Shown here: piece by piece, positions 1-64,000 of the stretch
Position numbering within the stretch: the stretch's first letter is position 1
How the letters are laid out: every line of letters starts with the position of its first letter
Source of the DNA: Candidatus Uhrbacteria bacterium
GTDB lineage: Bacteria; Patescibacteriota; Patescibacteriia; UBA9934; GWF2-40-263
Assembly (NCBI GenBank): GCA_023246355.1
Contig: JAHFIQ010000002.1
Location: 24,333 to 88,332, forward strand
Direction of reading: 5' to 3'
DNA: 64,000 nucleotides
Position numbers and translations under genes: made by a program
The notes under the pieces: generated by a model
Seen by the model: the letters and a program-made list of their open reading frames with translations, nothing else
What the model was told of the DNA's origin: nothing
Database searches by the model: none

Positions 1-5
1 TCGAC

Positions 6-728
6 TTGCCGCGTGAAGCGCCAGCCTACGCAAGTGCTCTGCGCACCTTCAGGCAACACAGAAAGAATCTGTTGCACACGAGAGTAGGGATTCTTGCCAG
101 CATAGTCGTTTTGGGCGCGTGGCTTCTGTTGCCCGTGCTGCTTGGCATCATCTGGGCTTCAGCTGCCTATGCAATGTTGAGTGTTCAAGTGGTTCTTCTT
201 GGAGTGTTCCTTGCACTTGGGATTGATCGCGCGATTCCAGAAGCAAGTCATGGTGAGCAGTTCAAGATGGGTGGCTCCACAGCCGTTCTCTTGTTTATCC
301 TCACTGGAGGCGCTGCGGCTGTTTGTGTCATGGTCGGCTTCGGTCGACATCTGCTGGAGTTGAAGAAGTCCGATCACACGACCCGAGATCCACGCCTTGC
401 GTTCATCCATTTTGGCATGGCAATCGATCTCTACAACCAACTTTGGGAATTGTCTCGTGAGCAAGAGACCGTGATCACCACGCTTGTCCACGCTGGTCAG
501 GGGGACCGGTATCACGCGCTGCTCGTCCACCACATCCTGGTGCGAGAGAGTCTCCTGCAACTTCTTGAGAGGATGTTCTATTTGCGGCCCCTAGGTCGTC
601 CAGGTGAATGGGAAGCCTGTTTCCAGGTGATGCAAGAAACCCACGAGGCGATTCAGGCCTTTGACGTCACCTTTAGACGCATGATGTACGAACGTGAGCG
701 ACTCATTGCTTCCACTCGCACGCCCTAA
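6..728 (+). CDS. Hypothetical membrane protein with N-terminal TM helices and a cytoplasmic C-terminal domain; may begin upstream of the window
   Basis: 240-aa ORF with hydrophobic segments (LASIVVLGAWLLLPVLLGIIWASAAYAML, AVLLFILTGGAAAVCVMVGF); no recognisable family. Confidence 0.35.
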   Translation: MPREAPAYASALRTFRQHRKNLLHTRVGILASIVVLGAWLLLPVLLGIIWASAAYAMLSVQVVLLGVFLALGIDRAIPEASHGEQFKMGGSTAVLLFILTGGAAAVCVMVGFGRHLLELKKSDHTTRDPRLAFIHFGMAIDLYNQLWELSREQETVITTLVHAGQGDRYHALLVHHILVRESLLQLLERMFYLRPLGRPGEWEACFQVMQETHEAIQAFDVTFRRMMYERERLIASTRTP

Positions 729-793
729 CTGAGGCGTGTTTTCTTTTCTCAGTTATCTCTCAAAAAGAAAAACGGCGATGAGCCGTTCAGGAT

Positions 794-1309
794 CTAAAAG
801 TCGTGGATGATCGTGCATCCAGGTGCCCAGACATGACCCCTCCAATCGTCATAGACTTCGCCTCGTTCTATTCCAAGTGCGGCGAGATCTTTCCAGAGCC
901 AGGCAGATCCATCGAATGTCGGATCCACGTGTGCAGGATCAAACCAGAGATCGTCTGTTCGCGCCGAGATCATTGGTGGAGCGATGATGAGTAGCGGTTG
1001 GGGGAGCGTCGGCCGTCTTTGGAAAAACGGAATAGCTCCTTCTGCCCCTCCCGTCTGGATCACGAAAGGCTCCTGTGCAAGGAAGGCAGCAAGGGGCATT
1101 CCGCAGATCGTGCCGCGCGGTCCTCCGATGCGACCACTGTGGGGTGAGCCGATCGATTCGCCCGTGATCGTTCCATCGAAGTCGATGTAGCGTGTTACTT
1201 GCGTGAGAATCAGGCGCACTGTCTGTGCGTCCAGACCTGTTGGCCATCGGACACGACCGACAAGTTCTTCATCGGTGAGCACACGGCTCACCGGTTGGGT
1301 GAGAGGCAT
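794..1309 (-). CDS. Hypothetical protein
   Basis: 171-aa ORF filling the gap between flanking genes; no motif I can name. Confidence 0.3.
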   Translation of the reverse strand: MPLTQPVSRVLTDEELVGRVRWPTGLDAQTVRLILTQVTRYIDFDGTITGESIGSPHSGRIGGPRGTICGMPLAAFLAQEPFVIQTGGAEGAIPFFQRRPTLPQPLLIIAPPMISARTDDLWFDPAHVDPTFDGSAWLWKDLAALGIERGEVYDDWRGHVWAPGCTIIHDF

Positions 1310-1375
1310 GAGATCTCCGAGTGTGAACGGAGAATACTAGCTGAAAATTCAGCATCTGTCAACCATGGACCGTCA

Positions 1376-2413
1376 TCATGGTTGTTCCGCTGATCCTTGT
1401 CCGAGCGGACTCAAGTCCATGCCCGTTCCCTCAGGTGAAAGCCGCAGGGCCATGAGATACGAGCCATCCAAGAGTTGTGTGATCGTTGGGCCACAGCCTT
1501 CCAAACCGGTAGAGCCAAGGCTCTTGAAATTCGATCCGTCATCGGTTGACCACGCCGTGATACCGCCCGACGGCGTGCAACCGTAAATGCGCAGCTCATC
1601 GCCGATCGCGAGGGCTCCGGGAACGCCCTGTGCGGAGATGGCCTCTCCCACCGGGAAAGACAGAGGATCGTCGCTGACACTCATGGACACAGCATTGTCG
1701 GCAAGATGCGCGGTGAACAGATACCAGGCATCGTTCCAAAAAATGACATCCGGATCTGTGGCCATGTCAGGTGATTCATAGACAAGCGCCTCTTGCGTAA
1801 AAGTGAGTCCGTCCTCTGAGATGGCTGCATACATGTTGTAGGTTTGCCCTGCGCGTTTTTCTGGTGGGACGCGGTTGGCTTGGAAGTCGAAGTAGTACAG
1901 GCGCAGGCGTCCGTCATCTAACTGGACAAGGGATGGATCAGCGACGATGACGTTTTTGACGGTCCCGTCGATTTCAATCGTCACACGATCTGACCATGTT
2001 TTTCCCTGATCCAGGGAGTACACCATGGAAAACGCAGAGTCACCAAAGTCGCTGTCCTGTGCCCCATCCACAAAAAAGGACAGAAGGGTACCAGCAGGAA
2101 ATGGCCCGATGTTTTTTTGAAGCATCAGGATGTCAGGGACAGAGGCGTAGTTGGCATACGCTTCATCTGCGAGATCCCAGGATGATGCGTCACGGCTTGT
2201 GGCGAGAAAGGCCGAGTGGTCACTGAGAGGATTTTCCACAACATCGAGTTCGTTCTCAGGAGTTCCCATGGGAAGTTCCGTTGCTTTTTCTGTCTCAGCA
2301 GTGTCTGTGGAAGCTGGCTGTTCTGTCATGGTCTGGTCTTGAGTCGTGTCTGTTGCTTGTGTGCAGCCCAGTCCCAACAAGAGCAAAGGAATGAGCAGAT
2401 ACGATCTGTGCAT
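1376..2413 (-). CDS. BNR/Asp-box repeat lipoprotein (sialidase-like beta-propeller fold)
   Basis: Start re-set to MHRSYLLIPLLLLGLGC (lipobox LGC). Asp-box motifs YSLDQGKTWS and STDDGSNF. The ORF track extends it spuriously to 2677. Confidence 0.5.
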   Translation of the reverse strand: MHRSYLLIPLLLLGLGCTQATDTTQDQTMTEQPASTDTAETEKATELPMGTPENELDVVENPLSDHSAFLATSRDASSWDLADEAYANYASVPDILMLQKNIGPFPAGTLLSFFVDGAQDSDFGDSAFSMVYSLDQGKTWSDRVTIEIDGTVKNVIVADPSLVQLDDGRLRLYYFDFQANRVPPEKRAGQTYNMYAAISEDGLTFTQEALVYESPDMATDPDVIFWNDAWYLFTAHLADNAVSMSVSDDPLSFPVGEAISAQGVPGALAIGDELRIYGCTPSGGITAWSTDDGSNFKSLGSTGLEGCGPTITQLLDGSYLMALRLSPEGTGMDLSPLGQGSAEQP

Positions 2414-2498
2414 AAGTATGAGTGTTAAAAGTGATTCGTATTGTTTATGATAGGACAAACAAAGGAGGAGCGCTATTGCTAACTCTTTTTTCTTTTTT

Positions 2499-3509
2499 AT
2501 GACCAAGATCCAAGCGGAGTATATTTGGCTCGATGGCTGCAAGCCCTCACCCAGCCTACGTTCGAAGACAAAAATTTTAGATGCCGACGATGTGTCACGC
2601 GACTCGGTGCCCATGTGGGGATTCGATGGATCCAGCACAGAGCAGGCTGAGGGGAAGTCCAGCGATTGTCTGCTCAAGCCCGTGCGCGTTGTTCACGATC
2701 CCATCCGTGGTGACAACAACATCCTCGTTTTGTGTGAGGTGCTGAATCCAGATGGATCACCACATGCAAGCAACACGCGAGCCAAGCTGCGAGATGTTGC
2801 GGCGCGGACCATCGAGCATGAACCCTGGTTTGGGATCGAGCAGGAGTACACGCTGTTTCAAGGACAGAAACCTCTTGCCTGGCCTAGTGAAGGGACGCCA
2901 GGCCCCCAAGGCCCGTACTACTGTGGCGTGGGAGCTGACAAAATTTTTGGTCGGACGCTGGTGGAGGAGCATTTGTCTGCGAGCCTGGAAGCAGGATTGA
3001 CGATCTCGGGCATCAACTCAGAGGTGATGCCTGGCCAGTGGGAGTTCCAAGTGGGACCTGTGGGCGCTCTTGAGGTCGGGGACGAGTTGTGGCTTTCACG
3101 ATGGATTCTCTGTCGTCTGGGTGAGGATCACGGCATTCGTGTCTCACTTTCTCCCAAGCCGATGTTAGGGGATTGGAACGGCGCGGGAGCCCACACCAAT
3201 TTCAGCACGCGTGAGATGCGTTTGCCTGGCGGGATTAAAGCTGTAGAAGCTGCGTGTGAGAAATTGAAAATGAAACACGCAGAACATATTGCTGTGTACG
3301 GGGCTCTTAACGAAGAACGGCTGACGGGCAAACACGAAACCTGTTCGATCACGGAGTTCCGATTTGGCGTCAGTGACCGCGGCGCCTCGATTCGTATTCC
3401 GATTTTTACCGCACAAAACGGCGCTGGGTATTTGGAAGACCGCCGTCCTGCCGCCAATATGGACCCGTATCTGGTTTGCGCGAAGTTGCTTACGACGGTT
3501 TGTCTGTAA
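2499..3509 (+). CDS. glnII: Glutamine synthetase type II (eukaryote-like GSII)
   Basis: N-terminus MTKIQAEYIWLDG...LRSKTKIL is the GSII signature; length 336 aa. Confidence 0.8.
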   Translation: MTKIQAEYIWLDGCKPSPSLRSKTKILDADDVSRDSVPMWGFDGSSTEQAEGKSSDCLLKPVRVVHDPIRGDNNILVLCEVLNPDGSPHASNTRAKLRDVAARTIEHEPWFGIEQEYTLFQGQKPLAWPSEGTPGPQGPYYCGVGADKIFGRTLVEEHLSASLEAGLTISGINSEVMPGQWEFQVGPVGALEVGDELWLSRWILCRLGEDHGIRVSLSPKPMLGDWNGAGAHTNFSTREMRLPGGIKAVEAACEKLKMKHAEHIAVYGALNEERLTGKHETCSITEFRFGVSDRGASIRIPIFTAQNGAGYLEDRRPAANMDPYLVCAKLLTTVCL

Positions 3510-3520
3510 GGAAGATTTAT

Positions 3521-3550
3521 AAAAACGCTCAGTATACACTGAGCGTTTTT
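3521..3550. terminator. Bidirectional hairpin terminator between glnII and mntH
   Basis: aaaaacgctcagt-atac-actgagcgttttt: 13-bp perfect stem flanked by A and T tracts. Confidence 0.55.
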
Positions 3551-3589
3551 ATAATAAATGAAAACGTCTATAATGATGCAGAAGACCGT

Positions 3590-4816
3590 ATGAGCATCAA
3601 AAAATTTTTGAAACGACTTGGTCCAGGGTTTATCACAGGGGCGGCTGATGATGATCCGTCTGGGATTGCGACCTATTCCCAAACCGGTGTGCAGTTTGGT
3701 TACGGTCAATTGTGGACTGCGCTTTTTTCTTTTCCTTTTATGGTAGCGGTGCAGGAGATGTGTGGGCGGATCGGGCTTGTGACCGGCAGCGGTCTTTCGA
3801 CGATCATGCGCAAACACTATCCACGTCCTGTCTTGTCTGTGTGCGTGTTGCTTTTGGTTCTTGCCAACACAATCAATATCGGAGCAGACCTTGGGGCCAT
3901 GGCGTCCGCAGCTCAGATGTTGTTTCATGTGCCTTTTGTGTTTTGGCTTTTCGCTCTGACCTTGTTCACTCTGGGACTCGAATTGTTTGTGCCCTATCCG
4001 ACGTACGCAAAATTTCTCAAGTACCTGACCCTCTCGTTGTTTGCCTACGTCGGAGTTGCTTTTCTCGTGAAGCAAGATTGGCATCTTGTCCTGACCTCCA
4101 CATTTTTTCCTTCATTCTCCTTCGACAGACCATTTCTGCTCAACATCATGGCCGTTCTTGGAACCACGATTTCTCCGTATTTGTTTTTTTGGCAGACAGA
4201 TGAAGAAGTGGAAGAAGCGATCGCGAAGGGACGGTCGCACAGCAATCGCAACGATGTAAAAGCCATGCGTGTTGATACGATGCTCGGAATGTTTTTTTCT
4301 AACCTTGTGATGTTTTTCATCATCATGACAGCCGCCTCGGTGTTAAGAGCGCAGGGGATAACACACATCGACACCGCCGCGCAGGCAGCCGAGGCTCTGC
4401 GACCTCTGGCTGGTGACTTCACGTTTTTTCTTTTTGCCTTAGGGATTCTGGGGACCGGTTTGCTGGCGGTTCCTATTCTTGCGGGGTCGGCTTCCTATGC
4501 GGTGACTGAGGCTCTCGGTTGGAAGTCTGGGCTTTCTCGCACATTCAAACAAGCACATGGCTTCTATGGCATCATCGCCGTGGCCACTCTGCTCGGTCTG
4601 CTTGTAAATTTTTTTCACGTTCCATCGTTTCAGATGCTCTACTACACGGCCGTGTTCAATGGTCTCTCAGCTCCCCCGCTGCTTCTGTTGATTCTTCTCA
4701 TCTCAAACAATAAGCAGGTGATGGGGGAACAGGTAAACGGACGACTTTCAAATATTCTTGGGGTGATCATTATTGCTGTGATGACGGGTGCCGGACTTGC
4801 AGTTTTGTTTTTTTGA
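3590..4816 (+). CDS. mntH: NRAMP family divalent metal (Mn2+/Fe2+) transporter
   Basis: MSIKKFLKRLGPGFITGAADDDPSGIATYSQTGVQFGYGQLW NRAMP signature; about 11 TM; start re-set to ATG 3590. Confidence 0.8.
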   Translation: MSIKKFLKRLGPGFITGAADDDPSGIATYSQTGVQFGYGQLWTALFSFPFMVAVQEMCGRIGLVTGSGLSTIMRKHYPRPVLSVCVLLLVLANTINIGADLGAMASAAQMLFHVPFVFWLFALTLFTLGLELFVPYPTYAKFLKYLTLSLFAYVGVAFLVKQDWHLVLTSTFFPSFSFDRPFLLNIMAVLGTTISPYLFFWQTDEEVEEAIAKGRSHSNRNDVKAMRVDTMLGMFFSNLVMFFIIMTAASVLRAQGITHIDTAAQAAEALRPLAGDFTFFLFALGILGTGLLAVPILAGSASYAVTEALGWKSGLSRTFKQAHGFYGIIAVATLLGLLVNFFHVPSFQMLYYTAVFNGLSAPPLLLLILLISNNKQVMGEQVNGRLSNILGVIIIAVMTGAGLAVLFF

Positions 4817-4820
4817 AAAT

Positions 4821-5627
4821 TTAGACGGAGAGAACAATTTCTACCGGACAATGATCAGAACCCATCACATCGGCGTGGATGGACGCGCTCACGAGATTTT
4901 TTTGAAGTGTTGAGCTGACAAAAAAATAGTCAATGCGCCAACCCACGTTTCGTTCTCGGGCTCCTTGAAACGCACTCCACCAGGTATACGCGCCGGTTTT
5001 GTCGGGAAAGAAGTGACGGAATGAATCGATAAATCCTGCGTTTACCATGTGATCTGCCCCTTCGCGTTCTTCATCCGTAAACCCAGCGTTCTTGTGATTG
5101 TCTTTGGGACGTGCCAAGTCGATTTCTTTGTGGGCCACGTTGAGGTCACCACAAAACACGACAGGCTTTGTTTTTTCTAGGTGGAGCATGTAGGTGAGGA
5201 AAGCAGGGTCCCAGATTTTGTGTCGCAGGCTTAGGCGAGCCAGATCGCGCTTGGCATTGGGTGTGTAGACCGTGACCAGAAAGAAGGAATCAAACTCCAT
5301 GGTGATCACGCGACCCTCCTCGAGAGGATTTCCAAACGCGTCTTTGAACCTTTCCTTTTTTTCCTCTGGTAGGTCGTAGACAATTCCGAGCGGTTTCACT
5401 TTGGTAAAGATTGCCGTTCCTGCGTAGCCGCTTCGATCAGCCGAGTTCCAGATTTCTTCGTACTCGGGCAAATCGATTTCTGCCTGGCCACGATTGGCTT
5501 TGGTTTCCTGCAAGCAGAGGATGTCTGGTTTGTGTGTGTGGACCAATGGCAAAAAAAGATCCTTGCGAACGACCGCACGCAGTCCGTTTACGTTCCATGA
5601 GATGAGTTTGAGATGAGAGGTTTTCAT
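4821..5627 (-). CDS. xth: Exodeoxyribonuclease III (AP endonuclease, ExoIII/APE1 family)
   Basis: LISWNVNGLRA, LCLQETK, GDLNVAH, SDHCPV motifs. Confidence 0.8.
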   Translation of the reverse strand: MKTSHLKLISWNVNGLRAVVRKDLFLPLVHTHKPDILCLQETKANRGQAEIDLPEYEEIWNSADRSGYAGTAIFTKVKPLGIVYDLPEEKKERFKDAFGNPLEEGRVITMEFDSFFLVTVYTPNAKRDLARLSLRHKIWDPAFLTYMLHLEKTKPVVFCGDLNVAHKEIDLARPKDNHKNAGFTDEEREGADHMVNAGFIDSFRHFFPDKTGAYTWWSAFQGARERNVGWRIDYFFVSSTLQKNLVSASIHADVMGSDHCPVEIVLSV

Positions 5628-5655
5628 GGATCAATGGTAGCGCATGAAGGTTGGA

Positions 5656-5684
5656 TTGACGAGAGCCCGGATCTTGCATATCAT
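5656..5684 (+). promoter_or_regulatory. Sigma70-like promoter for tRNA-Glu
   Basis: TTGACG, 17 nt spacer, TATCAT, about 20 nt upstream of the tRNA 5' end. Confidence 0.5.
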
Positions 5685-5703
5685 AGTGCCGCAACTCCCA
5701 GAA

Positions 5704-5778
5704 GGCCCCATCGTCTAATGGTTAGGACATCAGGTTTTCATCCTGGTAACGGGGGTTCAATTCCCCCTGGGGTCACCA
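5704..5778 (+). tRNA. tRNA-Glu (anticodon TTC), CCA encoded
   Basis: Acceptor stem GGCCCCA/TGGGGTC, D-arm TCTAATGGTTAGGA, anticodon loop TTTTCAT, T-arm GGGGGTTCAATTCCCCC, 3' CCA; followed by hairpin terminator 5781-5806. Confidence 0.8.
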
Positions 5779-5839
5779 CAAAATCCGCTCGAGTGTGAGC
5801 GGATTTTGTGTTAGAATTGTTGGTGAAATAAAACCGTCT

Positions 5840-6091
5840 ATGTCACTCACTGAGAAAAATTCTACAGATCAGATAAAATCACAGTTTGTCGGCTATGTGC
5901 TTGCCGCGTTCAGTTTTGTTGCGGGACTAGCATGGAACGAGGCTGTGAAAGCATTCATTGAGACACTCGTCCCAATTGGTTCAGGTGGAGTTGTCGCGAA
6001 ATTTTTGTATGCGATTATCGTCACACTCGTTTTAGCCTTCGCATCGTGGATGTTGCTCAGAAAGAAGAAATCCACGGGTTCTTTGTCCTAG
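5840..6091 (+). CDS. Small two-TM membrane protein, hypothetical
   Basis: ATG at 5840 (MSLTEKNSTDQ...); hydrophobic segments VGYVLAAFSFVAGLAW and LYAIIVTLVLAFASWMLL. Confidence 0.35.
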   Translation: MSLTEKNSTDQIKSQFVGYVLAAFSFVAGLAWNEAVKAFIETLVPIGSGGVVAKFLYAIIVTLVLAFASWMLLRKKKSTGSLS

Positions 6092-6149
6092 CATGCCTGT
6101 TTTTTCATTTTGATGTAAGTTTGTTGCAGCTCATTGTGCGAGGAGAGCC

Positions 6150-6497
6150 TTGAAACGCAAACCGCGAAAAATTTGGGTAAGCAAAGAAACGTTTTTACTG
6201 GTTGAATCTCGACAGAAGGACTTGCTTGTCCGTTCTGATGGATGGATGATTGCATTCGTGAGTGTGGGAGACGTTGTTGAAATCTGGGGGACGATTGCAA
6301 ACAAAGAGCGACGATGTTTGCGACGGGTTACGGCCTGTCGTCGGTATGAAACCATGCTCTCGATTGTTGAGCATGAAGACCTGACACGTCTTGCCCATGG
6401 CAATGAAGTGCAGACCCTTTCGTACCTCGCTCGCATCTACAGCCCTCAGCAGGAGGAATCACACGCCGTGGTTTTGGAACTGAAACCGATCACCTGA
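6150..6497 (+). CDS. Hypothetical protein
   Basis: 115-aa ORF, no motif recognised; start uncertain. Confidence 0.2.
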   Translation: MKRKPRKIWVSKETFLLVESRQKDLLVRSDGWMIAFVSVGDVVEIWGTIANKERRCLRRVTACRRYETMLSIVEHEDLTRLAHGNEVQTLSYLARIYSPQQEESHAVVLELKPIT

Positions 6498-6673
6498 AAC
6501 GAGGTGATTTTTATTTTTCGAAAAGCGTGAGAAAAGAAAGTTTACCCTTGTTGTTGGGTTATCTTAACTCAAGTGTGAACACTGAAGACCTGACCCCATA
6601 TTCGCGCAAACGAAAATACGACCCGTGAGGTCGTGGAAGAGGTTTCGAGGGGACCGGTCCCCGGAGGGTGGCG

Positions 6674-7219
6674 TCAAGCAGGAATGAGTTGGAGTCGTTG
6701 AGCACGGCGGCGGACGAGGTCTGTTTCGGTTCCGAACCTTTCCGCAACATCCACGAGGATCCCGTGTTGTTCATCGAAGGCAAGGCGAAACTGCGGTCCA
6801 GGGACGAGCAGAACGCCTGCGAAGGTGCAGGCCTCGCGATCCACCGCGTCGTCCATGTGCCAGGGAACCATCATTCCATTCCCTTTGGACACGAGCGGGA
6901 AGTGGAGGAAGTAGAATCCGACTCCGCGGGCCACGAGGAATCGATGTCGGCTAGTGAACTCGTCGGACGACACCGTGAGATCAAAGTCGCCTGCTGACCG
7001 GACGATGAGCGCCGTCGTGGGGGTGGGCGCCGTGTACACGTGTCCGCCTAGGAGGCGAACGAATTCCTCGAGGTTACCATCAGGTGGTAGTTTGGCGTCT
7101 CTAGCTACGCGCTCCGCGAGCTCCTCGATGTTTTCGGGTGCGAAGTTGCACGGTTTGGGGACCGAGAAGAGGGCTGGTGTGGACATGGATACTCCGATCG
7201 CGACTGGATCGTAACACAC
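6674..7219 (-). CDS. Hypothetical protein, high-G+C island gene
   Basis: 181-aa ORF in markedly G+C-rich segment; palindrome GGGGACCGGTCCCC just downstream. Confidence 0.4.
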   Translation of the reverse strand: MCYDPVAIGVSMSTPALFSVPKPCNFAPENIEELAERVARDAKLPPDGNLEEFVRLLGGHVYTAPTPTTALIVRSAGDFDLTVSSDEFTSRHRFLVARGVGFYFLHFPLVSKGNGMMVPWHMDDAVDREACTFAGVLLVPGPQFRLAFDEQHGILVDVAERFGTETDLVRRRAQRLQLIPA

Positions 7220-7406
7220 GAGTCCTGAAAAGCAAACCAGAATGAAGGGAAGGCAGTCTCTGTAAAAGCTAAGCCGTAGCTGGTGTCAAAAATAAATCTC
7301 TTCGTTAAGACGGACAGAGTCACGAATCGTTTGTGGTCTCGCAACTTGTCTCTTTTTTGTTGACTCCATTTCTCTGATCCGATACGGTTTCCATGAAGGA
7401 GCCTCC

Positions 7407-7721
7407 ATGATCACCCTCCTGCTCTTGGCCCTGCTTGCTTGCAGCCCACCTCCACCTCCTCCCAAGGTCGCATCTCCACTTCCTGAGGAAGTGGTAAACA
7501 CCATCACCATCAAGGTGCCGGCCGATTGCCCGCATCTCATCGTGGATGTGACCTCGGACGAGACAACAGATGTGACCGCCGCCTGCTTTGTGAACAACGA
7601 GCGTACCTACTTTGCGCATGAAGAAGCTCCGCTTTTCTGCACCGCGGACGATCCTTCTGTTGAGGAGTTCGTGAAGCTCGAGTACATCCAAGACCTTCCG
7701 TATCTCTCCTCCGTCCATTAG
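7407..7721 (+). CDS. Small lipoprotein, Pro-rich after lipobox (LLACSPPPPPPK)
   Basis: Signal peptide MITLLLLALLAC with lipobox; G+C-rich. Confidence 0.45.
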   Translation: MITLLLLALLACSPPPPPPKVASPLPEEVVNTITIKVPADCPHLIVDVTSDETTDVTAACFVNNERTYFAHEEAPLFCTADDPSVEEFVKLEYIQDLPYLSSVH

Positions 7722-7778
7722 CTGGGCGGAGTTTTCTGTGAAAAAGAAAACCGCCCGAGCAGGACGGTCGTAGGAAAC

Positions 7779-8294
7779 CTATCGTGGGAACACAGGGAGT
7801 GTGATCGTCACATCGAGAGGTTCGTGTTCTTGAAGTGAGCCGTGTTCGTAGAAGTAGCGTTGTTGGTGCAGAGGCATCTGAGGGTTGAGCTCGTAATTGC
7901 GTAGCACCGGGAACAGCCACCGTTCGTCTGCTGGCCACATCTCACTTCTGGGAAGGCGCATGAGGCTGTAGGCCTGTGGATCCGTCATGCCCTCGTCAGG
8001 ATAGGCTCGAGGGATTCCGTGAAACGACCCCATGAACCAGTACATCCGTCGGTTTCTGTCGGGCCCATCGCGATGGATATTTTCCACAACCGCGAGCAGG
8101 ATGGTCTCTTCAAGGATCGGCGACAGACCGCTTTCCTCTTCTGCCTCACGACATGCGGCTCCAAACAGCGACGTGTCGCTTCTCTCGAGCCTTCCTCCCA
8201 CAGGCACACGTCTCTCCACGCCGTCTTGAGAGAGCTTCTTCCACAGGACGTATCGATCTTTGCGTCTTGGGAGAAACAAGCAGGTGATGATCAT
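7779..8294 (-). CDS. NUDIX hydrolase
   Basis: Nudix box GGRLERSDTSLFGAACREAEEESGL (Gx5Ex7REuxEExGu). Confidence 0.65.
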   Translation of the reverse strand: MIITCLFLPRRKDRYVLWKKLSQDGVERRVPVGGRLERSDTSLFGAACREAEEESGLSPILEETILLAVVENIHRDGPDRNRRMYWFMGSFHGIPRAYPDEGMTDPQAYSLMRLPRSEMWPADERWLFPVLRNYELNPQMPLHQQRYFYEHGSLQEHEPLDVTITLPVFPR

Positions 8295-8429
8295 GGTCCT
8301 CCCATACGGAAAAAGAGAGAGATACAGAGGGCGAGCGCAAAGACGGCGGAGCAGGGTTTATCCTGTGTGAAGATGAGAATTCTGTCAATCATTGACCAAT
8401 CTTTTAGAATAACGTACTCTTCTGCCGTT

Positions 8430-10253
8430 ATGATTCGAGACGATTTACGCAATATCGCCATCATCGCCCACGTCGACCACGGCAAAACCACGCTGGTCGA
8501 TGCGCTTTTGAAACAGTCACACACATTTCGAGAGGGCCAATCCATGGGAACCACTATCATGGACTCAAACGAACTCGAACGAGAGCGCGGTATTACGATT
8601 TTTGCAAAGAACGCGGCCATCGAGTGGAAGGGAAAAAAGATCAACATCGTGGACACGCCTGGTCACGCGGATTTTGGCGGTGAGGTAGAACGCATCATGA
8701 ACTTGGTCAATGGCTGTTTGCTCTTGGTGGATGCCAAGGAAGGTCCCATGCCGCAGACAAAGTTTGTACTCAAGAAAGCTCTTGAGGCTGGACATAAGGT
8801 GATTTTGGTCGTGAACAAGATCGACAAAAAAGATGCGCGACCAGCCTGGGTCCTGAACAAGACGTTTGATTTATTTATCGATCTGGGAGCCACCGATGAA
8901 CAAGCGCATTTTCCCGTGCTCTACGCCTCTGCCATTAATGGGATTGCCGGGACTGAGCCTGAGATCGAAAAGATGAAAGACATCTCTCCCATTTTGGATG
9001 CGGTCGTTGAGCATTTGAGTGGACCCTCCGGTGACGTGAATGCCCCCATGCAAATGTCGATCGTGAATATTTTTTACGATAACTACAAAGGCCGTATTGC
9101 CGTTGGCCGTGTGATCAACGGCGTGGTGAAACAGGGCGCACAGGTGAAACATATCAATCGTGATGGAAAAGAATCGATCGCTAAAATTACCGCGCTTCAA
9201 ATCTACGATGGTCTCGGACGAAAAGAAGTTGAATCCGCTTCAGCCGGCGAGATTGTCGCGCTCTCGGGAATGGAGCATGTGCAGATCGGTGAGTGTTTGG
9301 TGGATCCCGTGAACGGCGTCGCGCTCCCCGTGATGTCGGTGGAAGAGCCCACGGTCAAAATGACCTTTGGCGCCAACACGTCTCCCTTTGCCGGAAACGA
9401 AGGAGAGTTTTCGACCGCTCGACATCTGAAGGAGCGTCTTGAGCGAGAGCTCTTGAATGACGTGGCTCTGCGTGTGGAAAAGGGCGATGGTGATTCACAG
9501 TTTGTCGTCTCAGGTCGAGGCGAACTTCACTTGGCGATTTTGATTGAGAAGATGCGACGTGAAGGATATGAATTACAGGTGTCTCGTCCGCAAGTGATTT
9601 TCAAAGAAAAAGATGGTGTGACCATGGAACCGTTTGAGGCGGTGTCCATTGAGTGTCCGGAAGCCTTCTCGGGCATTGTCATTGAAAAAATGGGAAAGCG
9701 CCGTGGAGAGATGAAAGACATGCTCGTTGAAAACGGGACATCGTTTCTCGAGTTTGAGATTCCAACGCGTGGACTGATCGGCTATCGCAATGAGTTTTTG
9801 ACGGACACCAAGGGACAGGGGATCATCAATACGCTTCTGCTGGGCTACCGCGAAAAGGCGGGTGAGATCACGGCAGGGGGGCATGGCGCGATGATTTCCA
9901 TGGAGCAAGGTACGACGATGGGCTATTCGCTCACCAACTTGCAAGAGCGTGGGTCATTGTTTCTGGGTCCGGGCGTGGAAGTCTATGCGGGCATGGTGAT
10001 TGGCGAGAACTCGCGCAATGAAGACATGGAAGTCAATCCTTGCAAAGAAAAGAAATTGTCCAATATGCGTTCCAAGGGAGATGGTGCATCGGTCATCTTG
10101 GAAACGCCACGCGACATGACCCTTGAGATGAATCTCGAATTTCTCTCCGACGATGAACTGTTGGAGGTCACCCCAAAATCGATGCGTATCAGAAAAATGA
10201 TTCTCGACGCCGGAGCGCGCAAACGTGCTGGGTCGCGAAGTGTGAGTGAGTAA
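8430..10253 (+). CDS. typA: Translational GTPase TypA/BipA
   Basis: NIAIIAHVDHGKTTLVD, DTPGHADF, NKIDK G-domain plus EF-G-like domains; start re-set to ATG 8430 (the ORF track N-extension from 8019 overlaps the upstream minus-strand gene). Confidence 0.85.
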   Translation: MIRDDLRNIAIIAHVDHGKTTLVDALLKQSHTFREGQSMGTTIMDSNELERERGITIFAKNAAIEWKGKKINIVDTPGHADFGGEVERIMNLVNGCLLLVDAKEGPMPQTKFVLKKALEAGHKVILVVNKIDKKDARPAWVLNKTFDLFIDLGATDEQAHFPVLYASAINGIAGTEPEIEKMKDISPILDAVVEHLSGPSGDVNAPMQMSIVNIFYDNYKGRIAVGRVINGVVKQGAQVKHINRDGKESIAKITALQIYDGLGRKEVESASAGEIVALSGMEHVQIGECLVDPVNGVALPVMSVEEPTVKMTFGANTSPFAGNEGEFSTARHLKERLERELLNDVALRVEKGDGDSQFVVSGRGELHLAILIEKMRREGYELQVSRPQVIFKEKDGVTMEPFEAVSIECPEAFSGIVIEKMGKRRGEMKDMLVENGTSFLEFEIPTRGLIGYRNEFLTDTKGQGIINTLLLGYREKAGEITAGGHGAMISMEQGTTMGYSLTNLQERGSLFLGPGVEVYAGMVIGENSRNEDMEVNPCKEKKLSNMRSKGDGASVILETPRDMTLEMNLEFLSDDELLEVTPKSMRIRKMILDAGARKRAGSRSVSE

Positions 10254-10260
10254 ATAAAAT

Positions 10261-10319
10261 CCCGTCAGGATCCTCCTGGCGGGTTTTTGTATGTTAAAAC
10301 CTGCCAGTGAGTGGCAGGT
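10261..10319. terminator. Back-to-back terminator hairpins: typA (+) and the high-GC operon (-)
   Basis: cccgtcaggatcctcctggcgggttttt, then acctgccagtgagtggcaggt followed by T-tract on the minus strand. Confidence 0.55.
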
Positions 10320-10328
10320 CGAGATGAG

Positions 10329-10913
10329 CTAGTCGGACGTGAGTTCCGACATCGCGCGGTGCTTGATCATGGCGATACTCGCGTTGGCTCCATCCGGGAA
10401 GGAAGCGATGAGGGTGCTCACGATCGCGAAGTGCTCCGGAACAGAGGTCGTGATGCTTCTGAGATCACCTGAGAGAGTACCCTCAGGCTGGTAGTGCGAC
10501 CTCCCATGGGTGTCGAGCCGGAGGCCGAAGACCTCCAGGACGAGCCGTCCGTTCGCGAAGAGATCGAGGGCTGCAGGGAAGTGAACCATTCCATCGTTGC
10601 GGGACAGCGTTTCCAGACGCTGGTCCGCGATCTTGAGGGCGAAGGTGTTTGCGTCTTCGAATCCTGGACGAAGTTGAGGTGCACCCACCAGCATGGCCAA
10701 GAGGGGAAGCCCGGCGGCATTGGCGCGATCTAGCAGTGCGGGGTCGGCGAAGGCCGTGCAGGCCATGCTTTGGCCATCGACGAACGCCCAACCCCCATTA
10801 CCCCCCAGAGTAGCTTGGATGTTTTGCTCATCGATTGGAATGTCGGTTGCCTGTGAGAGCCCAGTGCACAGCTCCAGGAACGTGCGGCGATGAGAGGCTT
10901 TTGCACGAGACAT
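10329..10913 (-). CDS. Secreted protein with twin-arginine-like signal (SHRRTFLEL...SQA), hypothetical
   Basis: ATG at 10913 preceded by AAGGAG RBS; RR-x-FL motif in the N-terminus. The ORF track N-extension to 11135 overlaps the upstream gene. Confidence 0.45.
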   Translation of the reverse strand: MSRAKASHRRTFLELCTGLSQATDIPIDEQNIQATLGGNGGWAFVDGQSMACTAFADPALLDRANAAGLPLLAMLVGAPQLRPGFEDANTFALKIADQRLETLSRNDGMVHFPAALDLFANGRLVLEVFGLRLDTHGRSHYQPEGTLSGDLRSITTSVPEHFAIVSTLIASFPDGANASIAMIKHRAMSELTSD

Positions 10914-10935
10914 GTGGCTCCTTGGTAGGTTGCGT

Positions 10936-11316
10936 TCAGGCCTCGCGGCCGTGTTTGATCGCGTCGATTTCGTCCATATCTTCCATTCGGTGGTCGACCC
11001 ACTGTCGAAACCCGAGACTCCCCGGCGGAAGACGTAGGGCTGATTCGGCATCCCGTGGCGGATCCGGCCAACGGTCACCGCTGTACCACTGAGAAGCCTT
11101 GATGTGCTTGAAGGCTCGACGTTGGAGACTCTCAATGTGGGTCATGAGAGCCACGAATTTGGGATTGTCCTGGCGGATGTCGATGACGGGGACTCCATCG
11201 ATGGTGTCAGGCCCTAAGCGTCGGCTTGAGAGAATGCCGATCAGTTGGAGAAGACTCACGCTGTCAACGGAGTCTTGCTCAAGCTGTGCGATCAGCGCGG
11301 CGTCACGATCGTCCAT
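10936..11316 (-). CDS. Hypothetical acidic protein
   Basis: 126-aa ORF tightly packed between neighbours; G+C-rich. Confidence 0.4.
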   Translation of the reverse strand: MDDRDAALIAQLEQDSVDSVSLLQLIGILSSRRLGPDTIDGVPVIDIRQDNPKFVALMTHIESLQRRAFKHIKASQWYSGDRWPDPPRDAESALRLPPGSLGFRQWVDHRMEDMDEIDAIKHGREA

Positions 11317-11322
11317 GGAACC

Positions 11323-12036
11323 TCACGGGTTGATCCATCCAACTCGCCAGGCGAGCCAGATGAGAGAAACGAGACCCCACGAGAAGGCGTTGACCATCTC
11401 GGTTGCGAGCATCCAGACGCGATTGTGATCCCACGACGCTTCACCCTTGGTAAGCACGAGGTGCCACATACGGATCCAGATGTTGAGGTTGCCCACTAGC
11501 ACGGAGAAGCCATGTACTCCCGCGCCGCCGACCAGGAAGATCTTCCAGCCTTGCATGAGCTGAGGAATCCCGCGAGTGGCCATTCCTACTTGGGACTTGG
11601 TGATCGGATCCTCGAAGTTCGAACCCGAGGCACGTCGCAGGAAGTAGACAAGCAGCGCGCTCACAACCGTGACGATGATCGTGATCTTGTCGTTGCGGTC
11701 CCAGATGTACATCCCGCGAGAGAGGATCACCAGGATGTGTAGACTTTGCAGAACGATCCACATGCCATACACGAGGCAGGCTTGGGAAGCTCGTCGTGAT
11801 GGTGCGGCTTTGTAGGCGGAGACAGCGAGTGAGAGTTGGAGCCCACAGAAGACGAGCAGAACGAGGAAGAACGAGAGGCTCACGCCCTCCACGTTGGTCC
11901 AGTTGCGGACCATCATAGGGACAATGAGACCAAAGCCTCCAAGGATTTGGATGCCGAAGAGCAAGTCTGCTGTGTCGCGGGGAATGAGCGTGGCGAGGAT
12001 GGATCCTCCACGACGCTCGAGAGACTCGATTGCCAT
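11323..12036 (-). CDS. Polytopic membrane protein with C-terminal similarity to heme-copper oxidase subunit III (CoxIII/NorE-like)
   Basis: 6-7 TM. C-terminal GVHGFSVLVG...W..W..LIWLAW resembles the GFHGLHVIIG...AAWYWHFVDVVWLF region of COX3. Similarity judged by eye only. Confidence 0.35.
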   Translation of the reverse strand: MAIESLERRGGSILATLIPRDTADLLFGIQILGGFGLIVPMMVRNWTNVEGVSLSFFLVLLVFCGLQLSLAVSAYKAAPSRRASQACLVYGMWIVLQSLHILVILSRGMYIWDRNDKITIIVTVVSALLVYFLRRASGSNFEDPITKSQVGMATRGIPQLMQGWKIFLVGGAGVHGFSVLVGNLNIWIRMWHLVLTKGEASWDHNRVWMLATEMVNAFSWGLVSLIWLAWRVGWINP

Positions 12037-12219
12037 TGAAGGAACCTCCTCATCGTAGACAACCGTTCTGGTTATCGACGAGCAATCAAGATATCAAAAA
12101 CCCCAGGTTTTGTCCAGGGTCTGAGACAGGATCAGCCCGCAAAACAAAAACGCATCCGGCTGGGAAGACGTCTACGTCTTTGTCCCGCGGATGCGAGCGT
12201 GGCCGGCGAGGTCTTGCGA

Positions 12220-12693
12220 CTACGCCGGGTCGTTGGTGAGGATGAGGTCGTGCTTGTTGTCCTGGGGCGGCTCGTAGGTGGCGGTGACGCCCAGGTCGAC
12301 GGTCACGACCGGGTTGTGCGACGATCCCGAGCACTGCCACGTCGAGTGGGTGTGCTCGTTGACACCGAGGACCATGGCGGTCAGCAGGTTCGGATCGAGC
12401 TTGGCGGCTGCGGCGCGGCGGTGATCCACGGCATTGCGCAGCACCGAGGGGCTCGCCTGTCCCTCGCAGGACTCACCGTTCAGGCTCGAACCCGCTCCGC
12501 TCTTGTAGCAGTAGCAGGCGCGGTCGAATTCCGCGTAGGCGACGGAGAGCTCGTCCATCGACGCGACGGTCTCCTGGCTGACGATCGGGTAGGTGTCCGT
12601 CTCCTTCTCGAGATACACGATCCCCGAGACCGGGATCTTGGCGAAGGCGATGGAGACGAGGGCGATGAGGCTGGCGATGGCCAAACGAGACAT
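12220..12693 (-). CDS. Secreted Cys-containing protein, hypothetical
   Basis: ATG at 12693 with AGGAGG RBS; Sec signal MSRLAIASLIALVSIAFA; 5 Cys. Confidence 0.5.
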   Translation of the reverse strand: MSRLAIASLIALVSIAFAKIPVSGIVYLEKETDTYPIVSQETVASMDELSVAYAEFDRACYCYKSGAGSSLNGESCEGQASPSVLRNAVDHRRAAAAKLDPNLLTAMVLGVNEHTHSTWQCSGSSHNPVVTVDLGVTATYEPPQDNKHDLILTNDPA

Positions 12694-12714
12694 GTGTCCT
12701 CCTGATTGTGGACA

Positions 12715-12745
12715 GAGAAATATATCACAAAAAGAGGGTTTTGTC
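12715..12745 (-). promoter_or_regulatory. Promoter of the high-GC 4-gene operon, embedded in the MFS terminator hairpin
   Basis: Minus strand reads TTGACA, 17 nt, TATATT inside AAAGAGGGTTgacaaAACCCTCTTTTT. Confidence 0.4.
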
Positions 12746-12783
12746 AACCCTCTTTGGTGCGTTTTGCGCGGTTTTTGAGGTTT

Positions 12784-13989
12784 TTAGGCTGAATGGCTGA
12801 TCTGCTTTGTCATGTGATGCAGCAGCCCGAGCGTGGGAATCTGTACAACGGCTATGGCAATGATGCCAAACCGTATGAGTACATCTGGATGGGATTGGTA
12901 GACGAACGCCAGCAGCGCCAATCCTATGACTCGTCCTGTATTCAGAAAGAACTCGCGGTCAAGCAGGTACAGGAATCGGTGGGATCGATGTTGCGCTGTT
13001 TCTTTATCAACAACCTCATACATGACCGCGACGAATGAGGACCATCGCAGTGAGCCCACTAGCCCTCCCAAGGTAAACAGGATCAAAGCGGCTCCCGGGG
13101 AGTAGAAGACTGCAAAGATGATTCCACCAATAGCACTGAAGAGGATCCAAAGGCTGAACAAGCCAGCATGGTGGTGATGGCGGACGTGTTTCCCTATGAC
13201 GTAGATCACCACAGCGGACAATACGGCCGTCATGGCTTTTACGCTTCCTACAGCTTCCTCTTGCCCGAGGAACAGCAGGATAATGACTAGCGGCAACACA
13301 CTCTCCATGCCGCTTGATATTCCGTTGAGCGTTTCGGTCAGTCGTTGGGTATTCCACAGTCGACTGGCACGTCCCAAAAAAAATTGTTTCACCTTGAACG
13401 GTTCTATGACTAACGGCCAGGCCAGGCTTCCAGCGCACAGAAGCAAGATGAATCCAATCAGGGAAGTAATTTTGTAGGCTTGCTCAACCGTGTAGGTGCC
13501 AGCGGTGTCGCCCAGGGCGATGAACCAACCTGCCAACAAGGGCGAGATAACTCCCGCCACAATTCCAAGCGCTGTTTCGACACTGATAAATCGGTAACGG
13601 TTTGGTTCATGGGTGAACTTGCTGGTGAGTGCGTTACGGTTACTCCAAAACAATCCTTGCGAAACACCCAGTGCCAGGCCAAGTCCTAGGGCATACGTAT
13701 TTGCATGTGCTCCCAGGGTAACCATGAGCATGGGAACTAATCCTTGGAAAAGGCAGCCGAGGGTATAAAGTTTTCCACTTTCAACCCAACGTAGCAAGCA
13801 AGCGTTCAACAGAAATCCTAATGAGATACCGGTGTAGTTTCCAATGTTGAAAATCGCTAAAATTTCTACGTCTGCGGATTGTCGCCAGAGGAAGGTGTTG
13901 GAATAAACCACGACCATTGGGGCTGCCAACGCGGAAAGAAAAAAAGAAGCGAGCAAGCGTCGTTGGACGGAGGTGATGTCTTGTAGCAT
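12784..13989 (-). CDS. MFS-type transporter
   Basis: 401 aa, about 12 TM segments. Confidence 0.55.
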   Translation of the reverse strand: MLQDITSVQRRLLASFFLSALAAPMVVVYSNTFLWRQSADVEILAIFNIGNYTGISLGFLLNACLLRWVESGKLYTLGCLFQGLVPMLMVTLGAHANTYALGLGLALGVSQGLFWSNRNALTSKFTHEPNRYRFISVETALGIVAGVISPLLAGWFIALGDTAGTYTVEQAYKITSLIGFILLLCAGSLAWPLVIEPFKVKQFFLGRASRLWNTQRLTETLNGISSGMESVLPLVIILLFLGQEEAVGSVKAMTAVLSAVVIYVIGKHVRHHHHAGLFSLWILFSAIGGIIFAVFYSPGAALILFTLGGLVGSLRWSSFVAVMYEVVDKETAQHRSHRFLYLLDREFFLNTGRVIGLALLAFVYQSHPDVLIRFGIIAIAVVQIPTLGLLHHMTKQISHSA

Positions 13990-14003
13990 ATGGCAGACGA
14001 CGC

Positions 14004-14438
14004 TCAGATGGGCTCGTCTTGCCCTGCCTTGGCAAATGACTGGAGATCAGGAGCGTTAGCTTCCTCTTTTTTTGATTTGAAGATTTTGGTCGGTGCTGCT
14101 ACGAACATCAGTGCCGCTGTGGCTCCAAACAGCCCGATGTCGCGCACCGTGATGGTGTCGATGCCTGAGCCAATTAAGATCGTGAGCAGATGAAGGGAAG
14201 CAATCAAGGACACGATCCATGTCCACTTATCCGCGATGAGCAGAAGGCCAATGAGCAGATCAAGTCCGGCGGTAATTTTCATCATGGTTTCCAAATCGAT
14301 GGGAATCAGACTCGCCGCCCAAGGATCGATGAAGCCTGACCAGAAAACCGGTTCTTGGAAAATCATCACGCTCACCCAAATGAAGGTGATTCCCAGCGTC
14401 ACACGCAACACATGATACGCGGCTTTTTGTTGAAACAT
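14004..14438 (-). CDS. DoxX family membrane protein
   Basis: 144 aa, 4 TM, DoxX-like N-terminus. Confidence 0.5.
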   Translation of the reverse strand: MFQQKAAYHVLRVTLGITFIWVSVMIFQEPVFWSGFIDPWAASLIPIDLETMMKITAGLDLLIGLLLIADKWTWIVSLIASLHLLTILIGSGIDTITVRDIGLFGATAALMFVAAPTKIFKSKKEEANAPDLQSFAKAGQDEPI

Positions 14439-14498
14439 ATCGAAGAGATTTTATGGACAAAGTATACCCTAGCGAGTAGGGTAAAGGAAAGTTGATGT

Positions 14499-15527
14499 AT
14501 GTCTGTTCATGACCAGCAACCCACGTACGAAGACCTTGCGGCAAAGCTGCTGACCTTGTTCGCACTTGAGCCTGTAGAGGATTTGGAACTTTTGACCGGC
14601 GGATTCCTGTGTCAAAATTTTACGTTGCGCGTTGGGGCGCAGCGCTTTTTTTTAAAACAGTATCGCCACAAGTTGAGCCAGGTTGTGCATCAGGTAAAGT
14701 ACGCGGAAGAGTTATTTGCCACCCATGGGGTTCCCGTCCTCTCACCGCTCAAAGACCGGTTTGGACGTGGAGCGTTTTATCTTGATCGCAATTGGTACAG
14801 TCTTTTTCCGTACGTCGATCGTCACACGCTCTCGATTGATGAACTCACCAACGTGGGGCGTGAAACGTTGGCTCACCAGCTTGCATCCATCCATAGAATT
14901 GGGAGACACGTGAAGAAATCTATTCAGCCGTTGCTTCTGTGGGACCGCGATCGTTTTTTCCTTGAGGTTGCGGAGCTTGAAATGAAACTGGAGGAAGTGG
15001 GGAGCAAGGATCCTGCGCATGTACTTATTGCCCGAGTCATCGAGCAAAAGAAGAAATTCGTTTCGCACAATACCTTCACTCCAGAGGAAGCGGATCTGCC
15101 GTTTGATACGCTTTTGCACGGGGACTTTAGTTATCAAAACGTGTTTTTTTCACCAGGACAAGATTGTATCGATTTCATTTTTGATTTTGAAAAAACCTGC
15201 CGAGGTCCTCGTGCCTTTGAACTGGCTCGAGCGATCTTTGTGGACGCATTTGACGATGGATGGGATGAGAGCCGTCTGGATCGCGCGGTTGTTTTTCTTC
15301 GTAGCTATTTGAGGACATTTCCGATGAAGAGCGACGAGTTTACGCTTGGGGTGAGAATGTATCTCGTGCATCTCGCTCATCAACTGTGGATCGAAGGAAA
15401 AATTTTGTTGCGCGATGGCGCTGAGTATATCCCAATCTTGCAAGCCCACTCGTATCGGGTTGAACACCTTTTTGATGATTTGGAATCCTTTGCGTCTTCG
15501 CTGTACCAAAAGGCCTCTGAGGCTTGA
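14499..15527 (+). CDS. Aminoglycoside/choline-kinase-like phosphotransferase (APH family)
   Basis: LHGDFSYQNVFF catalytic loop and DFEKTCRGPRAFELA (Brenner/DFG-like). Confidence 0.6.
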   Translation: MSVHDQQPTYEDLAAKLLTLFALEPVEDLELLTGGFLCQNFTLRVGAQRFFLKQYRHKLSQVVHQVKYAEELFATHGVPVLSPLKDRFGRGAFYLDRNWYSLFPYVDRHTLSIDELTNVGRETLAHQLASIHRIGRHVKKSIQPLLLWDRDRFFLEVAELEMKLEEVGSKDPAHVLIARVIEQKKKFVSHNTFTPEEADLPFDTLLHGDFSYQNVFFSPGQDCIDFIFDFEKTCRGPRAFELARAIFVDAFDDGWDESRLDRAVVFLRSYLRTFPMKSDEFTLGVRMYLVHLAHQLWIEGKILLRDGAEYIPILQAHSYRVEHLFDDLESFASSLYQKASEA

Positions 15528-15624
15528 CATTCCACGGGTTTTTTTATAGGGTGCAGTCACGAGAAAGTGGATTTCCCACTCTCGAGCACTCGGGAGGTGC
15601 GTCTCATTTGCCTGGAGGTGTTCC

Positions 15625-16356
15625 TTGTCCAGTCCTCTCCCCTACAGAACTCGTCATGAGTTTGTGATGGCGTTTATGGCAAACGTAGCCATGACGTCCG
15701 CGACGGCCGTGACCGGTCAGCAGCGGGGCAGGCACGGACAGCGTCCGGGCAAGCCCATGGCTGGAAGGTCGGGCGACGACCTGGCCGTGTACGCCTACTT
15801 CAACATGCGTTCCGTGGCCAGCATGATCGCGAGCATCTGCACCAACAAGGTTCGTCGCAGGAAGAAGCGCAAGCTCTCTACCTGGACGGTGAGCCGATTC
15901 GTGTCCCAAGCGATCCACCTCATCCACGCCGGGTTGAATCCCGAGCTCAAGGCACCTCGAACCCACGAAACAGCCGGTGGGTATGGGTGTTCAGCGGCTG
16001 ATGTCGAAAGACGTTGGCGTGAGTTCATGGATGAGCTTCAGAAGAAGATCGATGTGGATGATCCCACAGAGTTGTGCGCCTGGGTGGAATACCAAGTGCG
16101 CTTCGATATCCATCCGTTCGCGGATGGAACCGGTCGTCTCGCCACAGCCCTCTGTGCCTGGATCATGCTTCGCAGCAAGCGGGCGATTCCCAGCTACGCC
16201 TTTTGGCAGCGCTCCTCGATGCACGAGAAACTCCGTGAAGGGTTCCCGGCGTTTCGTGAGTACTACTTGAAGGCCTGCTTCGAGGAAGCACAGGAGGCAA
16301 CCGCTTCCACGCACCCTCCTAGGGCAGCGGCGCGTGCGCAGGTGGCCGCTGCCTGA
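15625..16356 (+). CDS. Fic/Doc family protein with divergent motif HPFADGTGR and a polybasic stretch
   Basis: FDIHPFADGTGRLATAL matches the Fic motif HPFx[DE]GNGR with N to T and without the second Arg; KVRRRKKRKL basic cluster; G+C-rich. Confidence 0.6.
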   Translation: MSSPLPYRTRHEFVMAFMANVAMTSATAVTGQQRGRHGQRPGKPMAGRSGDDLAVYAYFNMRSVASMIASICTNKVRRRKKRKLSTWTVSRFVSQAIHLIHAGLNPELKAPRTHETAGGYGCSAADVERRWREFMDELQKKIDVDDPTELCAWVEYQVRFDIHPFADGTGRLATALCAWIMLRSKRAIPSYAFWQRSSMHEKLREGFPAFREYYLKACFEEAQEATASTHPPRAAARAQVAAA

Positions 16357-16423
16357 CTCTCGGGTTGATGATTCATCGACCCGTTTTCTTTTTGAGAGAA
16401 AACTTGTAGGCTACCCTCCGACT

Positions 16424-17500
16424 ATGCGTATCCTCGGCATCGAAACCAGTTGTGATGAAACGGCACTTGCGGTTATGAGCGAACAAGACGGTCGTTTTGT
16501 TGTTGAGCAAAACATCTTGGCTTCCCAGGCGAAGACGCATGCAAAATATGGCGGTGTGGTTCCAGAGGTTGCTGCACGTGAACATGCGGCTTTGTTATTT
16601 CCGCTGTTGCATCAAATGGATCTCGCGCCAGACGGAAAAGATGTTGACGCAATCGCGGTGACCTCAGGTCCTGGATTGGTTCCGGCATTGCGTATCGGCG
16701 TGGAGTTGGCAAAGACTCTGTCGTGGGTTTGGAAGAAACCGTTGGTTGCTGTCAATCACCTCGAGGGACATCTTTATTCTGTGTGGCTTGATACTGCTCC
16801 AGCGTTTCCTGCCCTCTGTCTTCTCGTCTCTGGTGGTCATACCGAGCTGATCCTCATGCATGGTCACGGACACTATGAGTTCCTTGGTATGACACGTGAT
16901 GATGCGGCAGGGGAGGCGTTTGATAAAGTCGCCAAGCTCTTAGGACTTCCCTATCCTGGTGGACCAGAAATTTCCAAAGCCGCCACAACAGGGAATCCTT
17001 GTGCCATCGATTTTCCTCGTCCCATGATCGACTCAGGCGATTTGGATTTTAGTTTCGCGGGTTTGAAGACAGCGGTGAGAGTGTATCTTGCGAGTTCTCC
17101 TCCCCTTGCTAAGGGGAGGCCGGGAGGGGTCGAGGACGGAAGGCCGGGAGGGGTCGAAGACGTAGCAGCGAGTTTTCAACAAGCCGTGGTCGACACGCTT
17201 GTGAGTAAGACTCTGCAGGCTGTACACAAGACCAAGCCGCGCAGTGTGATTCTTTCAGGCGGGGTTTCGGCCAATCGTCTTTTACGAGAGACACTCAGGG
17301 ATAATCTCCACGCCTATTCAACCGAGATCTCATTCCATGCACCCGATCTTTCTCTCACCGGCGACAACGCGGTGATGATCGCCCTTGCGGGATTGTTCAA
17401 AGCCAAGCGCGGGGAATTTTGTGATCCACTGACCCTGGTTGCAGATCCGAATTTGCGATTAGGTAGCCCCGGGCTTCAGCCCGGGTGCAGCCCAGGCTAA
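16424..17500 (+). CDS. tsaD: tRNA N6-adenosine threonylcarbamoyltransferase TsaD (Kae1/Qri7 family)
   Basis: MRILGIETSCDETALAV, VNHLEGHLYS, LVSGGHTELI; carries an in-frame repeat insertion (PPLAKGRPGGVEDGRPGGVED). Confidence 0.85.
   Translation: MRILGIETSCDETALAVMSEQDGRFVVEQNILASQAKTHAKYGGVVPEVAAREHAALLFPLLHQMDLAPDGKDVDAIAVTSGPGLVPALRIGVELAKTLSWVWKKPLVAVNHLEGHLYSVWLDTAPAFPALCLLVSGGHTELILMHGHGHYEFLGMTRDDAAGEAFDKVAKLLGLPYPGGPEISKAATTGNPCAIDFPRPMIDSGDLDFSFAGLKTAVRVYLASSPPLAKGRPGGVEDGRPGGVEDVAASFQQAVVDTLVSKTLQAVHKTKPRSVILSGGVSANRLLRETLRDNLHAYSTEISFHAPDLSLTGDNAVMIALAGLFKAKRGEFCDPLTLVADPNLRLGSPGLQPGCSPG
17096..17162. repeat. Short palindromic repeat element copy (with internal tandem duplication), in-frame inside tsaD
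   Basis: tcctccccttgctaaggggaggccgggaggggtcgaggac followed by ggaaggccgggaggggtcgaagac; near-identical to 27298-27342. Confidence 0.6.
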
Positions 17501-17508
17501 AGCCTGGG
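17468..17508. repeat. Tandem near-identical stem-loops at the tsaD/tsaE junction
   Basis: cccgggc-ttca-gcccggg and cccaggc-taaa-gcctggg. Confidence 0.5.
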
Positions 17509-17520
17509 CCTACCAAAGAT

Positions 17521-17952
17521 ATGTCTCACACGACCCATTCCGACGAAGAAACAAAAGCGCTTGCAGCCGAGTTTGCGAGAACGCTTCATGGCGGTGAGGT
17601 TGTTTTTTTGGAAGGGGATTTGGGATCTGGCAAAACAACGTTCGTCCGCGGCGTGGCAGAAGCATTGGGTTTCTCTGATCCTGTGCGCAGCCCCAGTTTT
17701 ACGATCGTGAATCGCTATGTCATTCAACATCCAACCATCAAACAGATGTTGCATGTTGATTTGTATCGACTCAAAGATGTCTCCGAGCTCTCAGCCTTGG
17801 CCCTGGAGGAAGAACTTGAGCGTCCTGGTACGGTTGCCTTCATCGAGTGGCCTTCTTTATTTCGAGATGTTTTTCCTACGCCGAGCGTTGTCCTGACTCT
17901 CACGGCTTTGCCAGCGGGAGAACATAAAATTGAGATTCAGGATTTGCGTTAA
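17521..17952 (+). CDS. tsaE: tRNA threonylcarbamoyladenosine biosynthesis ATPase TsaE (YjeE)
   Basis: GDLGSGKTTFVRG Walker A; about 144 aa; ATG 17521. Confidence 0.8.
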   Translation: MSHTTHSDEETKALAAEFARTLHGGEVVFLEGDLGSGKTTFVRGVAEALGFSDPVRSPSFTIVNRYVIQHPTIKQMLHVDLYRLKDVSELSALALEEELERPGTVAFIEWPSLFRDVFPTPSVVLTLTALPAGEHKIEIQDLR

Positions 17953-17982
17953 AAATAAAACCCCCAGGATGAATCTTGGGGG
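17951..17982 (-). terminator. Intrinsic terminator for a minus-strand transcript
   Basis: Minus strand reads cccccaagattcatcctggggg followed by ttttattttt. Confidence 0.55.
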
Positions 17983-17999
17983 CCGAAGGCTAGGGGCCT

Positions 18000-28078: not shown

Positions 28079-28951
28079 TCAGGCGTTTTGCGCAAGAAGA
28101 CCTAGGCCGACAATGCCCAGGATGGTAGCTACGACCAAGATGAGCCGTGGAGGTGGTGATTGCTTGGTCTTAAAAAAGGGGCTGAACAGGAAAACGAATA
28201 GTGGTTGCAGTCCACCAACAGCGCTTACCAATCCCACAGGACCCAGGCGAATGGCGGCTTGGCGTAGCAGATTGGCAGCGAGGTCAAGGAGTTCGTTTAT
28301 CGCAAATCGCTCTCGGAGTTTTGTGCTTGCAACAGCCTTCATCACTTGTGAACGTACAGAAGGTACACAGACAGGAATCCCGACCGTTGCGGTAAGGACT
28401 CCCATCGACACCCAGGTCATGCCCACCAAGATTGGTACCCGAGCGAAGACATATCCAAGTAGGGTGTATTCAACGGCTGTTGTGAGCGACGCCAGGAACA
28501 TCCAGGCTGCCGCCTTGATCGGAATGCGATGGGAGGCACTGGGCTGGTAGCTCGTTAAAAATGAAGATGCTACTAAAAGGACAAGAGCGACGTATTGCTT
28601 GGCAGCAAGTTCCTCACCGATAAACAACCAAGCAGAGAACACGACAAACACAGGAGCGAGATTCCACAAGAGAATAACGTTTGCTGTATGCGTCCGTTCA
28701 AGGGCTTGATAGTAGGGCCAGTAGACGAAAAGGCCGATCATGCCACCCAGGATCGCCGCGAGGACAACATCCTGCGATGGGGTTGGGATACCCAAGAGTG
28801 GAATCAACAGAACAGGAAGAGACCCAAAGATGCCTGTTACGAACGTCAACACGTTTGGGTTTTGTCGACGACGTTCAAGTAAATCGGAATCTAGCAGGTT
28901 GGTGAGGCTCCAAAGGACCGCTGCCAAAATGGTGAAGATAAGCCACAGCAT
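28079..28951 (-). CDS. EamA/DMT family transporter
   Basis: 290 aa, 10 TM, duplicated EamA-like halves. Confidence 0.6.
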   Translation of the reverse strand: MLWLIFTILAAVLWSLTNLLDSDLLERRRQNPNVLTFVTGIFGSLPVLLIPLLGIPTPSQDVVLAAILGGMIGLFVYWPYYQALERTHTANVILLWNLAPVFVVFSAWLFIGEELAAKQYVALVLLVASSFLTSYQPSASHRIPIKAAAWMFLASLTTAVEYTLLGYVFARVPILVGMTWVSMGVLTATVGIPVCVPSVRSQVMKAVASTKLRERFAINELLDLAANLLRQAAIRLGPVGLVSAVGGLQPLFVFLFSPFFKTKQSPPPRLILVVATILGIVGLGLLAQNA

Positions 28952-29032
28952 AGACAGACATTTTAGGGCTTCTCTCTTATTTAGGCGAGTTTCTAAAAAG
29001 AAAATCCCCTTGCCAGATGGCAGGGGGGTCGG

Positions 29033-29722
29033 TCAGGCCACGCAGTGTCGCTCGTTGTAGCGCTTCTGCCACGGGAGCAGGCGCTGCTTGCGCCGCTTGC
29101 CTTCCCAGCTTCGCCAGTAGCCCTTGAGCGCGCGCTGGTTGTCGCCCGAGAGTTGGTGGAACGCTTCGGTCTCGTCGCTGGTGAACGGCGTCAGCGTGTC
29201 GTCCTGCTTCCAGAACAGGTCGCCGCAGCGCTCGACCACCTTGCAGCTTTTCTTGATCGACCAGCGGGTCGCCGGGCGCGGGGGGTTCCTCACGCTTTCG
29301 AAATCGCTGCCCGAGCACAGCAGGCCGTTCTCGTCCACGACGATGTCCTTCCTCCACACCGACGAGGTGGGATCGCATGCGTCCTTGAGGATCTTCCTGG
29401 CCTCATCGATCGCGCGCTCTCCTTTCACGGTGCGGCGGTTCAAGCGGCACAGGTTGTGGTAGACCTCTTCGAAGTCGCGTCCGATCTGCGAGACAAGGTA
29501 GCGCTTGAGCACTCCGGTCTTGCCCGTGGAGTTCCGGTCGCCGTACATCCACAGGGGCGGTTCCACGTTCATCGACGCATCCGAGTGCTCGTCCCGGAGC
29601 ATCTCGTTCACGAACCGCTTCTGTTCCCGGCGGACCTTGCGGTTGTACCTCCGGACGCGGTCGTTGTAGCTGACGTTGTGCCCGCCCTGGGAGATGGCGC
29701 AGGCGATGTTGGTGACAGACAT
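29033..29722 (-). CDS. Orphan P-loop NTPase, Arg/Lys-rich N-terminus, high-G+C
   Basis: Walker A GDRNSTGKTGV, candidate Walker B IVVDE. The Walker A resembles the geminivirus/CRESS Rep SF3 helicase P-loop (GDSRTGKT), but there is no rolling-circle endonuclease domain. Confidence 0.45.
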   Translation of the reverse strand: MSVTNIACAISQGGHNVSYNDRVRRYNRKVRREQKRFVNEMLRDEHSDASMNVEPPLWMYGDRNSTGKTGVLKRYLVSQIGRDFEEVYHNLCRLNRRTVKGERAIDEARKILKDACDPTSSVWRKDIVVDENGLLCSGSDFESVRNPPRPATRWSIKKSCKVVERCGDLFWKQDDTLTPFTSDETEAFHQLSGDNQRALKGYWRSWEGKRRKQRLLPWQKRYNERHCVA

Positions 29723-30062
29723 GCAGTTCTCCGTTAATGGACTGGATGCATGACGACCTCCTTTGGCTTGATTGCCAGGCTCAGAGGATAGTCGATTTTA
29801 CCGAAAAAGTCAATAGGGACCTCTGCAAACATGTGAGTAAAAGAAAAGCGCCGTGGAGGGAGTCCAGGGCGCAGGGAGAGCGACAGTTCTCGCCACGTCT
29901 TTGGACAGGGTAGTTCTCGTCACTCAAGGTCATGCAGTTACCGCGTCGATTAACATCAGAGCACAGATCGCACGACAGAGGAACCTAGCACGGGGAAAAG
30001 GATTTGTCTACTGGTTCGGGAGCTGCTACCATCCAGGTAATAAATTGTTGAGATCACCTTGT

Positions 30063-30743
30063 ATGTCCCATCCACACCAATCCGCGCTCGATGAGTTCCA
30101 GTTTGCCATCAGACACTTTGTGCCAACACTTCCCAAAGAAATCAAAGAAGAAGCACAGCAGCTTCATGATTCTTTGCTTGCGGATGAAAGCGCGGATGAA
30201 GCCTTGTTGCGCGATGCGTTCTACAACATTGGCGTGAAAGAGTATCCCTACCGCAAAGCCTATGAGGAGCTCACCCACTCGAGCGCTGAGGCACAGATGA
30301 AAGCCATGGTACTAGAGCATGTGGATGAGACGGTGCGTGCGGTCATCAAGCCGCATCTGGACGCGGGAGTCTCCTTGGATGAACTGTTTGCGAGTGAGAT
30401 TTTTGAGACACAGTTGGATGCCAAACAACGATATCAAGTAGAGGATGGCATATTGGTCTCGGCGAACAAACTTGCCGAAAAGCTCAAGAGCGAAGTGGGT
30501 GGCGAGGCAGACACGTATCACAAACTCGTAGAGAAGTGGAAAGCCCATGCAGGAGAGATCGAAAAAGCCATTCAAGATTTGGAAGTACTTGCTCAAGGAG
30601 GCGACGAAAATCAGCAGGCAGAAATTAAGGATAAAGCCGCGCGGTTTCGGGAAGGGTTCCTGGTCACAGAAACAGATCCCAATTTGGAAGAAGTGAAAAA
30701 AGAAATTGAGTACTGGCGAGATACGTTTGCCGAAGAAGAATAA
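30063..30743 (+). CDS. Hypothetical acidic alpha-helical protein
   Basis: ATG 30063 (MSHPHQSALDEF...); Glu/Lys-rich. Confidence 0.4.
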   Translation: MSHPHQSALDEFQFAIRHFVPTLPKEIKEEAQQLHDSLLADESADEALLRDAFYNIGVKEYPYRKAYEELTHSSAEAQMKAMVLEHVDETVRAVIKPHLDAGVSLDELFASEIFETQLDAKQRYQVEDGILVSANKLAEKLKSEVGGEADTYHKLVEKWKAHAGEIEKAIQDLEVLAQGGDENQQAEIKDKAARFREGFLVTETDPNLEEVKKEIEYWRDTFAEEE

Positions 30744-30816
30744 AAGATAGAGGCGGCTGAGCCATGCTTGGTCGCCTCTTGTTGATCTCTGTATCCGATG
30801 GTAAAATCTTCGTCGT

Positions 30817-31467
30817 ATGAATATCACCTGGAATGGGATTTCCTCGTTTGAAATCGAAACAAAGACAGGCGCAGACGACGTACGGATCGTGACGGATCCC
30901 TATCAAAATACGACCGGTCTTCGGTTTCCTCGCACGCTGCAAGCCGAGGTCTTGCTTGAATCTCACGAGGGCGAGGACGCCAATAACCGCGAGGCGGTTT
31001 TGGGAAATCCCTACGTCATCAATCTGCCAGGCGAGTTTGAGGTGAAAAACGTTTTTGTGTTTGGCATTCAGGCCCCACTCAAGCGTGAGGAAAAGGGGAA
31101 GCATGTGAAAAATTTGATCTTCCGCGTGGAAGCAGAGGGCATGCGCTTAGCGCATCTCGGAGCGCTTGATCGTTCGCTGACAGACGAAGAGTTACAGCAA
31201 TTGGCAAACGTGGATGTACTCATGATTCCCGTGGGGGGTGGACGGGTGATGAGCGCCGCGGTGGCAGCCGAGGTGATCTCCCAGATTGAACCACGCGTGG
31301 TGATTCCGATGTCGTATGCATTGGAAGGTCTCAAAGAATCGTTTGGTTCTGTCGAAGATTTTTGTAAGTCATTTGGCGCGTGTCGACGCGAGGAAATGAA
31401 CAAGTACAAATTCACCCGTAAAGATTTGCCTGAAGAAGAAATGTTGATTGTAAAACTTTCTCGTTAG
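30817..31467 (+). CDS. MBL-fold metal-dependent hydrolase (UPF0173-like)
   Basis: 216 aa, beta-lactamase-fold pattern without the canonical HxHxDH motif. Confidence 0.45.
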   Translation: MNITWNGISSFEIETKTGADDVRIVTDPYQNTTGLRFPRTLQAEVLLESHEGEDANNREAVLGNPYVINLPGEFEVKNVFVFGIQAPLKREEKGKHVKNLIFRVEAEGMRLAHLGALDRSLTDEELQQLANVDVLMIPVGGGRVMSAAVAAEVISQIEPRVVIPMSYALEGLKESFGSVEDFCKSFGACRREEMNKYKFTRKDLPEEEMLIVKLSR

Positions 31468-31470
31468 GAT

Positions 31471-31761
31471 ATGCCCAAGCATTCTGTGCATCTAAGACCC
31501 ATGGATCCACGGACGCGGCGTCTGTATCTGTTGTGCATTGGGTCGAGCATTATGTTGGTGCTCGTCGCCTGGGTTCTCAGTATCCACGCGGCCATTTCTG
31601 GAGATGTGGCACAGATTCGCGAAAACGTCGGTGACACGCTTGAGAAAGCAGGTGATGGATACCAAAAACTTGAAGACGACGTGAGCGGTTACTCCCAACA
31701 TGTTTCAACCTCATTTGAACAAGCCAAAGCCTCGTATGAAGAAGCAAAAGCACAACAGTGA
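31471..31761 (+). CDS. Small membrane protein, hypothetical
   Basis: 96 aa with one TM (LLCIGSSIMLVLVAWVLSI). Confidence 0.3.
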   Translation: MPKHSVHLRPMDPRTRRLYLLCIGSSIMLVLVAWVLSIHAAISGDVAQIRENVGDTLEKAGDGYQKLEDDVSGYSQHVSTSFEQAKASYEEAKAQQ

Positions 31762-34219
31762 ACCATCAAACGAACCCGTTCAGTCGACCGGCTTGATCGT
31801 GCCGCAGAGTTTGGTGGAGGAAATGCAAACGTCGTACTTGGATTACGCCATGAGCGTTATTGTGGGACGTGCGCTTCCAGATGTGCGCGACGGACTGAAA
31901 CCGGTCCACCGTCGTATTTTGTTTTCGATGTGGCAGAACGGTCTGCGCTCAGGGGCAAAATTTAAAAAGTGTGCGGCCGTGGTGGGAGACGTTCTGGCAA
32001 AATACCACCCGCATGGCGATTCGGCCGTGTACGATTCGTTAGTGCGTCTGGTGCAAGATTTTTCCATGCGCTATCCGCTCATTCGTGGGCAGGGAAACTT
32101 TGGTTCGCTCGATGGCGACTCAGCAGCCGCGTATCGTTACACCGAGGCGAAGTTGGAACAGGTAAGTGAAGAGCTCCTTTCTGATATTGAAAAAGACACG
32201 GTTGATTTCATGCCGAATTTTGACGGCACCCACAAGGAACCAAAGGTGCTGCCTGCGAAACTCCCCAATCTTTTGGTGAACGGAACCGTCGGTATTGCTG
32301 TGGGTATGGCGTCCAACATCCCTCCCCATAATTTGACCGAGGTGTGCAATGCTACCTTGGCACTCATTAAAAATCGTAACGTGACCATTGAAGAGTTGTC
32401 TGAGATTGTTCAGGGTCCGGATTTTCCCACGGGCGGCATTGCCTACAACGCACGTGACATCAAGACGGCGTTTGCCACAGGTCGCGGCGGTGTGGTCGTG
32501 CGCGGCAAAACAGAAATCGTTGAGGATAGCAAGGGCAACTATCAAATCATCATCACGGAAATTCCGTACCAAGTGAACAAAGCAAACTTGATTGTGAAGA
32601 TTGCGGAAAACGTCCGTGACAAAAAAATCGAAGGTATTCGGGATTTGCGGGATGAGTCGAACCGGGAGGGGGTGCGTATTGTGGTGGATCTGAAAAAAGA
32701 TGCGTATGCGAAAAAAGTTTTGAACCGACTGTATCAAACCACCCAGTTGCAAGAGACCATTCATTACAATGTGCTGGCGCTGGTCGATGGTATTCAGCCT
32801 CGCGTGTTGAATTTGAAAATGATTTTGGAAGAGCACGTGAAGCATCGCCAGGAAGTGGTACGCCGCCGCACGCAATTCGATCTCACGCGAGCAAAAGATC
32901 GAGCGCATATTTTGGAGGGCCTGCGGATTGCGATTTTAAAAATCGACGAAGTGATCAAGACAATCAAGAAATCGAAAGACAAGGAAGAGGCTCGAGGAAA
33001 TTTGATGGACAAATTTAAGCTCTCGGATCGCCAGGCCGTCGCGATTTTGGACATGCGTCTGCAACAACTCGCGAACCTTGAAACATTGCGGGTAGAAACC
33101 GAGTACAAAGAAAAAATGGACCTCATCCGGGAGCTTGAAGCGATTTTGGCGTCTGAGAAAAAGATGCTCGCGGTGATTGCGCAGGAGATTGAGACGCTGC
33201 GTGACCAGTACGGGCAGGAACGCCGTACACAAATTGTGAAATCTGGGATCAAAGAATTTTCCATTGAAGACGTGGTCCCTGATACCGACACGGTCGTCAT
33301 GATCACCAAGGCTGGATACATCAAGCGTCTGCCTCCCGATACGTTCAAAACGCAGAAGCGTGGTGGCAAGGGCGTGGCCGGTCTCACTACCAAAGAGGAA
33401 GACGTGGTCGAGCAGATGTTCTCCACAACGTCTCACAAAGATTTGTTGTTCTTTACTACACGTGGCCGGGTGTTCAAGTTGAAGGCCTATGATGTTCCAG
33501 AGGCATCCCGCACATCCAAAGGTCAGGCGATCGTCAACTTTTTGTCCTTGGCGCCCGGCGAGTTGGTCTCCGCGTCTTTTTCCATGGATGACATGGCCGA
33601 TAAGAAGTTCCTCATCATGGTCACCAGCCGTGGCACCATGAAAAAAGTTGAGCTTGATCAGTTTGAAAATGTTCGCCGTTCAGGACTCATCGCCATCAAG
33701 CTCAAAGACAGCGACGCGCTGCAATGGGTGTGGCCGACGTCGGGAAAAGACGATGTGATGCTCACGAGTGCTCGTGGACAAGCGATTCGTTTTAGTGAAA
33801 AGGCCATTCGGGCCATGGGGCGAAACGCCGGTGGTGTACGAGGCATGCGTCTCAAAGGAGAAGATCGCATCGTGGGAATGGGCGTCCTGCCTGGGGCCAT
33901 GAAAAAAGGATCGTTGCAGCTCTTGGTGGTCATGCAAAATGGGTTTGGGAAGCGCAGCGAGGTGGAAGAATACAAAGTGCAGGGGCGTGGTGGGTCAGGC
34001 ATCAAAACCGCCAACACGACCAAGAAGACTGGTCCGGTTGTCGCCGCCCATGTGGTTGAAAGCGACGACGAACGCGATTTGTTTGTGGTGACAGAAGCCG
34101 GTCAGGTGCTGCGCTCATCGCTCAAGTCCGTTTCTGTCTTGGGTCGTGCCACGCAAGGCGTTCGCGTGATGCGTTTTAAGAAGGAAGAGGACACAGTTGC
34201 CAGCGTAGCATTGATCTGA
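31736..34219 (+). CDS. gyrA: DNA gyrase subunit A
   Basis: SYLDYAMSVIVGRALPDVRDGLKPVHRRIL, AAYRYTEAKL active-site Tyr, C-terminal beta-pinwheel repeats. Start uncertain: ATG 31736 overlaps the upstream ORF; TTG 31793 is possible. Confidence 0.85.
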   Translation: MKKQKHNSEPSNEPVQSTGLIVPQSLVEEMQTSYLDYAMSVIVGRALPDVRDGLKPVHRRILFSMWQNGLRSGAKFKKCAAVVGDVLAKYHPHGDSAVYDSLVRLVQDFSMRYPLIRGQGNFGSLDGDSAAAYRYTEAKLEQVSEELLSDIEKDTVDFMPNFDGTHKEPKVLPAKLPNLLVNGTVGIAVGMASNIPPHNLTEVCNATLALIKNRNVTIEELSEIVQGPDFPTGGIAYNARDIKTAFATGRGGVVVRGKTEIVEDSKGNYQIIITEIPYQVNKANLIVKIAENVRDKKIEGIRDLRDESNREGVRIVVDLKKDAYAKKVLNRLYQTTQLQETIHYNVLALVDGIQPRVLNLKMILEEHVKHRQEVVRRRTQFDLTRAKDRAHILEGLRIAILKIDEVIKTIKKSKDKEEARGNLMDKFKLSDRQAVAILDMRLQQLANLETLRVETEYKEKMDLIRELEAILASEKKMLAVIAQEIETLRDQYGQERRTQIVKSGIKEFSIEDVVPDTDTVVMITKAGYIKRLPPDTFKTQKRGGKGVAGLTTKEEDVVEQMFSTTSHKDLLFFTTRGRVFKLKAYDVPEASRTSKGQAIVNFLSLAPGELVSASFSMDDMADKKFLIMVTSRGTMKKVELDQFENVRRSGLIAIKLKDSDALQWVWPTSGKDDVMLTSARGQAIRFSEKAIRAMGRNAGGVRGMRLKGEDRIVGMGVLPGAMKKGSLQLLVVMQNGFGKRSEVEEYKVQGRGGSGIKTANTTKKTGPVVAAHVVESDDERDLFVVTEAGQVLRSSLKSVSVLGRATQGVRVMRFKKEEDTVASVALI

Positions 34220-34254
34220 TAGAGTGCCGGTGCTCTTAAAACCATCTTGAAAGT

Positions 34255-34503
34255 ATGCCAGTTCCAGCGCGAAAACTCTCTCGGTCAAAAGTACGCCGAC
34301 GCCGCTCACATGACCACATGAATCCTATTCAGGTGGGCGTCTGTGAAAAGTGCAAGGCGCCTATCATGGCTCATCGAGCCTGCCCTACCTGCGGATTTTA
34401 CAAAGGCCGCCAGGTCGTTGACCACAGCCGCAAAGCGGCGCGCCTTTTGAAAAAGACCGGACACACACACGAGCATCCAGAGGAAACCAAGAAGGCGTCT
34501 TAG
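34255..34503 (+). CDS. rpmF: 50S ribosomal protein L32 with C-terminal extension
   Basis: MPVPARKLSRSKVRRRRSH...CPTCGFYKGRQVV. Confidence 0.6.
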   Translation: MPVPARKLSRSKVRRRRSHDHMNPIQVGVCEKCKAPIMAHRACPTCGFYKGRQVVDHSRKAARLLKKTGHTHEHPEETKKAS

Positions 34504-34551
34504 GACGCCTTTGTGCTATCATGATGTCATCATTCCACCCGTTCTTTTCTT

Positions 34552-34998
34552 ATGAGTAACCGTCATCTTTCACGCACCATCGCCTTACAAGCACTCTATC
34601 AGTGGGATTTTTTAGGACAGCATGATGACAAGCTGCCTGAGATGATCGCGTTTAACCGAAGTGAGTTTGCGCCCAAGTTCGATGACGAAGGGTTTGTGGA
34701 AGAGATTGTTCATGGCGTGGTGAAACATCGTGCGAAGCTAGATGAGATCATTCAGCGCTTTGCGCCAGACTGGCCGATTGAGTCGATCACGCTTGTGGAT
34801 CGCAATGTGCTCAGGCTTGGGGTCTATGAGCTCAAGATCGCGGACAAAATTCCCGCCAAGGTCGCCATCAACGAAGCCATTGAGCTGGCCAAAGGATTTG
34901 GCGGCCAGGCCTCTGGACGTTTTGTGAATGGCGTCTTGGGAGCGATGTACAAAGAGATGGTCGTGAAAGGCGAAGTTAAAGACGTCGATAAAAAATAA
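34552..34998 (+). CDS. nusB: Transcription antitermination factor NusB
   Basis: [14 protein letters not shown]-terminal signature; 148 aa. Confidence 0.75.
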
Positions 34999-35001
34999 CC
35001 T

Positions 35002-35697
35002 ATGCCTAAAGAAGACCTCACAGAACTCGAACAAACTCTTGGCGTGACGTTTCAGAATAAAGACACGCTACGCCAGGCGCTTGTTCATCGCAGCTACTTG
35101 AATGAGCATCCAGATTTTCCTCTTGGTCACAACGAGCGTCTTGAGTTTTTGGGAGACGCGGTGCTTGAGCTGGTCGTAACGGAACATCTTTATCTCAACT
35201 ACGAGAACCCAGAAGGCGAACTCACCAACTGGCGGGCGGCTCTGGTCAATGCAGACATGCTCTCTGATTTGTGCTCCAAGCTTGAGATCGAACCCTATCT
35301 TCATCTCTCCAAAGGGGAGTCCAAAGACAAAGGTTCCAAAGCACGCAAGTATATTTTAGCCAATGCGTTTGAGGCTCTTATCGGCGCGATTTATCTTGAT
35401 CAAGCGTGGGCAGGGGCAAAAACATTTGTCACCGATCGCGTGCTGTGTGAATTGCCTCGTGTGCTTGAGCATCGACTGTTTGTAGATCCCAAGAGTCGTT
35501 TCCAAGAAGCCGCACAGGAACACATGGGGATCACGCCGTCGTATAAAGTGTTGTCTGAGACAGGACCAGATCATGAAAAAGAATTTCAGGTGGGTGTGTT
35601 TCTTGGAAAAGAACAGGTGGCTGTTGGACTTGGTACAAGCAAACAAGAAGCTCAAGTGGCAGCCGCTCAGGCAGGCATCGAAGCGAAAGGTTGGTAA
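35002..35697 (+). CDS. rnc: Ribonuclease III
   Basis: ERLEFLGDAVLELVV signature plus C-terminal dsRBD. Confidence 0.85.
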   Translation: MPKEDLTELEQTLGVTFQNKDTLRQALVHRSYLNEHPDFPLGHNERLEFLGDAVLELVVTEHLYLNYENPEGELTNWRAALVNADMLSDLCSKLEIEPYLHLSKGESKDKGSKARKYILANAFEALIGAIYLDQAWAGAKTFVTDRVLCELPRVLEHRLFVDPKSRFQEAAQEHMGITPSYKVLSETGPDHEKEFQVGVFLGKEQVAVGLGTSKQEAQVAAAQAGIEAKGW

Positions 35698-35699
35698 GT

Positions 35700-36314
35700 A
35701 TGTACGGGCTGACTCAGCAGGAGATGCAGGTATTGAAACCACTGAAGACTCCCAAGCGCATTCAAGATTTTTTGGATGCGCTTTCGATTAACTTTGAAGA
35801 GCAAGGAGATAGTTGTTGGTCTCCACGCAGAGTCTTGCGCGAAAGACGGGCACACTGCATTGAAGGCGCGATGCTCGCCGCGCTGGCCCTGCGTCTTCAC
35901 GGCGCCCGGCCGCTTCTGTTAGATCTGGCTTCCGCACACGGTGATCAAGATCACGTGGTCGCGCTGTTTCAAGATCAGGGACGCTGGGGAGCGATTTCAA
36001 AAACGAATCACGCTGTGTTGCGCTATCGTGAGCCGGTCTATGCCACGGTTCGCGAGTTGGCGTTGTCGTATTTTCATGAGTATTTTTTGCAGGATGGAAA
36101 AAAGACCCTTCGATCATTTTCGGTGCCTGTCGATCTCTCCCGTTTTGATACAAAAGGCTGGATGACCAGTGAGGATGATCTGTGGTACATCGTTCATGCC
36201 CTAGACGATGCCTCGCATACGCAGATTCTCCGTCCCGGCCAAGCACAGCATCTGCGTCGTGCGGATCACATTGAGATCGAGGCAGGGAAGATGACCGAGT
36301 GGAAACAACGTTGA
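35700..36314 (+). CDS. Hypothetical protein (possible papain-like Cys-His fold)
   Basis: About 204 aa; conserved-looking Cys (RRAHCIEGAML) and His; co-transcribed with rpmF-nusB-rnc. Confidence 0.35.
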   Translation: MYGLTQQEMQVLKPLKTPKRIQDFLDALSINFEEQGDSCWSPRRVLRERRAHCIEGAMLAALALRLHGARPLLLDLASAHGDQDHVVALFQDQGRWGAISKTNHAVLRYREPVYATVRELALSYFHEYFLQDGKKTLRSFSVPVDLSRFDTKGWMTSEDDLWYIVHALDDASHTQILRPGQAQHLRRADHIEIEAGKMTEWKQR

Positions 36315-36442
36315 AATAAAACATCCAAACTTGGATGCATCACGAAGTGCTGGAGGGAAAAAATCGCCGAGTCGTAGGTCAATCCTACGGTGAGGTGATT
36401 TTTTTCCGAAGCACGAGTGAGGCGCCAGGTTTGGATGTTTTG

Positions 36443-36519
36443 TGGTGCGGCCGGGGGGACTCGAACCCTCGGCCTCATGGTTCGAAGCCATGCGCTCTAT
36501 CCAGCTGAGCTACGGCCGC
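36443..36519 (-). tRNA. tRNA-Arg (anticodon TCG), CCA encoded
   Basis: GCGGCCGTAGCTCAGCTGGATAGAGC ... anticodon loop CTTCGAA ... GGTTCGAGTCC ... CCA. Confidence 0.75.
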
Positions 36520-36543
36520 ATGACGCAAAGACTATCTGAAAGA

Positions 36544-36572
36544 TTGACGTGCGTCAATCGGCTTGGCATACT
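36544..36572. promoter_or_regulatory. Divergent tRNA promoters sharing a palindromic -35 (TTGACGTGCGTCAA)
   Basis: Plus strand: TTGACG, 17 nt, CATACT before tRNA-Lys. Minus strand: TTGACG is the reverse complement of CGTCAA. Confidence 0.45.
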
Positions 36573-36584
36573 GTTGCCGTTCAC

Positions 36585-36659
36585 GCGTCGGTAGCTCAGG
36601 GGTAGAGCAGGAGACTCTTAATCTCTTGGCCGTGGGTTCAAATCCCACCCGACGCACCA
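36585..36659 (+). tRNA. tRNA-Lys (anticodon CTT), CCA encoded
   Basis: GCGTCGGTAGCTCAGGGGTAGAGC ... anticodon loop CTCTTAA ... GGGTTCAAATCCCACC ... CCA. Confidence 0.8.
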
Positions 36660-36783
36660 CAGATCAGATCACCAATTGGTGGTCTGTTTTGTATGCGATC
36701 GAAAGGCCAACAAACATTTTTTTGCGATCGCAAACGGCGGAATTTTTTTTTGCGATCGTCACAAATAGAAAACCCGCTGTGCG

Positions 36784-37476
36784 TTACGAGCGGGTGGAAG
36801 GTTTGGGGCGACCCAGAATTGGCAGTCGCGCTTTGATGGCCGCACGAGCGTTTCTCATGATGGCGTCGTTTGCCAAACCTGCAAACGGCTGGTTGAACGG
36901 CAATCCGCACAGACGAATCGCATCTCGTTGGGGTGAGAGGCGGATGGCGATGGCAGGCCCACCCAGAACATCGGTAACGACGGAAGCAAGCATGAGCGAG
37001 GTGTCGATCGTGACCATCGGCATGACCCGACGCGTCCGTTTTGCCTTACGCGTGAGTTGTTCGTAGAGCTCCGCGATTTTTTCGTACGGATATCCTTCCA
37101 CCTGTCGACGCACCTCCGCCAGGTCACTGGCTCCGACCATAGCGATCTGAGAGAGAAACCCTGAGAGAGGGCCAGATGGAACACGCGGAGAGAATGCCAC
37201 TTCGTTTCGTGTGACATGTGCGACCACGGTGATTTCGCCACCAGCGAGCATGAGCAATGGTGCCAGACGTTGAAACGCCGTGAGGTAGAGATCAATGTGG
37301 TCGTGAACTGGATGTGTGTTCACGTGGAGGCTGCAGGGAGTATCGGGCGTTTCCGCCTCAGAGTGTAGGACGATTTGGAAGGAGGTGGGGAAGGCTGAGG
37401 ATTTGGGAGGAAGCACGGACGGCTCCAGGAGGGCAAGGGCACGATAGAGGGTTTTGTAAGAAATGTAAAACCCCAC
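36784..37476 (-). CDS. coaX: Type III pantothenate kinase (CoaX-like, ASKHA fold); start codon uncertain
   Basis: VTIDTSLMLASVVTD and LGGPAIAIRLSP resemble CoaX hIDhGTATThD and GGxIxPG motifs. The N-terminal part of the ORF is likely non-coding. Confidence 0.45.
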   Translation of the reverse strand: MGFYISYKTLYRALALLEPSVLPPKSSAFPTSFQIVLHSEAETPDTPCSLHVNTHPVHDHIDLYLTAFQRLAPLLMLAGGEITVVAHVTRNEVAFSPRVPSGPLSGFLSQIAMVGASDLAEVRRQVEGYPYEKIAELYEQLTRKAKRTRRVMPMVTIDTSLMLASVVTDVLGGPAIAIRLSPQRDAIRLCGLPFNQPFAGLANDAIMRNARAAIKARLPILGRPKPSTRS

Positions 37477-37497
37477 GAGTTGTGGGGTTCAGGGCTC

Positions 37498-39516
37498 TTA
37501 GCGCGGTTGGGTGAGGTTCACGGGAAGCGATCCCACGAGCTCCTGCACCTCGGCGAGCTTGCCTTCATCCGTGCGCTTGGCAACCTCCAGATCGAGGAAC
37601 GACCGATCACCTTGAAGGGCGATCCAGATGAGCGCGCGGTCGTGGATGGTCGGCATCTTTTCGATTTCGTCCATGACCGGCCGCAGCATGGCATGGGCGT
37701 CTTCGATGGCAGTGGGCTTCCTCGCCGAGGCACTGTCATCACCTCGCCTTTTCATGATCTCGAGGTTTTGTGCGGCGACCTGGTAGGGATGCGTGAGAGC
37801 ATCCTTGAGTTCCTGTTCGCTCTGTGCGTTGAAGTGGGCGATCTCTGCACGGCGTACGAGGATCTCGGCTTCGATGTAGCGCCGAGCTGTTTCCGGGTTT
37901 CCCTGCTGCAGGGAAAGGTAGCCGGCGTAGGCTCGCAATTGAACCTTTGCGTCTTGTGTGGAGAGGTTTTGCATCTCCAGTGGAAGGGGAAGCAGCAGAG
38001 CGCTGAGCGCTTCTTTCTGGTAACCCGTTCGCTCCAACTCTTCGGCTGTGGCCATCGCCTGTTCGATCTGCGCGAGGGTCATGGTTGAACCTGCTGGCGG
38101 CGTTGGAAGCTTGAGCTCGTTCCAGATCCGCACGAGATCCTGCTGGTTGATCTCGCCGTATCTGAACGCACTGACGGCTTTCACGTCACCACCAGGCACT
38201 CCCAGCAAGGAGCGATCCAGTGCCACGACGTTCTGGTTTTCGTACTCGGTCACAGGCAGTCGTGCGATGAGCGCGAGGTTGTCGCTCCAAGCCGCGATGA
38301 GGTCCTGGTCGCCCAGAGCTTTCACGGCCACATAGAACTGGTAGCTGGGGAGCTTGGTGTAGTTCTCTCCCTTCCAGTCCCAGTACTCTTCGCGGGTTTC
38401 TTCTCTTTTTTGCAGGACGATGGCGCCGGTTGCCCAGCTCCTGGTCTTTCCCAGGTACTTGGCCTTCAGGTCCGGCTCGCCACGCACGAGCGTGTAGAAC
38501 TCCAGAGTGCCTGCGACCATCGAGCCTTCCCCGCCTTCGCCGCACCAGTCCGCGACTGCCACGACGTTGGCGTAGCGGGACTCCAGAAACTCTCGTGCGA
38601 GCTTCATGGCCGCGGCCCGGTCGATACTTGCGAGCTTCACGATGCCTGCCAAGTCCGGCACGGTTTCGTCCGGTCCGTCACAGGAGGCTGCGCGCAGGGT
38701 GTAGGCCTGGCCTTCGCAGGCTTTGATCTCCATGTCTCCCTGACAGGATTTCTGCGCCACTTCGATCCAGTGGGTGATGCGCCGCGCAACCAGCCGGGTT
38801 TTCACGGCTACGTCGCCAGCGGCTTCCAACTGTCGGTCCCACTTGCCACTCTCGAGCTTCCACCCGTAGTGCGTGGCGATCTCGGTGGCGCGGGGAATCT
38901 GCTTGTCCTGGATCGCTCGTCCGATGACGCTTTCCATGCGATCGTACAAAGACAGCTCACGCAACTTGTCCATGGCCAGGTAGAGCTTGTCGTCGTCGCC
39001 GATCTTGTAGGCGAGGATCGCGATGGCGTTCCACTCGACCTTCCGCTCCAGAGCCTTGATGCACCGCTCTACACCGACCTTGTCAGAAAGCGCGGCATAG
39101 TGGAGGCCTGCCTCAAAGTGCTCGCCGGTCGTCTCCAGTTCGCTGGCGGTTGCGGCATTGCCCACGAAGGGTTCGGGATCTGCCGCCGGCGAGCCATAGA
39201 TCCGGTCGCGGGCATCGAGTTTGAAGTCCTCGGGCCAGCCGCTGAGCTGGCTTGGGTCCTCGAGGAACGTCCGAACCGATGCGTCGGTCACGCGGAAGCT
39301 TGCTTCGTATCCGTCCAGGACTTTGGGGTCAGGAGGATTGGAAAGCGAGGTCGCGAGCTCGATGGTGTTCTTCTTCCACGTGTCGACCTCGCCGGGTTCA
39401 TCCAGGCTCACGATGTAATCGGGCTTGGGAGCCGGCGGCCTGGGAGCCACAGGAGGTGCCACGGGTTCTTGCTCACACGCGATCATCAGACTGAAAAGGG
39501 CAAGGATGAGGGTCAT
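37498..39516 (-). CDS. Large lipoprotein (672 aa), hypothetical, high-G+C
   Basis: Signal MTLILALFSLMIAC with lipobox, Pro-rich linker, no known domain recognised. Confidence 0.5.
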   Translation of the reverse strand: MTLILALFSLMIACEQEPVAPPVAPRPPAPKPDYIVSLDEPGEVDTWKKNTIELATSLSNPPDPKVLDGYEASFRVTDASVRTFLEDPSQLSGWPEDFKLDARDRIYGSPAADPEPFVGNAATASELETTGEHFEAGLHYAALSDKVGVERCIKALERKVEWNAIAILAYKIGDDDKLYLAMDKLRELSLYDRMESVIGRAIQDKQIPRATEIATHYGWKLESGKWDRQLEAAGDVAVKTRLVARRITHWIEVAQKSCQGDMEIKACEGQAYTLRAASCDGPDETVPDLAGIVKLASIDRAAAMKLAREFLESRYANVVAVADWCGEGGEGSMVAGTLEFYTLVRGEPDLKAKYLGKTRSWATGAIVLQKREETREEYWDWKGENYTKLPSYQFYVAVKALGDQDLIAAWSDNLALIARLPVTEYENQNVVALDRSLLGVPGGDVKAVSAFRYGEINQQDLVRIWNELKLPTPPAGSTMTLAQIEQAMATAEELERTGYQKEALSALLLPLPLEMQNLSTQDAKVQLRAYAGYLSLQQGNPETARRYIEAEILVRRAEIAHFNAQSEQELKDALTHPYQVAAQNLEIMKRRGDDSASARKPTAIEDAHAMLRPVMDEIEKMPTIHDRALIWIALQGDRSFLDLEVAKRTDEGKLAEVQELVGSLPVNLTQPR

Positions 39517-39642
39517 CCAAGACTCCGGTTGAGAAGTGAATCCCGGTACAGAGCATCAAAATGCCTCTGCACACGAGAGAGAAAGATAGAGGATTTTAGC
39601 TAAAAAGTCAAACGATTTAGGAATGGATCGCCATTTTTGTCA

Positions 39643-40365
39643 TTAAATCACCTCGATTGTCTTTGAAGTAGCAGCCAGGGCGTGAATGTCTGGGTAGCTT
39701 CTTTCGCCGTACAAAAATGGATACACACCGAGCTCTTCGATCAGTTCAAAATTACGAATTCCATGCTCTGGGAGTTTGGTTGATTTTGGGATAGAACCTG
39801 TGACGTGGAAAATGGAACGCTCACGTGCGGGATCTTTTTGATTTTGGATGAGACCCACAATGACGTGATCAACGAGTTTGAGCGCCTCCTCACCGCGGGC
39901 AAAATCAAAATTGAATTCGAGTGAGACTCCTCCTGTGAGCTGGCCTATGAGTGAGCGACCAGCAAGAGGCGGTTCAATGAGTGCTACTTCATGAGTAGGA
40001 AAGAGGTTAATGATTCTTCGACTCTCATCTGAGAGATTGGTCGCGATCGGGACAGCGTCAATGTCTGTGGTCGTGTTGTGAATGTCCAAGACGTACCGAG
40101 ACGATCGAACGCGAGCAAGAAGTTGAGCCGCAAGTCGTTCTTCTTGTGAGCCTTCTGGATGTCCAGGAAATGAACGGTTGAGATCGGTTTCAATAAATCG
40201 TTTGTTCAAGACCATGGCTGGTTCGTTGGCAAGCACAAGCGCCAAGCCGGGATAGGCAGCCAGACGATCAGAGTAGTGTTCAAACAAATCACGTCCGAGT
40301 GTTTCGTCGCCATGAAGGCAACCAACCAACGTGATCAGAGGATTGGGAGGTCCAAGATATTTCAT
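39643..40365 (-). CDS. Succinylglutamate desuccinylase/aspartoacylase (AstE/AspA) family zinc hydrolase
   Basis: LVGCLHGDETLG and RSFPG motifs. Start taken as ATG 40365; the ORF-track extension to 40752 overlaps the upstream GNAT gene. Confidence 0.5.
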   Translation of the reverse strand: MKYLGPPNPLITLVGCLHGDETLGRDLFEHYSDRLAAYPGLALVLANEPAMVLNKRFIETDLNRSFPGHPEGSQEERLAAQLLARVRSSRYVLDIHNTTTDIDAVPIATNLSDESRRIINLFPTHEVALIEPPLAGRSLIGQLTGGVSLEFNFDFARGEEALKLVDHVIVGLIQNQKDPARERSIFHVTGSIPKSTKLPEHGIRNFELIEELGVYPFLYGERSYPDIHALAATSKTIEVI

Positions 40366-40390
40366 AAGAAGGAAAAAGGGATGAGCAAAC

Positions 40391-40987
40391 TCATCCCCGA
40401 GGGAAACGACCAACGCACACCACAGCATCGCCGCGTTCAAAGTCGCAGATGAGATCCCACCAGCGCTGGAGTTTTGGGTCGTGATGCATAGGCTTTGCTC
40501 CGTAGAGCGGTCCGCCATAGAATCCTGCGACCACCGGCGCATCCATGTGAAGCCGCGAAGAGAGCGTCTGAGCCGCGGCGAAGTAGCCTTCGTGCTTGAT
40601 CGTTGGATGCGGGTAGAGCGTGTCGACCCACTTGTGCGCTGCGACCCACATGCGCAGAGATTGGGTTCGCATGCCAAACCATCGTGAGCGCCGTTGTTCT
40701 TGCGCCGCAGCAACAGCTTGAAATGCGATGCCTTTTCCTTGGTGAGATTCACGCAAGATGATCCCGCCTAGGTAGAGGAGGTTTTCGAATCGGTTGAAGA
40801 TCGCAAACCCGACAAGCGTGTCGTCATCCAGGATTGAGAAGACGGTTTGGCCTTCATGTAGGTGAACGTCAACGTCCTGTCGAAGTCCATCGGTTACAGG
40901 CTTCACGAAACCAGAGGAGGCGATCAGCGTTGCAGCATCAACAGGGGGAATCGTTTGAACGAAGCGGATGGGCATGGGGGTCTCCAC
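40391..40987 (-). CDS. GNAT family N-acetyltransferase
   Basis: RESHQGKGIAFQAV acetyl-CoA binding motif (Q/RxxGxG/A). Confidence 0.45.
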   Translation of the reverse strand: METPMPIRFVQTIPPVDAATLIASSGFVKPVTDGLRQDVDVHLHEGQTVFSILDDDTLVGFAIFNRFENLLYLGGIILRESHQGKGIAFQAVAAAQEQRRSRWFGMRTQSLRMWVAAHKWVDTLYPHPTIKHEGYFAAAQTLSSRLHMDAPVVAGFYGGPLYGAKPMHHDPKLQRWWDLICDFERGDAVVCVGRFPRG

Positions 40988-41044
40988 AAAAGAGCGTAGC
41001 GATTCGTCTGGATGCTGTCAAAAAGAAAAGCGAGCGTGGGCTCG

Positions 41045-41515
41045 CTAGAGAGTTGGTGGCAAGGAGATCGTTGAGACGTCCAAGAGGGCCGGCGTCATCA
41101 GGTTCACGAAGAAGACGTAATCCTGAAACGGCGCGGGTTCATAACGCGCCACAGCGTAGGGATCATCTGGGAGGTGAGGAGCACGTCTGTAGATCCGCAT
41201 TTCACGGATGGCGACCGGTCCACCGCGGGGCATCCAGTCCATGTCCACTCGAATGCCGTCCTGATCTGGAGGCAGGGCGAGTTGGACCTCGGCGCAGCGC
41301 AGGAGAGGATCGCGTCCTGTCACGAGCTCTACCGCCGCGTCTACACCTTCACGATTGACCTTGCGAAGGAAGAACAAACGGTCGATGGGGCTTGCGTCTT
41401 CGAGCACCACACAGATTTCGATCTGACGGATGTCGTGCCGTGGCAGATTGCTTTGCTCAGGATTCGGATGGTCAGCGTCGCTGTACGATGGTGAACAAGC
41501 GAACAAGAAGATCAT
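41045..41515 (-). CDS. Small lipoprotein, hypothetical, high-G+C
   Basis: MIFLFACS lipobox. Confidence 0.4.
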   Translation of the reverse strand: MIFLFACSPSYSDADHPNPEQSNLPRHDIRQIEICVVLEDASPIDRLFFLRKVNREGVDAAVELVTGRDPLLRCAEVQLALPPDQDGIRVDMDWMPRGGPVAIREMRIYRRAPHLPDDPYAVARYEPAPFQDYVFFVNLMTPALLDVSTISLPPTL

Positions 41516-42261
41516 GCGGCACCTGTCTGGTTGGCTGTGAGTTCGTCAAAGAGTTGAGTGAGCGGCCGAAGAAGAATGGATCGCAGGATGGATCGCGCCT
41601 CAGGTCCAGGGGCTCGGTAGGTGCCAGTCTCTTGATCGAACTCGATCATGTGACGTTCGATCGCTGCACGACGGTCCAGAACGACCCGCGGGGCAAACGT
41701 CGCGCACAGGGTAATGATTTCTCGAAACGCGAGACCGTGGAAGAAACGCCATACACCATCATCCACAAACCAGAGGAATGCGGCTGCGCTGTCGCGGTCG
41801 ACGATCCGGCCCTTGATGAGCGCGGCGATCACCTCGTTTTCAAATCCTGCGCGCATCATGATGGTCGGCCAGTTAGCAACGGCGGCGCCCTGTGAGAGCA
41901 GCCAGGCAAGCAGTGGGAGACGCTCCTCCTTTGGGAACAGGTTTACCAGTTTTGGCGCTGCAAGAAGTCGTTGGCGAACGACGGCCTGGAAGCGACCAGT
42001 CGTACATTGACGCCTGAGGTACGTGGCGTGAGCCATCTTGATGGCCGCAAAGTCCTCGGGAAAACGGAATACCCATTCGAGTGTTGGTGGCAGTTGCAGC
42101 GTTTGGGATCGCACGATCGTATTGTGCGTGAGATCCTGGAGAAGCGCGTTGTTCAAATGGGCTTCGTTCAGCCGTGCTGTCCTTGCACGAGCACTGAGCG
42201 ATGCCCAGACGGGCCGCACATCAAACATGGTTCGGCCATGGCCCATAAGTACCTCCGACAC
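41512..42261 (-). CDS. Hypothetical protein, high-G+C
   Basis: 249-aa ORF overlapping the downstream gene by 4 nt. Confidence 0.4.
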   Translation of the reverse strand: MSEVLMGHGRTMFDVRPVWASLSARARTARLNEAHLNNALLQDLTHNTIVRSQTLQLPPTLEWVFRFPEDFAAIKMAHATYLRRQCTTGRFQAVVRQRLLAAPKLVNLFPKEERLPLLAWLLSQGAAVANWPTIMMRAGFENEVIAALIKGRIVDRDSAAAFLWFVDDGVWRFFHGLAFREIITLCATFAPRVVLDRRAAIERHMIEFDQETGTYRAPGPEARSILRSILLRPLTQLFDELTANQTGAA

Positions 42262-42335
42262 GAGCCTACCAGAGGATTCAAAAGAAGAACAAGGCCTTTG
42301 GCAGATTGCCGAAGGTTTGATAGGATTTGGGCACT

Positions 42336-43631
42336 ATGCGTTATTCAAAACTTTTCGGAAGGACCTCAAAAGAAGCTCCCCATGACGCGGACTCGGTGAA
42401 CGCACGTTTGCTTGTGCAGGCAGGGTTCATCAATCAGTTGGCCGCCGGCATTTACACGTATCTGCCATTGGGTCTGCGGGTCCTCAGTAAAATTAAAACG
42501 ATCGTACGCGAAGAAATGAATGTCGTTGATGGGCAAGAAGTGCTCATGCCCGCGCTCATTCCCAAGGCGCCATGGGAGGCAACAAAGCGTTGGCATGCGA
42601 TTGATGTGTTGTTCAAGTTGAAAGGCGCAGGGGACAAAGAGTTTGCTTTGGGTCCCACACACGAGGAAGTCGTGACCCCACTGGTGCAGCAGTATGTGAA
42701 GTCGTACAAGGATTTGCCTGTGAGTGTTTACCAGATTCAAGATAAATTTCGCAACGAGGCCCGTGCCAAATCAGGGTTGTTGCGCGGACGAGAGTTTGCG
42801 ATGAAGGACATGTACAGTTTCCATACGTCCCTGCAAGATTTGGAGCAGTATTATGATCGCGTGAAGCAACAGTATCTATCTGTTTTTTCTCGCTGTGGGT
42901 TGAACGCGATTGTGACCGAAGCATCTGGCGGGGTGTTTTCAAAGTATAGCCACGAGTATCAAGTCGCGACGCCTTCAGGAGAGGATCTGATCTATCAATG
43001 TGACCAATGTCATTGGGCGGTGAATCGAGAAATTGCTGAGGTGAAGGATGGGGATGTGTGTCCCACGTGCACAAAAGGATCGATCCATGAAATCAAAGCC
43101 ATCGAAGTCGGGAATATTTTTAAGTTGTCCACGCGGTTTGCGGATGACTTCGGATTTCATGTGACACTCGAGGACGGGAGCGCGGGTCAAGTTTGGATGG
43201 GTTGTTACGGTTTTGGTCCATCACGGGTGATGGGATCGATTGTGGAAGTGCATCACGATGATGTGGGGATGATCTGGCCCAAGTCGGTTGCGCCCTATCA
43301 CGTACATCTGGTCTCACTTTCGCACAAAGATGAGAGTGTGCAGAGTAGAATCGATGAAGCGGCACAGGAATTGCACGACGAGCTCACGGCTTCTGGTGTG
43401 GAAGTATTGTGGGACGACCGGGAAGATGTTCGAGCCGGAGAAAAATTTGCGGATGCGGATTTGATCGGCATTCCTCTACGTCTGGTGGTGAGCGAGAAGA
43501 CGCTCAAAGAAGAAGCGGTCGAATGGAAAGCGCGTCACGAGAAAGACACACGATTGGTAAGGATCGACGAGATAGGAGACGAAGTGACAGCCTGGTTGGC
43601 AGCGCCCGAGAGACTGACGTCACATGGATAG
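42336..43631 (+). CDS. proS: Prolyl-tRNA synthetase (short, archaeal/eukaryote-like type without INS domain)
   Basis: MRYSKLFGRT..., class II motifs, about 431 aa; hairpin terminator at 43638-43670. Confidence 0.85.
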   Translation: MRYSKLFGRTSKEAPHDADSVNARLLVQAGFINQLAAGIYTYLPLGLRVLSKIKTIVREEMNVVDGQEVLMPALIPKAPWEATKRWHAIDVLFKLKGAGDKEFALGPTHEEVVTPLVQQYVKSYKDLPVSVYQIQDKFRNEARAKSGLLRGREFAMKDMYSFHTSLQDLEQYYDRVKQQYLSVFSRCGLNAIVTEASGGVFSKYSHEYQVATPSGEDLIYQCDQCHWAVNREIAEVKDGDVCPTCTKGSIHEIKAIEVGNIFKLSTRFADDFGFHVTLEDGSAGQVWMGCYGFGPSRVMGSIVEVHHDDVGMIWPKSVAPYHVHLVSLSHKDESVQSRIDEAAQELHDELTASGVEVLWDDREDVRAGEKFADADLIGIPLRLVVSEKTLKEEAVEWKARHEKDTRLVRIDEIGDEVTAWLAAPERLTSHG

Positions 43632-43732
43632 CATCATGAAAAAGGCGGGGCTACCAGGCCCCGCTTTTTTGTGATTCAAAACGAAAACCCGCCGAAGGTG
43701 GGCGGGCGAGGAGGATGAGCGAGTTGCCGTGG

Positions 43733-44245
43733 TTACTTCCAGTTGAAGAACTGGCGGACGGCCTCGGTATGTGTGGAGAAGCACAGTTCGGTCGGTTCCC
43801 AGATGAGGACGCGTTCACTGGTTTCCGTGTTGGGACGGAACGGTGGAAGGTCTCGGACGTGGACCGGCGTGGCGATCGAGAACAGCAGAACGCGCAAGTT
43901 GTTGCTGGAGCTCGCGTAGGGGAACGGCTTGAATGGGATGAGCACGGTGCTTGAAAATTCAGCAACGCCCTCTTCCCAAAGTTCGCGTCCAGCACCGACG
44001 TACCATGGTTCGATTTCGAGGAACCCTCCAGGCAGGGCGAGCTCTCCCACGCACGGCGGGATGGCTCGGCGGATGACGACCAGACCCTTGCGTCTGTCTT
44101 CGCCTAGCACCGGTTGCAGTACCACGACCACTGGCACCGGGTTGTCCCAGAACTGGTTGCCGCAGGATGGGCACACGCGCGGGTAGGCATTGCCTTCAAA
44201 GTATCGTCCACAGCAGCTTGAGCACTGATCGCGTCTGTTACTCAC
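43733..44245 (-). CDS. NUDIX hydrolase with N-terminal zinc ribbon (NudC-like)
   Basis: CSSCCGRY...CPSCGN zinc ribbon plus Nudix box GGFLEIEPWYVGAGRELWEEGV; G+C-rich. Confidence 0.55.
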   Translation of the reverse strand: MSNRRDQCSSCCGRYFEGNAYPRVCPSCGNQFWDNPVPVVVVLQPVLGEDRRKGLVVIRRAIPPCVGELALPGGFLEIEPWYVGAGRELWEEGVAEFSSTVLIPFKPFPYASSSNNLRVLLFSIATPVHVRDLPPFRPNTETSERVLIWEPTELCFSTHTEAVRQFFNWK

Positions 44246-44330
44246 AACTCACTCCAGGGTGGGGACACTTAATCAGAAAGATCGCTTTTTGGCAAGAGAA
44301 AACCCACCGCGTCATCGGTGGGAAGAGAAC

Positions 44331-45032
44331 CTAGTCTTGACCAGGTCGGTACGTGTGGCCGCGGCGGGCACAGGCCTTGCCGTTGCACTGACGCGCGTGG
44401 TTTTTGTCATGCTCGGCTTCCAGCTCTGCCGCACGACTCTGTGTCCACAGCTTGGCAGCGTCCTCGGTTTTGTGAAGACGCAGAAGCGAGCAGGTGAGGC
44501 GACTGATCTCATGTTCACGTCCGTCGTCCGGCTTCCAGAGATGGAAGGTCATGGGCACAGCCGCATCGGGATCGGGAAACAGGACGCCGAATTGGTGCCA
44601 AGAAACACAGACGAAGTCTTCGACGAACGTCGCGATCTGCATGCGGCGCTCGTCAGGATCGTGTTTGAACGACGCTTCGCCAACCTGTGTTTGGACGAAG
44701 GACAGGTGATCGTCCAGCACACGGAATTCCTCGCCAGCTTTCACAAGCCTCACCCGGAAGGTACATGCCTCCATGTCCAGGCCTGGCGCTGCCGCAGCAA
44801 CGGCGACCTTGGGCGGTGCATAGGGCTGTCCGAAGTGGCCGCGGGTGTAGCCTGCCATGGATCCCATCGTGGAGAGTTCGATCACTCCCAGCCAGGCCAA
44901 GGCCGTCTCTCGCGCTTTGCGAGGATTGCCATAGAGACGGTCGTATTCGACCCTTGCTGTGATGGTTGCCCAGCGAAGTTGGGCAGCGATGAATTCCTCG
45001 CGCGGCGGTTCAGCTTGCTTGGAGTCAGCCAT
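44331..45032 (-). CDS. Hypothetical protein with C-terminal Cys/His cluster, high-G+C
   Basis: Start taken at MADSKQAEPP; ends ...HARQCNGKACARRGH. Confidence 0.4.
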   Translation of the reverse strand: MADSKQAEPPREEFIAAQLRWATITARVEYDRLYGNPRKARETALAWLGVIELSTMGSMAGYTRGHFGQPYAPPKVAVAAAAPGLDMEACTFRVRLVKAGEEFRVLDDHLSFVQTQVGEASFKHDPDERRMQIATFVEDFVCVSWHQFGVLFPDPDAAVPMTFHLWKPDDGREHEISRLTCSLLRLHKTEDAAKLWTQSRAAELEAEHDKNHARQCNGKACARRGHTYRPGQD

Positions 45033-45143
45033 GGAATATCCTCGGTGCACTTCAAGCATGATCCTTGGATGAAAACTTCAACAGAGACTTTGACGTCGAA
45101 AACGTCGTCAAAACAAAAAACTGGCCTGAGCCAGTTTTTATCT

Positions 45144-45434
45144 CTAGATGCTACGCTTTCCTTTGAGAGTATCCTTCAGCGCTTTTCCAGCCTTGAACTT
45201 GGGAACCAACACAGAGGGGATTTCGATTTTTTCCGTTGGTTTTTGCGGGTTCACACCAATGCGGCCTTTTCGTGTTCGAGAAGAGAAGGTGCCAAAGCCA
45301 GCGATCGTGACTTCCTCACCGGCCACCAGGGCCTTGGTTACAATCTCTTCAAACGCAGCGATAAAATCTTCGCCGAGTTTTTTGGAGACGTCAGTTTTTT
45401 CCGCAATGCGTTGAGCGAGATCAGCTTTGTTCAT
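45144..45434 (-). CDS. hup: HU family DNA-binding protein
   Basis: MNKADLAQRIAEKTDVSKK...GFGTF...RTGRNPQ-like arm. Confidence 0.8.
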   Translation of the reverse strand: MNKADLAQRIAEKTDVSKKLGEDFIAAFEEIVTKALVAGEEVTIAGFGTFSSRTRKGRIGVNPQKPTEKIEIPSVLVPKFKAGKALKDTLKGKRSI

Positions 45435-45450
45435 ATGGGGAGGTGAACGA

Positions 45451-45533
45451 GGTGGAATAGGTAGATAAGGTGGACGAGGTTTGAAATCCGGAATTCGGAA
45501 CTACCTTATCCACCTAGTCTACCCTTTCCACCT
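45451..45533. promoter_or_regulatory. Long imperfect inverted repeat between rny and hup
   Basis: ggtggaataggtagataaggtggacgaggt ... tccggaattcgga ... accttatccacctagtctaccctttccacc. Confidence 0.35.
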
Positions 45534-45545
45534 TAGTCGTCAATC

Positions 45546-47111
45546 TTACTTCGCGAATTCGATCACACGTGTTTCGCGAATGACGGTCACTTTTACTTCC
45601 CCAGGATAGGAAAGTTCGGCTTCGATTTTGTTGGCGACTTCGCGGGCAAGGCGATAGGCCGTGAGGTCATCAATTTTTTCTGGTTGCACGAAGACACGCA
45701 CTTCGCGTCCGGCTTGGATCGCATAGACTTTTTCCACACCTTCAAAACTTCCAGCCGTGCGTTCAAGGTCTTCCATGCGCTGAATGAACTGCTCAAGACT
45801 GGCCTTGCGTGCACCAGGTCGTGCTCCTGAGATAGCATCAGCGGCTTTGACCACCGCGCCCTCAATGGTGCGAGGTCGGTCTTCATGGTGCGCGATCGAT
45901 TGGTAGCACAACTCTTCGGAGAACCCGAATTTTTTCATGATGTTGTAGCCGATTTCTGGATGCGCGCCTTGCATGTCATGGTCAACGGCTTTTCCAATGT
46001 CGTGGAAGAGCCCACCTTTTTTACACACAAACACATCTGCGCCGACTTCCTCCGCGATCATGCCAGCGATCGTTCCTACTTCGATGGAGTGTTGGAGCGC
46101 GTTTTGTCCGTAGCTCGTACGATACTTCATGCGTCCCAAAATAGACGTGAGTTTTGGATCGATAGAAGAAACAGGAATGCCGAGTTGATACAGCGCGTCT
46201 TCACCTGCCTTGCGCAGGTCAGCGGCGATGGTCTTTTTGGCGTTGCCGATGGCCTCTTCAATGCGAGCAGGTTGAATGCGACCGTCTTTGATCAGTTCTT
46301 CCAAGGCCCGCTTGGCGACTTGCCGGCGGATTGGGGAGAAGCCTGAGATCGTGATCATGTTTGGCGTGTCGTCCACGATGATTTCTGTTCCTGTTTGCAA
46401 TTCGATCGCCTTGATGTTGCGTCCTTCCTTTCCGATGATGCGGCCCTTCATTTCATCGTTGGGAAGTTCTACTTGTGAGGTGGTGGTGTCTGTGCACACT
46501 GATGAGGCAAAACGCGTCATGGCAAGAGACAAAATTTTTCTCCCCTTGATTTCTAATTCCTCTTCATTCACCTGTTCCAGTTTGCGCAAACGACTCATGA
46601 GCGCTTCCTGAGCATCAAGTTCGATTTCCTTGAGAAGCTTTGCCTCTGCCTGCTCACGGGTGAGCCCGGCGACTTCCTGGAGTTTCGCCACTTGAGCCTC
46701 TTTCAATTCTTGGATCTGTGATTTCACGACCTCGATTTCTTTTGTACGCTCCTCGAGTTTGGTTTTCTTCTCTTCAATCTCAAGAAGTTTCGCGTCGAAC
46801 ATGGTCTCGCGTTTTTCCAGTCGTCGTTGCTGGTCCTGAAGATCACGGTGACGGGACTGTTCTTCTTGCTTGGCTTCCTCGATAATCTTCAGCGATTTTT
46901 CTTTGGCTTGAATCAACAGTTCTTGTTCTTGATTCTTTGCCACTTGTAAAAGCTCTTGCTGTTTCTCTTTTGCTTCGGAGAGCATTTTTTCGACTTTCGA
47001 CTCTGCATCTCCCGCCAGGCGCTTGGCCATGGCTTTGCGGGCCGCGTAGCCGATCGCCCCTCCCACTAGGAGCGTGACAGCGGCTGTGATCAGGGTAAAT
47101 GGTGTGAACAT
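45546..47111 (-). CDS. rny: Ribonuclease Y
   Basis: N-terminal TM, coiled coil, KH domain, HD domain (HSIEVG...HDIGK). Confidence 0.85.
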   Translation of the reverse strand: MFTPFTLITAAVTLLVGGAIGYAARKAMAKRLAGDAESKVEKMLSEAKEKQQELLQVAKNQEQELLIQAKEKSLKIIEEAKQEEQSRHRDLQDQQRRLEKRETMFDAKLLEIEEKKTKLEERTKEIEVVKSQIQELKEAQVAKLQEVAGLTREQAEAKLLKEIELDAQEALMSRLRKLEQVNEEELEIKGRKILSLAMTRFASSVCTDTTTSQVELPNDEMKGRIIGKEGRNIKAIELQTGTEIIVDDTPNMITISGFSPIRRQVAKRALEELIKDGRIQPARIEEAIGNAKKTIAADLRKAGEDALYQLGIPVSSIDPKLTSILGRMKYRTSYGQNALQHSIEVGTIAGMIAEEVGADVFVCKKGGLFHDIGKAVDHDMQGAHPEIGYNIMKKFGFSEELCYQSIAHHEDRPRTIEGAVVKAADAISGARPGARKASLEQFIQRMEDLERTAGSFEGVEKVYAIQAGREVRVFVQPEKIDDLTAYRLAREVANKIEAELSYPGEVKVTVIRETRVIEFAK

Positions 47112-47285
47112 AAAACTTCTCTGCTTAGGAGAAGCTTCACGAAAGAATCGAGATGTCGAAAAAGGATTACATCAATAAGCCAGCCTGTGGTTGGCGAATG
47201 TGCTGATATGCAAGCAGAGTGAAAGCGATAGATTGCATAGGGATCCTTTTGTCTCGGTCGTCTTTGTGAGCTTCTTCCAGTTGAA

Positions 47286-48038
47286 TTACGCGCCCTGAAG
47301 GTTAGCACTTGAAGAGCCCTGTGTCAAAACCCGTGAAAGAAGCTCAGGAACGAGTATGAGGGGAATGGCGCCATGGGTCATAAAGGCTTCAAGGGCTGGG
47401 AGCGTGTGGGCTTCTTGAATCGAAAACGGACCAATCGATGTACGACGAAGTTGCTCAACATATCCACCGCCACCGAGCGCCTGGCCCAGGTCTCGAGCCA
47501 GGGACCGAATGTAGGTGCCGGAGGAGCAAGTAATTTTTGCCTCTAGTTTTACCGTTGGGCCAATAGGTCCAAGAGGTCTTATTTCGAATGTATGAATGTT
47601 GACCAATCGCGCTTTCGCTTCCATGGGTTTCCCTTTACGTGCTTCCTCATACATTTTCTTTCCGCCAATTTTTATGGCTGAATAGGTCGGCGGGATCTGT
47701 GAAATTTCGCCGATGAATTGAGATAAGACCCCCTCCAACTCCCCCTTGGCAAGGGGGAGTGGCTTCGTTGGAGCCGGAGTGATGACTCCTGTCCGATCAT
47801 CCGTGTCTGAGGTTGCTCCCAATACAAACACAGCCTCGTAAGTTTTATCGAGTCCAACCAGTTTTTGCATTTCCCTCGTTGCGTTTCGTCCAACGCCCAC
47901 GATCAGCAACCCTGTGGCAAACGGATCCAGTGTTCCCGCATGTCCCACACGTTTTTCTCCTGTCAGATGTCGTACCCGATCAACAACATCGTGGCTCGTG
48001 AGACCGGCTGGTTTGTCGATGAAAAGGAAGCCTTCCAT
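47286..48038 (-). CDS. truB: tRNA pseudouridine(55) synthase TruB
   Basis: GHAGTLDPFATGLL catalytic Asp motif, PPTYSAIKIGGKK. Confidence 0.85.
   Translation of the reverse strand: MEGFLFIDKPAGLTSHDVVDRVRHLTGEKRVGHAGTLDPFATGLLIVGVGRNATREMQKLVGLDKTYEAVFVLGATSDTDDRTGVITPAPTKPLPLAKGELEGVLSQFIGEISQIPPTYSAIKIGGKKMYEEARKGKPMEAKARLVNIHTFEIRPLGPIGPTVKLEAKITCSSGTYIRSLARDLGQALGGGGYVEQLRRTSIGPFSIQEAHTLPALEAFMTHGAIPLILVPELLSRVLTQGSSSANLQGA
47749..47769. repeat. Perfect palindrome ctcccccttggcaagggggag inside truB, related to the tsaD/rpsA element core
   Basis: Encodes PLPLAKGEL in truB, versus PPLAKGRPG from the element in tsaD. Confidence 0.4.
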
Positions 48039-48069
48039 AGTGGAATCATCCTAACATGACTGTTTCGCA

Positions 48070-48098
48070 TTGACCTAGCAGAGAATCTTCGCTAAACT
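48070..48098 (+). promoter_or_regulatory. Sigma70-like promoter of infB
   Basis: TTGACC, 17 nt, TAAACT, about 12 nt before the ATG (short leader). Confidence 0.4.
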
Positions 48099-48110
48099 TT
48101 CGAGCGTCTT

Positions 48111-50141
48111 ATGAATATAACAGAACTCGCACGAAGGCTGCGGGCACATCCTGAGGAACTCAAGCGCAAACTTCCTGAGCTTGGTTTTGCTGTTGGTGGA
48201 AAAGCGCTCAAAGTCGACAACCGTCAGGCGCAGAAAATTACCGAGGCCTGGAATGAGATGAAGCGCAAGGAACGGCTGGCGCAAAAGGTAGAGATGCAAA
48301 AAACGGTCGGGCGCGGGAAAGATATTCCTGATGCGGAGAAAAAACCGATTACCATACCCTCGGTCATGACCGTGCGTGATCTTGCCTCCTTGATGGGTTT
48401 GCCCGTGCCGCGACTCATGCAGGAGCTGATGCGCAACGGGATTTTGGCGTCCATCAACGAACGCATTGATTTTGATACAGCGTCTATTATTGTCGAAGAC
48501 CTTGGATTCAAAGCCACGCGTGCAGAAGGTGGAGTGATGAACGAAGACGTCGAGGGGATTGAAAAAATTCGCGACCGGGTTGAAAAGCAGGCACAGGAAA
48601 ATCTCTCACGTCGTCCGCCAGTGATTGTCGTGATGGGCCATGTCGACCATGGAAAGACACGACTCTTGGATGCGATTCGCAAAACCAACGTGATGGACAC
48701 TGAGGCCGGCGGTATTACTCAGCACATTGGAGCCTATCAAGTAGAACGCAAAGGCAAGTCGCTCACGTTTATCGATACCCCTGGACATGAAGCGTTCACC
48801 GTGATGCGATCTCGCGGTGCCAAGGTCGCGGATATCGCCATTCTTGTGGTCGCGGCTGACGATGGCGTGCAACCTCAAACCAAGGAAGCGATCGACATTA
48901 TCAAATCGGCTGAGCTGCCGTATGTGGTTGCCCTCAATAAAATTGATCGTGCGGAAGCCAATATCGACCGCGTGAAAACGCAGTTGTCAGAATTGGGTCT
49001 GGTTCCCGAAGACTGGGGCGGGAAAACCATCATGGTCCCACTCTCAGCCAAGGAAGGAAAAAACATAGAGGCACTGTTGGACATGCTTTTGCTTGTCGAA
49101 GAGATGGCTGCTGAACACATCGTGGCAAACCCAAACGAGCATGCGATCGGAACCGTGATCGAGTCGCGCGTGAATCCAGGGGCTGGACCGGTTGCCACCG
49201 TGCTTGTTCAAAGTGGCACGCTCAAGGTTGGGGATGACTTGGGAGTTCGTGGTCTTCATTTTGGTCGCGTGCGCGCCATGCAAAACTGGAAAGGCGAAGC
49301 CATCGAGAAGGCGACACCCTCCACGCCAGCAAAAATTATTGGATGGAAATTGGCGCCATCGGTTGGTGACATCATGGAAGTGCCTGAGTCCGTGAAGGAT
49401 TTGAAAAAGATTAAATCAACTGACTCCTCGCTTCAGGCGACAGAAGAAGTCGCGTCGATCAAGCATCTCACCAAGGACGCACAGGAAGGTGAGGAAGGAG
49501 GCAAGGAAATCGTAAACGTGATCATTCGCGCGGATGTCCTTGGATCGCTGGAAGCCATTTTGGGAATGCTCGACAAAATTCAGCACGAGGCTGTGGGCGT
49601 GAAGGTGGTGCAAAAAGGGCTTGGCAATATTACCGACGCGGACGTGAATACCGCTGAGGCCACACACGCACTGCTCATGGGATTTAATGTGAAACCCAGC
49701 GGTGGGGCAGAGGAATTGGCGCGTGATAAGGGCGTTGACGTACGACAATACAAAATTATCTACAAACTGTTTGAAGACGTGATCGAAGAGTTGAAGAAAC
49801 GCGTGCCGAGCGAAACGCTCATCCACGAGCAAGGACAATTTGAGGTCATGAAAAACTTCCGTAAGTCTGATCATGGCTGGATCATTGGTGGACGGGTGAA
49901 GGGGGAGAAGATTTTGCCAGGGGCAAAATTGCGTCTGTCCAGAAACGGGGAATATATTGGTGAGGGATTGATCAAGACGCTTCAGCTGGGTGCTGCGCAC
50001 CTAAAAGAAGGCCAGCCAGGACAGGAATGCGGGATGCTTTTTGACGGGAAAATCAAACCGGAGGAAGGCGACCTCTTGGAAGCCTATAGTGAAGAGCGTA
50101 AAATGAAACCGTTTAAGATTGAAGGAATTAATTTGCGATAA
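48111..50141 (+). CDS. infB: Translation initiation factor IF-2
   Basis: [25 protein letters not shown]-domain and C-terminal beta-barrels. Confidence 0.9.
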
Positions 50142-50143
50142 GT

Positions 50144-50461
50144 ATGATGGAGCTCACACTCACCAATGAAAATTTTGAAGCCTCGGTACTCTCGGCAAAC
50201 AAACCTGTGATCGTGGATTTTTGGGCGCCGTGGTGCGGGCCTTGCAAGGTCATGAGTCCGATTGTGGAGGAGCTTGCCGGAGAGACCGACGACGTGATCG
50301 TCGGCAAAGTGAATGTGGATGAGAATAGTGAGATTGCACAGAAGTACAACATCCTCTCGATTCCCACATTTATTATTTTCAAAGGAGGCCAGGTGGTGGA
50401 GCAGTTTTCAGGATCGATGAGTAAGGAACAATTGCGTGCAAAAATTCAAAAGCATTTGTGA
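50144..50461 (+). CDS. trxA: Thioredoxin
   Basis: WAPWCGPCK active site. Confidence 0.85.
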   Translation: MMELTLTNENFEASVLSANKPVIVDFWAPWCGPCKVMSPIVEELAGETDDVIVGKVNVDENSEIAQKYNILSIPTFIIFKGGQVVEQFSGSMSKEQLRAKIQKHL

Positions 50462-51396
50462 ACACGGAAAAAGTCATCATCATCGGCTCAGGTCCTGCCG
50501 GATACACGGCCGCCATCTATGCGGCGCGCGCTCAGCTCACGCCGCTGTTGTTTGAAGGTCAGCGCCTTGGAGGCCAGCCTGGTGGACAGCTCATGCTCAC
50601 CACAGACGTGGAAAATTTTCCTGGATTCCCCGATGGACTGCTCGGTCCTGAGATGATGGAAAAATTCAAAAAGCAGGCAGAACGTTTTGGCACACGGATC
50701 GTTTCTGAGGATGTCCTGTCTGTTGATTTTTCCTCACAACCCTTTGTTGTGAACACGTCCTCTGCGTCTTATACAACCCAAGCGGTCATTATCACCACTG
50801 GTGCTGGAGCTCTGTGGCTCGGTGTTCCAGGTGAGACTCAGTATCAGGGTCATGGCGTGAGTGCGTGCGCAACGTGTGATGGATTTTTTTTCAAAGGCAA
50901 ACACGTCTTGGTCGTAGGTGGTGGAGATGCGGCCATGGAAGAGGCAACGTTTCTCACTCGATTCGCGAGCAAGGTAACGGTTCTGGTGCGCAAAGATGTT
51001 TTGCGTGCGTCAAAGATCATGCAAGAACGGGCAGAACATGATCCGAAGATCGATTTTGTCTGGAACACGGAAGTCACAGAGATCATCGGAGACGGAACAA
51101 GAATGACCGGTGTTCGCGTTCTGAATAACAACACAAACACACAGAGCGAGATCGCGGCCGATGGTTTGTTTGTCGCGATTGGTCACAAACCCAATTCAAA
51201 CATTTTTAAAGGGCAGATCGAGCTGGATCAAAAAGGCTACATCGTGGTGAAGCCCGGTACCAGCGCGACGAGCGTTGATGGGGTGTTCGTGGGAGGCGAT
51301 GTCGCTGATTATCGTTATCGTCAAGCCGTCACCGCCGCTGGCACTGGATGCATGGCCGCGCTGGATGCCGAGAAATGGTTGGCGAGTAGGGAATGA
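50458..51396 (+). CDS. trxB: Thioredoxin-disulfide reductase (GTG start)
   Basis: GSGPAGYTAAIYAARA FAD motif, CATCDGFF redox-active disulfide, GGGDAAMEEA NADPH motif. Confidence 0.85.
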   Translation: MNTEKVIIIGSGPAGYTAAIYAARAQLTPLLFEGQRLGGQPGGQLMLTTDVENFPGFPDGLLGPEMMEKFKKQAERFGTRIVSEDVLSVDFSSQPFVVNTSSASYTTQAVIITTGAGALWLGVPGETQYQGHGVSACATCDGFFFKGKHVLVVGGGDAAMEEATFLTRFASKVTVLVRKDVLRASKIMQERAEHDPKIDFVWNTEVTEIIGDGTRMTGVRVLNNNTNTQSEIAADGLFVAIGHKPNSNIFKGQIELDQKGYIVVKPGTSATSVDGVFVGGDVADYRYRQAVTAAGTGCMAALDAEKWLASRE

Positions 51397-51399
51397 CGT

Positions 51400-52596
51400 A
51401 TGGCTCTTCATGCCGACGTCAAAAAATATTACATCTTTCGTGCGCTGTTGAAGCGCTTCATTCTGCCCATCTTGGTTTTATACGGACTTGATCGCGGACT
51501 CACGCTGAGTGAACTGTCACTGGTTGCCGCGGTCGGGTCCGTTCTTTCGTTTGTCCTGGAGATTCCCAGCGGCGCGATCGCGGATCGGTTTGGTCACCGG
51601 AACACGCTCTTCGTGTCTATGCTCGGTCAAGCTCTCTCGATGCTCCTGTATCTTGGAGGATCATTCTGGTGGATCCTGCTTGGAACGGCTACCTATTTTG
51701 GATTTGGGACGCTGATGACTGGCACGGCTGAGGCGTTTTTTTATGAACGTGTGAAGCAGCTCGGCCTCGTGGATCAGCACGCAAAGTTATACGGTGCAGG
51801 AAAAGGTTTTGCCACGGGCGTGAGTATTTTTTCCATGCTCTTGGCAGGAGTGTCTTATGAGTTTATTTGGTACCTGCCTTTTTTGATTGGCGCTTTGCAG
51901 TTCGTCATTGCGGCATGCGTGATCGCTTCCATAGGTAAAACACGTGACGAAATCTCGGTTGAAAAAAAGGAAGCCGTACAGGTTTCCATAGTGACACACT
52001 TCAAATCAGCTTTTTCTGAAGTCTGGAAACGACCAGAGTTGTTTTGGATGATGGTCGTCAGTGCGCTCATTATCGGTCCGTTGTTCGCGGTGGGTGATTT
52101 TCAACAGGCGGTGATGAATGATGTGGGAATCTCCGCGTCGCTGATCGGTGTGGTGTACGCGATCAAACGTGGCCTTGCTGTTGTTGTGCAAGGCTCGACG
52201 CACAGACTGATGCAGGTAGTCCAACCCCCGACTCTTTTTTTGGTGTGTGCACTGATCATGGTCTTCCATGAGATTGGAATTGGACTCATTCACAGTCCGT
52301 GGCTCTTACAAATTCCACTCTTGGTTGGCTCCCTGGCTTGGGTCGGGCTTGAGATTGCCGTCAACGATTACATCAATCGTTCCACAGAAACGACTTCTCG
52401 CGCAACACTGCTTTCCATGAACAATTTTCTTCGAAGTCTCATTTCCGTTTTTACCATTGCCCTGTTTGGACTCGTCACCACTCCGGCTCCGGCTGCCCGT
52501 GGCTTCCTGGTGATCGGGATCGTGTTTGCCTGCCTGTTGATCGTTCCACTCGTGATGCTCTTTCGTCAGAAAAAAATCTTTGCCACGAGCCATTGA
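51400..52596 (+). CDS. MFS-type transporter
   Basis: 398 aa, about 12 TM. Confidence 0.5.
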   Translation: MALHADVKKYYIFRALLKRFILPILVLYGLDRGLTLSELSLVAAVGSVLSFVLEIPSGAIADRFGHRNTLFVSMLGQALSMLLYLGGSFWWILLGTATYFGFGTLMTGTAEAFFYERVKQLGLVDQHAKLYGAGKGFATGVSIFSMLLAGVSYEFIWYLPFLIGALQFVIAACVIASIGKTRDEISVEKKEAVQVSIVTHFKSAFSEVWKRPELFWMMVVSALIIGPLFAVGDFQQAVMNDVGISASLIGVVYAIKRGLAVVVQGSTHRLMQVVQPPTLFLVCALIMVFHEIGIGLIHSPWLLQIPLLVGSLAWVGLEIAVNDYINRSTETTSRATLLSMNNFLRSLISVFTIALFGLVTTPAPAARGFLVIGIVFACLLIVPLVMLFRQKKIFATSH

Positions 52597-52637
52597 CATT
52601 TGGCTCGTTTTTGGTATCCTCACGACCGAGGTGAAGC

Positions 52638-53111
52638 ATGCCTTCTCAAGAAACCACTTCGTCTGAGGACACCTTCCTCGACCGCTGGGGACACTGGGTC
52701 CTGTGGATGGGGCCGTACATCGTCGTGGTGAGCATCGTGGCCTGGACGCCGCGACTCATGCTCCTCCTCGCCGGAGTCGAGCTGCTGCAGTTCACCCTGC
52801 ACGCCCGTCGGTACCACCAGATGCATCCGTTGGTAGCTCCTCAAGTGCTGCGTCCAAGACTAGCATTCGATGAGTTCGCCCTAATCATGATCGTGGCAGG
52901 ACTTCTTGTCGCCCCCTTCTCGAACTGGGTGTATGTCCTCGTGATTTGCCAGGTCACGTTCAGTGGCTCGGTTCACAGTCACATCCACGGACGGAGTCTG
53001 GGACTCCCAGCTCTCATAGGTTTCGGAATCGCTTCCTTTTGGTGGGGAATCTTTCTCACAATGCAAGGCGTGGTTCCTGGCCTGCCGTTCCTGCGCGATT
53101 TCCTGCTCTAG
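52638..53111 (+). CDS. Membrane protein, hypothetical, high-G+C
   Basis: 157 aa, 4 TM. Confidence 0.4.
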   Translation: MPSQETTSSEDTFLDRWGHWVLWMGPYIVVVSIVAWTPRLMLLLAGVELLQFTLHARRYHQMHPLVAPQVLRPRLAFDEFALIMIVAGLLVAPFSNWVYVLVICQVTFSGSVHSHIHGRSLGLPALIGFGIASFWWGIFLTMQGVVPGLPFLRDFLL

Positions 53112-53191
53112 CTCGAGCGGGATTTTATTTTTTCGGCAACAGAAAAACGGCACCGTGTGTGCCGTCGCGTTGAACTGCTCAGTTCGTCTGC

Positions 53192-53530
53192 CTAGTTGGC
53201 GTTGGCCTTCATCTTGGGCACACGGCAGCCTTCGTTGCCGCCCCAGCCGCTGGCGCATTCGATGCCCACCATCTGCGGCGTCGCGCCAGACTCGGAAGCG
53301 ACCGAGACCGTGCAGGACACGTAGCCATCGCCGTCGGAATCCTTCTTCACACACACGACGTTGGCCTGCTTGCCCGGGTACATGGCACCGGCCCATTCCC
53401 GAGCCTGTGCCTCGGCTTCGTCCTTGTGGTTGCATCCCACTCCCAGTCCACCCCCGACGATCGCCGCGAGGATCCCGACGATTGCCACGACGATCATGAT
53501 CTCGACCAGTGACGCTCCTCTGCGTTTCAT
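53192..53530 (-). CDS. Type IV pilin-like protein (prepilin N-terminus)
   Basis: MKRRGASLVEIMIVVAIVGILAAI class-III signal (G|ASLVE with Glu+5); ATG 53530 preceded by AAGGAG; 4 Cys in the C-terminal half; G+C-rich. Confidence 0.55.
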   Translation of the reverse strand: MKRRGASLVEIMIVVAIVGILAAIVGGGLGVGCNHKDEAEAQAREWAGAMYPGKQANVVCVKKDSDGDGYVSCTVSVASESGATPQMVGIECASGWGGNEGCRVPKMKANAN

Positions 53531-53626
53531 GCGTATCTCCTTGCCTTCTGAATGAAGGACGCTCAAAAGCTACCGGAAAAGTCTCTCATTGTCAAGACAC
53601 GCTGGAGGCCTTATCCTGTGAGCACT

Positions 53627-54850
53627 ATGCCAACCCCATTTGAACACGCCATGAATCAGCTCGCTCGCGCCACAAAGCTTTGTTCGTTCACAGCAGATTT
53701 TCTTGAGCGCATAGCGCATCCCAATCGTCAGATCCGCGTTTCGATTCCCGTGAAGATGGATAATGGAAGCCTGAGAGTTTTTGAAGGCTATCGTGTCCAG
53801 TTCAATAATGCTCGGGGTCCGTACAAAGGTGGCATTCGGTATCATCAAGACACGGACATCGAGGAAGTAAAGGCACTCGCGTTTTGGATGGCGCTCAAGT
53901 GTGCGGTCGTTGGAATCCCCATGGGAGGCGGCAAAGGTGGTGTGACGGTGAATCCCAAAGAGTTATCCAAGCGTGAGCTCGAGGCATTGTCTCGTGGTTG
54001 GATGCGTGCTCTGTATGAGGTGGTCGGTCCACAAAAAGATGTGCCAGCACCTGACGTGAATACAACGCCCGAGATTATGGCCTGGATGGCAAACGAGTAC
54101 GGAAAGCTGACAGGAGACATGAGCGGCGCGGTTATCACAGGCAAGCCTTTGGAATCTGGAGGATCCGCAGGCCGCGGGACAGCCACGGCCCAGGGTGGGT
54201 ATTATGTGTTTGAGGCACTGCGCGAGAAGCTGGGACTTCCTGAATCTTGTCGCGTGGTGATTCAGGGATTTGGAAACGCCGGTGAACATGCAGCGGATAT
54301 TTGGACAAAGGCCGGACACAAGATTATTGCCGCGTCGGACTCGAAGGCGGCGGTAGTAAATGAAGACGGTCTGGACATCGCGGTTTTGTACGAACACAAA
54401 AAGGCCACAGGTTCCGTCGGTGGATTTGCCGGAGCACAGACGATCGAATCGTCAGAGGTCTTATACGTCCCATGTGACCTCTTGGTTCCAGCAGCATTGG
54501 AAAATCAAATTCGTGCGGACAACGCCTCGCGCATTCAGGCCAAGGTGATTTTGGAGCTTGCCAACGGGCCGACCACACCCGAGGCTGATGATCAGCTGTT
54601 TGAAAAGGGGATTCACGTCGTGCCTGATATTCTTGCAAACGCCGGCGGCGTGACCGTGTCGACGTTTGAATGGGAGCAAAACTTGAAAGGCGAGTCGTGG
54701 AGCGAGGCTGATGTCTTTGAAAAATTGAAAGCCATTATGGTACGTGAAGCACAAGCCATTTTTGATCGTGCAAAGGCACTGAATACAGACCTGCGCCGCG
54801 CGGCTTTTGTTATTGCGCTTGAGAGGATTCAGTCGGCGATGCAGCCCTAG
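53627..54850 (+). CDS. gdhA: Glutamate dehydrogenase (Glu/Leu/Phe/Val dehydrogenase family)
   Basis: GIPMGGGKGGV catalytic Lys motif, GFGNAG Rossmann motif. Confidence 0.8.
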   Translation: MPTPFEHAMNQLARATKLCSFTADFLERIAHPNRQIRVSIPVKMDNGSLRVFEGYRVQFNNARGPYKGGIRYHQDTDIEEVKALAFWMALKCAVVGIPMGGGKGGVTVNPKELSKRELEALSRGWMRALYEVVGPQKDVPAPDVNTTPEIMAWMANEYGKLTGDMSGAVITGKPLESGGSAGRGTATAQGGYYVFEALREKLGLPESCRVVIQGFGNAGEHAADIWTKAGHKIIAASDSKAAVVNEDGLDIAVLYEHKKATGSVGGFAGAQTIESSEVLYVPCDLLVPAALENQIRADNASRIQAKVILELANGPTTPEADDQLFEKGIHVVPDILANAGGVTVSTFEWEQNLKGESWSEADVFEKLKAIMVREAQAIFDRAKALNTDLRRAAFVIALERIQSAMQP

Positions 54851-54855
54851 AGTCT

Positions 54856-57252
54856 ATGTCTTACAACCATCAACACATTGAGAAGAAGTGGCAACAGCGG
54901 TGGGAAGCGGCCAAGATTTTTCAGGCGAAAGATTCTGGCGGGAAAAAATTTTATTGTCTGATCGAATTTCCCTATCCGTCAGGGGCAGGACTGCACATCG
55001 GCCATCCACGAAGCTACACCGCGCTAGATGTGATGGCTCGAAAGCGACGGATGCAGGGAATGAACGTGCTCTATCCCATCGGGTGGGACGCGTTTGGATT
55101 GCCGACCGAAAATTATGCGATCAAAACAGGTCGCAAACCACAGGAGGTGACGATCGAGAACATTGCCACGTTCAAGCGGCAGCTACAGTCGCTGGGTCTT
55201 TCATTTGATTGGTCGCGTGAGGTGAACACGACCGACTCTGCGTACTACAAATGGACGCAGTGGATGTTTTTGCAATTTTTTAAAGCCGGTCTTGCGTACA
55301 AAGCGAAGCAACCGATCAACTGGTGTCTCTCGTGCAAGATCGGATTAGCGAATGAAGAAGTCGTGAACGGAAAATGCGAGCGCTGTGGAGGAGATACGGA
55401 GAAGCGTGAGAAAGAGCAATGGATGATCGCCATTACCAAGTATGCGGATCGGTTGCTTGAGGACCTTGATACGGTCGACTATCTTGAGAAGATTAAAACG
55501 CAACAGCGGAATTGGATCGGCAAGAGTGAAGGAGTGGAGATTGGATTTGAAGTTCCCCTCCTTGCCAAGGAGGGGTCAGGGGAGGTCTTAAAGATTTTCA
55601 CGACCCGTGCTGATACGATTTTTGGCGCGACGTTTTTAGTAATCTCGCCGGAGCTCGCGAAAAAGTGGATCGATGTAGGATGGCACGCATCAGATACGGT
55701 ACGGAACTATGTCCAGGAATCCCTTGGTCGTGCTGAAATGGATCGCACCAATGCTGAACGAGAAAAGACGGGTGTGGATACCGGGGTTCTGGCAATCAAT
55801 CCTGCCAATCAAAAAGAAATTCCGATCTGGGTCGCCGATTATGTTCTCGGAAATTATGGCACAGGAGCCATCATGGCCGTGCCACAGCACGATGAACGTG
55901 ATCGAGCCTTCGCCATGAAGTTTGGTTTGCCGATCGTGGACGAGCCGCTTGTCCCAGTCGATGAAGTGATCAAAAAGGTCGGTGGGAAAAAGACGGTGAA
56001 GTATAAACTGCGCGACTGGGTTTTCTCTCGTCAGCGTTACTGGGGTGAGCCCATTCCATTGGTCTGGTGTGAGGAGCACACATGGGTTGCGGTTCCAGAC
56101 GCGCAGCTCCCTGTTGTTCTCCCTGACGTCGACAAGTACGAACCGACCGATTCAGGAGAATCTCCACTGGCGTCGATTGGAAGTTTTGTGAACACGACCT
56201 GTCCAACCTGTGGCGGTCCAGCCAAACGTGAGACAGACACCATGCCAAACTGGGCAGGATCCAGCTGGTACTTTCTGCGTTACATTGATCCAAAGAACGA
56301 CAGGGCCTTTGCTGATCCTGACAAGCTGAAACACTGGATGCCGGTTGATCTCTACAATGGTGGTAATGAGCATACTACGCTCCATCTGCTCTACTCCCGT
56401 TTCTGGAACAAGTTTTTGTTTGATCAAGGACATGTGCCAACCTCTGAACCGTATGCAAGACGCCATAGTCATGGACTCGTTTTGGCAAGCGACGGGACCA
56501 AGATGAGTAAGTCAAAAGGCAACGTCGTGAATCCGGACGAGATTGTTTCCGAGTACGGAGCTGATGCGCTGCGCATGTACATTTTGTTCATGGGACCGTT
56601 TGAAGAGCCTGTCCCGTGGAGTCTGAACGGTCTTATTGGCGTGCGACGGTTTTTGGATAGAGTCGTGAGATACGTTGAGGGGTGGAAGGAACAGTATGTT
56701 AAACACTCCGAGGAGCATGATGAACTGGTCGCTCCTTATCTGGAAAAGGTGAGTACGGATATCGAAGCCTTTAAGTTTAACACAGCGGTCTCTTCGTTCA
56801 TGAGTCTTTTTAAAGAATTAACAGCAGAGGTAGTCGATAGGCAAAATCCAGAGGTATTCATTCCTCCCTATGTGAGTGATTCCATGATGAAAAAGATTCT
56901 TATTTCGCTCTGCCCGTTTGCACCCCATGTGGCGAATGAATGCTGGGAAATGATCGGTGAAAAAGGTTTTGTTGAAGAACAGCCATGGCCAGAGTTGAGT
57001 AGGTCTCTTCTTGTTCGAGAGAGCGTTGAGATAGGCGTCCAGATTAGCGGAAAGACTCGAGGTACTATTCATCTTTCACCAAACGCCACCCAACAGGAAG
57101 CAATTGAAATTCTCAACTTAGGGAGACCCATTAATACCCCAACAGCTCACATTGGTACTGAACACTCGAATATTTGGAAGCACCTCGATGGTAAGACGAT
57201 CGTGAAAATTATTTATGTTCCAGGGAGGATTCTCAATATTGTGGTGAAATAG
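54856..57252 (+). CDS. leuS: Leucyl-tRNA synthetase
   Basis: PYPSGAGLHIGHPRSY (HIGH) and KMSKSKGN. Confidence 0.9.
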   Translation: MSYNHQHIEKKWQQRWEAAKIFQAKDSGGKKFYCLIEFPYPSGAGLHIGHPRSYTALDVMARKRRMQGMNVLYPIGWDAFGLPTENYAIKTGRKPQEVTIENIATFKRQLQSLGLSFDWSREVNTTDSAYYKWTQWMFLQFFKAGLAYKAKQPINWCLSCKIGLANEEVVNGKCERCGGDTEKREKEQWMIAITKYADRLLEDLDTVDYLEKIKTQQRNWIGKSEGVEIGFEVPLLAKEGSGEVLKIFTTRADTIFGATFLVISPELAKKWIDVGWHASDTVRNYVQESLGRAEMDRTNAEREKTGVDTGVLAINPANQKEIPIWVADYVLGNYGTGAIMAVPQHDERDRAFAMKFGLPIVDEPLVPVDEVIKKVGGKKTVKYKLRDWVFSRQRYWGEPIPLVWCEEHTWVAVPDAQLPVVLPDVDKYEPTDSGESPLASIGSFVNTTCPTCGGPAKRETDTMPNWAGSSWYFLRYIDPKNDRAFADPDKLKHWMPVDLYNGGNEHTTLHLLYSRFWNKFLFDQGHVPTSEPYARRHSHGLVLASDGTKMSKSKGNVVNPDEIVSEYGADALRMYILFMGPFEEPVPWSLNGLIGVRRFLDRVVRYVEGWKEQYVKHSEEHDELVAPYLEKVSTDIEAFKFNTAVSSFMSLFKELTAEVVDRQNPEVFIPPYVSDSMMKKILISLCPFAPHVANECWEMIGEKGFVEEQPWPELSRSLLVRESVEIGVQISGKTRGTIHLSPNATQQEAIEILNLGRPINTPTAHIGTEHSNIWKHLDGKTIVKIIYVPGRILNIVVK

Positions 57253-57675
57253 CATAGTCGAAGAAAATTATTCACAGATGCTGCTTGACGCAAACGAGGA
57301 TCTGTGATGAAATGGAGCTAGCAGGTGAGGGCTTCAAGCCTCCAATTCTGTTGTCAAATAAACTCCCCCAATTATCGAAAGGCCTAGGTCTTAGATGTGG
57401 GGGATTTTATTTATCCCGGATCCATAGGGGCCCGTGGAGGTAATGGTAACCTCACCTGATTTGACAACAGACATTACGGGTGTTGCTCTCGCTTTGCTCG
57501 AGCAGGACGGCTGCGTCGCTCGAGAGAGCTGAGTAAACTCAGCTCTCTACTCGCTTTCCTCGCCGTTCGAATCCGGTCGGGTCCACCATGATCCGGGTCC
57601 ACACCAAATCCGTCTTACACGGACGGTTTGGTGTCTGTGGAAATTTTTCGTCAGCTTTGTTAAGCTCTCCCCACT

Positions 57676-64000: not shown

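Follow-up and report, generated by a model that had tools for sequence, protein, structure and literature searches.

The window analysed here, a 64-kb stretch of DNA (64,000 nucleotides), is part of a Candidatus Uhrbacteria (Patescibacteria) genome, and the G+C-rich islands within it are most likely fast-evolving accessory genes native to these tiny groundwater Uhrbacteria, not imports from a foreign phylum. Our preferred reading, to which we give about an even chance, is that the islands belong to a flexible pool of G+C-rich genes that differ in age and are internal to the clade. The closest relatives of the backbone are Candidatus Uhrbacteria and Patescibacteria MAGs; ProRS and PilB are 82-93% identical to those of Uhrbacteria MAGs, with identical gene order. 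RNase Y, a split (two-ORF) ComEC, PilB and TrmB are all present, as an earlier note had listed, and its guess at a reduced-genome episymbiotic type of bacterium was right.

Eight segments had been singled out by eye as G+C-rich, and measurement bears this out. Pooled, they contain 0.584 G+C (58.4%) versus 0.507 (50.7%) for the remainder of 6600-53540, whereas eight segments of matched lengths placed at random in 5000 trials gave 0.526 ± 0.010 and never more than 0.563 (z = 5.9). The individual values are 0.560 (6600-7750), 0.593 (10300-12750), 0.601 (15600-16360), 0.581 (17990-20060), 0.636 (29030-29730), 0.571 (37500-42260), 0.596 (43700-45060) and 0.597 (52630-53540). Further stretches of at least 0.57 lie beyond the eight, at about 800-1700, 2600-3200 and 62900-63800. 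The borders are not all as sharp as had been supposed: 6600-7750 is open on its right side, where a Nudix-like gene (7779-8294) also has 0.56, and 37500-42260 is a composite that truly starts at 36784 and includes a stretch (39517-40400) of only 0.475. Backbone genes (n = 31) have a GC of 0.509 and a GC3 of 0.554, with a standard deviation of 0.036 that is close to the binomial expectation; typA, gyrA, infB and leuS, taken gene by gene, are backbone-like, as claimed. Island ORFs (n = 19) have a GC of 0.590 and a GC3 of 0.693 (Mann-Whitney p = 1e-7 versus backbone), GC1 and GC2 are likewise raised, and the highest GC3 values belong to 29033-29722 (0.90) and 12220-12747 (0.84). Third-base usage in island genes (A.14, C.42, G.29, T.15) is similar to that of the core of the related locus L014 and to that of L025. 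Spacers next to island genes have the composition of the host (0.41-0.54); thus, the signal resides in the coding sequence itself. The protein-coding islands and the tRNA genes near them are listed below.

5704-5778, plus strand: tRNA-Glu
6674..7219, minus strand: island 1a, 181-aa ORF, GC 0.60, GC3 0.66, weak Peptidase_M78/IrrE-like match
7407..7721, plus strand: island 1b, 104-aa putative lipoprotein (LLALLAC-S, Pro-rich), GC3 0.66
10329..12747, minus strand: island 2, four ORFans
about 10329-10883 and 10936-11316 (126 aa), minus strand: island 2, ORFs 1 and 2
11323-12036, minus strand: island 2, ORF 3, 237-aa membrane protein, GC3 0.72
12220-12747, minus strand: island 2, ORF 4 (secreted175), secreted, 157-175 aa, GC3 0.84
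15625..16356, plus strand: island 3, Fic-like, GC3 0.71, weak Pfam Fic match (E = 3.9e-5)
29033..29722, minus strand: island 5 (hyp229), 229-aa basic ORFan, GC 0.64, GC3 0.90, the most extreme composition
36443-36519, minus strand: tRNA-Arg, bordering island 6
36585-36659, plus strand: tRNA-Lys, bordering island 6
36784..42261, minus strand: island 6, composite, with a 230-aa ORF, a 672-aa lipoprotein (GC3 0.75) and a 249-aa ORF
about 39643-40430, minus strand: island 6, AstE/AspA-like gene, not G+C-rich
40391-40987 and 41045-41515, minus strand: island 6, GNAT and lipoprotein
43733..45059, minus strand: island 7, Nudix-like protein of 170 aa (GC3 0.71) and 242-aa ORFan hyp242 (GC3 0.66)
within 52638..53566, plus strand: island 8, 157-aa membrane ORFan, GC3 0.70
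53192-53566, minus strand: island 8, type IV pilin-like protein, GC3 0.78

No orphan P-loop protein, which the earlier note had placed in an island, was found. The remaining island, 17990-20060, is a DUF6847-like gene followed by a conserved non-coding element, not a set of protein genes. Its features are as follows.

17993..18172, minus strand: small 59-aa ORF 3' of the RNA, conserved at the nucleotide level in L028 and L031
18562..19539, minus strand: conserved candidate non-coding structured RNA, 978 nt
19539 to 19208 and 19207 to 18562, minus strand: RNA elements A and B
19540..20058, minus strand: DUF6847-like protein, 172 aa, GC3 0.75
20721..21464, minus strand: TrmB-family regulator, A+T-rich, GC 0.46

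About three quarters of this island (17953-19539) lacks coding periodicity in any frame, and for that reason the argument from G+C-rich codon usage is inapplicable to most of it. Starting immediately 3' of the DUF6847-like stop codon, 18562-19539 is a candidate for a new large structured RNA outside the Rfam families, and its covariation signal is strong. Its element B is 73% identical at the nucleotide level to L022, versus 65% for the adjoining gene; 192 pairs can be drawn in it, 41 with compensatory changes, and 96% of cells are paired versus 40-45% in slid controls. Element A has 53 pairs, 11 of them compensatory, and the folding energy (MFE) has a z of -6.3. Compared with 4227 Rfam 15 models, the window and five homologous loci gave no match, even when E values of up to 5-10 were allowed. 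The RNA was found in Uhrbacteria-type contigs only, and not in the viral and phage collections searched; its high G+C would stem from dense base pairing. The presumed partner of the RNA, the DUF6847-like protein, has eight homologues among 5.8 billion proteins, every one in an Uhrbacteria-type context, and element A follows each one where downstream sequence is present. Its dN/dS is 0.13-0.16 against the closest homologues (L028-L031), its AF2 model has a pLDDT of 86, and its best fold match, PDB 3kdq from Corynebacterium diphtheriae, is the sole solved structure that resembles it (TM 0.69-0.78, 16-18% identity). L028 lacks the 384 nt (18170-18553) that separate the 59-aa ORF from the RNA. The TrmB regulator travels with the module: it is 80% identical in L022, beside the same DUF6847/RNA module, and L025 (labelled Uhrbacteria; GC 0.64, GC3 0.8-0.9), which has the same DUF6847 gene and RNA element A, has a TrmB-like gene close to them. 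L011 and L014 lack the whole of 17953-21470 between TsaE and PilB.

The relatives' loci cover parts of the window only, leaving out island 1, island 8 and the greater part of island 2; the island 1a ORF and the island 8 genes have no homologue among the loci compared. Each island sits between conserved syntenic core genes, where relatives hold different or diverged content. The islands are accessory DNA in variable slots, as had been proposed, but G+C richness does not mark accessory genes as a whole: PIN/antitoxin genes (27447-28021, 0.45-0.46), TrmB and DUF5654 (5795-6091, 0.44) are A+T-rich. The variable slots also hold PIN, MazE, Fic-DUF433 and TrmB genes with a GC3 of 0.33-0.52, and with A+T-rich toxin-antitoxin genes sharing its slots, the flexible pool is compositionally mixed. 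For about ten island genes, related Uhrbacteria have homologues in the same slot, which are G+C-enriched in most relatives as well and saturated at synonymous sites. All homologues with a readable context or name are from Uhrbacteria or Patescibacteria.

The secreted175 family recurs at the equivalent position in L011 (55% identity, GC3 0.88) and L014 (22-23%, GC3 0.88). The Fic-like protein has positional orthologues in L012 (59%) and L014/L015 (70%), and its GC3 is above that of the host core in L012, with no such excess in L014 (0.77 versus about 0.76). The hyp229 family amounts to 14 representative clusters among 1.84 billion, its sole named member being from Patescibacteria, and L012 has a 29% homologue with a GC3 of 0.94 in the corresponding hot spot. 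From island 6, the 230-aa ORF recurs in L001 and L003, the 672-aa lipoprotein in L003 (58%) and the 249-aa ORF in L001; 39643-41515 is missing in both, and four assemblies have contig ends at 39545-39911, which together suggest strain polymorphism. The island 7 proteins have orthologues in L001 (Nudix-like 75%, hyp242 74%), and hyp242 also in L002 (62%, GC3 0.82) and, partially, in L003. Four genes common to the window and L001 have a pS of 0.50-0.63 versus 0.57-0.68 for the core; being as saturated as the backbone, they are older than the split and did not arrive recently. Their GC3 offset is +0.05 to +0.15 in the window and smaller in L001.

The core genes are compositionally uniform at about 51% G+C, and we propose that the islands are the flexible part of the genome, in slots that lie between syntenic core genes and whose content can be replaced. 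The island genes are short and lineage-restricted, and most of them match no Pfam family; their products are secreted, membrane, pilin, Fic-like and Nudix-like proteins and lipoproteins. They would circulate inside the clade, bearing the codon usage of those members that are richer in G+C (58-64% G+C, GC3 0.75-0.9). Uhrbacteria of 0.58-0.64 G+C do exist (L014, with a core GC3 of 0.76, and L025), and exchange from them would explain the composition well. Homologous recombination in the conserved flanks might bring such genes in or replace them; the window encodes ComEC, PilB and a pilin-like protein, families that could take up DNA. Old residents would be partly ameliorated, at 0.05-0.15 above the core, while recently replaced alleles would still lie at 0.75-0.9. 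By a decay arithmetic that we infer, offsets of +0.05 to +0.15 are compatible with a starting value of about 0.8-0.9. Against this reading, no donor-recipient pair of at least 90% identity was found for any island protein.

The main rival to such a gene pool, possible but appreciably less probable, needs no import: the island genes would be vertical residents whose third codon positions are continuously driven to G or C locally, either by GC-biased gene conversion in recombination-prone variable slots or by a G+C-rich neutral equilibrium from which selection keeps the core at lower GC3. The secreted175, hyp229 and DUF6847 families keep the same slot at 22-60% protein identity and hold a GC3 of 0.75-0.94 where that of the host core ranges from 0.43 to 0.85, and the excess survives saturated synonymous divergence. 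For these families a gene pool would require independent re-supply in each lineage at the same site, and a maintained gene-specific bias is simpler. Among moderately enriched genes, hyp242 follows its host, which looks more like a fixed difference than an import losing its signal (GC3 0.63, 0.66 and 0.82 in hosts with cores of 0.53, 0.55 and 0.73; +0.09 to +0.10 in three genomes with cores 0.2 apart). The host-like spacers, the ORFans of GC3 0.78-0.94 that every relative examined has of its own, and the three- to fivefold faster evolution of island genes (dN 0.17-0.40 versus 0.03-0.13 for the core) point the same way. Nevertheless, slot-wide conversion bias should not spare the A+T-rich PIN, MazE, Fic-DUF433 and TrmB genes, the L014 orthologues of the Fic-like and Nudix-like genes lack a GC3 excess, and offsets of 0.35-0.4 far exceed the few to about 10-20 points reported for biased gene conversion in bacteria.

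Import from a distant high-G+C lineage such as Actinobacteria, through decayed integrative elements inserted repeatedly and partly at tRNA genes, is improbable. It would accommodate the atypical composition, the many island proteins without a detectable homologue, the two islands that adjoin tRNA genes (tRNA-Glu, tRNA-Arg and tRNA-Lys are confirmed) and the corynebacterial lookalike 3kdq, although 16-18% identity is uninformative on recent transfer. However, wherever homologues of island proteins were found they share the lineage of the backbone and mostly the same genomic slot, an outcome that the earlier note itself had named as speaking against repeated acquisition from a high-G+C donor, which is thus not supported. 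Several islands are older than the splits between relatives, and island 4 is mostly the structured RNA candidate instead of foreign protein genes. Neither an integrase nor a transposase occurs among about 65 ORFs scanned, as had been noted, and no att-like repeats of tRNA ends flank the tRNA genes. The tRNA-Arg/Lys pair is conserved in L001-L005, together with the adjoining 230-aa gene in L001 and L003.

A chimeric contig, with fragments of a G+C-richer organism joined to an Uhrbacteria backbone, is very improbable even though the source is a MAG and contig ends fall inside islands (39545-39911, and 18263 in one contig), since independent ENA, Logan and NCBI assemblies carry the DUF6847-like protein on 16 contigs and the 672-aa lipoprotein on 14, and relatives hold orthologous islands at the same places. 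Every contig that was aligned, six of them for island 4 and four for island 6, is 99.9-100% identical to the window over its full length, several across island-backbone junctions, and island and core proteins co-occur on the same 7-10 contigs of up to 213,799 bp; the island 1b lipoprotein shares its 10 contigs with the backbone. These shared junctions rule out chimeric assembly for the two islands checked.

Among known systems, the slots resemble the flexible (replacement) genomic islands described between conserved flanks in marine bacteria and at O-antigen or pilin loci. They too are fixed between syntenic core genes, lack integrases, have an atypical composition, encode surface, secreted and pilin-type products, and hold content that differs or is highly diverged (22-75% versus 82-95% for the core). 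Unlike those islands, they are very small (one to six genes), are G+C-rich where the known ones are usually A+T-rich, and also hold A+T-rich toxin-antitoxin pairs; exchange would be the presumed process here. With tRNA-linked integrative or pathogenicity islands they share atypical G+C and adjacency to tRNA-Glu and tRNA-Arg/Lys, but they have no integrase, mobility genes or direct repeat of a tRNA 3' end, and the tRNA-proximal gene is conserved in relatives. The Lawrence and Ochman model reportedly describes the amelioration of horizontally acquired genes. The graded GC3 series, from 0.9 down to 0.05-0.15 above the core, agrees with it, as do genes common to older splits in lying nearer the core GC3, whereas a single acquisition followed by decay does not predict that some families, though deeply diverged, remain at 0.84-0.94 in every lineage. 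Finally, the RNA candidate recalls the large ornate RNAs of Rfam (GOLLD, ROOL, OLE, HEARO and raiA) in its size (650-980 nt), its many helices under GNRA/UUCG-type loops, its multi-domain architecture closed by a long-range helix, its G+C excess over the surroundings and its conservation beside a particular protein gene. It differs from them in having no Rfam 15 match, in its absence from the viral and phage collections searched, in its limitation to Uhrbacteria-type contigs, and in its position directly 3' of the DUF6847-like gene and near a TrmB regulator.

Measured in a 500-nt sliding window, G+C content ranges from 0.43 to 0.64 around a window mean of 0.527. The earlier note had picked out eight G+C-rich islands by eye:

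6600-7750, island 1
10300-12750, island 2
15600-16360, island 3
17990-20060, island 4
29030-29730, island 5
37500-42260, island 6
43700-45060, island 7
52630-53540, island 8

Each segment is enriched (0.560-0.636), and when pooled they reach 0.584 compared with 0.507 in the remainder of 6600-53540; random segments of the same lengths gave a mean of 0.526 (sd 0.010) and never attained the observed value (z = 5.9). As a pattern the enrichment is real and highly non-random; the delineation of the segments is less exact. Island 1 has no right-hand border, island 6 is composite, with a middle of 0.475 G+C (39517-40400) and a true start at 36784, and the list is incomplete, some stretches beyond it also having a G+C content of at least 0.57. 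The functions attributed to the islands were mostly recovered, if weakly (Fic, Nudix, GNAT, AstE-like, pilin and lipoproteins), but the P-loop protein was not found. The Fic/DOC assignment at 15625-16356 lies marginally above its threshold (Pfam Fic score 24.9 bits, E = 3.9e-5, where the cut-off is 24), and Pfam and PHROGs gave almost no match for the island proteins. Among the accessory genes, PIN/antitoxin, TrmB and DUF5654 are A+T-rich rather than G+C-rich.

The compositional difference extends to all codon positions. The 31 backbone genes, the conserved syntenic genes between the islands, have a GC of 0.509 and a GC3 of 0.554, with a standard deviation (0.036) close to the sampling expectation; in the 19 island ORFs the values are 0.590 and 0.693, and GC1 and GC2 are also higher (Mann-Whitney p = 1e-7). 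The highest island GC3 values are those of a 229-aa ORFan (hyp229, 29033-29722; 0.90) and a secreted 175-aa protein (secreted175, 12220-12747; 0.84). Third codon positions are strand-asymmetric throughout the window: minus-strand core genes have C3 of 0.31-0.36 and G3 of 0.20-0.27, the plus strand shows the opposite, and the cumulative GC skew climbs across the whole window. Since most island genes are on the minus strand (13 of 17), part of their C3 excess is this asymmetry. Their third-base usage resembles that of two G+C-rich relatives (L014 and L025). C-ending codons as a sign of high expression were considered and rejected; the minus-strand core also has C3 > G3, and L32, HU, S1 and TypA are not enriched.

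The source lineage shows in ProRS and PilB, which share 82-93% identity with proteins from groundwater Candidatus Uhrbacteria MAGs and have the same surrounding gene order. We compared the window with the related loci L001, L002/L014 (one genome, G+C ~0.58), L003/L011 (~0.53-0.55) and L012, and with the more distant L004, L005 and L022. Comparison loci exist for islands 2-7, and each comparable island lies in a slot between conserved genes; what the slot contains differs among genomes. For ten island genes, relatives carry a homologue in the corresponding slot:

Island genes with same-slot homologues
230-aa ORF
672-aa lipoprotein
249-aa ORF
Nudix170, 170-aa Nudix-like protein, island 7
hyp242, 242-aa ORFan, island 7
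Fic-like gene
7779-8294, Nudix-like gene, adjoining island 1 just outside the segment
12220-12747, secreted 175-aa protein
29033-29722, 229-aa ORFan
20058->19540, minus strand, DUF6847-like gene, island 4

These homologues are 22-75% identical, compared with 82-95% for the core, and their dN is 0.17-0.40 compared with 0.03-0.13. As dN/dS is below 1 in all except the 229-aa ORFan (an estimate that is unreliable at such saturation), these are real, fast-evolving genes. The AstE-like, GNAT and lipoprotein genes at 39643-41515 lack a counterpart in the relatives examined, including L001 and L003; the region 17953-21470 is absent from L011 and L014, and its module is present beside PilB-TrmB in L022. 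In relatives the equivalent slots are filled by different G+C-rich ORFans (GC3 0.73-0.94) and by toxin-antitoxin pairs that are A+T-rich, such as Fic-DUF433 and MazE-PIN in variable slots of L011, L012 and L014; the window has a PIN-antitoxin pair at 27447-28021. These toxin-antitoxin genes (GC3 0.39-0.52) deviate in the opposite direction to the G+C-rich ORFans of the same slots. Two of the families are narrowly distributed: hyp229 has 14 representative clusters among 1.84 billion, the sole named member being a Patescibacterium, and a search of 5.8 billion proteins gave the DUF6847-like protein eight homologues, every one in an Uhrbacteria-type context.

Two further loci deserve mention. The ORF at 8019-10253 overstates TypA, the GTPase domain of which begins at residue 142; the start is probably near 8430, and the gap at 8019-8429 is filled by the opposite-strand Nudix-like gene 7779-8294. 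Outside the range of the islands, at 2499-3509 and 1376-2677, a short ORF of 336 aa that resembles glutamine synthetase (partial Gln-synt_C match) overlaps a 433-aa ORF of the opposite strand in its 3' part. The short ORF may be a glnA that is truncated or in decay; the region is G+C-rich (0.55-0.58).

Synonymous sites are near saturation even against the closest relatives available (pS 0.57-0.72). Island genes shared with L001 have a pS of 0.50-0.63, a divergence equal to that of the core, and are therefore older than that split; they remain G+C-enriched in most genomes. The GC3 of hyp242 exceeds that of the local core by ~0.09-0.10 in L001, the window and L002, although these cores differ by 0.2. 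Three families are extreme in every genome examined. The GC3 of secreted175 is 0.84 in the window, 0.88 in L011 (55% identity) and 0.88 in L014 (22% identity); that of hyp229 is 0.90 in the window and, with identity down to 29%, 0.94 in L012; and that of the DUF6847-like gene is 0.74-0.91 in hosts with core GC3 values from 0.43 (L022) to 0.85 (L025). L025 is a 7.2-kb contig (GCA_037131775-type) labelled Uhrbacteria, with 64% G+C. It carries a DUF6847-like gene, domain A of the structured RNA described below, a TrmB-like gene and six ORFans, all with GC3 of 0.73-0.91. It may come from a relative rich in G+C or from a mobile element, and is a candidate for the 'home' composition of the module.

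The reading that we place first, with an even chance of being correct, is a G+C-rich flexible gene pool internal to the clade, the older residents of which have partly ameliorated. Small genes would circulate inside the clade and be swapped by recombination across conserved flanks. In a rough two-state decay estimate, ~0.5-0.7 synonymous substitutions per lineage would leave ~0.3-0.45 of a GC3 excess; the present excess of +0.1 would then correspond to a starting GC3 of ~0.8-0.85, resembling the extreme class. The existence of G+C-rich Uhrbacteria, the mixed composition of the pool and the DNA-uptake genes of this genome all favour this reading. The uptake genes include the two-ORF ComEC of the earlier note, which we recover at 58949-61346 as overlapping ORFs of 504 aa (Competence and DUF4131) and 299 aa (Lactamase_B). 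Contigs of four independent assemblies stop at 39545-39911, inside or beside the AstE-like gene, while other listed placements continue past and one contig (L040) spans the interval at 100% identity. The segment 39643-41515 is probably polymorphic in the population, and the contig ends suggest strain polymorphism, which favours the flexible pool.

A gene-specific bias maintained by biased gene conversion or relaxed codon selection is the rather less likely alternative, although a substantial one. It would account for the persistence of the extreme GC3 families in the same slots, the constant GC3 offset of hyp242 and the host-like composition of the spacers.

Acquisition from a high-G+C donor lineage, as the earlier note proposed, fares poorly. 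The atypical composition stands, and the three tRNAs lie where they had been placed, but composition and tRNA adjacency coincide in islands 1 and 6 only, the other six not being beside tRNAs. No 13-mer or longer word of tRNA-Lys recurs within +/-12 kb, and tRNA-Glu and tRNA-Arg have single chance-level 13-mers, neither at an island border, so that no att-like repeat was found. Pfam scans of ~65 window ORFs, covering part of those shorter than 80 aa, gave no integrase, transposase or recombinase, in agreement with the note. Recognisable prophage remnants were also considered and rejected, as PHROGs searches with 20 island and neighbouring proteins gave almost no phage families. The note's reading of transfer between lineages is supported only in part, and the foreign donor fails on best hits: the homologues found for island proteins, about nine of which fell outside the searches of the large databases, are all from Uhrbacteria/Patescibacteria loci, the lineage of the backbone itself, and an origin in a foreign phylum is very improbable. 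That the mosaic is an assembly artefact, a chimera, can practically be dismissed, at least for islands 4 and 6, where it was checked: contigs retrieved for these regions match the window at 99.9-100% identity across the island borders. The window's own proteins turn up on 7-16 independently assembled contigs of NCBI, ENA and Logan origin, of which the longest measures 213,799 bp.

Measuring G+C content also exposed an unannotated element, in island 4. In L011 and L014 TsaE directly adjoins PilB; the window therefore has 3.5 kb of extra DNA, arranged on the minus strand as follows:

Minus-strand order of the extra DNA
first, minus strand, TrmB
second, minus strand, 660-nt spacer
third, 20058->19540, minus strand, DUF6847-like gene
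fourth, 19539->18562, minus strand, 978 nt of non-coding DNA
fifth, minus strand, variable piece of 384 nt
sixth, minus strand, 59-aa ORF

The order PilB-TrmB-spacer-DUF6847 recurs in the more distant L022. The stretch 17953-19539 shows coding periodicity in no frame, the non-coding stretch gives tblastx similarity in all frames, and the only short ORF, read from the alignment, has substitutions without synonymous bias. Its conservation is high: nhmmer E-values for the RNA element are 1e-212 to 1e-228, identity to L028, L029 and L031 is 78-87%, and similarity stops sharply at 18553-18563. The 3' part, domain B (646 nt, 19207->18562), is 73% identical to L022 at the nucleotide level, compared with 65% for the adjacent gene. 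A reading of 17953-19540 as decayed pseudogenes was rejected: its nucleotides are more conserved than those of the neighbouring gene, and they change in a compensatory manner.

Compared with shuffled sequence, the minus strand gives a far more stable fold (z = -6.3; plus strand, z = -3.9). From alignments of only five to eight sequences, on which the structures were also derived, both domains show covariation: RNAalifold (six sequences) gives domain B 192 pairs in 29 helices, 41 of the 192 having double changes that still pair compared with 2-8 in slid controls, and domain A has 53 pairs, 11 of them compensatory compared with 1-4 in controls. A GGAAGG/CCUUCC helix closes domain B; pairing covers 96% of its cells, compared with 40-45% with slid partners, and none of 500 shuffles reaches the observed values. 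Domain A (~330 nt, 19539->19208) lies directly 3' of the DUF6847-like stop codon and follows every DUF6847-like gene with downstream sequence available, including that of the 64% G+C contig.

No Rfam 15 model matches 18562-19539, whether the gathering threshold or E <= 5 is applied, and the homologous loci L022, L025, L028, L029, L031 and L032 give no match even at E <= 10; GOLLD, ROOL, OLE, HEARO, RNase P, group I/II introns and other known families were not recognised. Across the window, Rfam at gathering and permissive thresholds returned tRNAs only. Of three invariant RNA motifs searched against viral contigs, two had no match and a 16-mer had seven chance matches without nhmmer support; blastn against phage genomes gave none. 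The literature search found nothing relevant on large or structured RNAs in Patescibacteria/CPR.

On the strength of sequence conservation and covariation, we regard the minus strand of 18562-19539 as a candidate for a new, large RNA with conserved structure, probably co-transcribed with, and acting with, the DUF6847-like protein. It would be made as a 3' extension of the DUF6847-like mRNA and form a ribonucleoprotein with that protein under the control of a TrmB-family regulator. The joint proposal of an undescribed Patescibacteria RNA class, a DUF6847-like ribonucleoprotein and TrmB regulation, together with a more weakly supported class of genes at GC3 ~0.9, stands in our estimate evenly poised between right and wrong.

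The protein itself scores 19.8 bits (E = 8e-4) against Pfam DUF6847 (PF20935), below the curated cut-off of 27, hence the label 'DUF6847-like'; its homologue P0126 has a weak precomputed match to the same family, and the gene also matches phrog_1491 (E = 1.8e-8). The AlphaFold model is confident (pLDDT 86), its only structural relative being an uncharacterised Corynebacterium protein (3kdq). A PDB sequence search with the profile gave nothing significant, and the literature on DUF6847 nothing relevant. As for transcription, the one sign found is a promoter-like site upstream of the gene at 20292-20264 (minus strand).

Several features adjoin this module. Between TrmB and the DUF6847-like gene, a ~300-nt unit at 20397-20728 (plus strand) is bracketed by a promoter close to consensus (TTGACA-17-TATAGT with TG), which is the same in L030, and by a hairpin at 20697-20718 that resembles a terminator and is accompanied by a T-run. 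It folds well (z = -4.25). One block within it shares 92% identity with L022 and has a Shine-Dalgarno sequence, after which comes a mini-ORF of two codons, GGAGGTGCCCATGTTCTAG, which is three codons long in L030; the unit may function as a leader or be a small RNA. On the other side, L028 lacks the 384-nt segment 18170-18553 that separates the RNA from the 59-aa ORF, and contig ERZ27297344 k141_7367653 ends within this segment at 18263; the segment is probably an indel that varies among strains. In L022 (6494-8399; 48% G+C) the RNA is split into domain A, a 221-aa gene and domain B. The inserted gene is G+C-rich and 33% identical to L025_207. The motif GGAAGGGAGGAA is repeated on either side of it, and forms both its Shine-Dalgarno sequence and the 5' strand of the domain B closing helix.

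The most valuable outcome was incidental: a well-supported ~1-kb structured RNA tied to a protein with no assigned function and to a TrmB regulator. To our knowledge, bacteria have few described classes of large structured RNA, and our literature search found none for the candidate phyla radiation; it also returned nothing relevant on Uhrbacteria with horizontal gene transfer and GC content. A mosaic that is internal to the clade and partly ancient removes the suggested cross-phylum gene flow into a reduced episymbiont genome. The persistence of GC3 allows amelioration to be weighed cleanly against biased gene conversion, as a natural test in hard-to-culture bacteria; if true, small secreted or basic Uhrbacteria genes held at GC3 ~0.9, with host cores at 0.43-0.85, would imply an unrecognised gene-specific process that maintains composition. 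As a mosaic the region is ordinary, flexible genome islands being of atypical composition. What is unusual is that the islands are G+C-rich, not A+T-rich, and that some families keep a GC3 of ~0.9 regardless of host: they are flexible-genome islets native to the clade, ordinary in kind and unusual in sign and persistence.

What the first reader, a model, noticed from the sequence alone, without database searches (positions are those of the whole stretch)
17096..17162. A short palindromic repeat element inserted in-frame into tsaD, with a second copy in the rpsA 5' UTR and a related palindrome inside truB
The sequence tcctccccttgctaaggggaggccgggaggggtcgaggac lies inside tsaD. A tandem duplicate of its 3' half, ggaaggccgggaggggtcgaagac, follows it. 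The same sequence recurs at 27298-27342 (tcctccccttactaaggggaggtcgggaggggtcgtaggga) in the rpsA leader. The core is a perfect hairpin, ctcccctt-R-ctaaggggag. In tsaD the copy is translated in-frame as ...SSPPLAKGRPGGVEDGRPGGVED..., lengthening a surface loop by roughly 14-20 residues relative to typical TsaD proteins. A very similar perfect palindrome, ctcccccttggcaagggggag (47749-47769), lies inside truB and encodes PLPLAKGEL. A weaker relative, tccccttgccagatggcaggggggtcgg (about 28993-29020), sits after the orphan P-loop gene. This looks like a REP/MITE-like miniature element that is tolerated inside essential coding sequences.
Basis: seen in the sequence. Interest (0 to 1): 0.6.

Follow-up and report, generated by a model that had tools for sequence, protein, structure and literature searches.

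The report
Triplex-forming mini-repeat inside essential genes
A 36-42 bp dispersed repeat in a Patescibacteria (Uhrbacteria-like) genome has the sequence pattern expected of a three-stranded DNA fold, like the E. coli BoxC/PIT repeats, but here it sits translated inside tsaD, truB and leuS, and its nucleotides are conserved far more strongly than the genes around it.

Summary
The "weak relative" near 29,000 is a terminator-like hairpin and not a family member.

Each copy has a 9-nt pyrimidine arm, a 3-nt loop, a 9-nt purine arm, a 3-nt loop and a G-rich tail. The tail is the mirror image of the purine arm. In 123 independent copies retrieved by hairpin alone, the tail follows the purine-motif triplex code: G faces G in 500 of 502 cases, and A or T faces A in 92 of 95. 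This is the class II intrastrand triplex architecture described for E. coli BoxC/PIT/TMECO, in a different sequence family and phylum. It is intragenic here, whereas TMECO is always intergenic.

Ortholog alignments show lineage-specific, recurrent insertion at the same loops. The rpsA leader gives a filled-versus-empty site comparison. Structured codons barely change between orthologous copies (8 of 9 versus 15 of 120, p = 2.6e-6). One T:A:A triplet became C:G:G in all three strands in the closest relative.

This is a new variant of a known kind. How it spreads is unknown.

The parts
17091..17098 (+). 5' extension CGAGTTCT of the A/B subfamily
   Evidence: The same octamer (CGAGTYCT) precedes copy B (27293-27300) and an independent copy in locus L271. 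It can also pair with the tail in an alternative Watson-Crick fold.
17099..17131 (+). Copy A in tsaD, sense strand. Y arm CCTCCCCTT (17099-17107), loop GCT, R arm AAGGGGAGG (17111-17119), loop CCG, third strand GGAGGGGTC (17123-17131). Encodes PPLAKGRPGGV.
   Evidence: Lies in a coil between two helices of the AlphaFold2 model, with pLDDT below 50 at residues 261-267. Absent from most orthologs.
17138..17161 (+). In-frame 24-nt tandem duplicate of 17114-17137. It adds a second third strand, GGAGGGGTC, at 17147-17155 and encodes GRPGGVED.
   Evidence: Tandem Repeats Finder: period 24, 95% matches. A remnant, GGAGGGATC, is present in the closest relative L320, so the duplication predates their split.
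27293..27333 (+). Copy B in the rpsA 5' leader, antisense to rpsA. Sequence: CGAGTCCT, CCTCCCCTT, ACT, AAGGGGAGG, TCG, GGAGGGGTC.
   Evidence: It appears as a 34-37 nt insertion relative to the intact leaders of L190 and L192. L194 has a different palindromic insert at the same point (alignment A2). A promoter-like site lies upstream at 27400-27372 on the - strand.
27727..27727 (.). Placeholder only; no feature at this coordinate. See copy C below.
   Evidence: Not applicable.
47727..47759 (-). Copy C in truB, sense strand. Sequence: CTCCCCCTT, GCC, AAGGGGGAG, TTG, GAGGGGGTC. Encodes LPLAKGELEGV.
   Evidence: (I4). Orthologous copies in L196, L197 and L199 keep the structured nucleotides, while both loops and the flanks diverge.
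55555..55587 (+). Copy D in leuS, sense strand. Sequence: CCCCTCCTT, GCC, AAGGAGGGG, TCA, GGGGAGGTC. Encodes PLLAKEGSGEV.
   Evidence: (I4). Absent from LeuRS of L198 and L199 and from most homologs. The closest relatives carry PLLFKEGLGV. It is 5 residues longer than T. thermophilus LeuRS 1h3n.
29003..29031 (-). Not part of the family. Hairpin CCCCCCTGCCA-TC-TGGCAAGGGG followed by ATTTTCTTTTT, which resembles a terminator.
   Evidence: It has no homopurine arm and no mirror tail.

Best explanation
**What it is.** The element is a short (34-42 bp) dispersed repeat defined by structure. On one strand it reads: 9-nt pyrimidine arm, 3-nt loop, complementary 9-nt purine arm, 3-nt loop, then a G/A/T strand that mirrors the purine arm. 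As single-stranded DNA such a sequence can fold into a hairpin. The 3' strand can then lie antiparallel in the major groove of that hairpin, forming G.G-C, A.A-T and T.A-T triplets. This is a class II purine-motif intrastrand triplex, the architecture shown in vitro for the E. coli BoxC/PIT/TMECO repeats.

**Shown here.**
- The family has colonised a Patescibacteria (Uhrbacteria-like) genome, repeatedly and in a lineage-specific way.
- It lands or survives at sites that tolerate it: surface loops of TsaD and LeuRS, a linker and helix start in TruB, and the tip of a hairpin in the rpsA leader.
- Coding copies are read through as Pro/Gly-rich peptides of the form P-[PL]-L-x-K-[GE]-x-x-[GE]-[GE]-V.
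- The three structured strands are held nearly constant, or change together, while the loops and flanks drift.

**Inferred.**
- What is preserved is the folded single-stranded DNA form, exposed during replication, repair or transcription, rather than the peptide or an RNA.
- The element spreads, or is re-templated, by a copy or conversion process that acts on that form. No element-encoded enzyme is involved.
- The fold promotes local slippage, which would explain the 24-nt in-frame duplication in tsaD.
- The copies are most likely tolerated genomic passengers, not host adaptations.
For: **Architecture and triplex code.**
- All four window copies have 9/3/9/3/9 geometry. The position of the single A in the tail tracks the position of the A in the purine arm.
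- I retrieved 123 non-redundant hairpins from viral contigs using the hairpin alone. The tail identifies the stem type uniquely and correctly in 82 cases, wrongly in 4, and ties in 8; 19 have no tail.
- With the register fixed by G.G matches only, the base opposite an internal A is T 48, A 44, C 2, G 1. Among copies scoring at least 8 of 9 triplets, the base opposite G is G in 500 of 502 cases.
- 71% of hairpins score at least 8 of 9 triplets, against 28% when tails are swapped between stem types.
- A hairpin-only metagenome scan gives 88 of 130 with GG[T/A]GGGGT tails.

**Match to the known class.** Holder et al. 2015 (PMC4666352) give the same architecture and triplet code for BoxC/PIT/TMECO. 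They showed a stable triplex for the single strand by CD and NMR.

**Insertion.**
- TsaD: most orthologs have an 8-residue loop.
- rpsA leader: filled and empty sites with conserved flanks.
- LeuRS.

**Recurrent hits at one site.** The TsaD loop carries an A-type copy (window, L192), an all-G copy (L320), a C-type copy (L321) and a further variant (L322), each with a matching tail. truB carries C-type sense copies and, in L198, a D-type antisense copy.

**Nucleotide-level constraint.**
- In truB, 8 of 9 structured codons are identical in four lineages, against 15 of 120 elsewhere (Fisher p = 2.6e-6). Pairwise synonymous difference is 0.52-0.65 in the flanks and 0-1 of 9 in the element. Both loop codons vary.
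- In tsaD, window versus L192 gives 0 of 8 in the element against 0.58 in the flanks.
- In L320 (82% amino-acid identity), the T:A:A triplet is C:G:G in all three strands. A leftover second tail, GGAGGGATC, keeps the old A.

**Not an assembly artefact.** The identical TsaD protein is on record from 8 contigs in three sources.

**No mobilising gene nearby.** No transposase, RAYT or integrase is encoded in the window.
Against: - No triplex was measured here. ViennaRNA cannot model triplexes, and the hairpins alone give only modest z-scores of -0.5 to -2.1.
- For E. coli TMECO, in vivo DMS footprinting found no stable triplex, and the double-stranded form stayed duplex.
- Strong conservation in orthologous copies would also fit a host function. 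It would equally fit repeated independent insertion of a conserved master copy at a hotspot, or gene conversion between copies. I could not separate these possibilities.
- In truB, and relative to its closest leuS relatives, the element occupies a segment of the same length as the native sequence. A simple insertion model does not predict this.
- The copying mechanism is entirely unknown, and no target-site duplication was seen.
- Only 64 kb of the source genome and about 150 kb of relatives were examined.
Confidence: 0.65

Rival explanations
1. The triplex or hairpin fold is a cis-acting DNA signal that benefits the host. It might be a programmed replication or transcription pause, a recombination or repair hotspot, or a binding site for a nucleoid or single-stranded-DNA protein. 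Purifying selection would keep it in place.
For: Structured nucleotides are conserved in truB orthologs at 66-74% amino-acid identity, where synonymous sites are near saturation. One triplet changed compensatorily in all three strands at the tsaD site. In all 3 coding copies of the window, the G-rich strand is the non-template strand. Holder et al. link TMECO to local genome instability.
Against: Close relatives lack the element at the same sites: the rpsA leaders of L190 and L192, tsaD of L190, and leuS of L198 and L199. Unrelated palindromic elements occupy the same sites in other lineages. There is no consistent position relative to gene starts or ends. Antisense copies exist (L198, L271).
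Confidence: 0.15
2. The selected unit is an RNA hairpin in the mRNA, acting on stability, translational pausing or leader regulation. The tail is incidental.
For: All coding copies are transcribed. Copy B sits at the tip of a hairpin in the rpsA leader that is conserved in position but variable in sequence. The 9-bp stem would be stable as RNA.
Against: The tail covaries with the stem under a rule (G opposite G; A or T opposite A, in equal numbers) that is not Watson-Crick pairing. The rule also rules out a pyrimidine-motif RNA triplex on the complementary strand. That triplex would need a T on the complementary strand facing each A of the purine arm, so this strand could carry only A at those positions. 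Instead T is as common as A, and TT faces the terminal AA. According to Holder et al., citing earlier work, purine-motif triplexes do not form in RNA. Copies occur in both orientations relative to transcription.
Confidence: 0.08
3. The G-rich half folds into a G-quadruplex rather than a triplex.
For: The purine arm plus tail contain four G runs, for example GGGG-A-GG-CC-GGG-A-GGGG in copy A.
Against: A quadruplex does not need the complementary pyrimidine arm. It also does not need mirror-symmetric placement of A/T in the tail. Both features are conserved.
Confidence: 0.05
4. The repeated unit is a peptide module (PLxKGxxGGV) selected at the protein level.
For: Three of three coding copies in the window are in the same frame. 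Similar peptides recur in many TsaD and TruB homologs.
Against: Copy B is non-coding. Other copies are translated antisense or in other frames and give different peptides: TPPNLPFVRGGELV in L271, HPFPLLQKEGE in L198, and PSPYEGEG in TsaD homologs. Synonymous sites are conserved while the loop residues vary. The TsaD segment is predicted to be disordered.
Confidence: 0.03

Closest known systems
BoxC / PIT (potential intrastrand triplex) / TMECO repeats of E. coli and other Proteobacteria (Hoyne et al. 2000, as cited in Holder et al. 2015; Holder et al. 2015, PMC4666352)
   Same: Same class II order on one strand: pyrimidine arm, purine arm, reverse-Hoogsteen strand. Same geometry: 9-nt stems, first loop 3-6 nt, second loop 3 nt. 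Same triplet code: G.G-C and A or T.A-T. Both are short, dispersed and multi-copy, with no associated transposase, and both are linked to local sequence instability. Here that instability is a 24-nt tandem duplication.
   Different: The sequence family differs: CCYCYCCTT...AAGGRGRGG...GGRGRGGTC against CCCTCNCCC...GGGNGAGGG...GGGNGAGGG. The phylum differs: Patescibacteria against Proteobacteria. TMECO is reported as always intergenic in E. coli MG1655, whereas 3 of 4 copies here are translated inside essential genes. I found no report, in the papers searched, of conservation and compensatory change inside coding sequence for TMECO.
Rickettsia palindromic elements (RPEs; summarised in PMC10969869)
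   Same: Palindromic repeats inserted in frame into unrelated housekeeping genes. They are translated and appear compatible with protein fold and function.
   Different: RPEs are about 150 bp, encode a conserved peptide of tens of residues, and are not homopurine/homopyrimidine triplex motifs. The present element is 34-42 bp (11-14 codons). There is no sequence similarity.
REP / REPIN elements and their RAYT transposases (PMC3116915)
   Same: Short palindromic dispersed repeats that probably act as folded single-stranded DNA.
   Different: REPs are extragenic and depend on a RAYT gene. Here the copies are mostly intragenic. No RAYT was found in the window, although the rest of the genome was not examined. 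The defining third strand has no REP counterpart.
Small dispersed repeats (SDR) of cyanobacteria (Elhai et al. 2008, Genome Res 18:1484; recalled from memory, paper not held)
   Same: Very small (21-27 nt) apparently mobile repeats with no known transposase. As I recall, they are often found within hairpin-forming contexts and show presence/absence between orthologous regions.
   Different: The sequences differ, and no triplex architecture was described as far as I recall. I could not check this here.
H-DNA mirror repeats
   Same: Homopurine/homopyrimidine mirror symmetry and purine-motif triplets.
   Different: H-DNA forms from a duplex mirror repeat under supercoiling and leaves one strand unpaired. 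Here one strand carries all three segments, with an inverted repeat plus a mirror repeat.

Membership tests
Class II purine-motif intrastrand triplex motif (BoxC/PIT/TMECO structural class) | Strand order 5' pyrimidine arm, purine arm, reverse-Hoogsteen strand 3', all on one strand | tested here: met
   All four window copies and the related copies.
Class II purine-motif intrastrand triplex motif (BoxC/PIT/TMECO structural class) | 9-nt stems, first loop 3-6 nt, second loop about 3 nt | tested here: met
   Window copies are 9/3/9/3/9. In the wider sample the second loop is 2-5 nt.
Class II purine-motif intrastrand triplex motif (BoxC/PIT/TMECO structural class) | Third-strand code G.G-C and A.A-T or T.A-T, antiparallel to the purine arm | tested here: met
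   Opposite G: G in 500 of 502. Opposite internal A: T 48, A 44, C 2, G 1. The tail predicts the stem type.
Class II purine-motif intrastrand triplex motif (BoxC/PIT/TMECO structural class) | The single strand actually folds into a triplex (CD, NMR, melting) | not testable with these tools
   Shown for TMECO by Holder et al.. No triplex energy model is available here.
TMECO/BoxC sequence family proper | Consensus CCCTCNCCC N3-6 GGGNGAGGG N3 GGGNGAGGG | tested here: not met
   Window copies read CCYCYCCTT N3 AAGGRGRGG N3 GGRGRGGTC (consensus).
TMECO/BoxC sequence family proper | Intergenic location | tested here: not met
   Three of four copies lie inside tsaD, truB and leuS. TMECO is "always located intergenically".
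MITE | Terminal inverted repeats related to an insertion sequence, plus a target-site duplication | tested here: not met
   The filled/empty comparison at the rpsA leader shows no duplication. The ends are not inverted repeats of each other in copies C and D.
REP/REPIN | Extragenic location | tested here: not met
   Mostly intragenic.
REP/REPIN | Associated RAYT (IS200/IS605-like TnpA) gene in the genome | tested here: inconclusive
   None among about 50 ORFs of the 64-kb window. The rest of the genome was not available.
Rickettsia palindromic elements | Palindromic unit of about 100-150 bp encoding a conserved peptide, inserted in frame | tested here: not met
   In-frame insertion is shared, but the unit is 34-42 bp with a different architecture.
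Rfam RNA families | Match to a curated covariance model | tested here: not met
   Only three tRNAs reach the gathering score in the window.

The most novel reading that the evidence does not exclude
Intrastrand purine-motif DNA triplexes are selected in vivo. On this reading, the family is a structure-defined, self-propagating or re-templated DNA element with no transposase, terminal repeats or target duplication. Its folded single-stranded form would be recognised by an as yet unknown replication- or repair-coupled activity. That recognition would be strong enough to hold 27 nucleotides constant, and to drive three-way compensatory changes, inside essential genes across Patescibacteria. If so, this would be the first comparative-genomic evidence that such triplexes matter in cells, after two decades of negative in vivo assays on BoxC/PIT.
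Probability: 0.3. Interest if true: 0.8.

Novelty: new variant of a known kind. Interest (0 to 1): 0.62.

Why it matters
BoxC/PIT/TMECO repeats have been known since the 1990s. They fold into triplexes in vitro. However, no function has been assigned to them and stable triplex formation was not detected in vivo, and in E. coli they are strictly intergenic.

In this window the same architecture sits inside essential coding sequences, which supplies a built-in evolutionary assay. Synonymous sites and loop codons drift, while the three structured strands stay fixed or change together. Covariation of this kind is how RNA structures are validated, applied here to a three-stranded DNA fold. It makes the question "do intrastrand triplexes matter in cells?" testable by comparative genomics.

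The finding also has three practical consequences:
- It shows that reduced Patescibacteria genomes tolerate, and repeatedly acquire, such elements in proteins like TsaD, TruB and LeuRS.
- It explains a class of odd Pro/Gly-rich loop insertions in their proteomes.
- It warns annotators and phylogeneticists that these segments are not homologous protein sequence.

Tried and rejected
- **Genome-contig scan.** It gave no close relatives. It did serve as a background sample: about 7 BoxC-like motifs in 1.23 Mb of diverse bacteria, and none of the CCTT/AAGG type.
- **Frame preference.** All three coding copies in the window share one orientation and frame. A crude ORF-based call on viral contigs shows every frame and both orientations. 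Relatives also have antisense and other-frame copies. The bias is therefore not a family rule, and with n = 3 it is not significant.
- **Tail as the 3' half of a longer palindrome.** Folding copies A and B gives an alternative in which the 5' extension pairs with the tail. Copies C and D and most other copies have no such complementarity. I rejected this as the general explanation.
- **Pyrimidine-motif or RNA triplex on the complementary strand.** Rejected because T and A are equally frequent opposite A, and TT lies opposite the terminal AA.
- **Rfam.** No family matches the element.
- **Pfam scan of about 50 ORFs.** No transposase, RAYT or integrase.
- **Literature.** I found nothing on such elements in Patescibacteria or on in-frame triplex motifs. 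The Elhai et al. 2008 paper on small dispersed repeats is not held and could not be checked.
- **Microhomology at insertion sites.** The empty rpsA site contains TGGGAGGG, which resembles the element's tail. I noted it, but with one site it is anecdotal.
Full report
**1. What is in the window**

It lies in frame in an ORF that NCBIfam identifies as TsaD (TIGR03723, E = 1e-113), and it is translated as SSPPLAKGRPGGVEDGRPGGVED. Tandem Repeats Finder confirms the 24-nt duplication: period 24, 1.9 copies, 95% matches.

A second copy, 93% identical over 42 nt, lies at 27293-27334 (D10). This is 26-66 nt upstream of the ATG of a ribosomal protein S1 gene on the - strand.

A scan for perfect pyrimidine/purine hairpins found exactly four such elements in 64 kb:

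| Copy | Coordinates | Strand | Location | Peptide |
|---|---|---|---|---|
| A | 17099-17131 | + | tsaD, sense | PPLAKGRPGGV |
| B | 27301-27333 | + | rpsA 5' leader, antisense | non-coding |
| C | 47759-47727 | - | truB, sense | LPLAKGELEGV |
| D | 55555-55587 | + | leuS, sense | PLLAKEGSGEV |

Shuffled sequence gives no matches to the core pattern or to a structural scan.

The "weaker relative" at about 29,000 is a hairpin followed by a T-run on the - strand. It has no homopurine arm and no tail, so it is terminator-like and not a family member.

**2. Anatomy: the tail mirrors the purine arm**

| Copy | Pyrimidine arm | Loop 1 | Purine arm | Loop 2 | Tail |
|---|---|---|---|---|---|
| A | CCTCCCCTT | GCT | AAGGGGAGG | CCG | GGAGGGGTC |
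| B | CCTCCCCTT | ACT | AAGGGGAGG | TCG | GGAGGGGTC |
| C | CTCCCCCTT | GCC | AAGGGGGAG | TTG | GAGGGGGTC |
| D | CCCCTCCTT | GCC | AAGGAGGGG | TCA | GGGGAGGTC |

The three stem variants differ by compensatory changes in the two arms. In each variant the single A of the tail moves in step, so that the tail is the reverse of the purine arm, not its complement, about a fixed centre. No Watson-Crick process produces a mirror repeat. A mirror of a purine arm placed 3' of a hairpin is the design of a class II purine-motif intrastrand triplex.

**3. Testing the triplex code on independent copies**

I scanned the viral contig collection with a pattern that specifies only the hairpin. This returned 109 loci, and with the window they gave 137 hairpins, so the tails were not selected by the search.

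- 71% of hairpins have at least 8 of 9 permitted triplets in one orientation. The figure is 28% when tails are swapped between elements of different stem type.
- After removing duplicates and the window's own four copies (123 left), 113 fall into the four main stem types. The tail picks the correct one uniquely in 82, a wrong one in 4, and ties in 8; 19 have no tail.
- With the register fixed by G.G matches alone, the base opposite an internal A is T 48, A 44, C 2, G 1. Among copies scoring at least 8 of 9 triplets, the base opposite G is G in 500 of 502. The terminal AA of the purine arm is mostly faced by TT.
- A hairpin-only scan of metagenome contigs for the A/B stem gave 88 of 130 with GG[T/A]GGGGT tails.

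This is the purine-motif code (G.G-C, A.A-T, T.A-T). It excludes ordinary base pairing. It also excludes a pyrimidine-motif triplex on the complementary strand. That triplex would need a T on the complementary strand facing each A of the purine arm, so this strand could carry only A at those positions.

**4. What is known**

Holder et al. 2015 (PMC4666352) describe this architecture for the E. coli repeat first called BoxC, then PIT (Hoyne et al. 2000), then TMECO.

- The geometry is a 9-nt C-rich stem, a 3-6 nt loop, a 9-nt G-rich stem, a 3-nt loop and a 9-nt G-rich reverse-Hoogsteen strand.
- The consensus is CCCTCNCCC N3-6 GGGNGAGGG N3 GGGNGAGGG.
- They counted 3610 copies in 262 proteobacterial genomes.
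- The single strand forms a stable triplex by CD and NMR.
- No stable triplex was detected in vivo, and earlier work found no promoter or terminator activity.
- In E. coli MG1655 it is "always located intergenically" and is not linked to transposons.
- It is associated with local sequence variability.
- They also state that purine-motif triplexes do not form in RNA.

The present element shares the architecture but not the sequence, the phylum or the intergenic habit. Searches for such elements in Patescibacteria, or for in-frame triplex motifs, found nothing. The best-known in-frame palindromic insertions are the Rickettsia palindromic elements of about 150 bp (PMC10969869). No Rfam family matches.

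**5. Host and insertion evidence**

The closest homologs of TsaD and TruB are annotated Candidatus Uhrbacteria or Patescibacteria.

*TsaD.* In an alignment of 120 homologs, most have 8 residues between LKTAVRVYL and DVAASFQQAV. About 20 lineages carry extra, element-like peptides there, such as SPLSKGELRGV, PLPKGGLRGV and PFQGGARGG. Some carry an unrelated palindromic element encoding CHCEEG...RDCFACARNDK. Relative to T. maritima TsaD (6nak), the window protein has a 14-residue insertion. In an AlphaFold2 model the segment is a coil between helices 242-254 and 274-300, with pLDDT below 50 at residues 261-267.

*LeuRS.* Most homologs have a 4-5 residue turn between the strands ending AEVDF and starting VFTTRPDT. 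The window has PLLAKEGSGEV, its closest relatives have PLLFKEGLGV, and other lineages carry an unrelated palindromic element at the same point. The window protein is 5 residues longer here than T. thermophilus LeuRS 1h3n.

*rpsA leader.* Three syntenic relatives were fetched. Two of them, L190 and L192, have intact, conserved flanks and lack a 34-37 nt block that is exactly copy B. The third, L194, has a different palindromic insert at the same position. The point of insertion is the tip of a short hairpin whose stem differs between lineages by compensatory changes: TCCCA/TGGGA, TACGA/TCGTA, TCCCCC/GGGGGA. L321 has a longer hairpin there. No target-site duplication is visible.

*truB.* The element does not lengthen the protein appreciably. 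LPLAKGELEGV occupies the place of a native segment such as LTQERVQEAI, and adds 2 residues relative to M. tuberculosis TruB 1sgv. Similarly, the LeuRS loops of L198 and L199 have the same length as the window's. Part of what looks like insertion is therefore replacement.

**6. Recurrent hits and constraint**

DNA of relatives shows four stem variants in the same TsaD loop, each with a matching tail:

| Locus | Variant in the TsaD loop |
|---|---|
| window, L192 | A-type |
| L320 | all-G: CCCCCCCT / AGGGGGGG / GGGGGGGT |
| L321 | C-type, identical in its structured parts to the window's truB copy |
| L322 | TCCCCCCTT / AAGGGGGAA / AGGGGGGTT |

truB carries C-type sense copies in four lineages. 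L198 has a D-type antisense copy at the same place, and L197 has a second, antisense copy.

In the four C-type truB copies, 8 of 9 structured codons are identical in all four lineages. Only 15 of 120 other codons with identical amino acids are. This gives Fisher p = 2.6e-6. Pairwise synonymous difference is 0.52-0.65 in the flanks and 0-1 of 9 in the element. Both loop codons vary: GCC, GCT, TCC, GCA in loop 1, and TTG, CTG, CTG, TTA in loop 2. For tsaD, window versus L192 gives 0 of 8 in the element against 0.58 in the flanks.

The most telling case is L320, the closest relative at 82% identity. The window's T:A:A triplet (CCT / AGG / GGA) is C:G:G in all three strands (CCC / GGG / GGG). A leftover second tail, GGAGGGATC, still carries the old A. 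This remnant corresponds to the window's duplicated tail, so the 24-nt duplication predates the split. The change is either three coordinated substitutions or a short conversion tract from an all-G copy. Either way, the three-stranded compatibility was kept.

**7. How it most likely works**

*Shown.* The sequence obeys the purine-motif triplex code. It is gained and lost between close lineages, and it recurs at tolerant sites. Its structured nucleotides are under a nucleotide-level constraint that loops and flanks escape.

*Inferred.* The constraint acts on the folded G-rich single strand of DNA, which is exposed at replication forks, during repair or in the transcription bubble. In all three coding copies of the window, the G-rich strand is the non-template strand. 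The family is probably propagated or re-templated by a copy or conversion process that recognises or depends on that fold. The fold probably promotes slippage, which would account for the in-frame 24-nt duplication and fits the instability reported for TMECO.

Coding copies survive where the read-through peptide, rich in Pro, Gly and charged residues, can sit in a loop. No transposase, RAYT or integrase is encoded among about 50 ORFs of the window. The rest of the genome was not available.

*Rivals.*
- A host-beneficial DNA signal fits the conservation but not the presence/absence pattern.
- An RNA hairpin function does not explain the tail code.
- A G-quadruplex explains neither the pyrimidine arm nor the mirror symmetry.
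- A peptide module is contradicted by the non-coding copy, by the antisense and other-frame copies, and by conserved synonymous sites.

**8. Limits**

- No triplex was measured or modelled here. As plain hairpins, the folding z-scores are modest.
- I cannot distinguish an ancient insertion under constraint from repeated insertion of a conserved master copy, or from gene conversion between copies.
- The same-frame, same-orientation pattern of the three coding copies is not significant and is not general.
- The single genome-contig scan was wasted on a universal pattern. The taxonomic breadth of this particular sequence family therefore rests on unannotated viral and metagenome contigs.

**9. 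Verdict**

The element is a new variant of the known BoxC/PIT/TMECO class of intrastrand triplex motifs. It belongs to a different sequence family, occurs in Patescibacteria, and is translated inside tsaD, truB and leuS. The comparative evidence indicates that the three-stranded pairing scheme itself is being preserved.

Noticed in passing
Homologs P0085 and P0103 (TsaD); P0283 and P0290 (LeuRS); L194 about 2650-2720 (tsaD); L194 about 11120-11170 (rpsA leader): At least two other, unrelated palindromic mini-elements occupy exactly the same protein loops and the same rpsA-leader position in other Patescibacteria lineages. Their peptides are RLCHCEEG..RDCFACARNDKN, ASEAKQSS..IASVAGLPRND and FARLRRASVGQAGAKK. 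These sites are general hotspots for palindromic insertions.
   Followed up: partly
window 27270-27400 (- strand): The rpsA leader is strongly conserved among relatives. It has a promoter-like TTGCCA-17-TACACT, then CATTATTCTTAAC, then a hairpin whose stem changes by compensatory substitutions between lineages and whose tip is where the inserts sit. This may be a regulatory leader for S1.
   Followed up: partly
L104 (viral contig), about 4000-10600: Ten all-G copies (CCCCCCCTT CGC AAGGGGGGG .. GGGGGGGTC) lie in about 7 kb. Three are spaced exactly 198 nt apart inside one ORF, and each reads LPPFARGGQGGSG. The element is embedded in a tandemly repeated protein segment.
   Followed up: no
L206, L237, L245, L278, L283, L288, L294, L299, L309 (metagenome contigs): A different repeat family shares the same 9-bp hairpin but has no mirror tail: CGGGCG(A/T)AAAAA(A/T)G CCTCCCCTT GTG AAGGGGAGG TGCCGAGCGGAGCGAGGCGGAG.
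   Followed up: no
L271 1265-1345: Two elements of different stem type lie back to back in opposite orientations. Both are translated inside a 413-aa ORF on the - strand (not identified by any family search) as TPPNLPFVRGGELVSFPPYQGGIEGG. The A-type copy keeps the CGAGTTCT 5' extension seen in window copies A and B.
   Followed up: partly
window 58949-60463 and 60447-61346 (+): A ComEC-like competence protein (Competence and DUF4131 domains, then a metallo-beta-lactamase domain) is split into two overlapping ORFs. This could be a frameshift or a genuine split. A PilB-like T2SSE ATPase lies at 21471-23210.
   Followed up: no
window 26124-26183: A 9-nt periodic repeat (CCACCTNTT-like, 4 units) lies at the 3' end of rpsA on the - strand, giving a low-complexity C-terminal tail on S1. 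A related 33-mer lies at 45501-45533.
   Followed up: no
window 27447-27830 (-): A VapC/PIN-like toxin ORF lies directly upstream of rpsA (weak NCBIfam match, E = 1.5e-5).
   Followed up: no
window 16334-16423: The tsaD ORF as listed starts at a GTG 30 codons upstream of the conserved Met (16424). AlphaFold2 gives pLDDT below 50 for residues 1-27, so the real start is probably 16424.
   Followed up: partly
L138, L139, L146, L158, L175 (diverse bacterial genomes): BoxC/TMECO-like triplex motifs (for example CCTCTCCCC..GGGGAGAGG..GGTGAGGGG) occur near tsaD loci of Rokubacteria, Pyrinomonadaceae, Anaerolineales, Atribacteria and Chloroflexia. The structural class therefore extends well beyond Proteobacteria and Cyanobacteria.
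   Followed up: no
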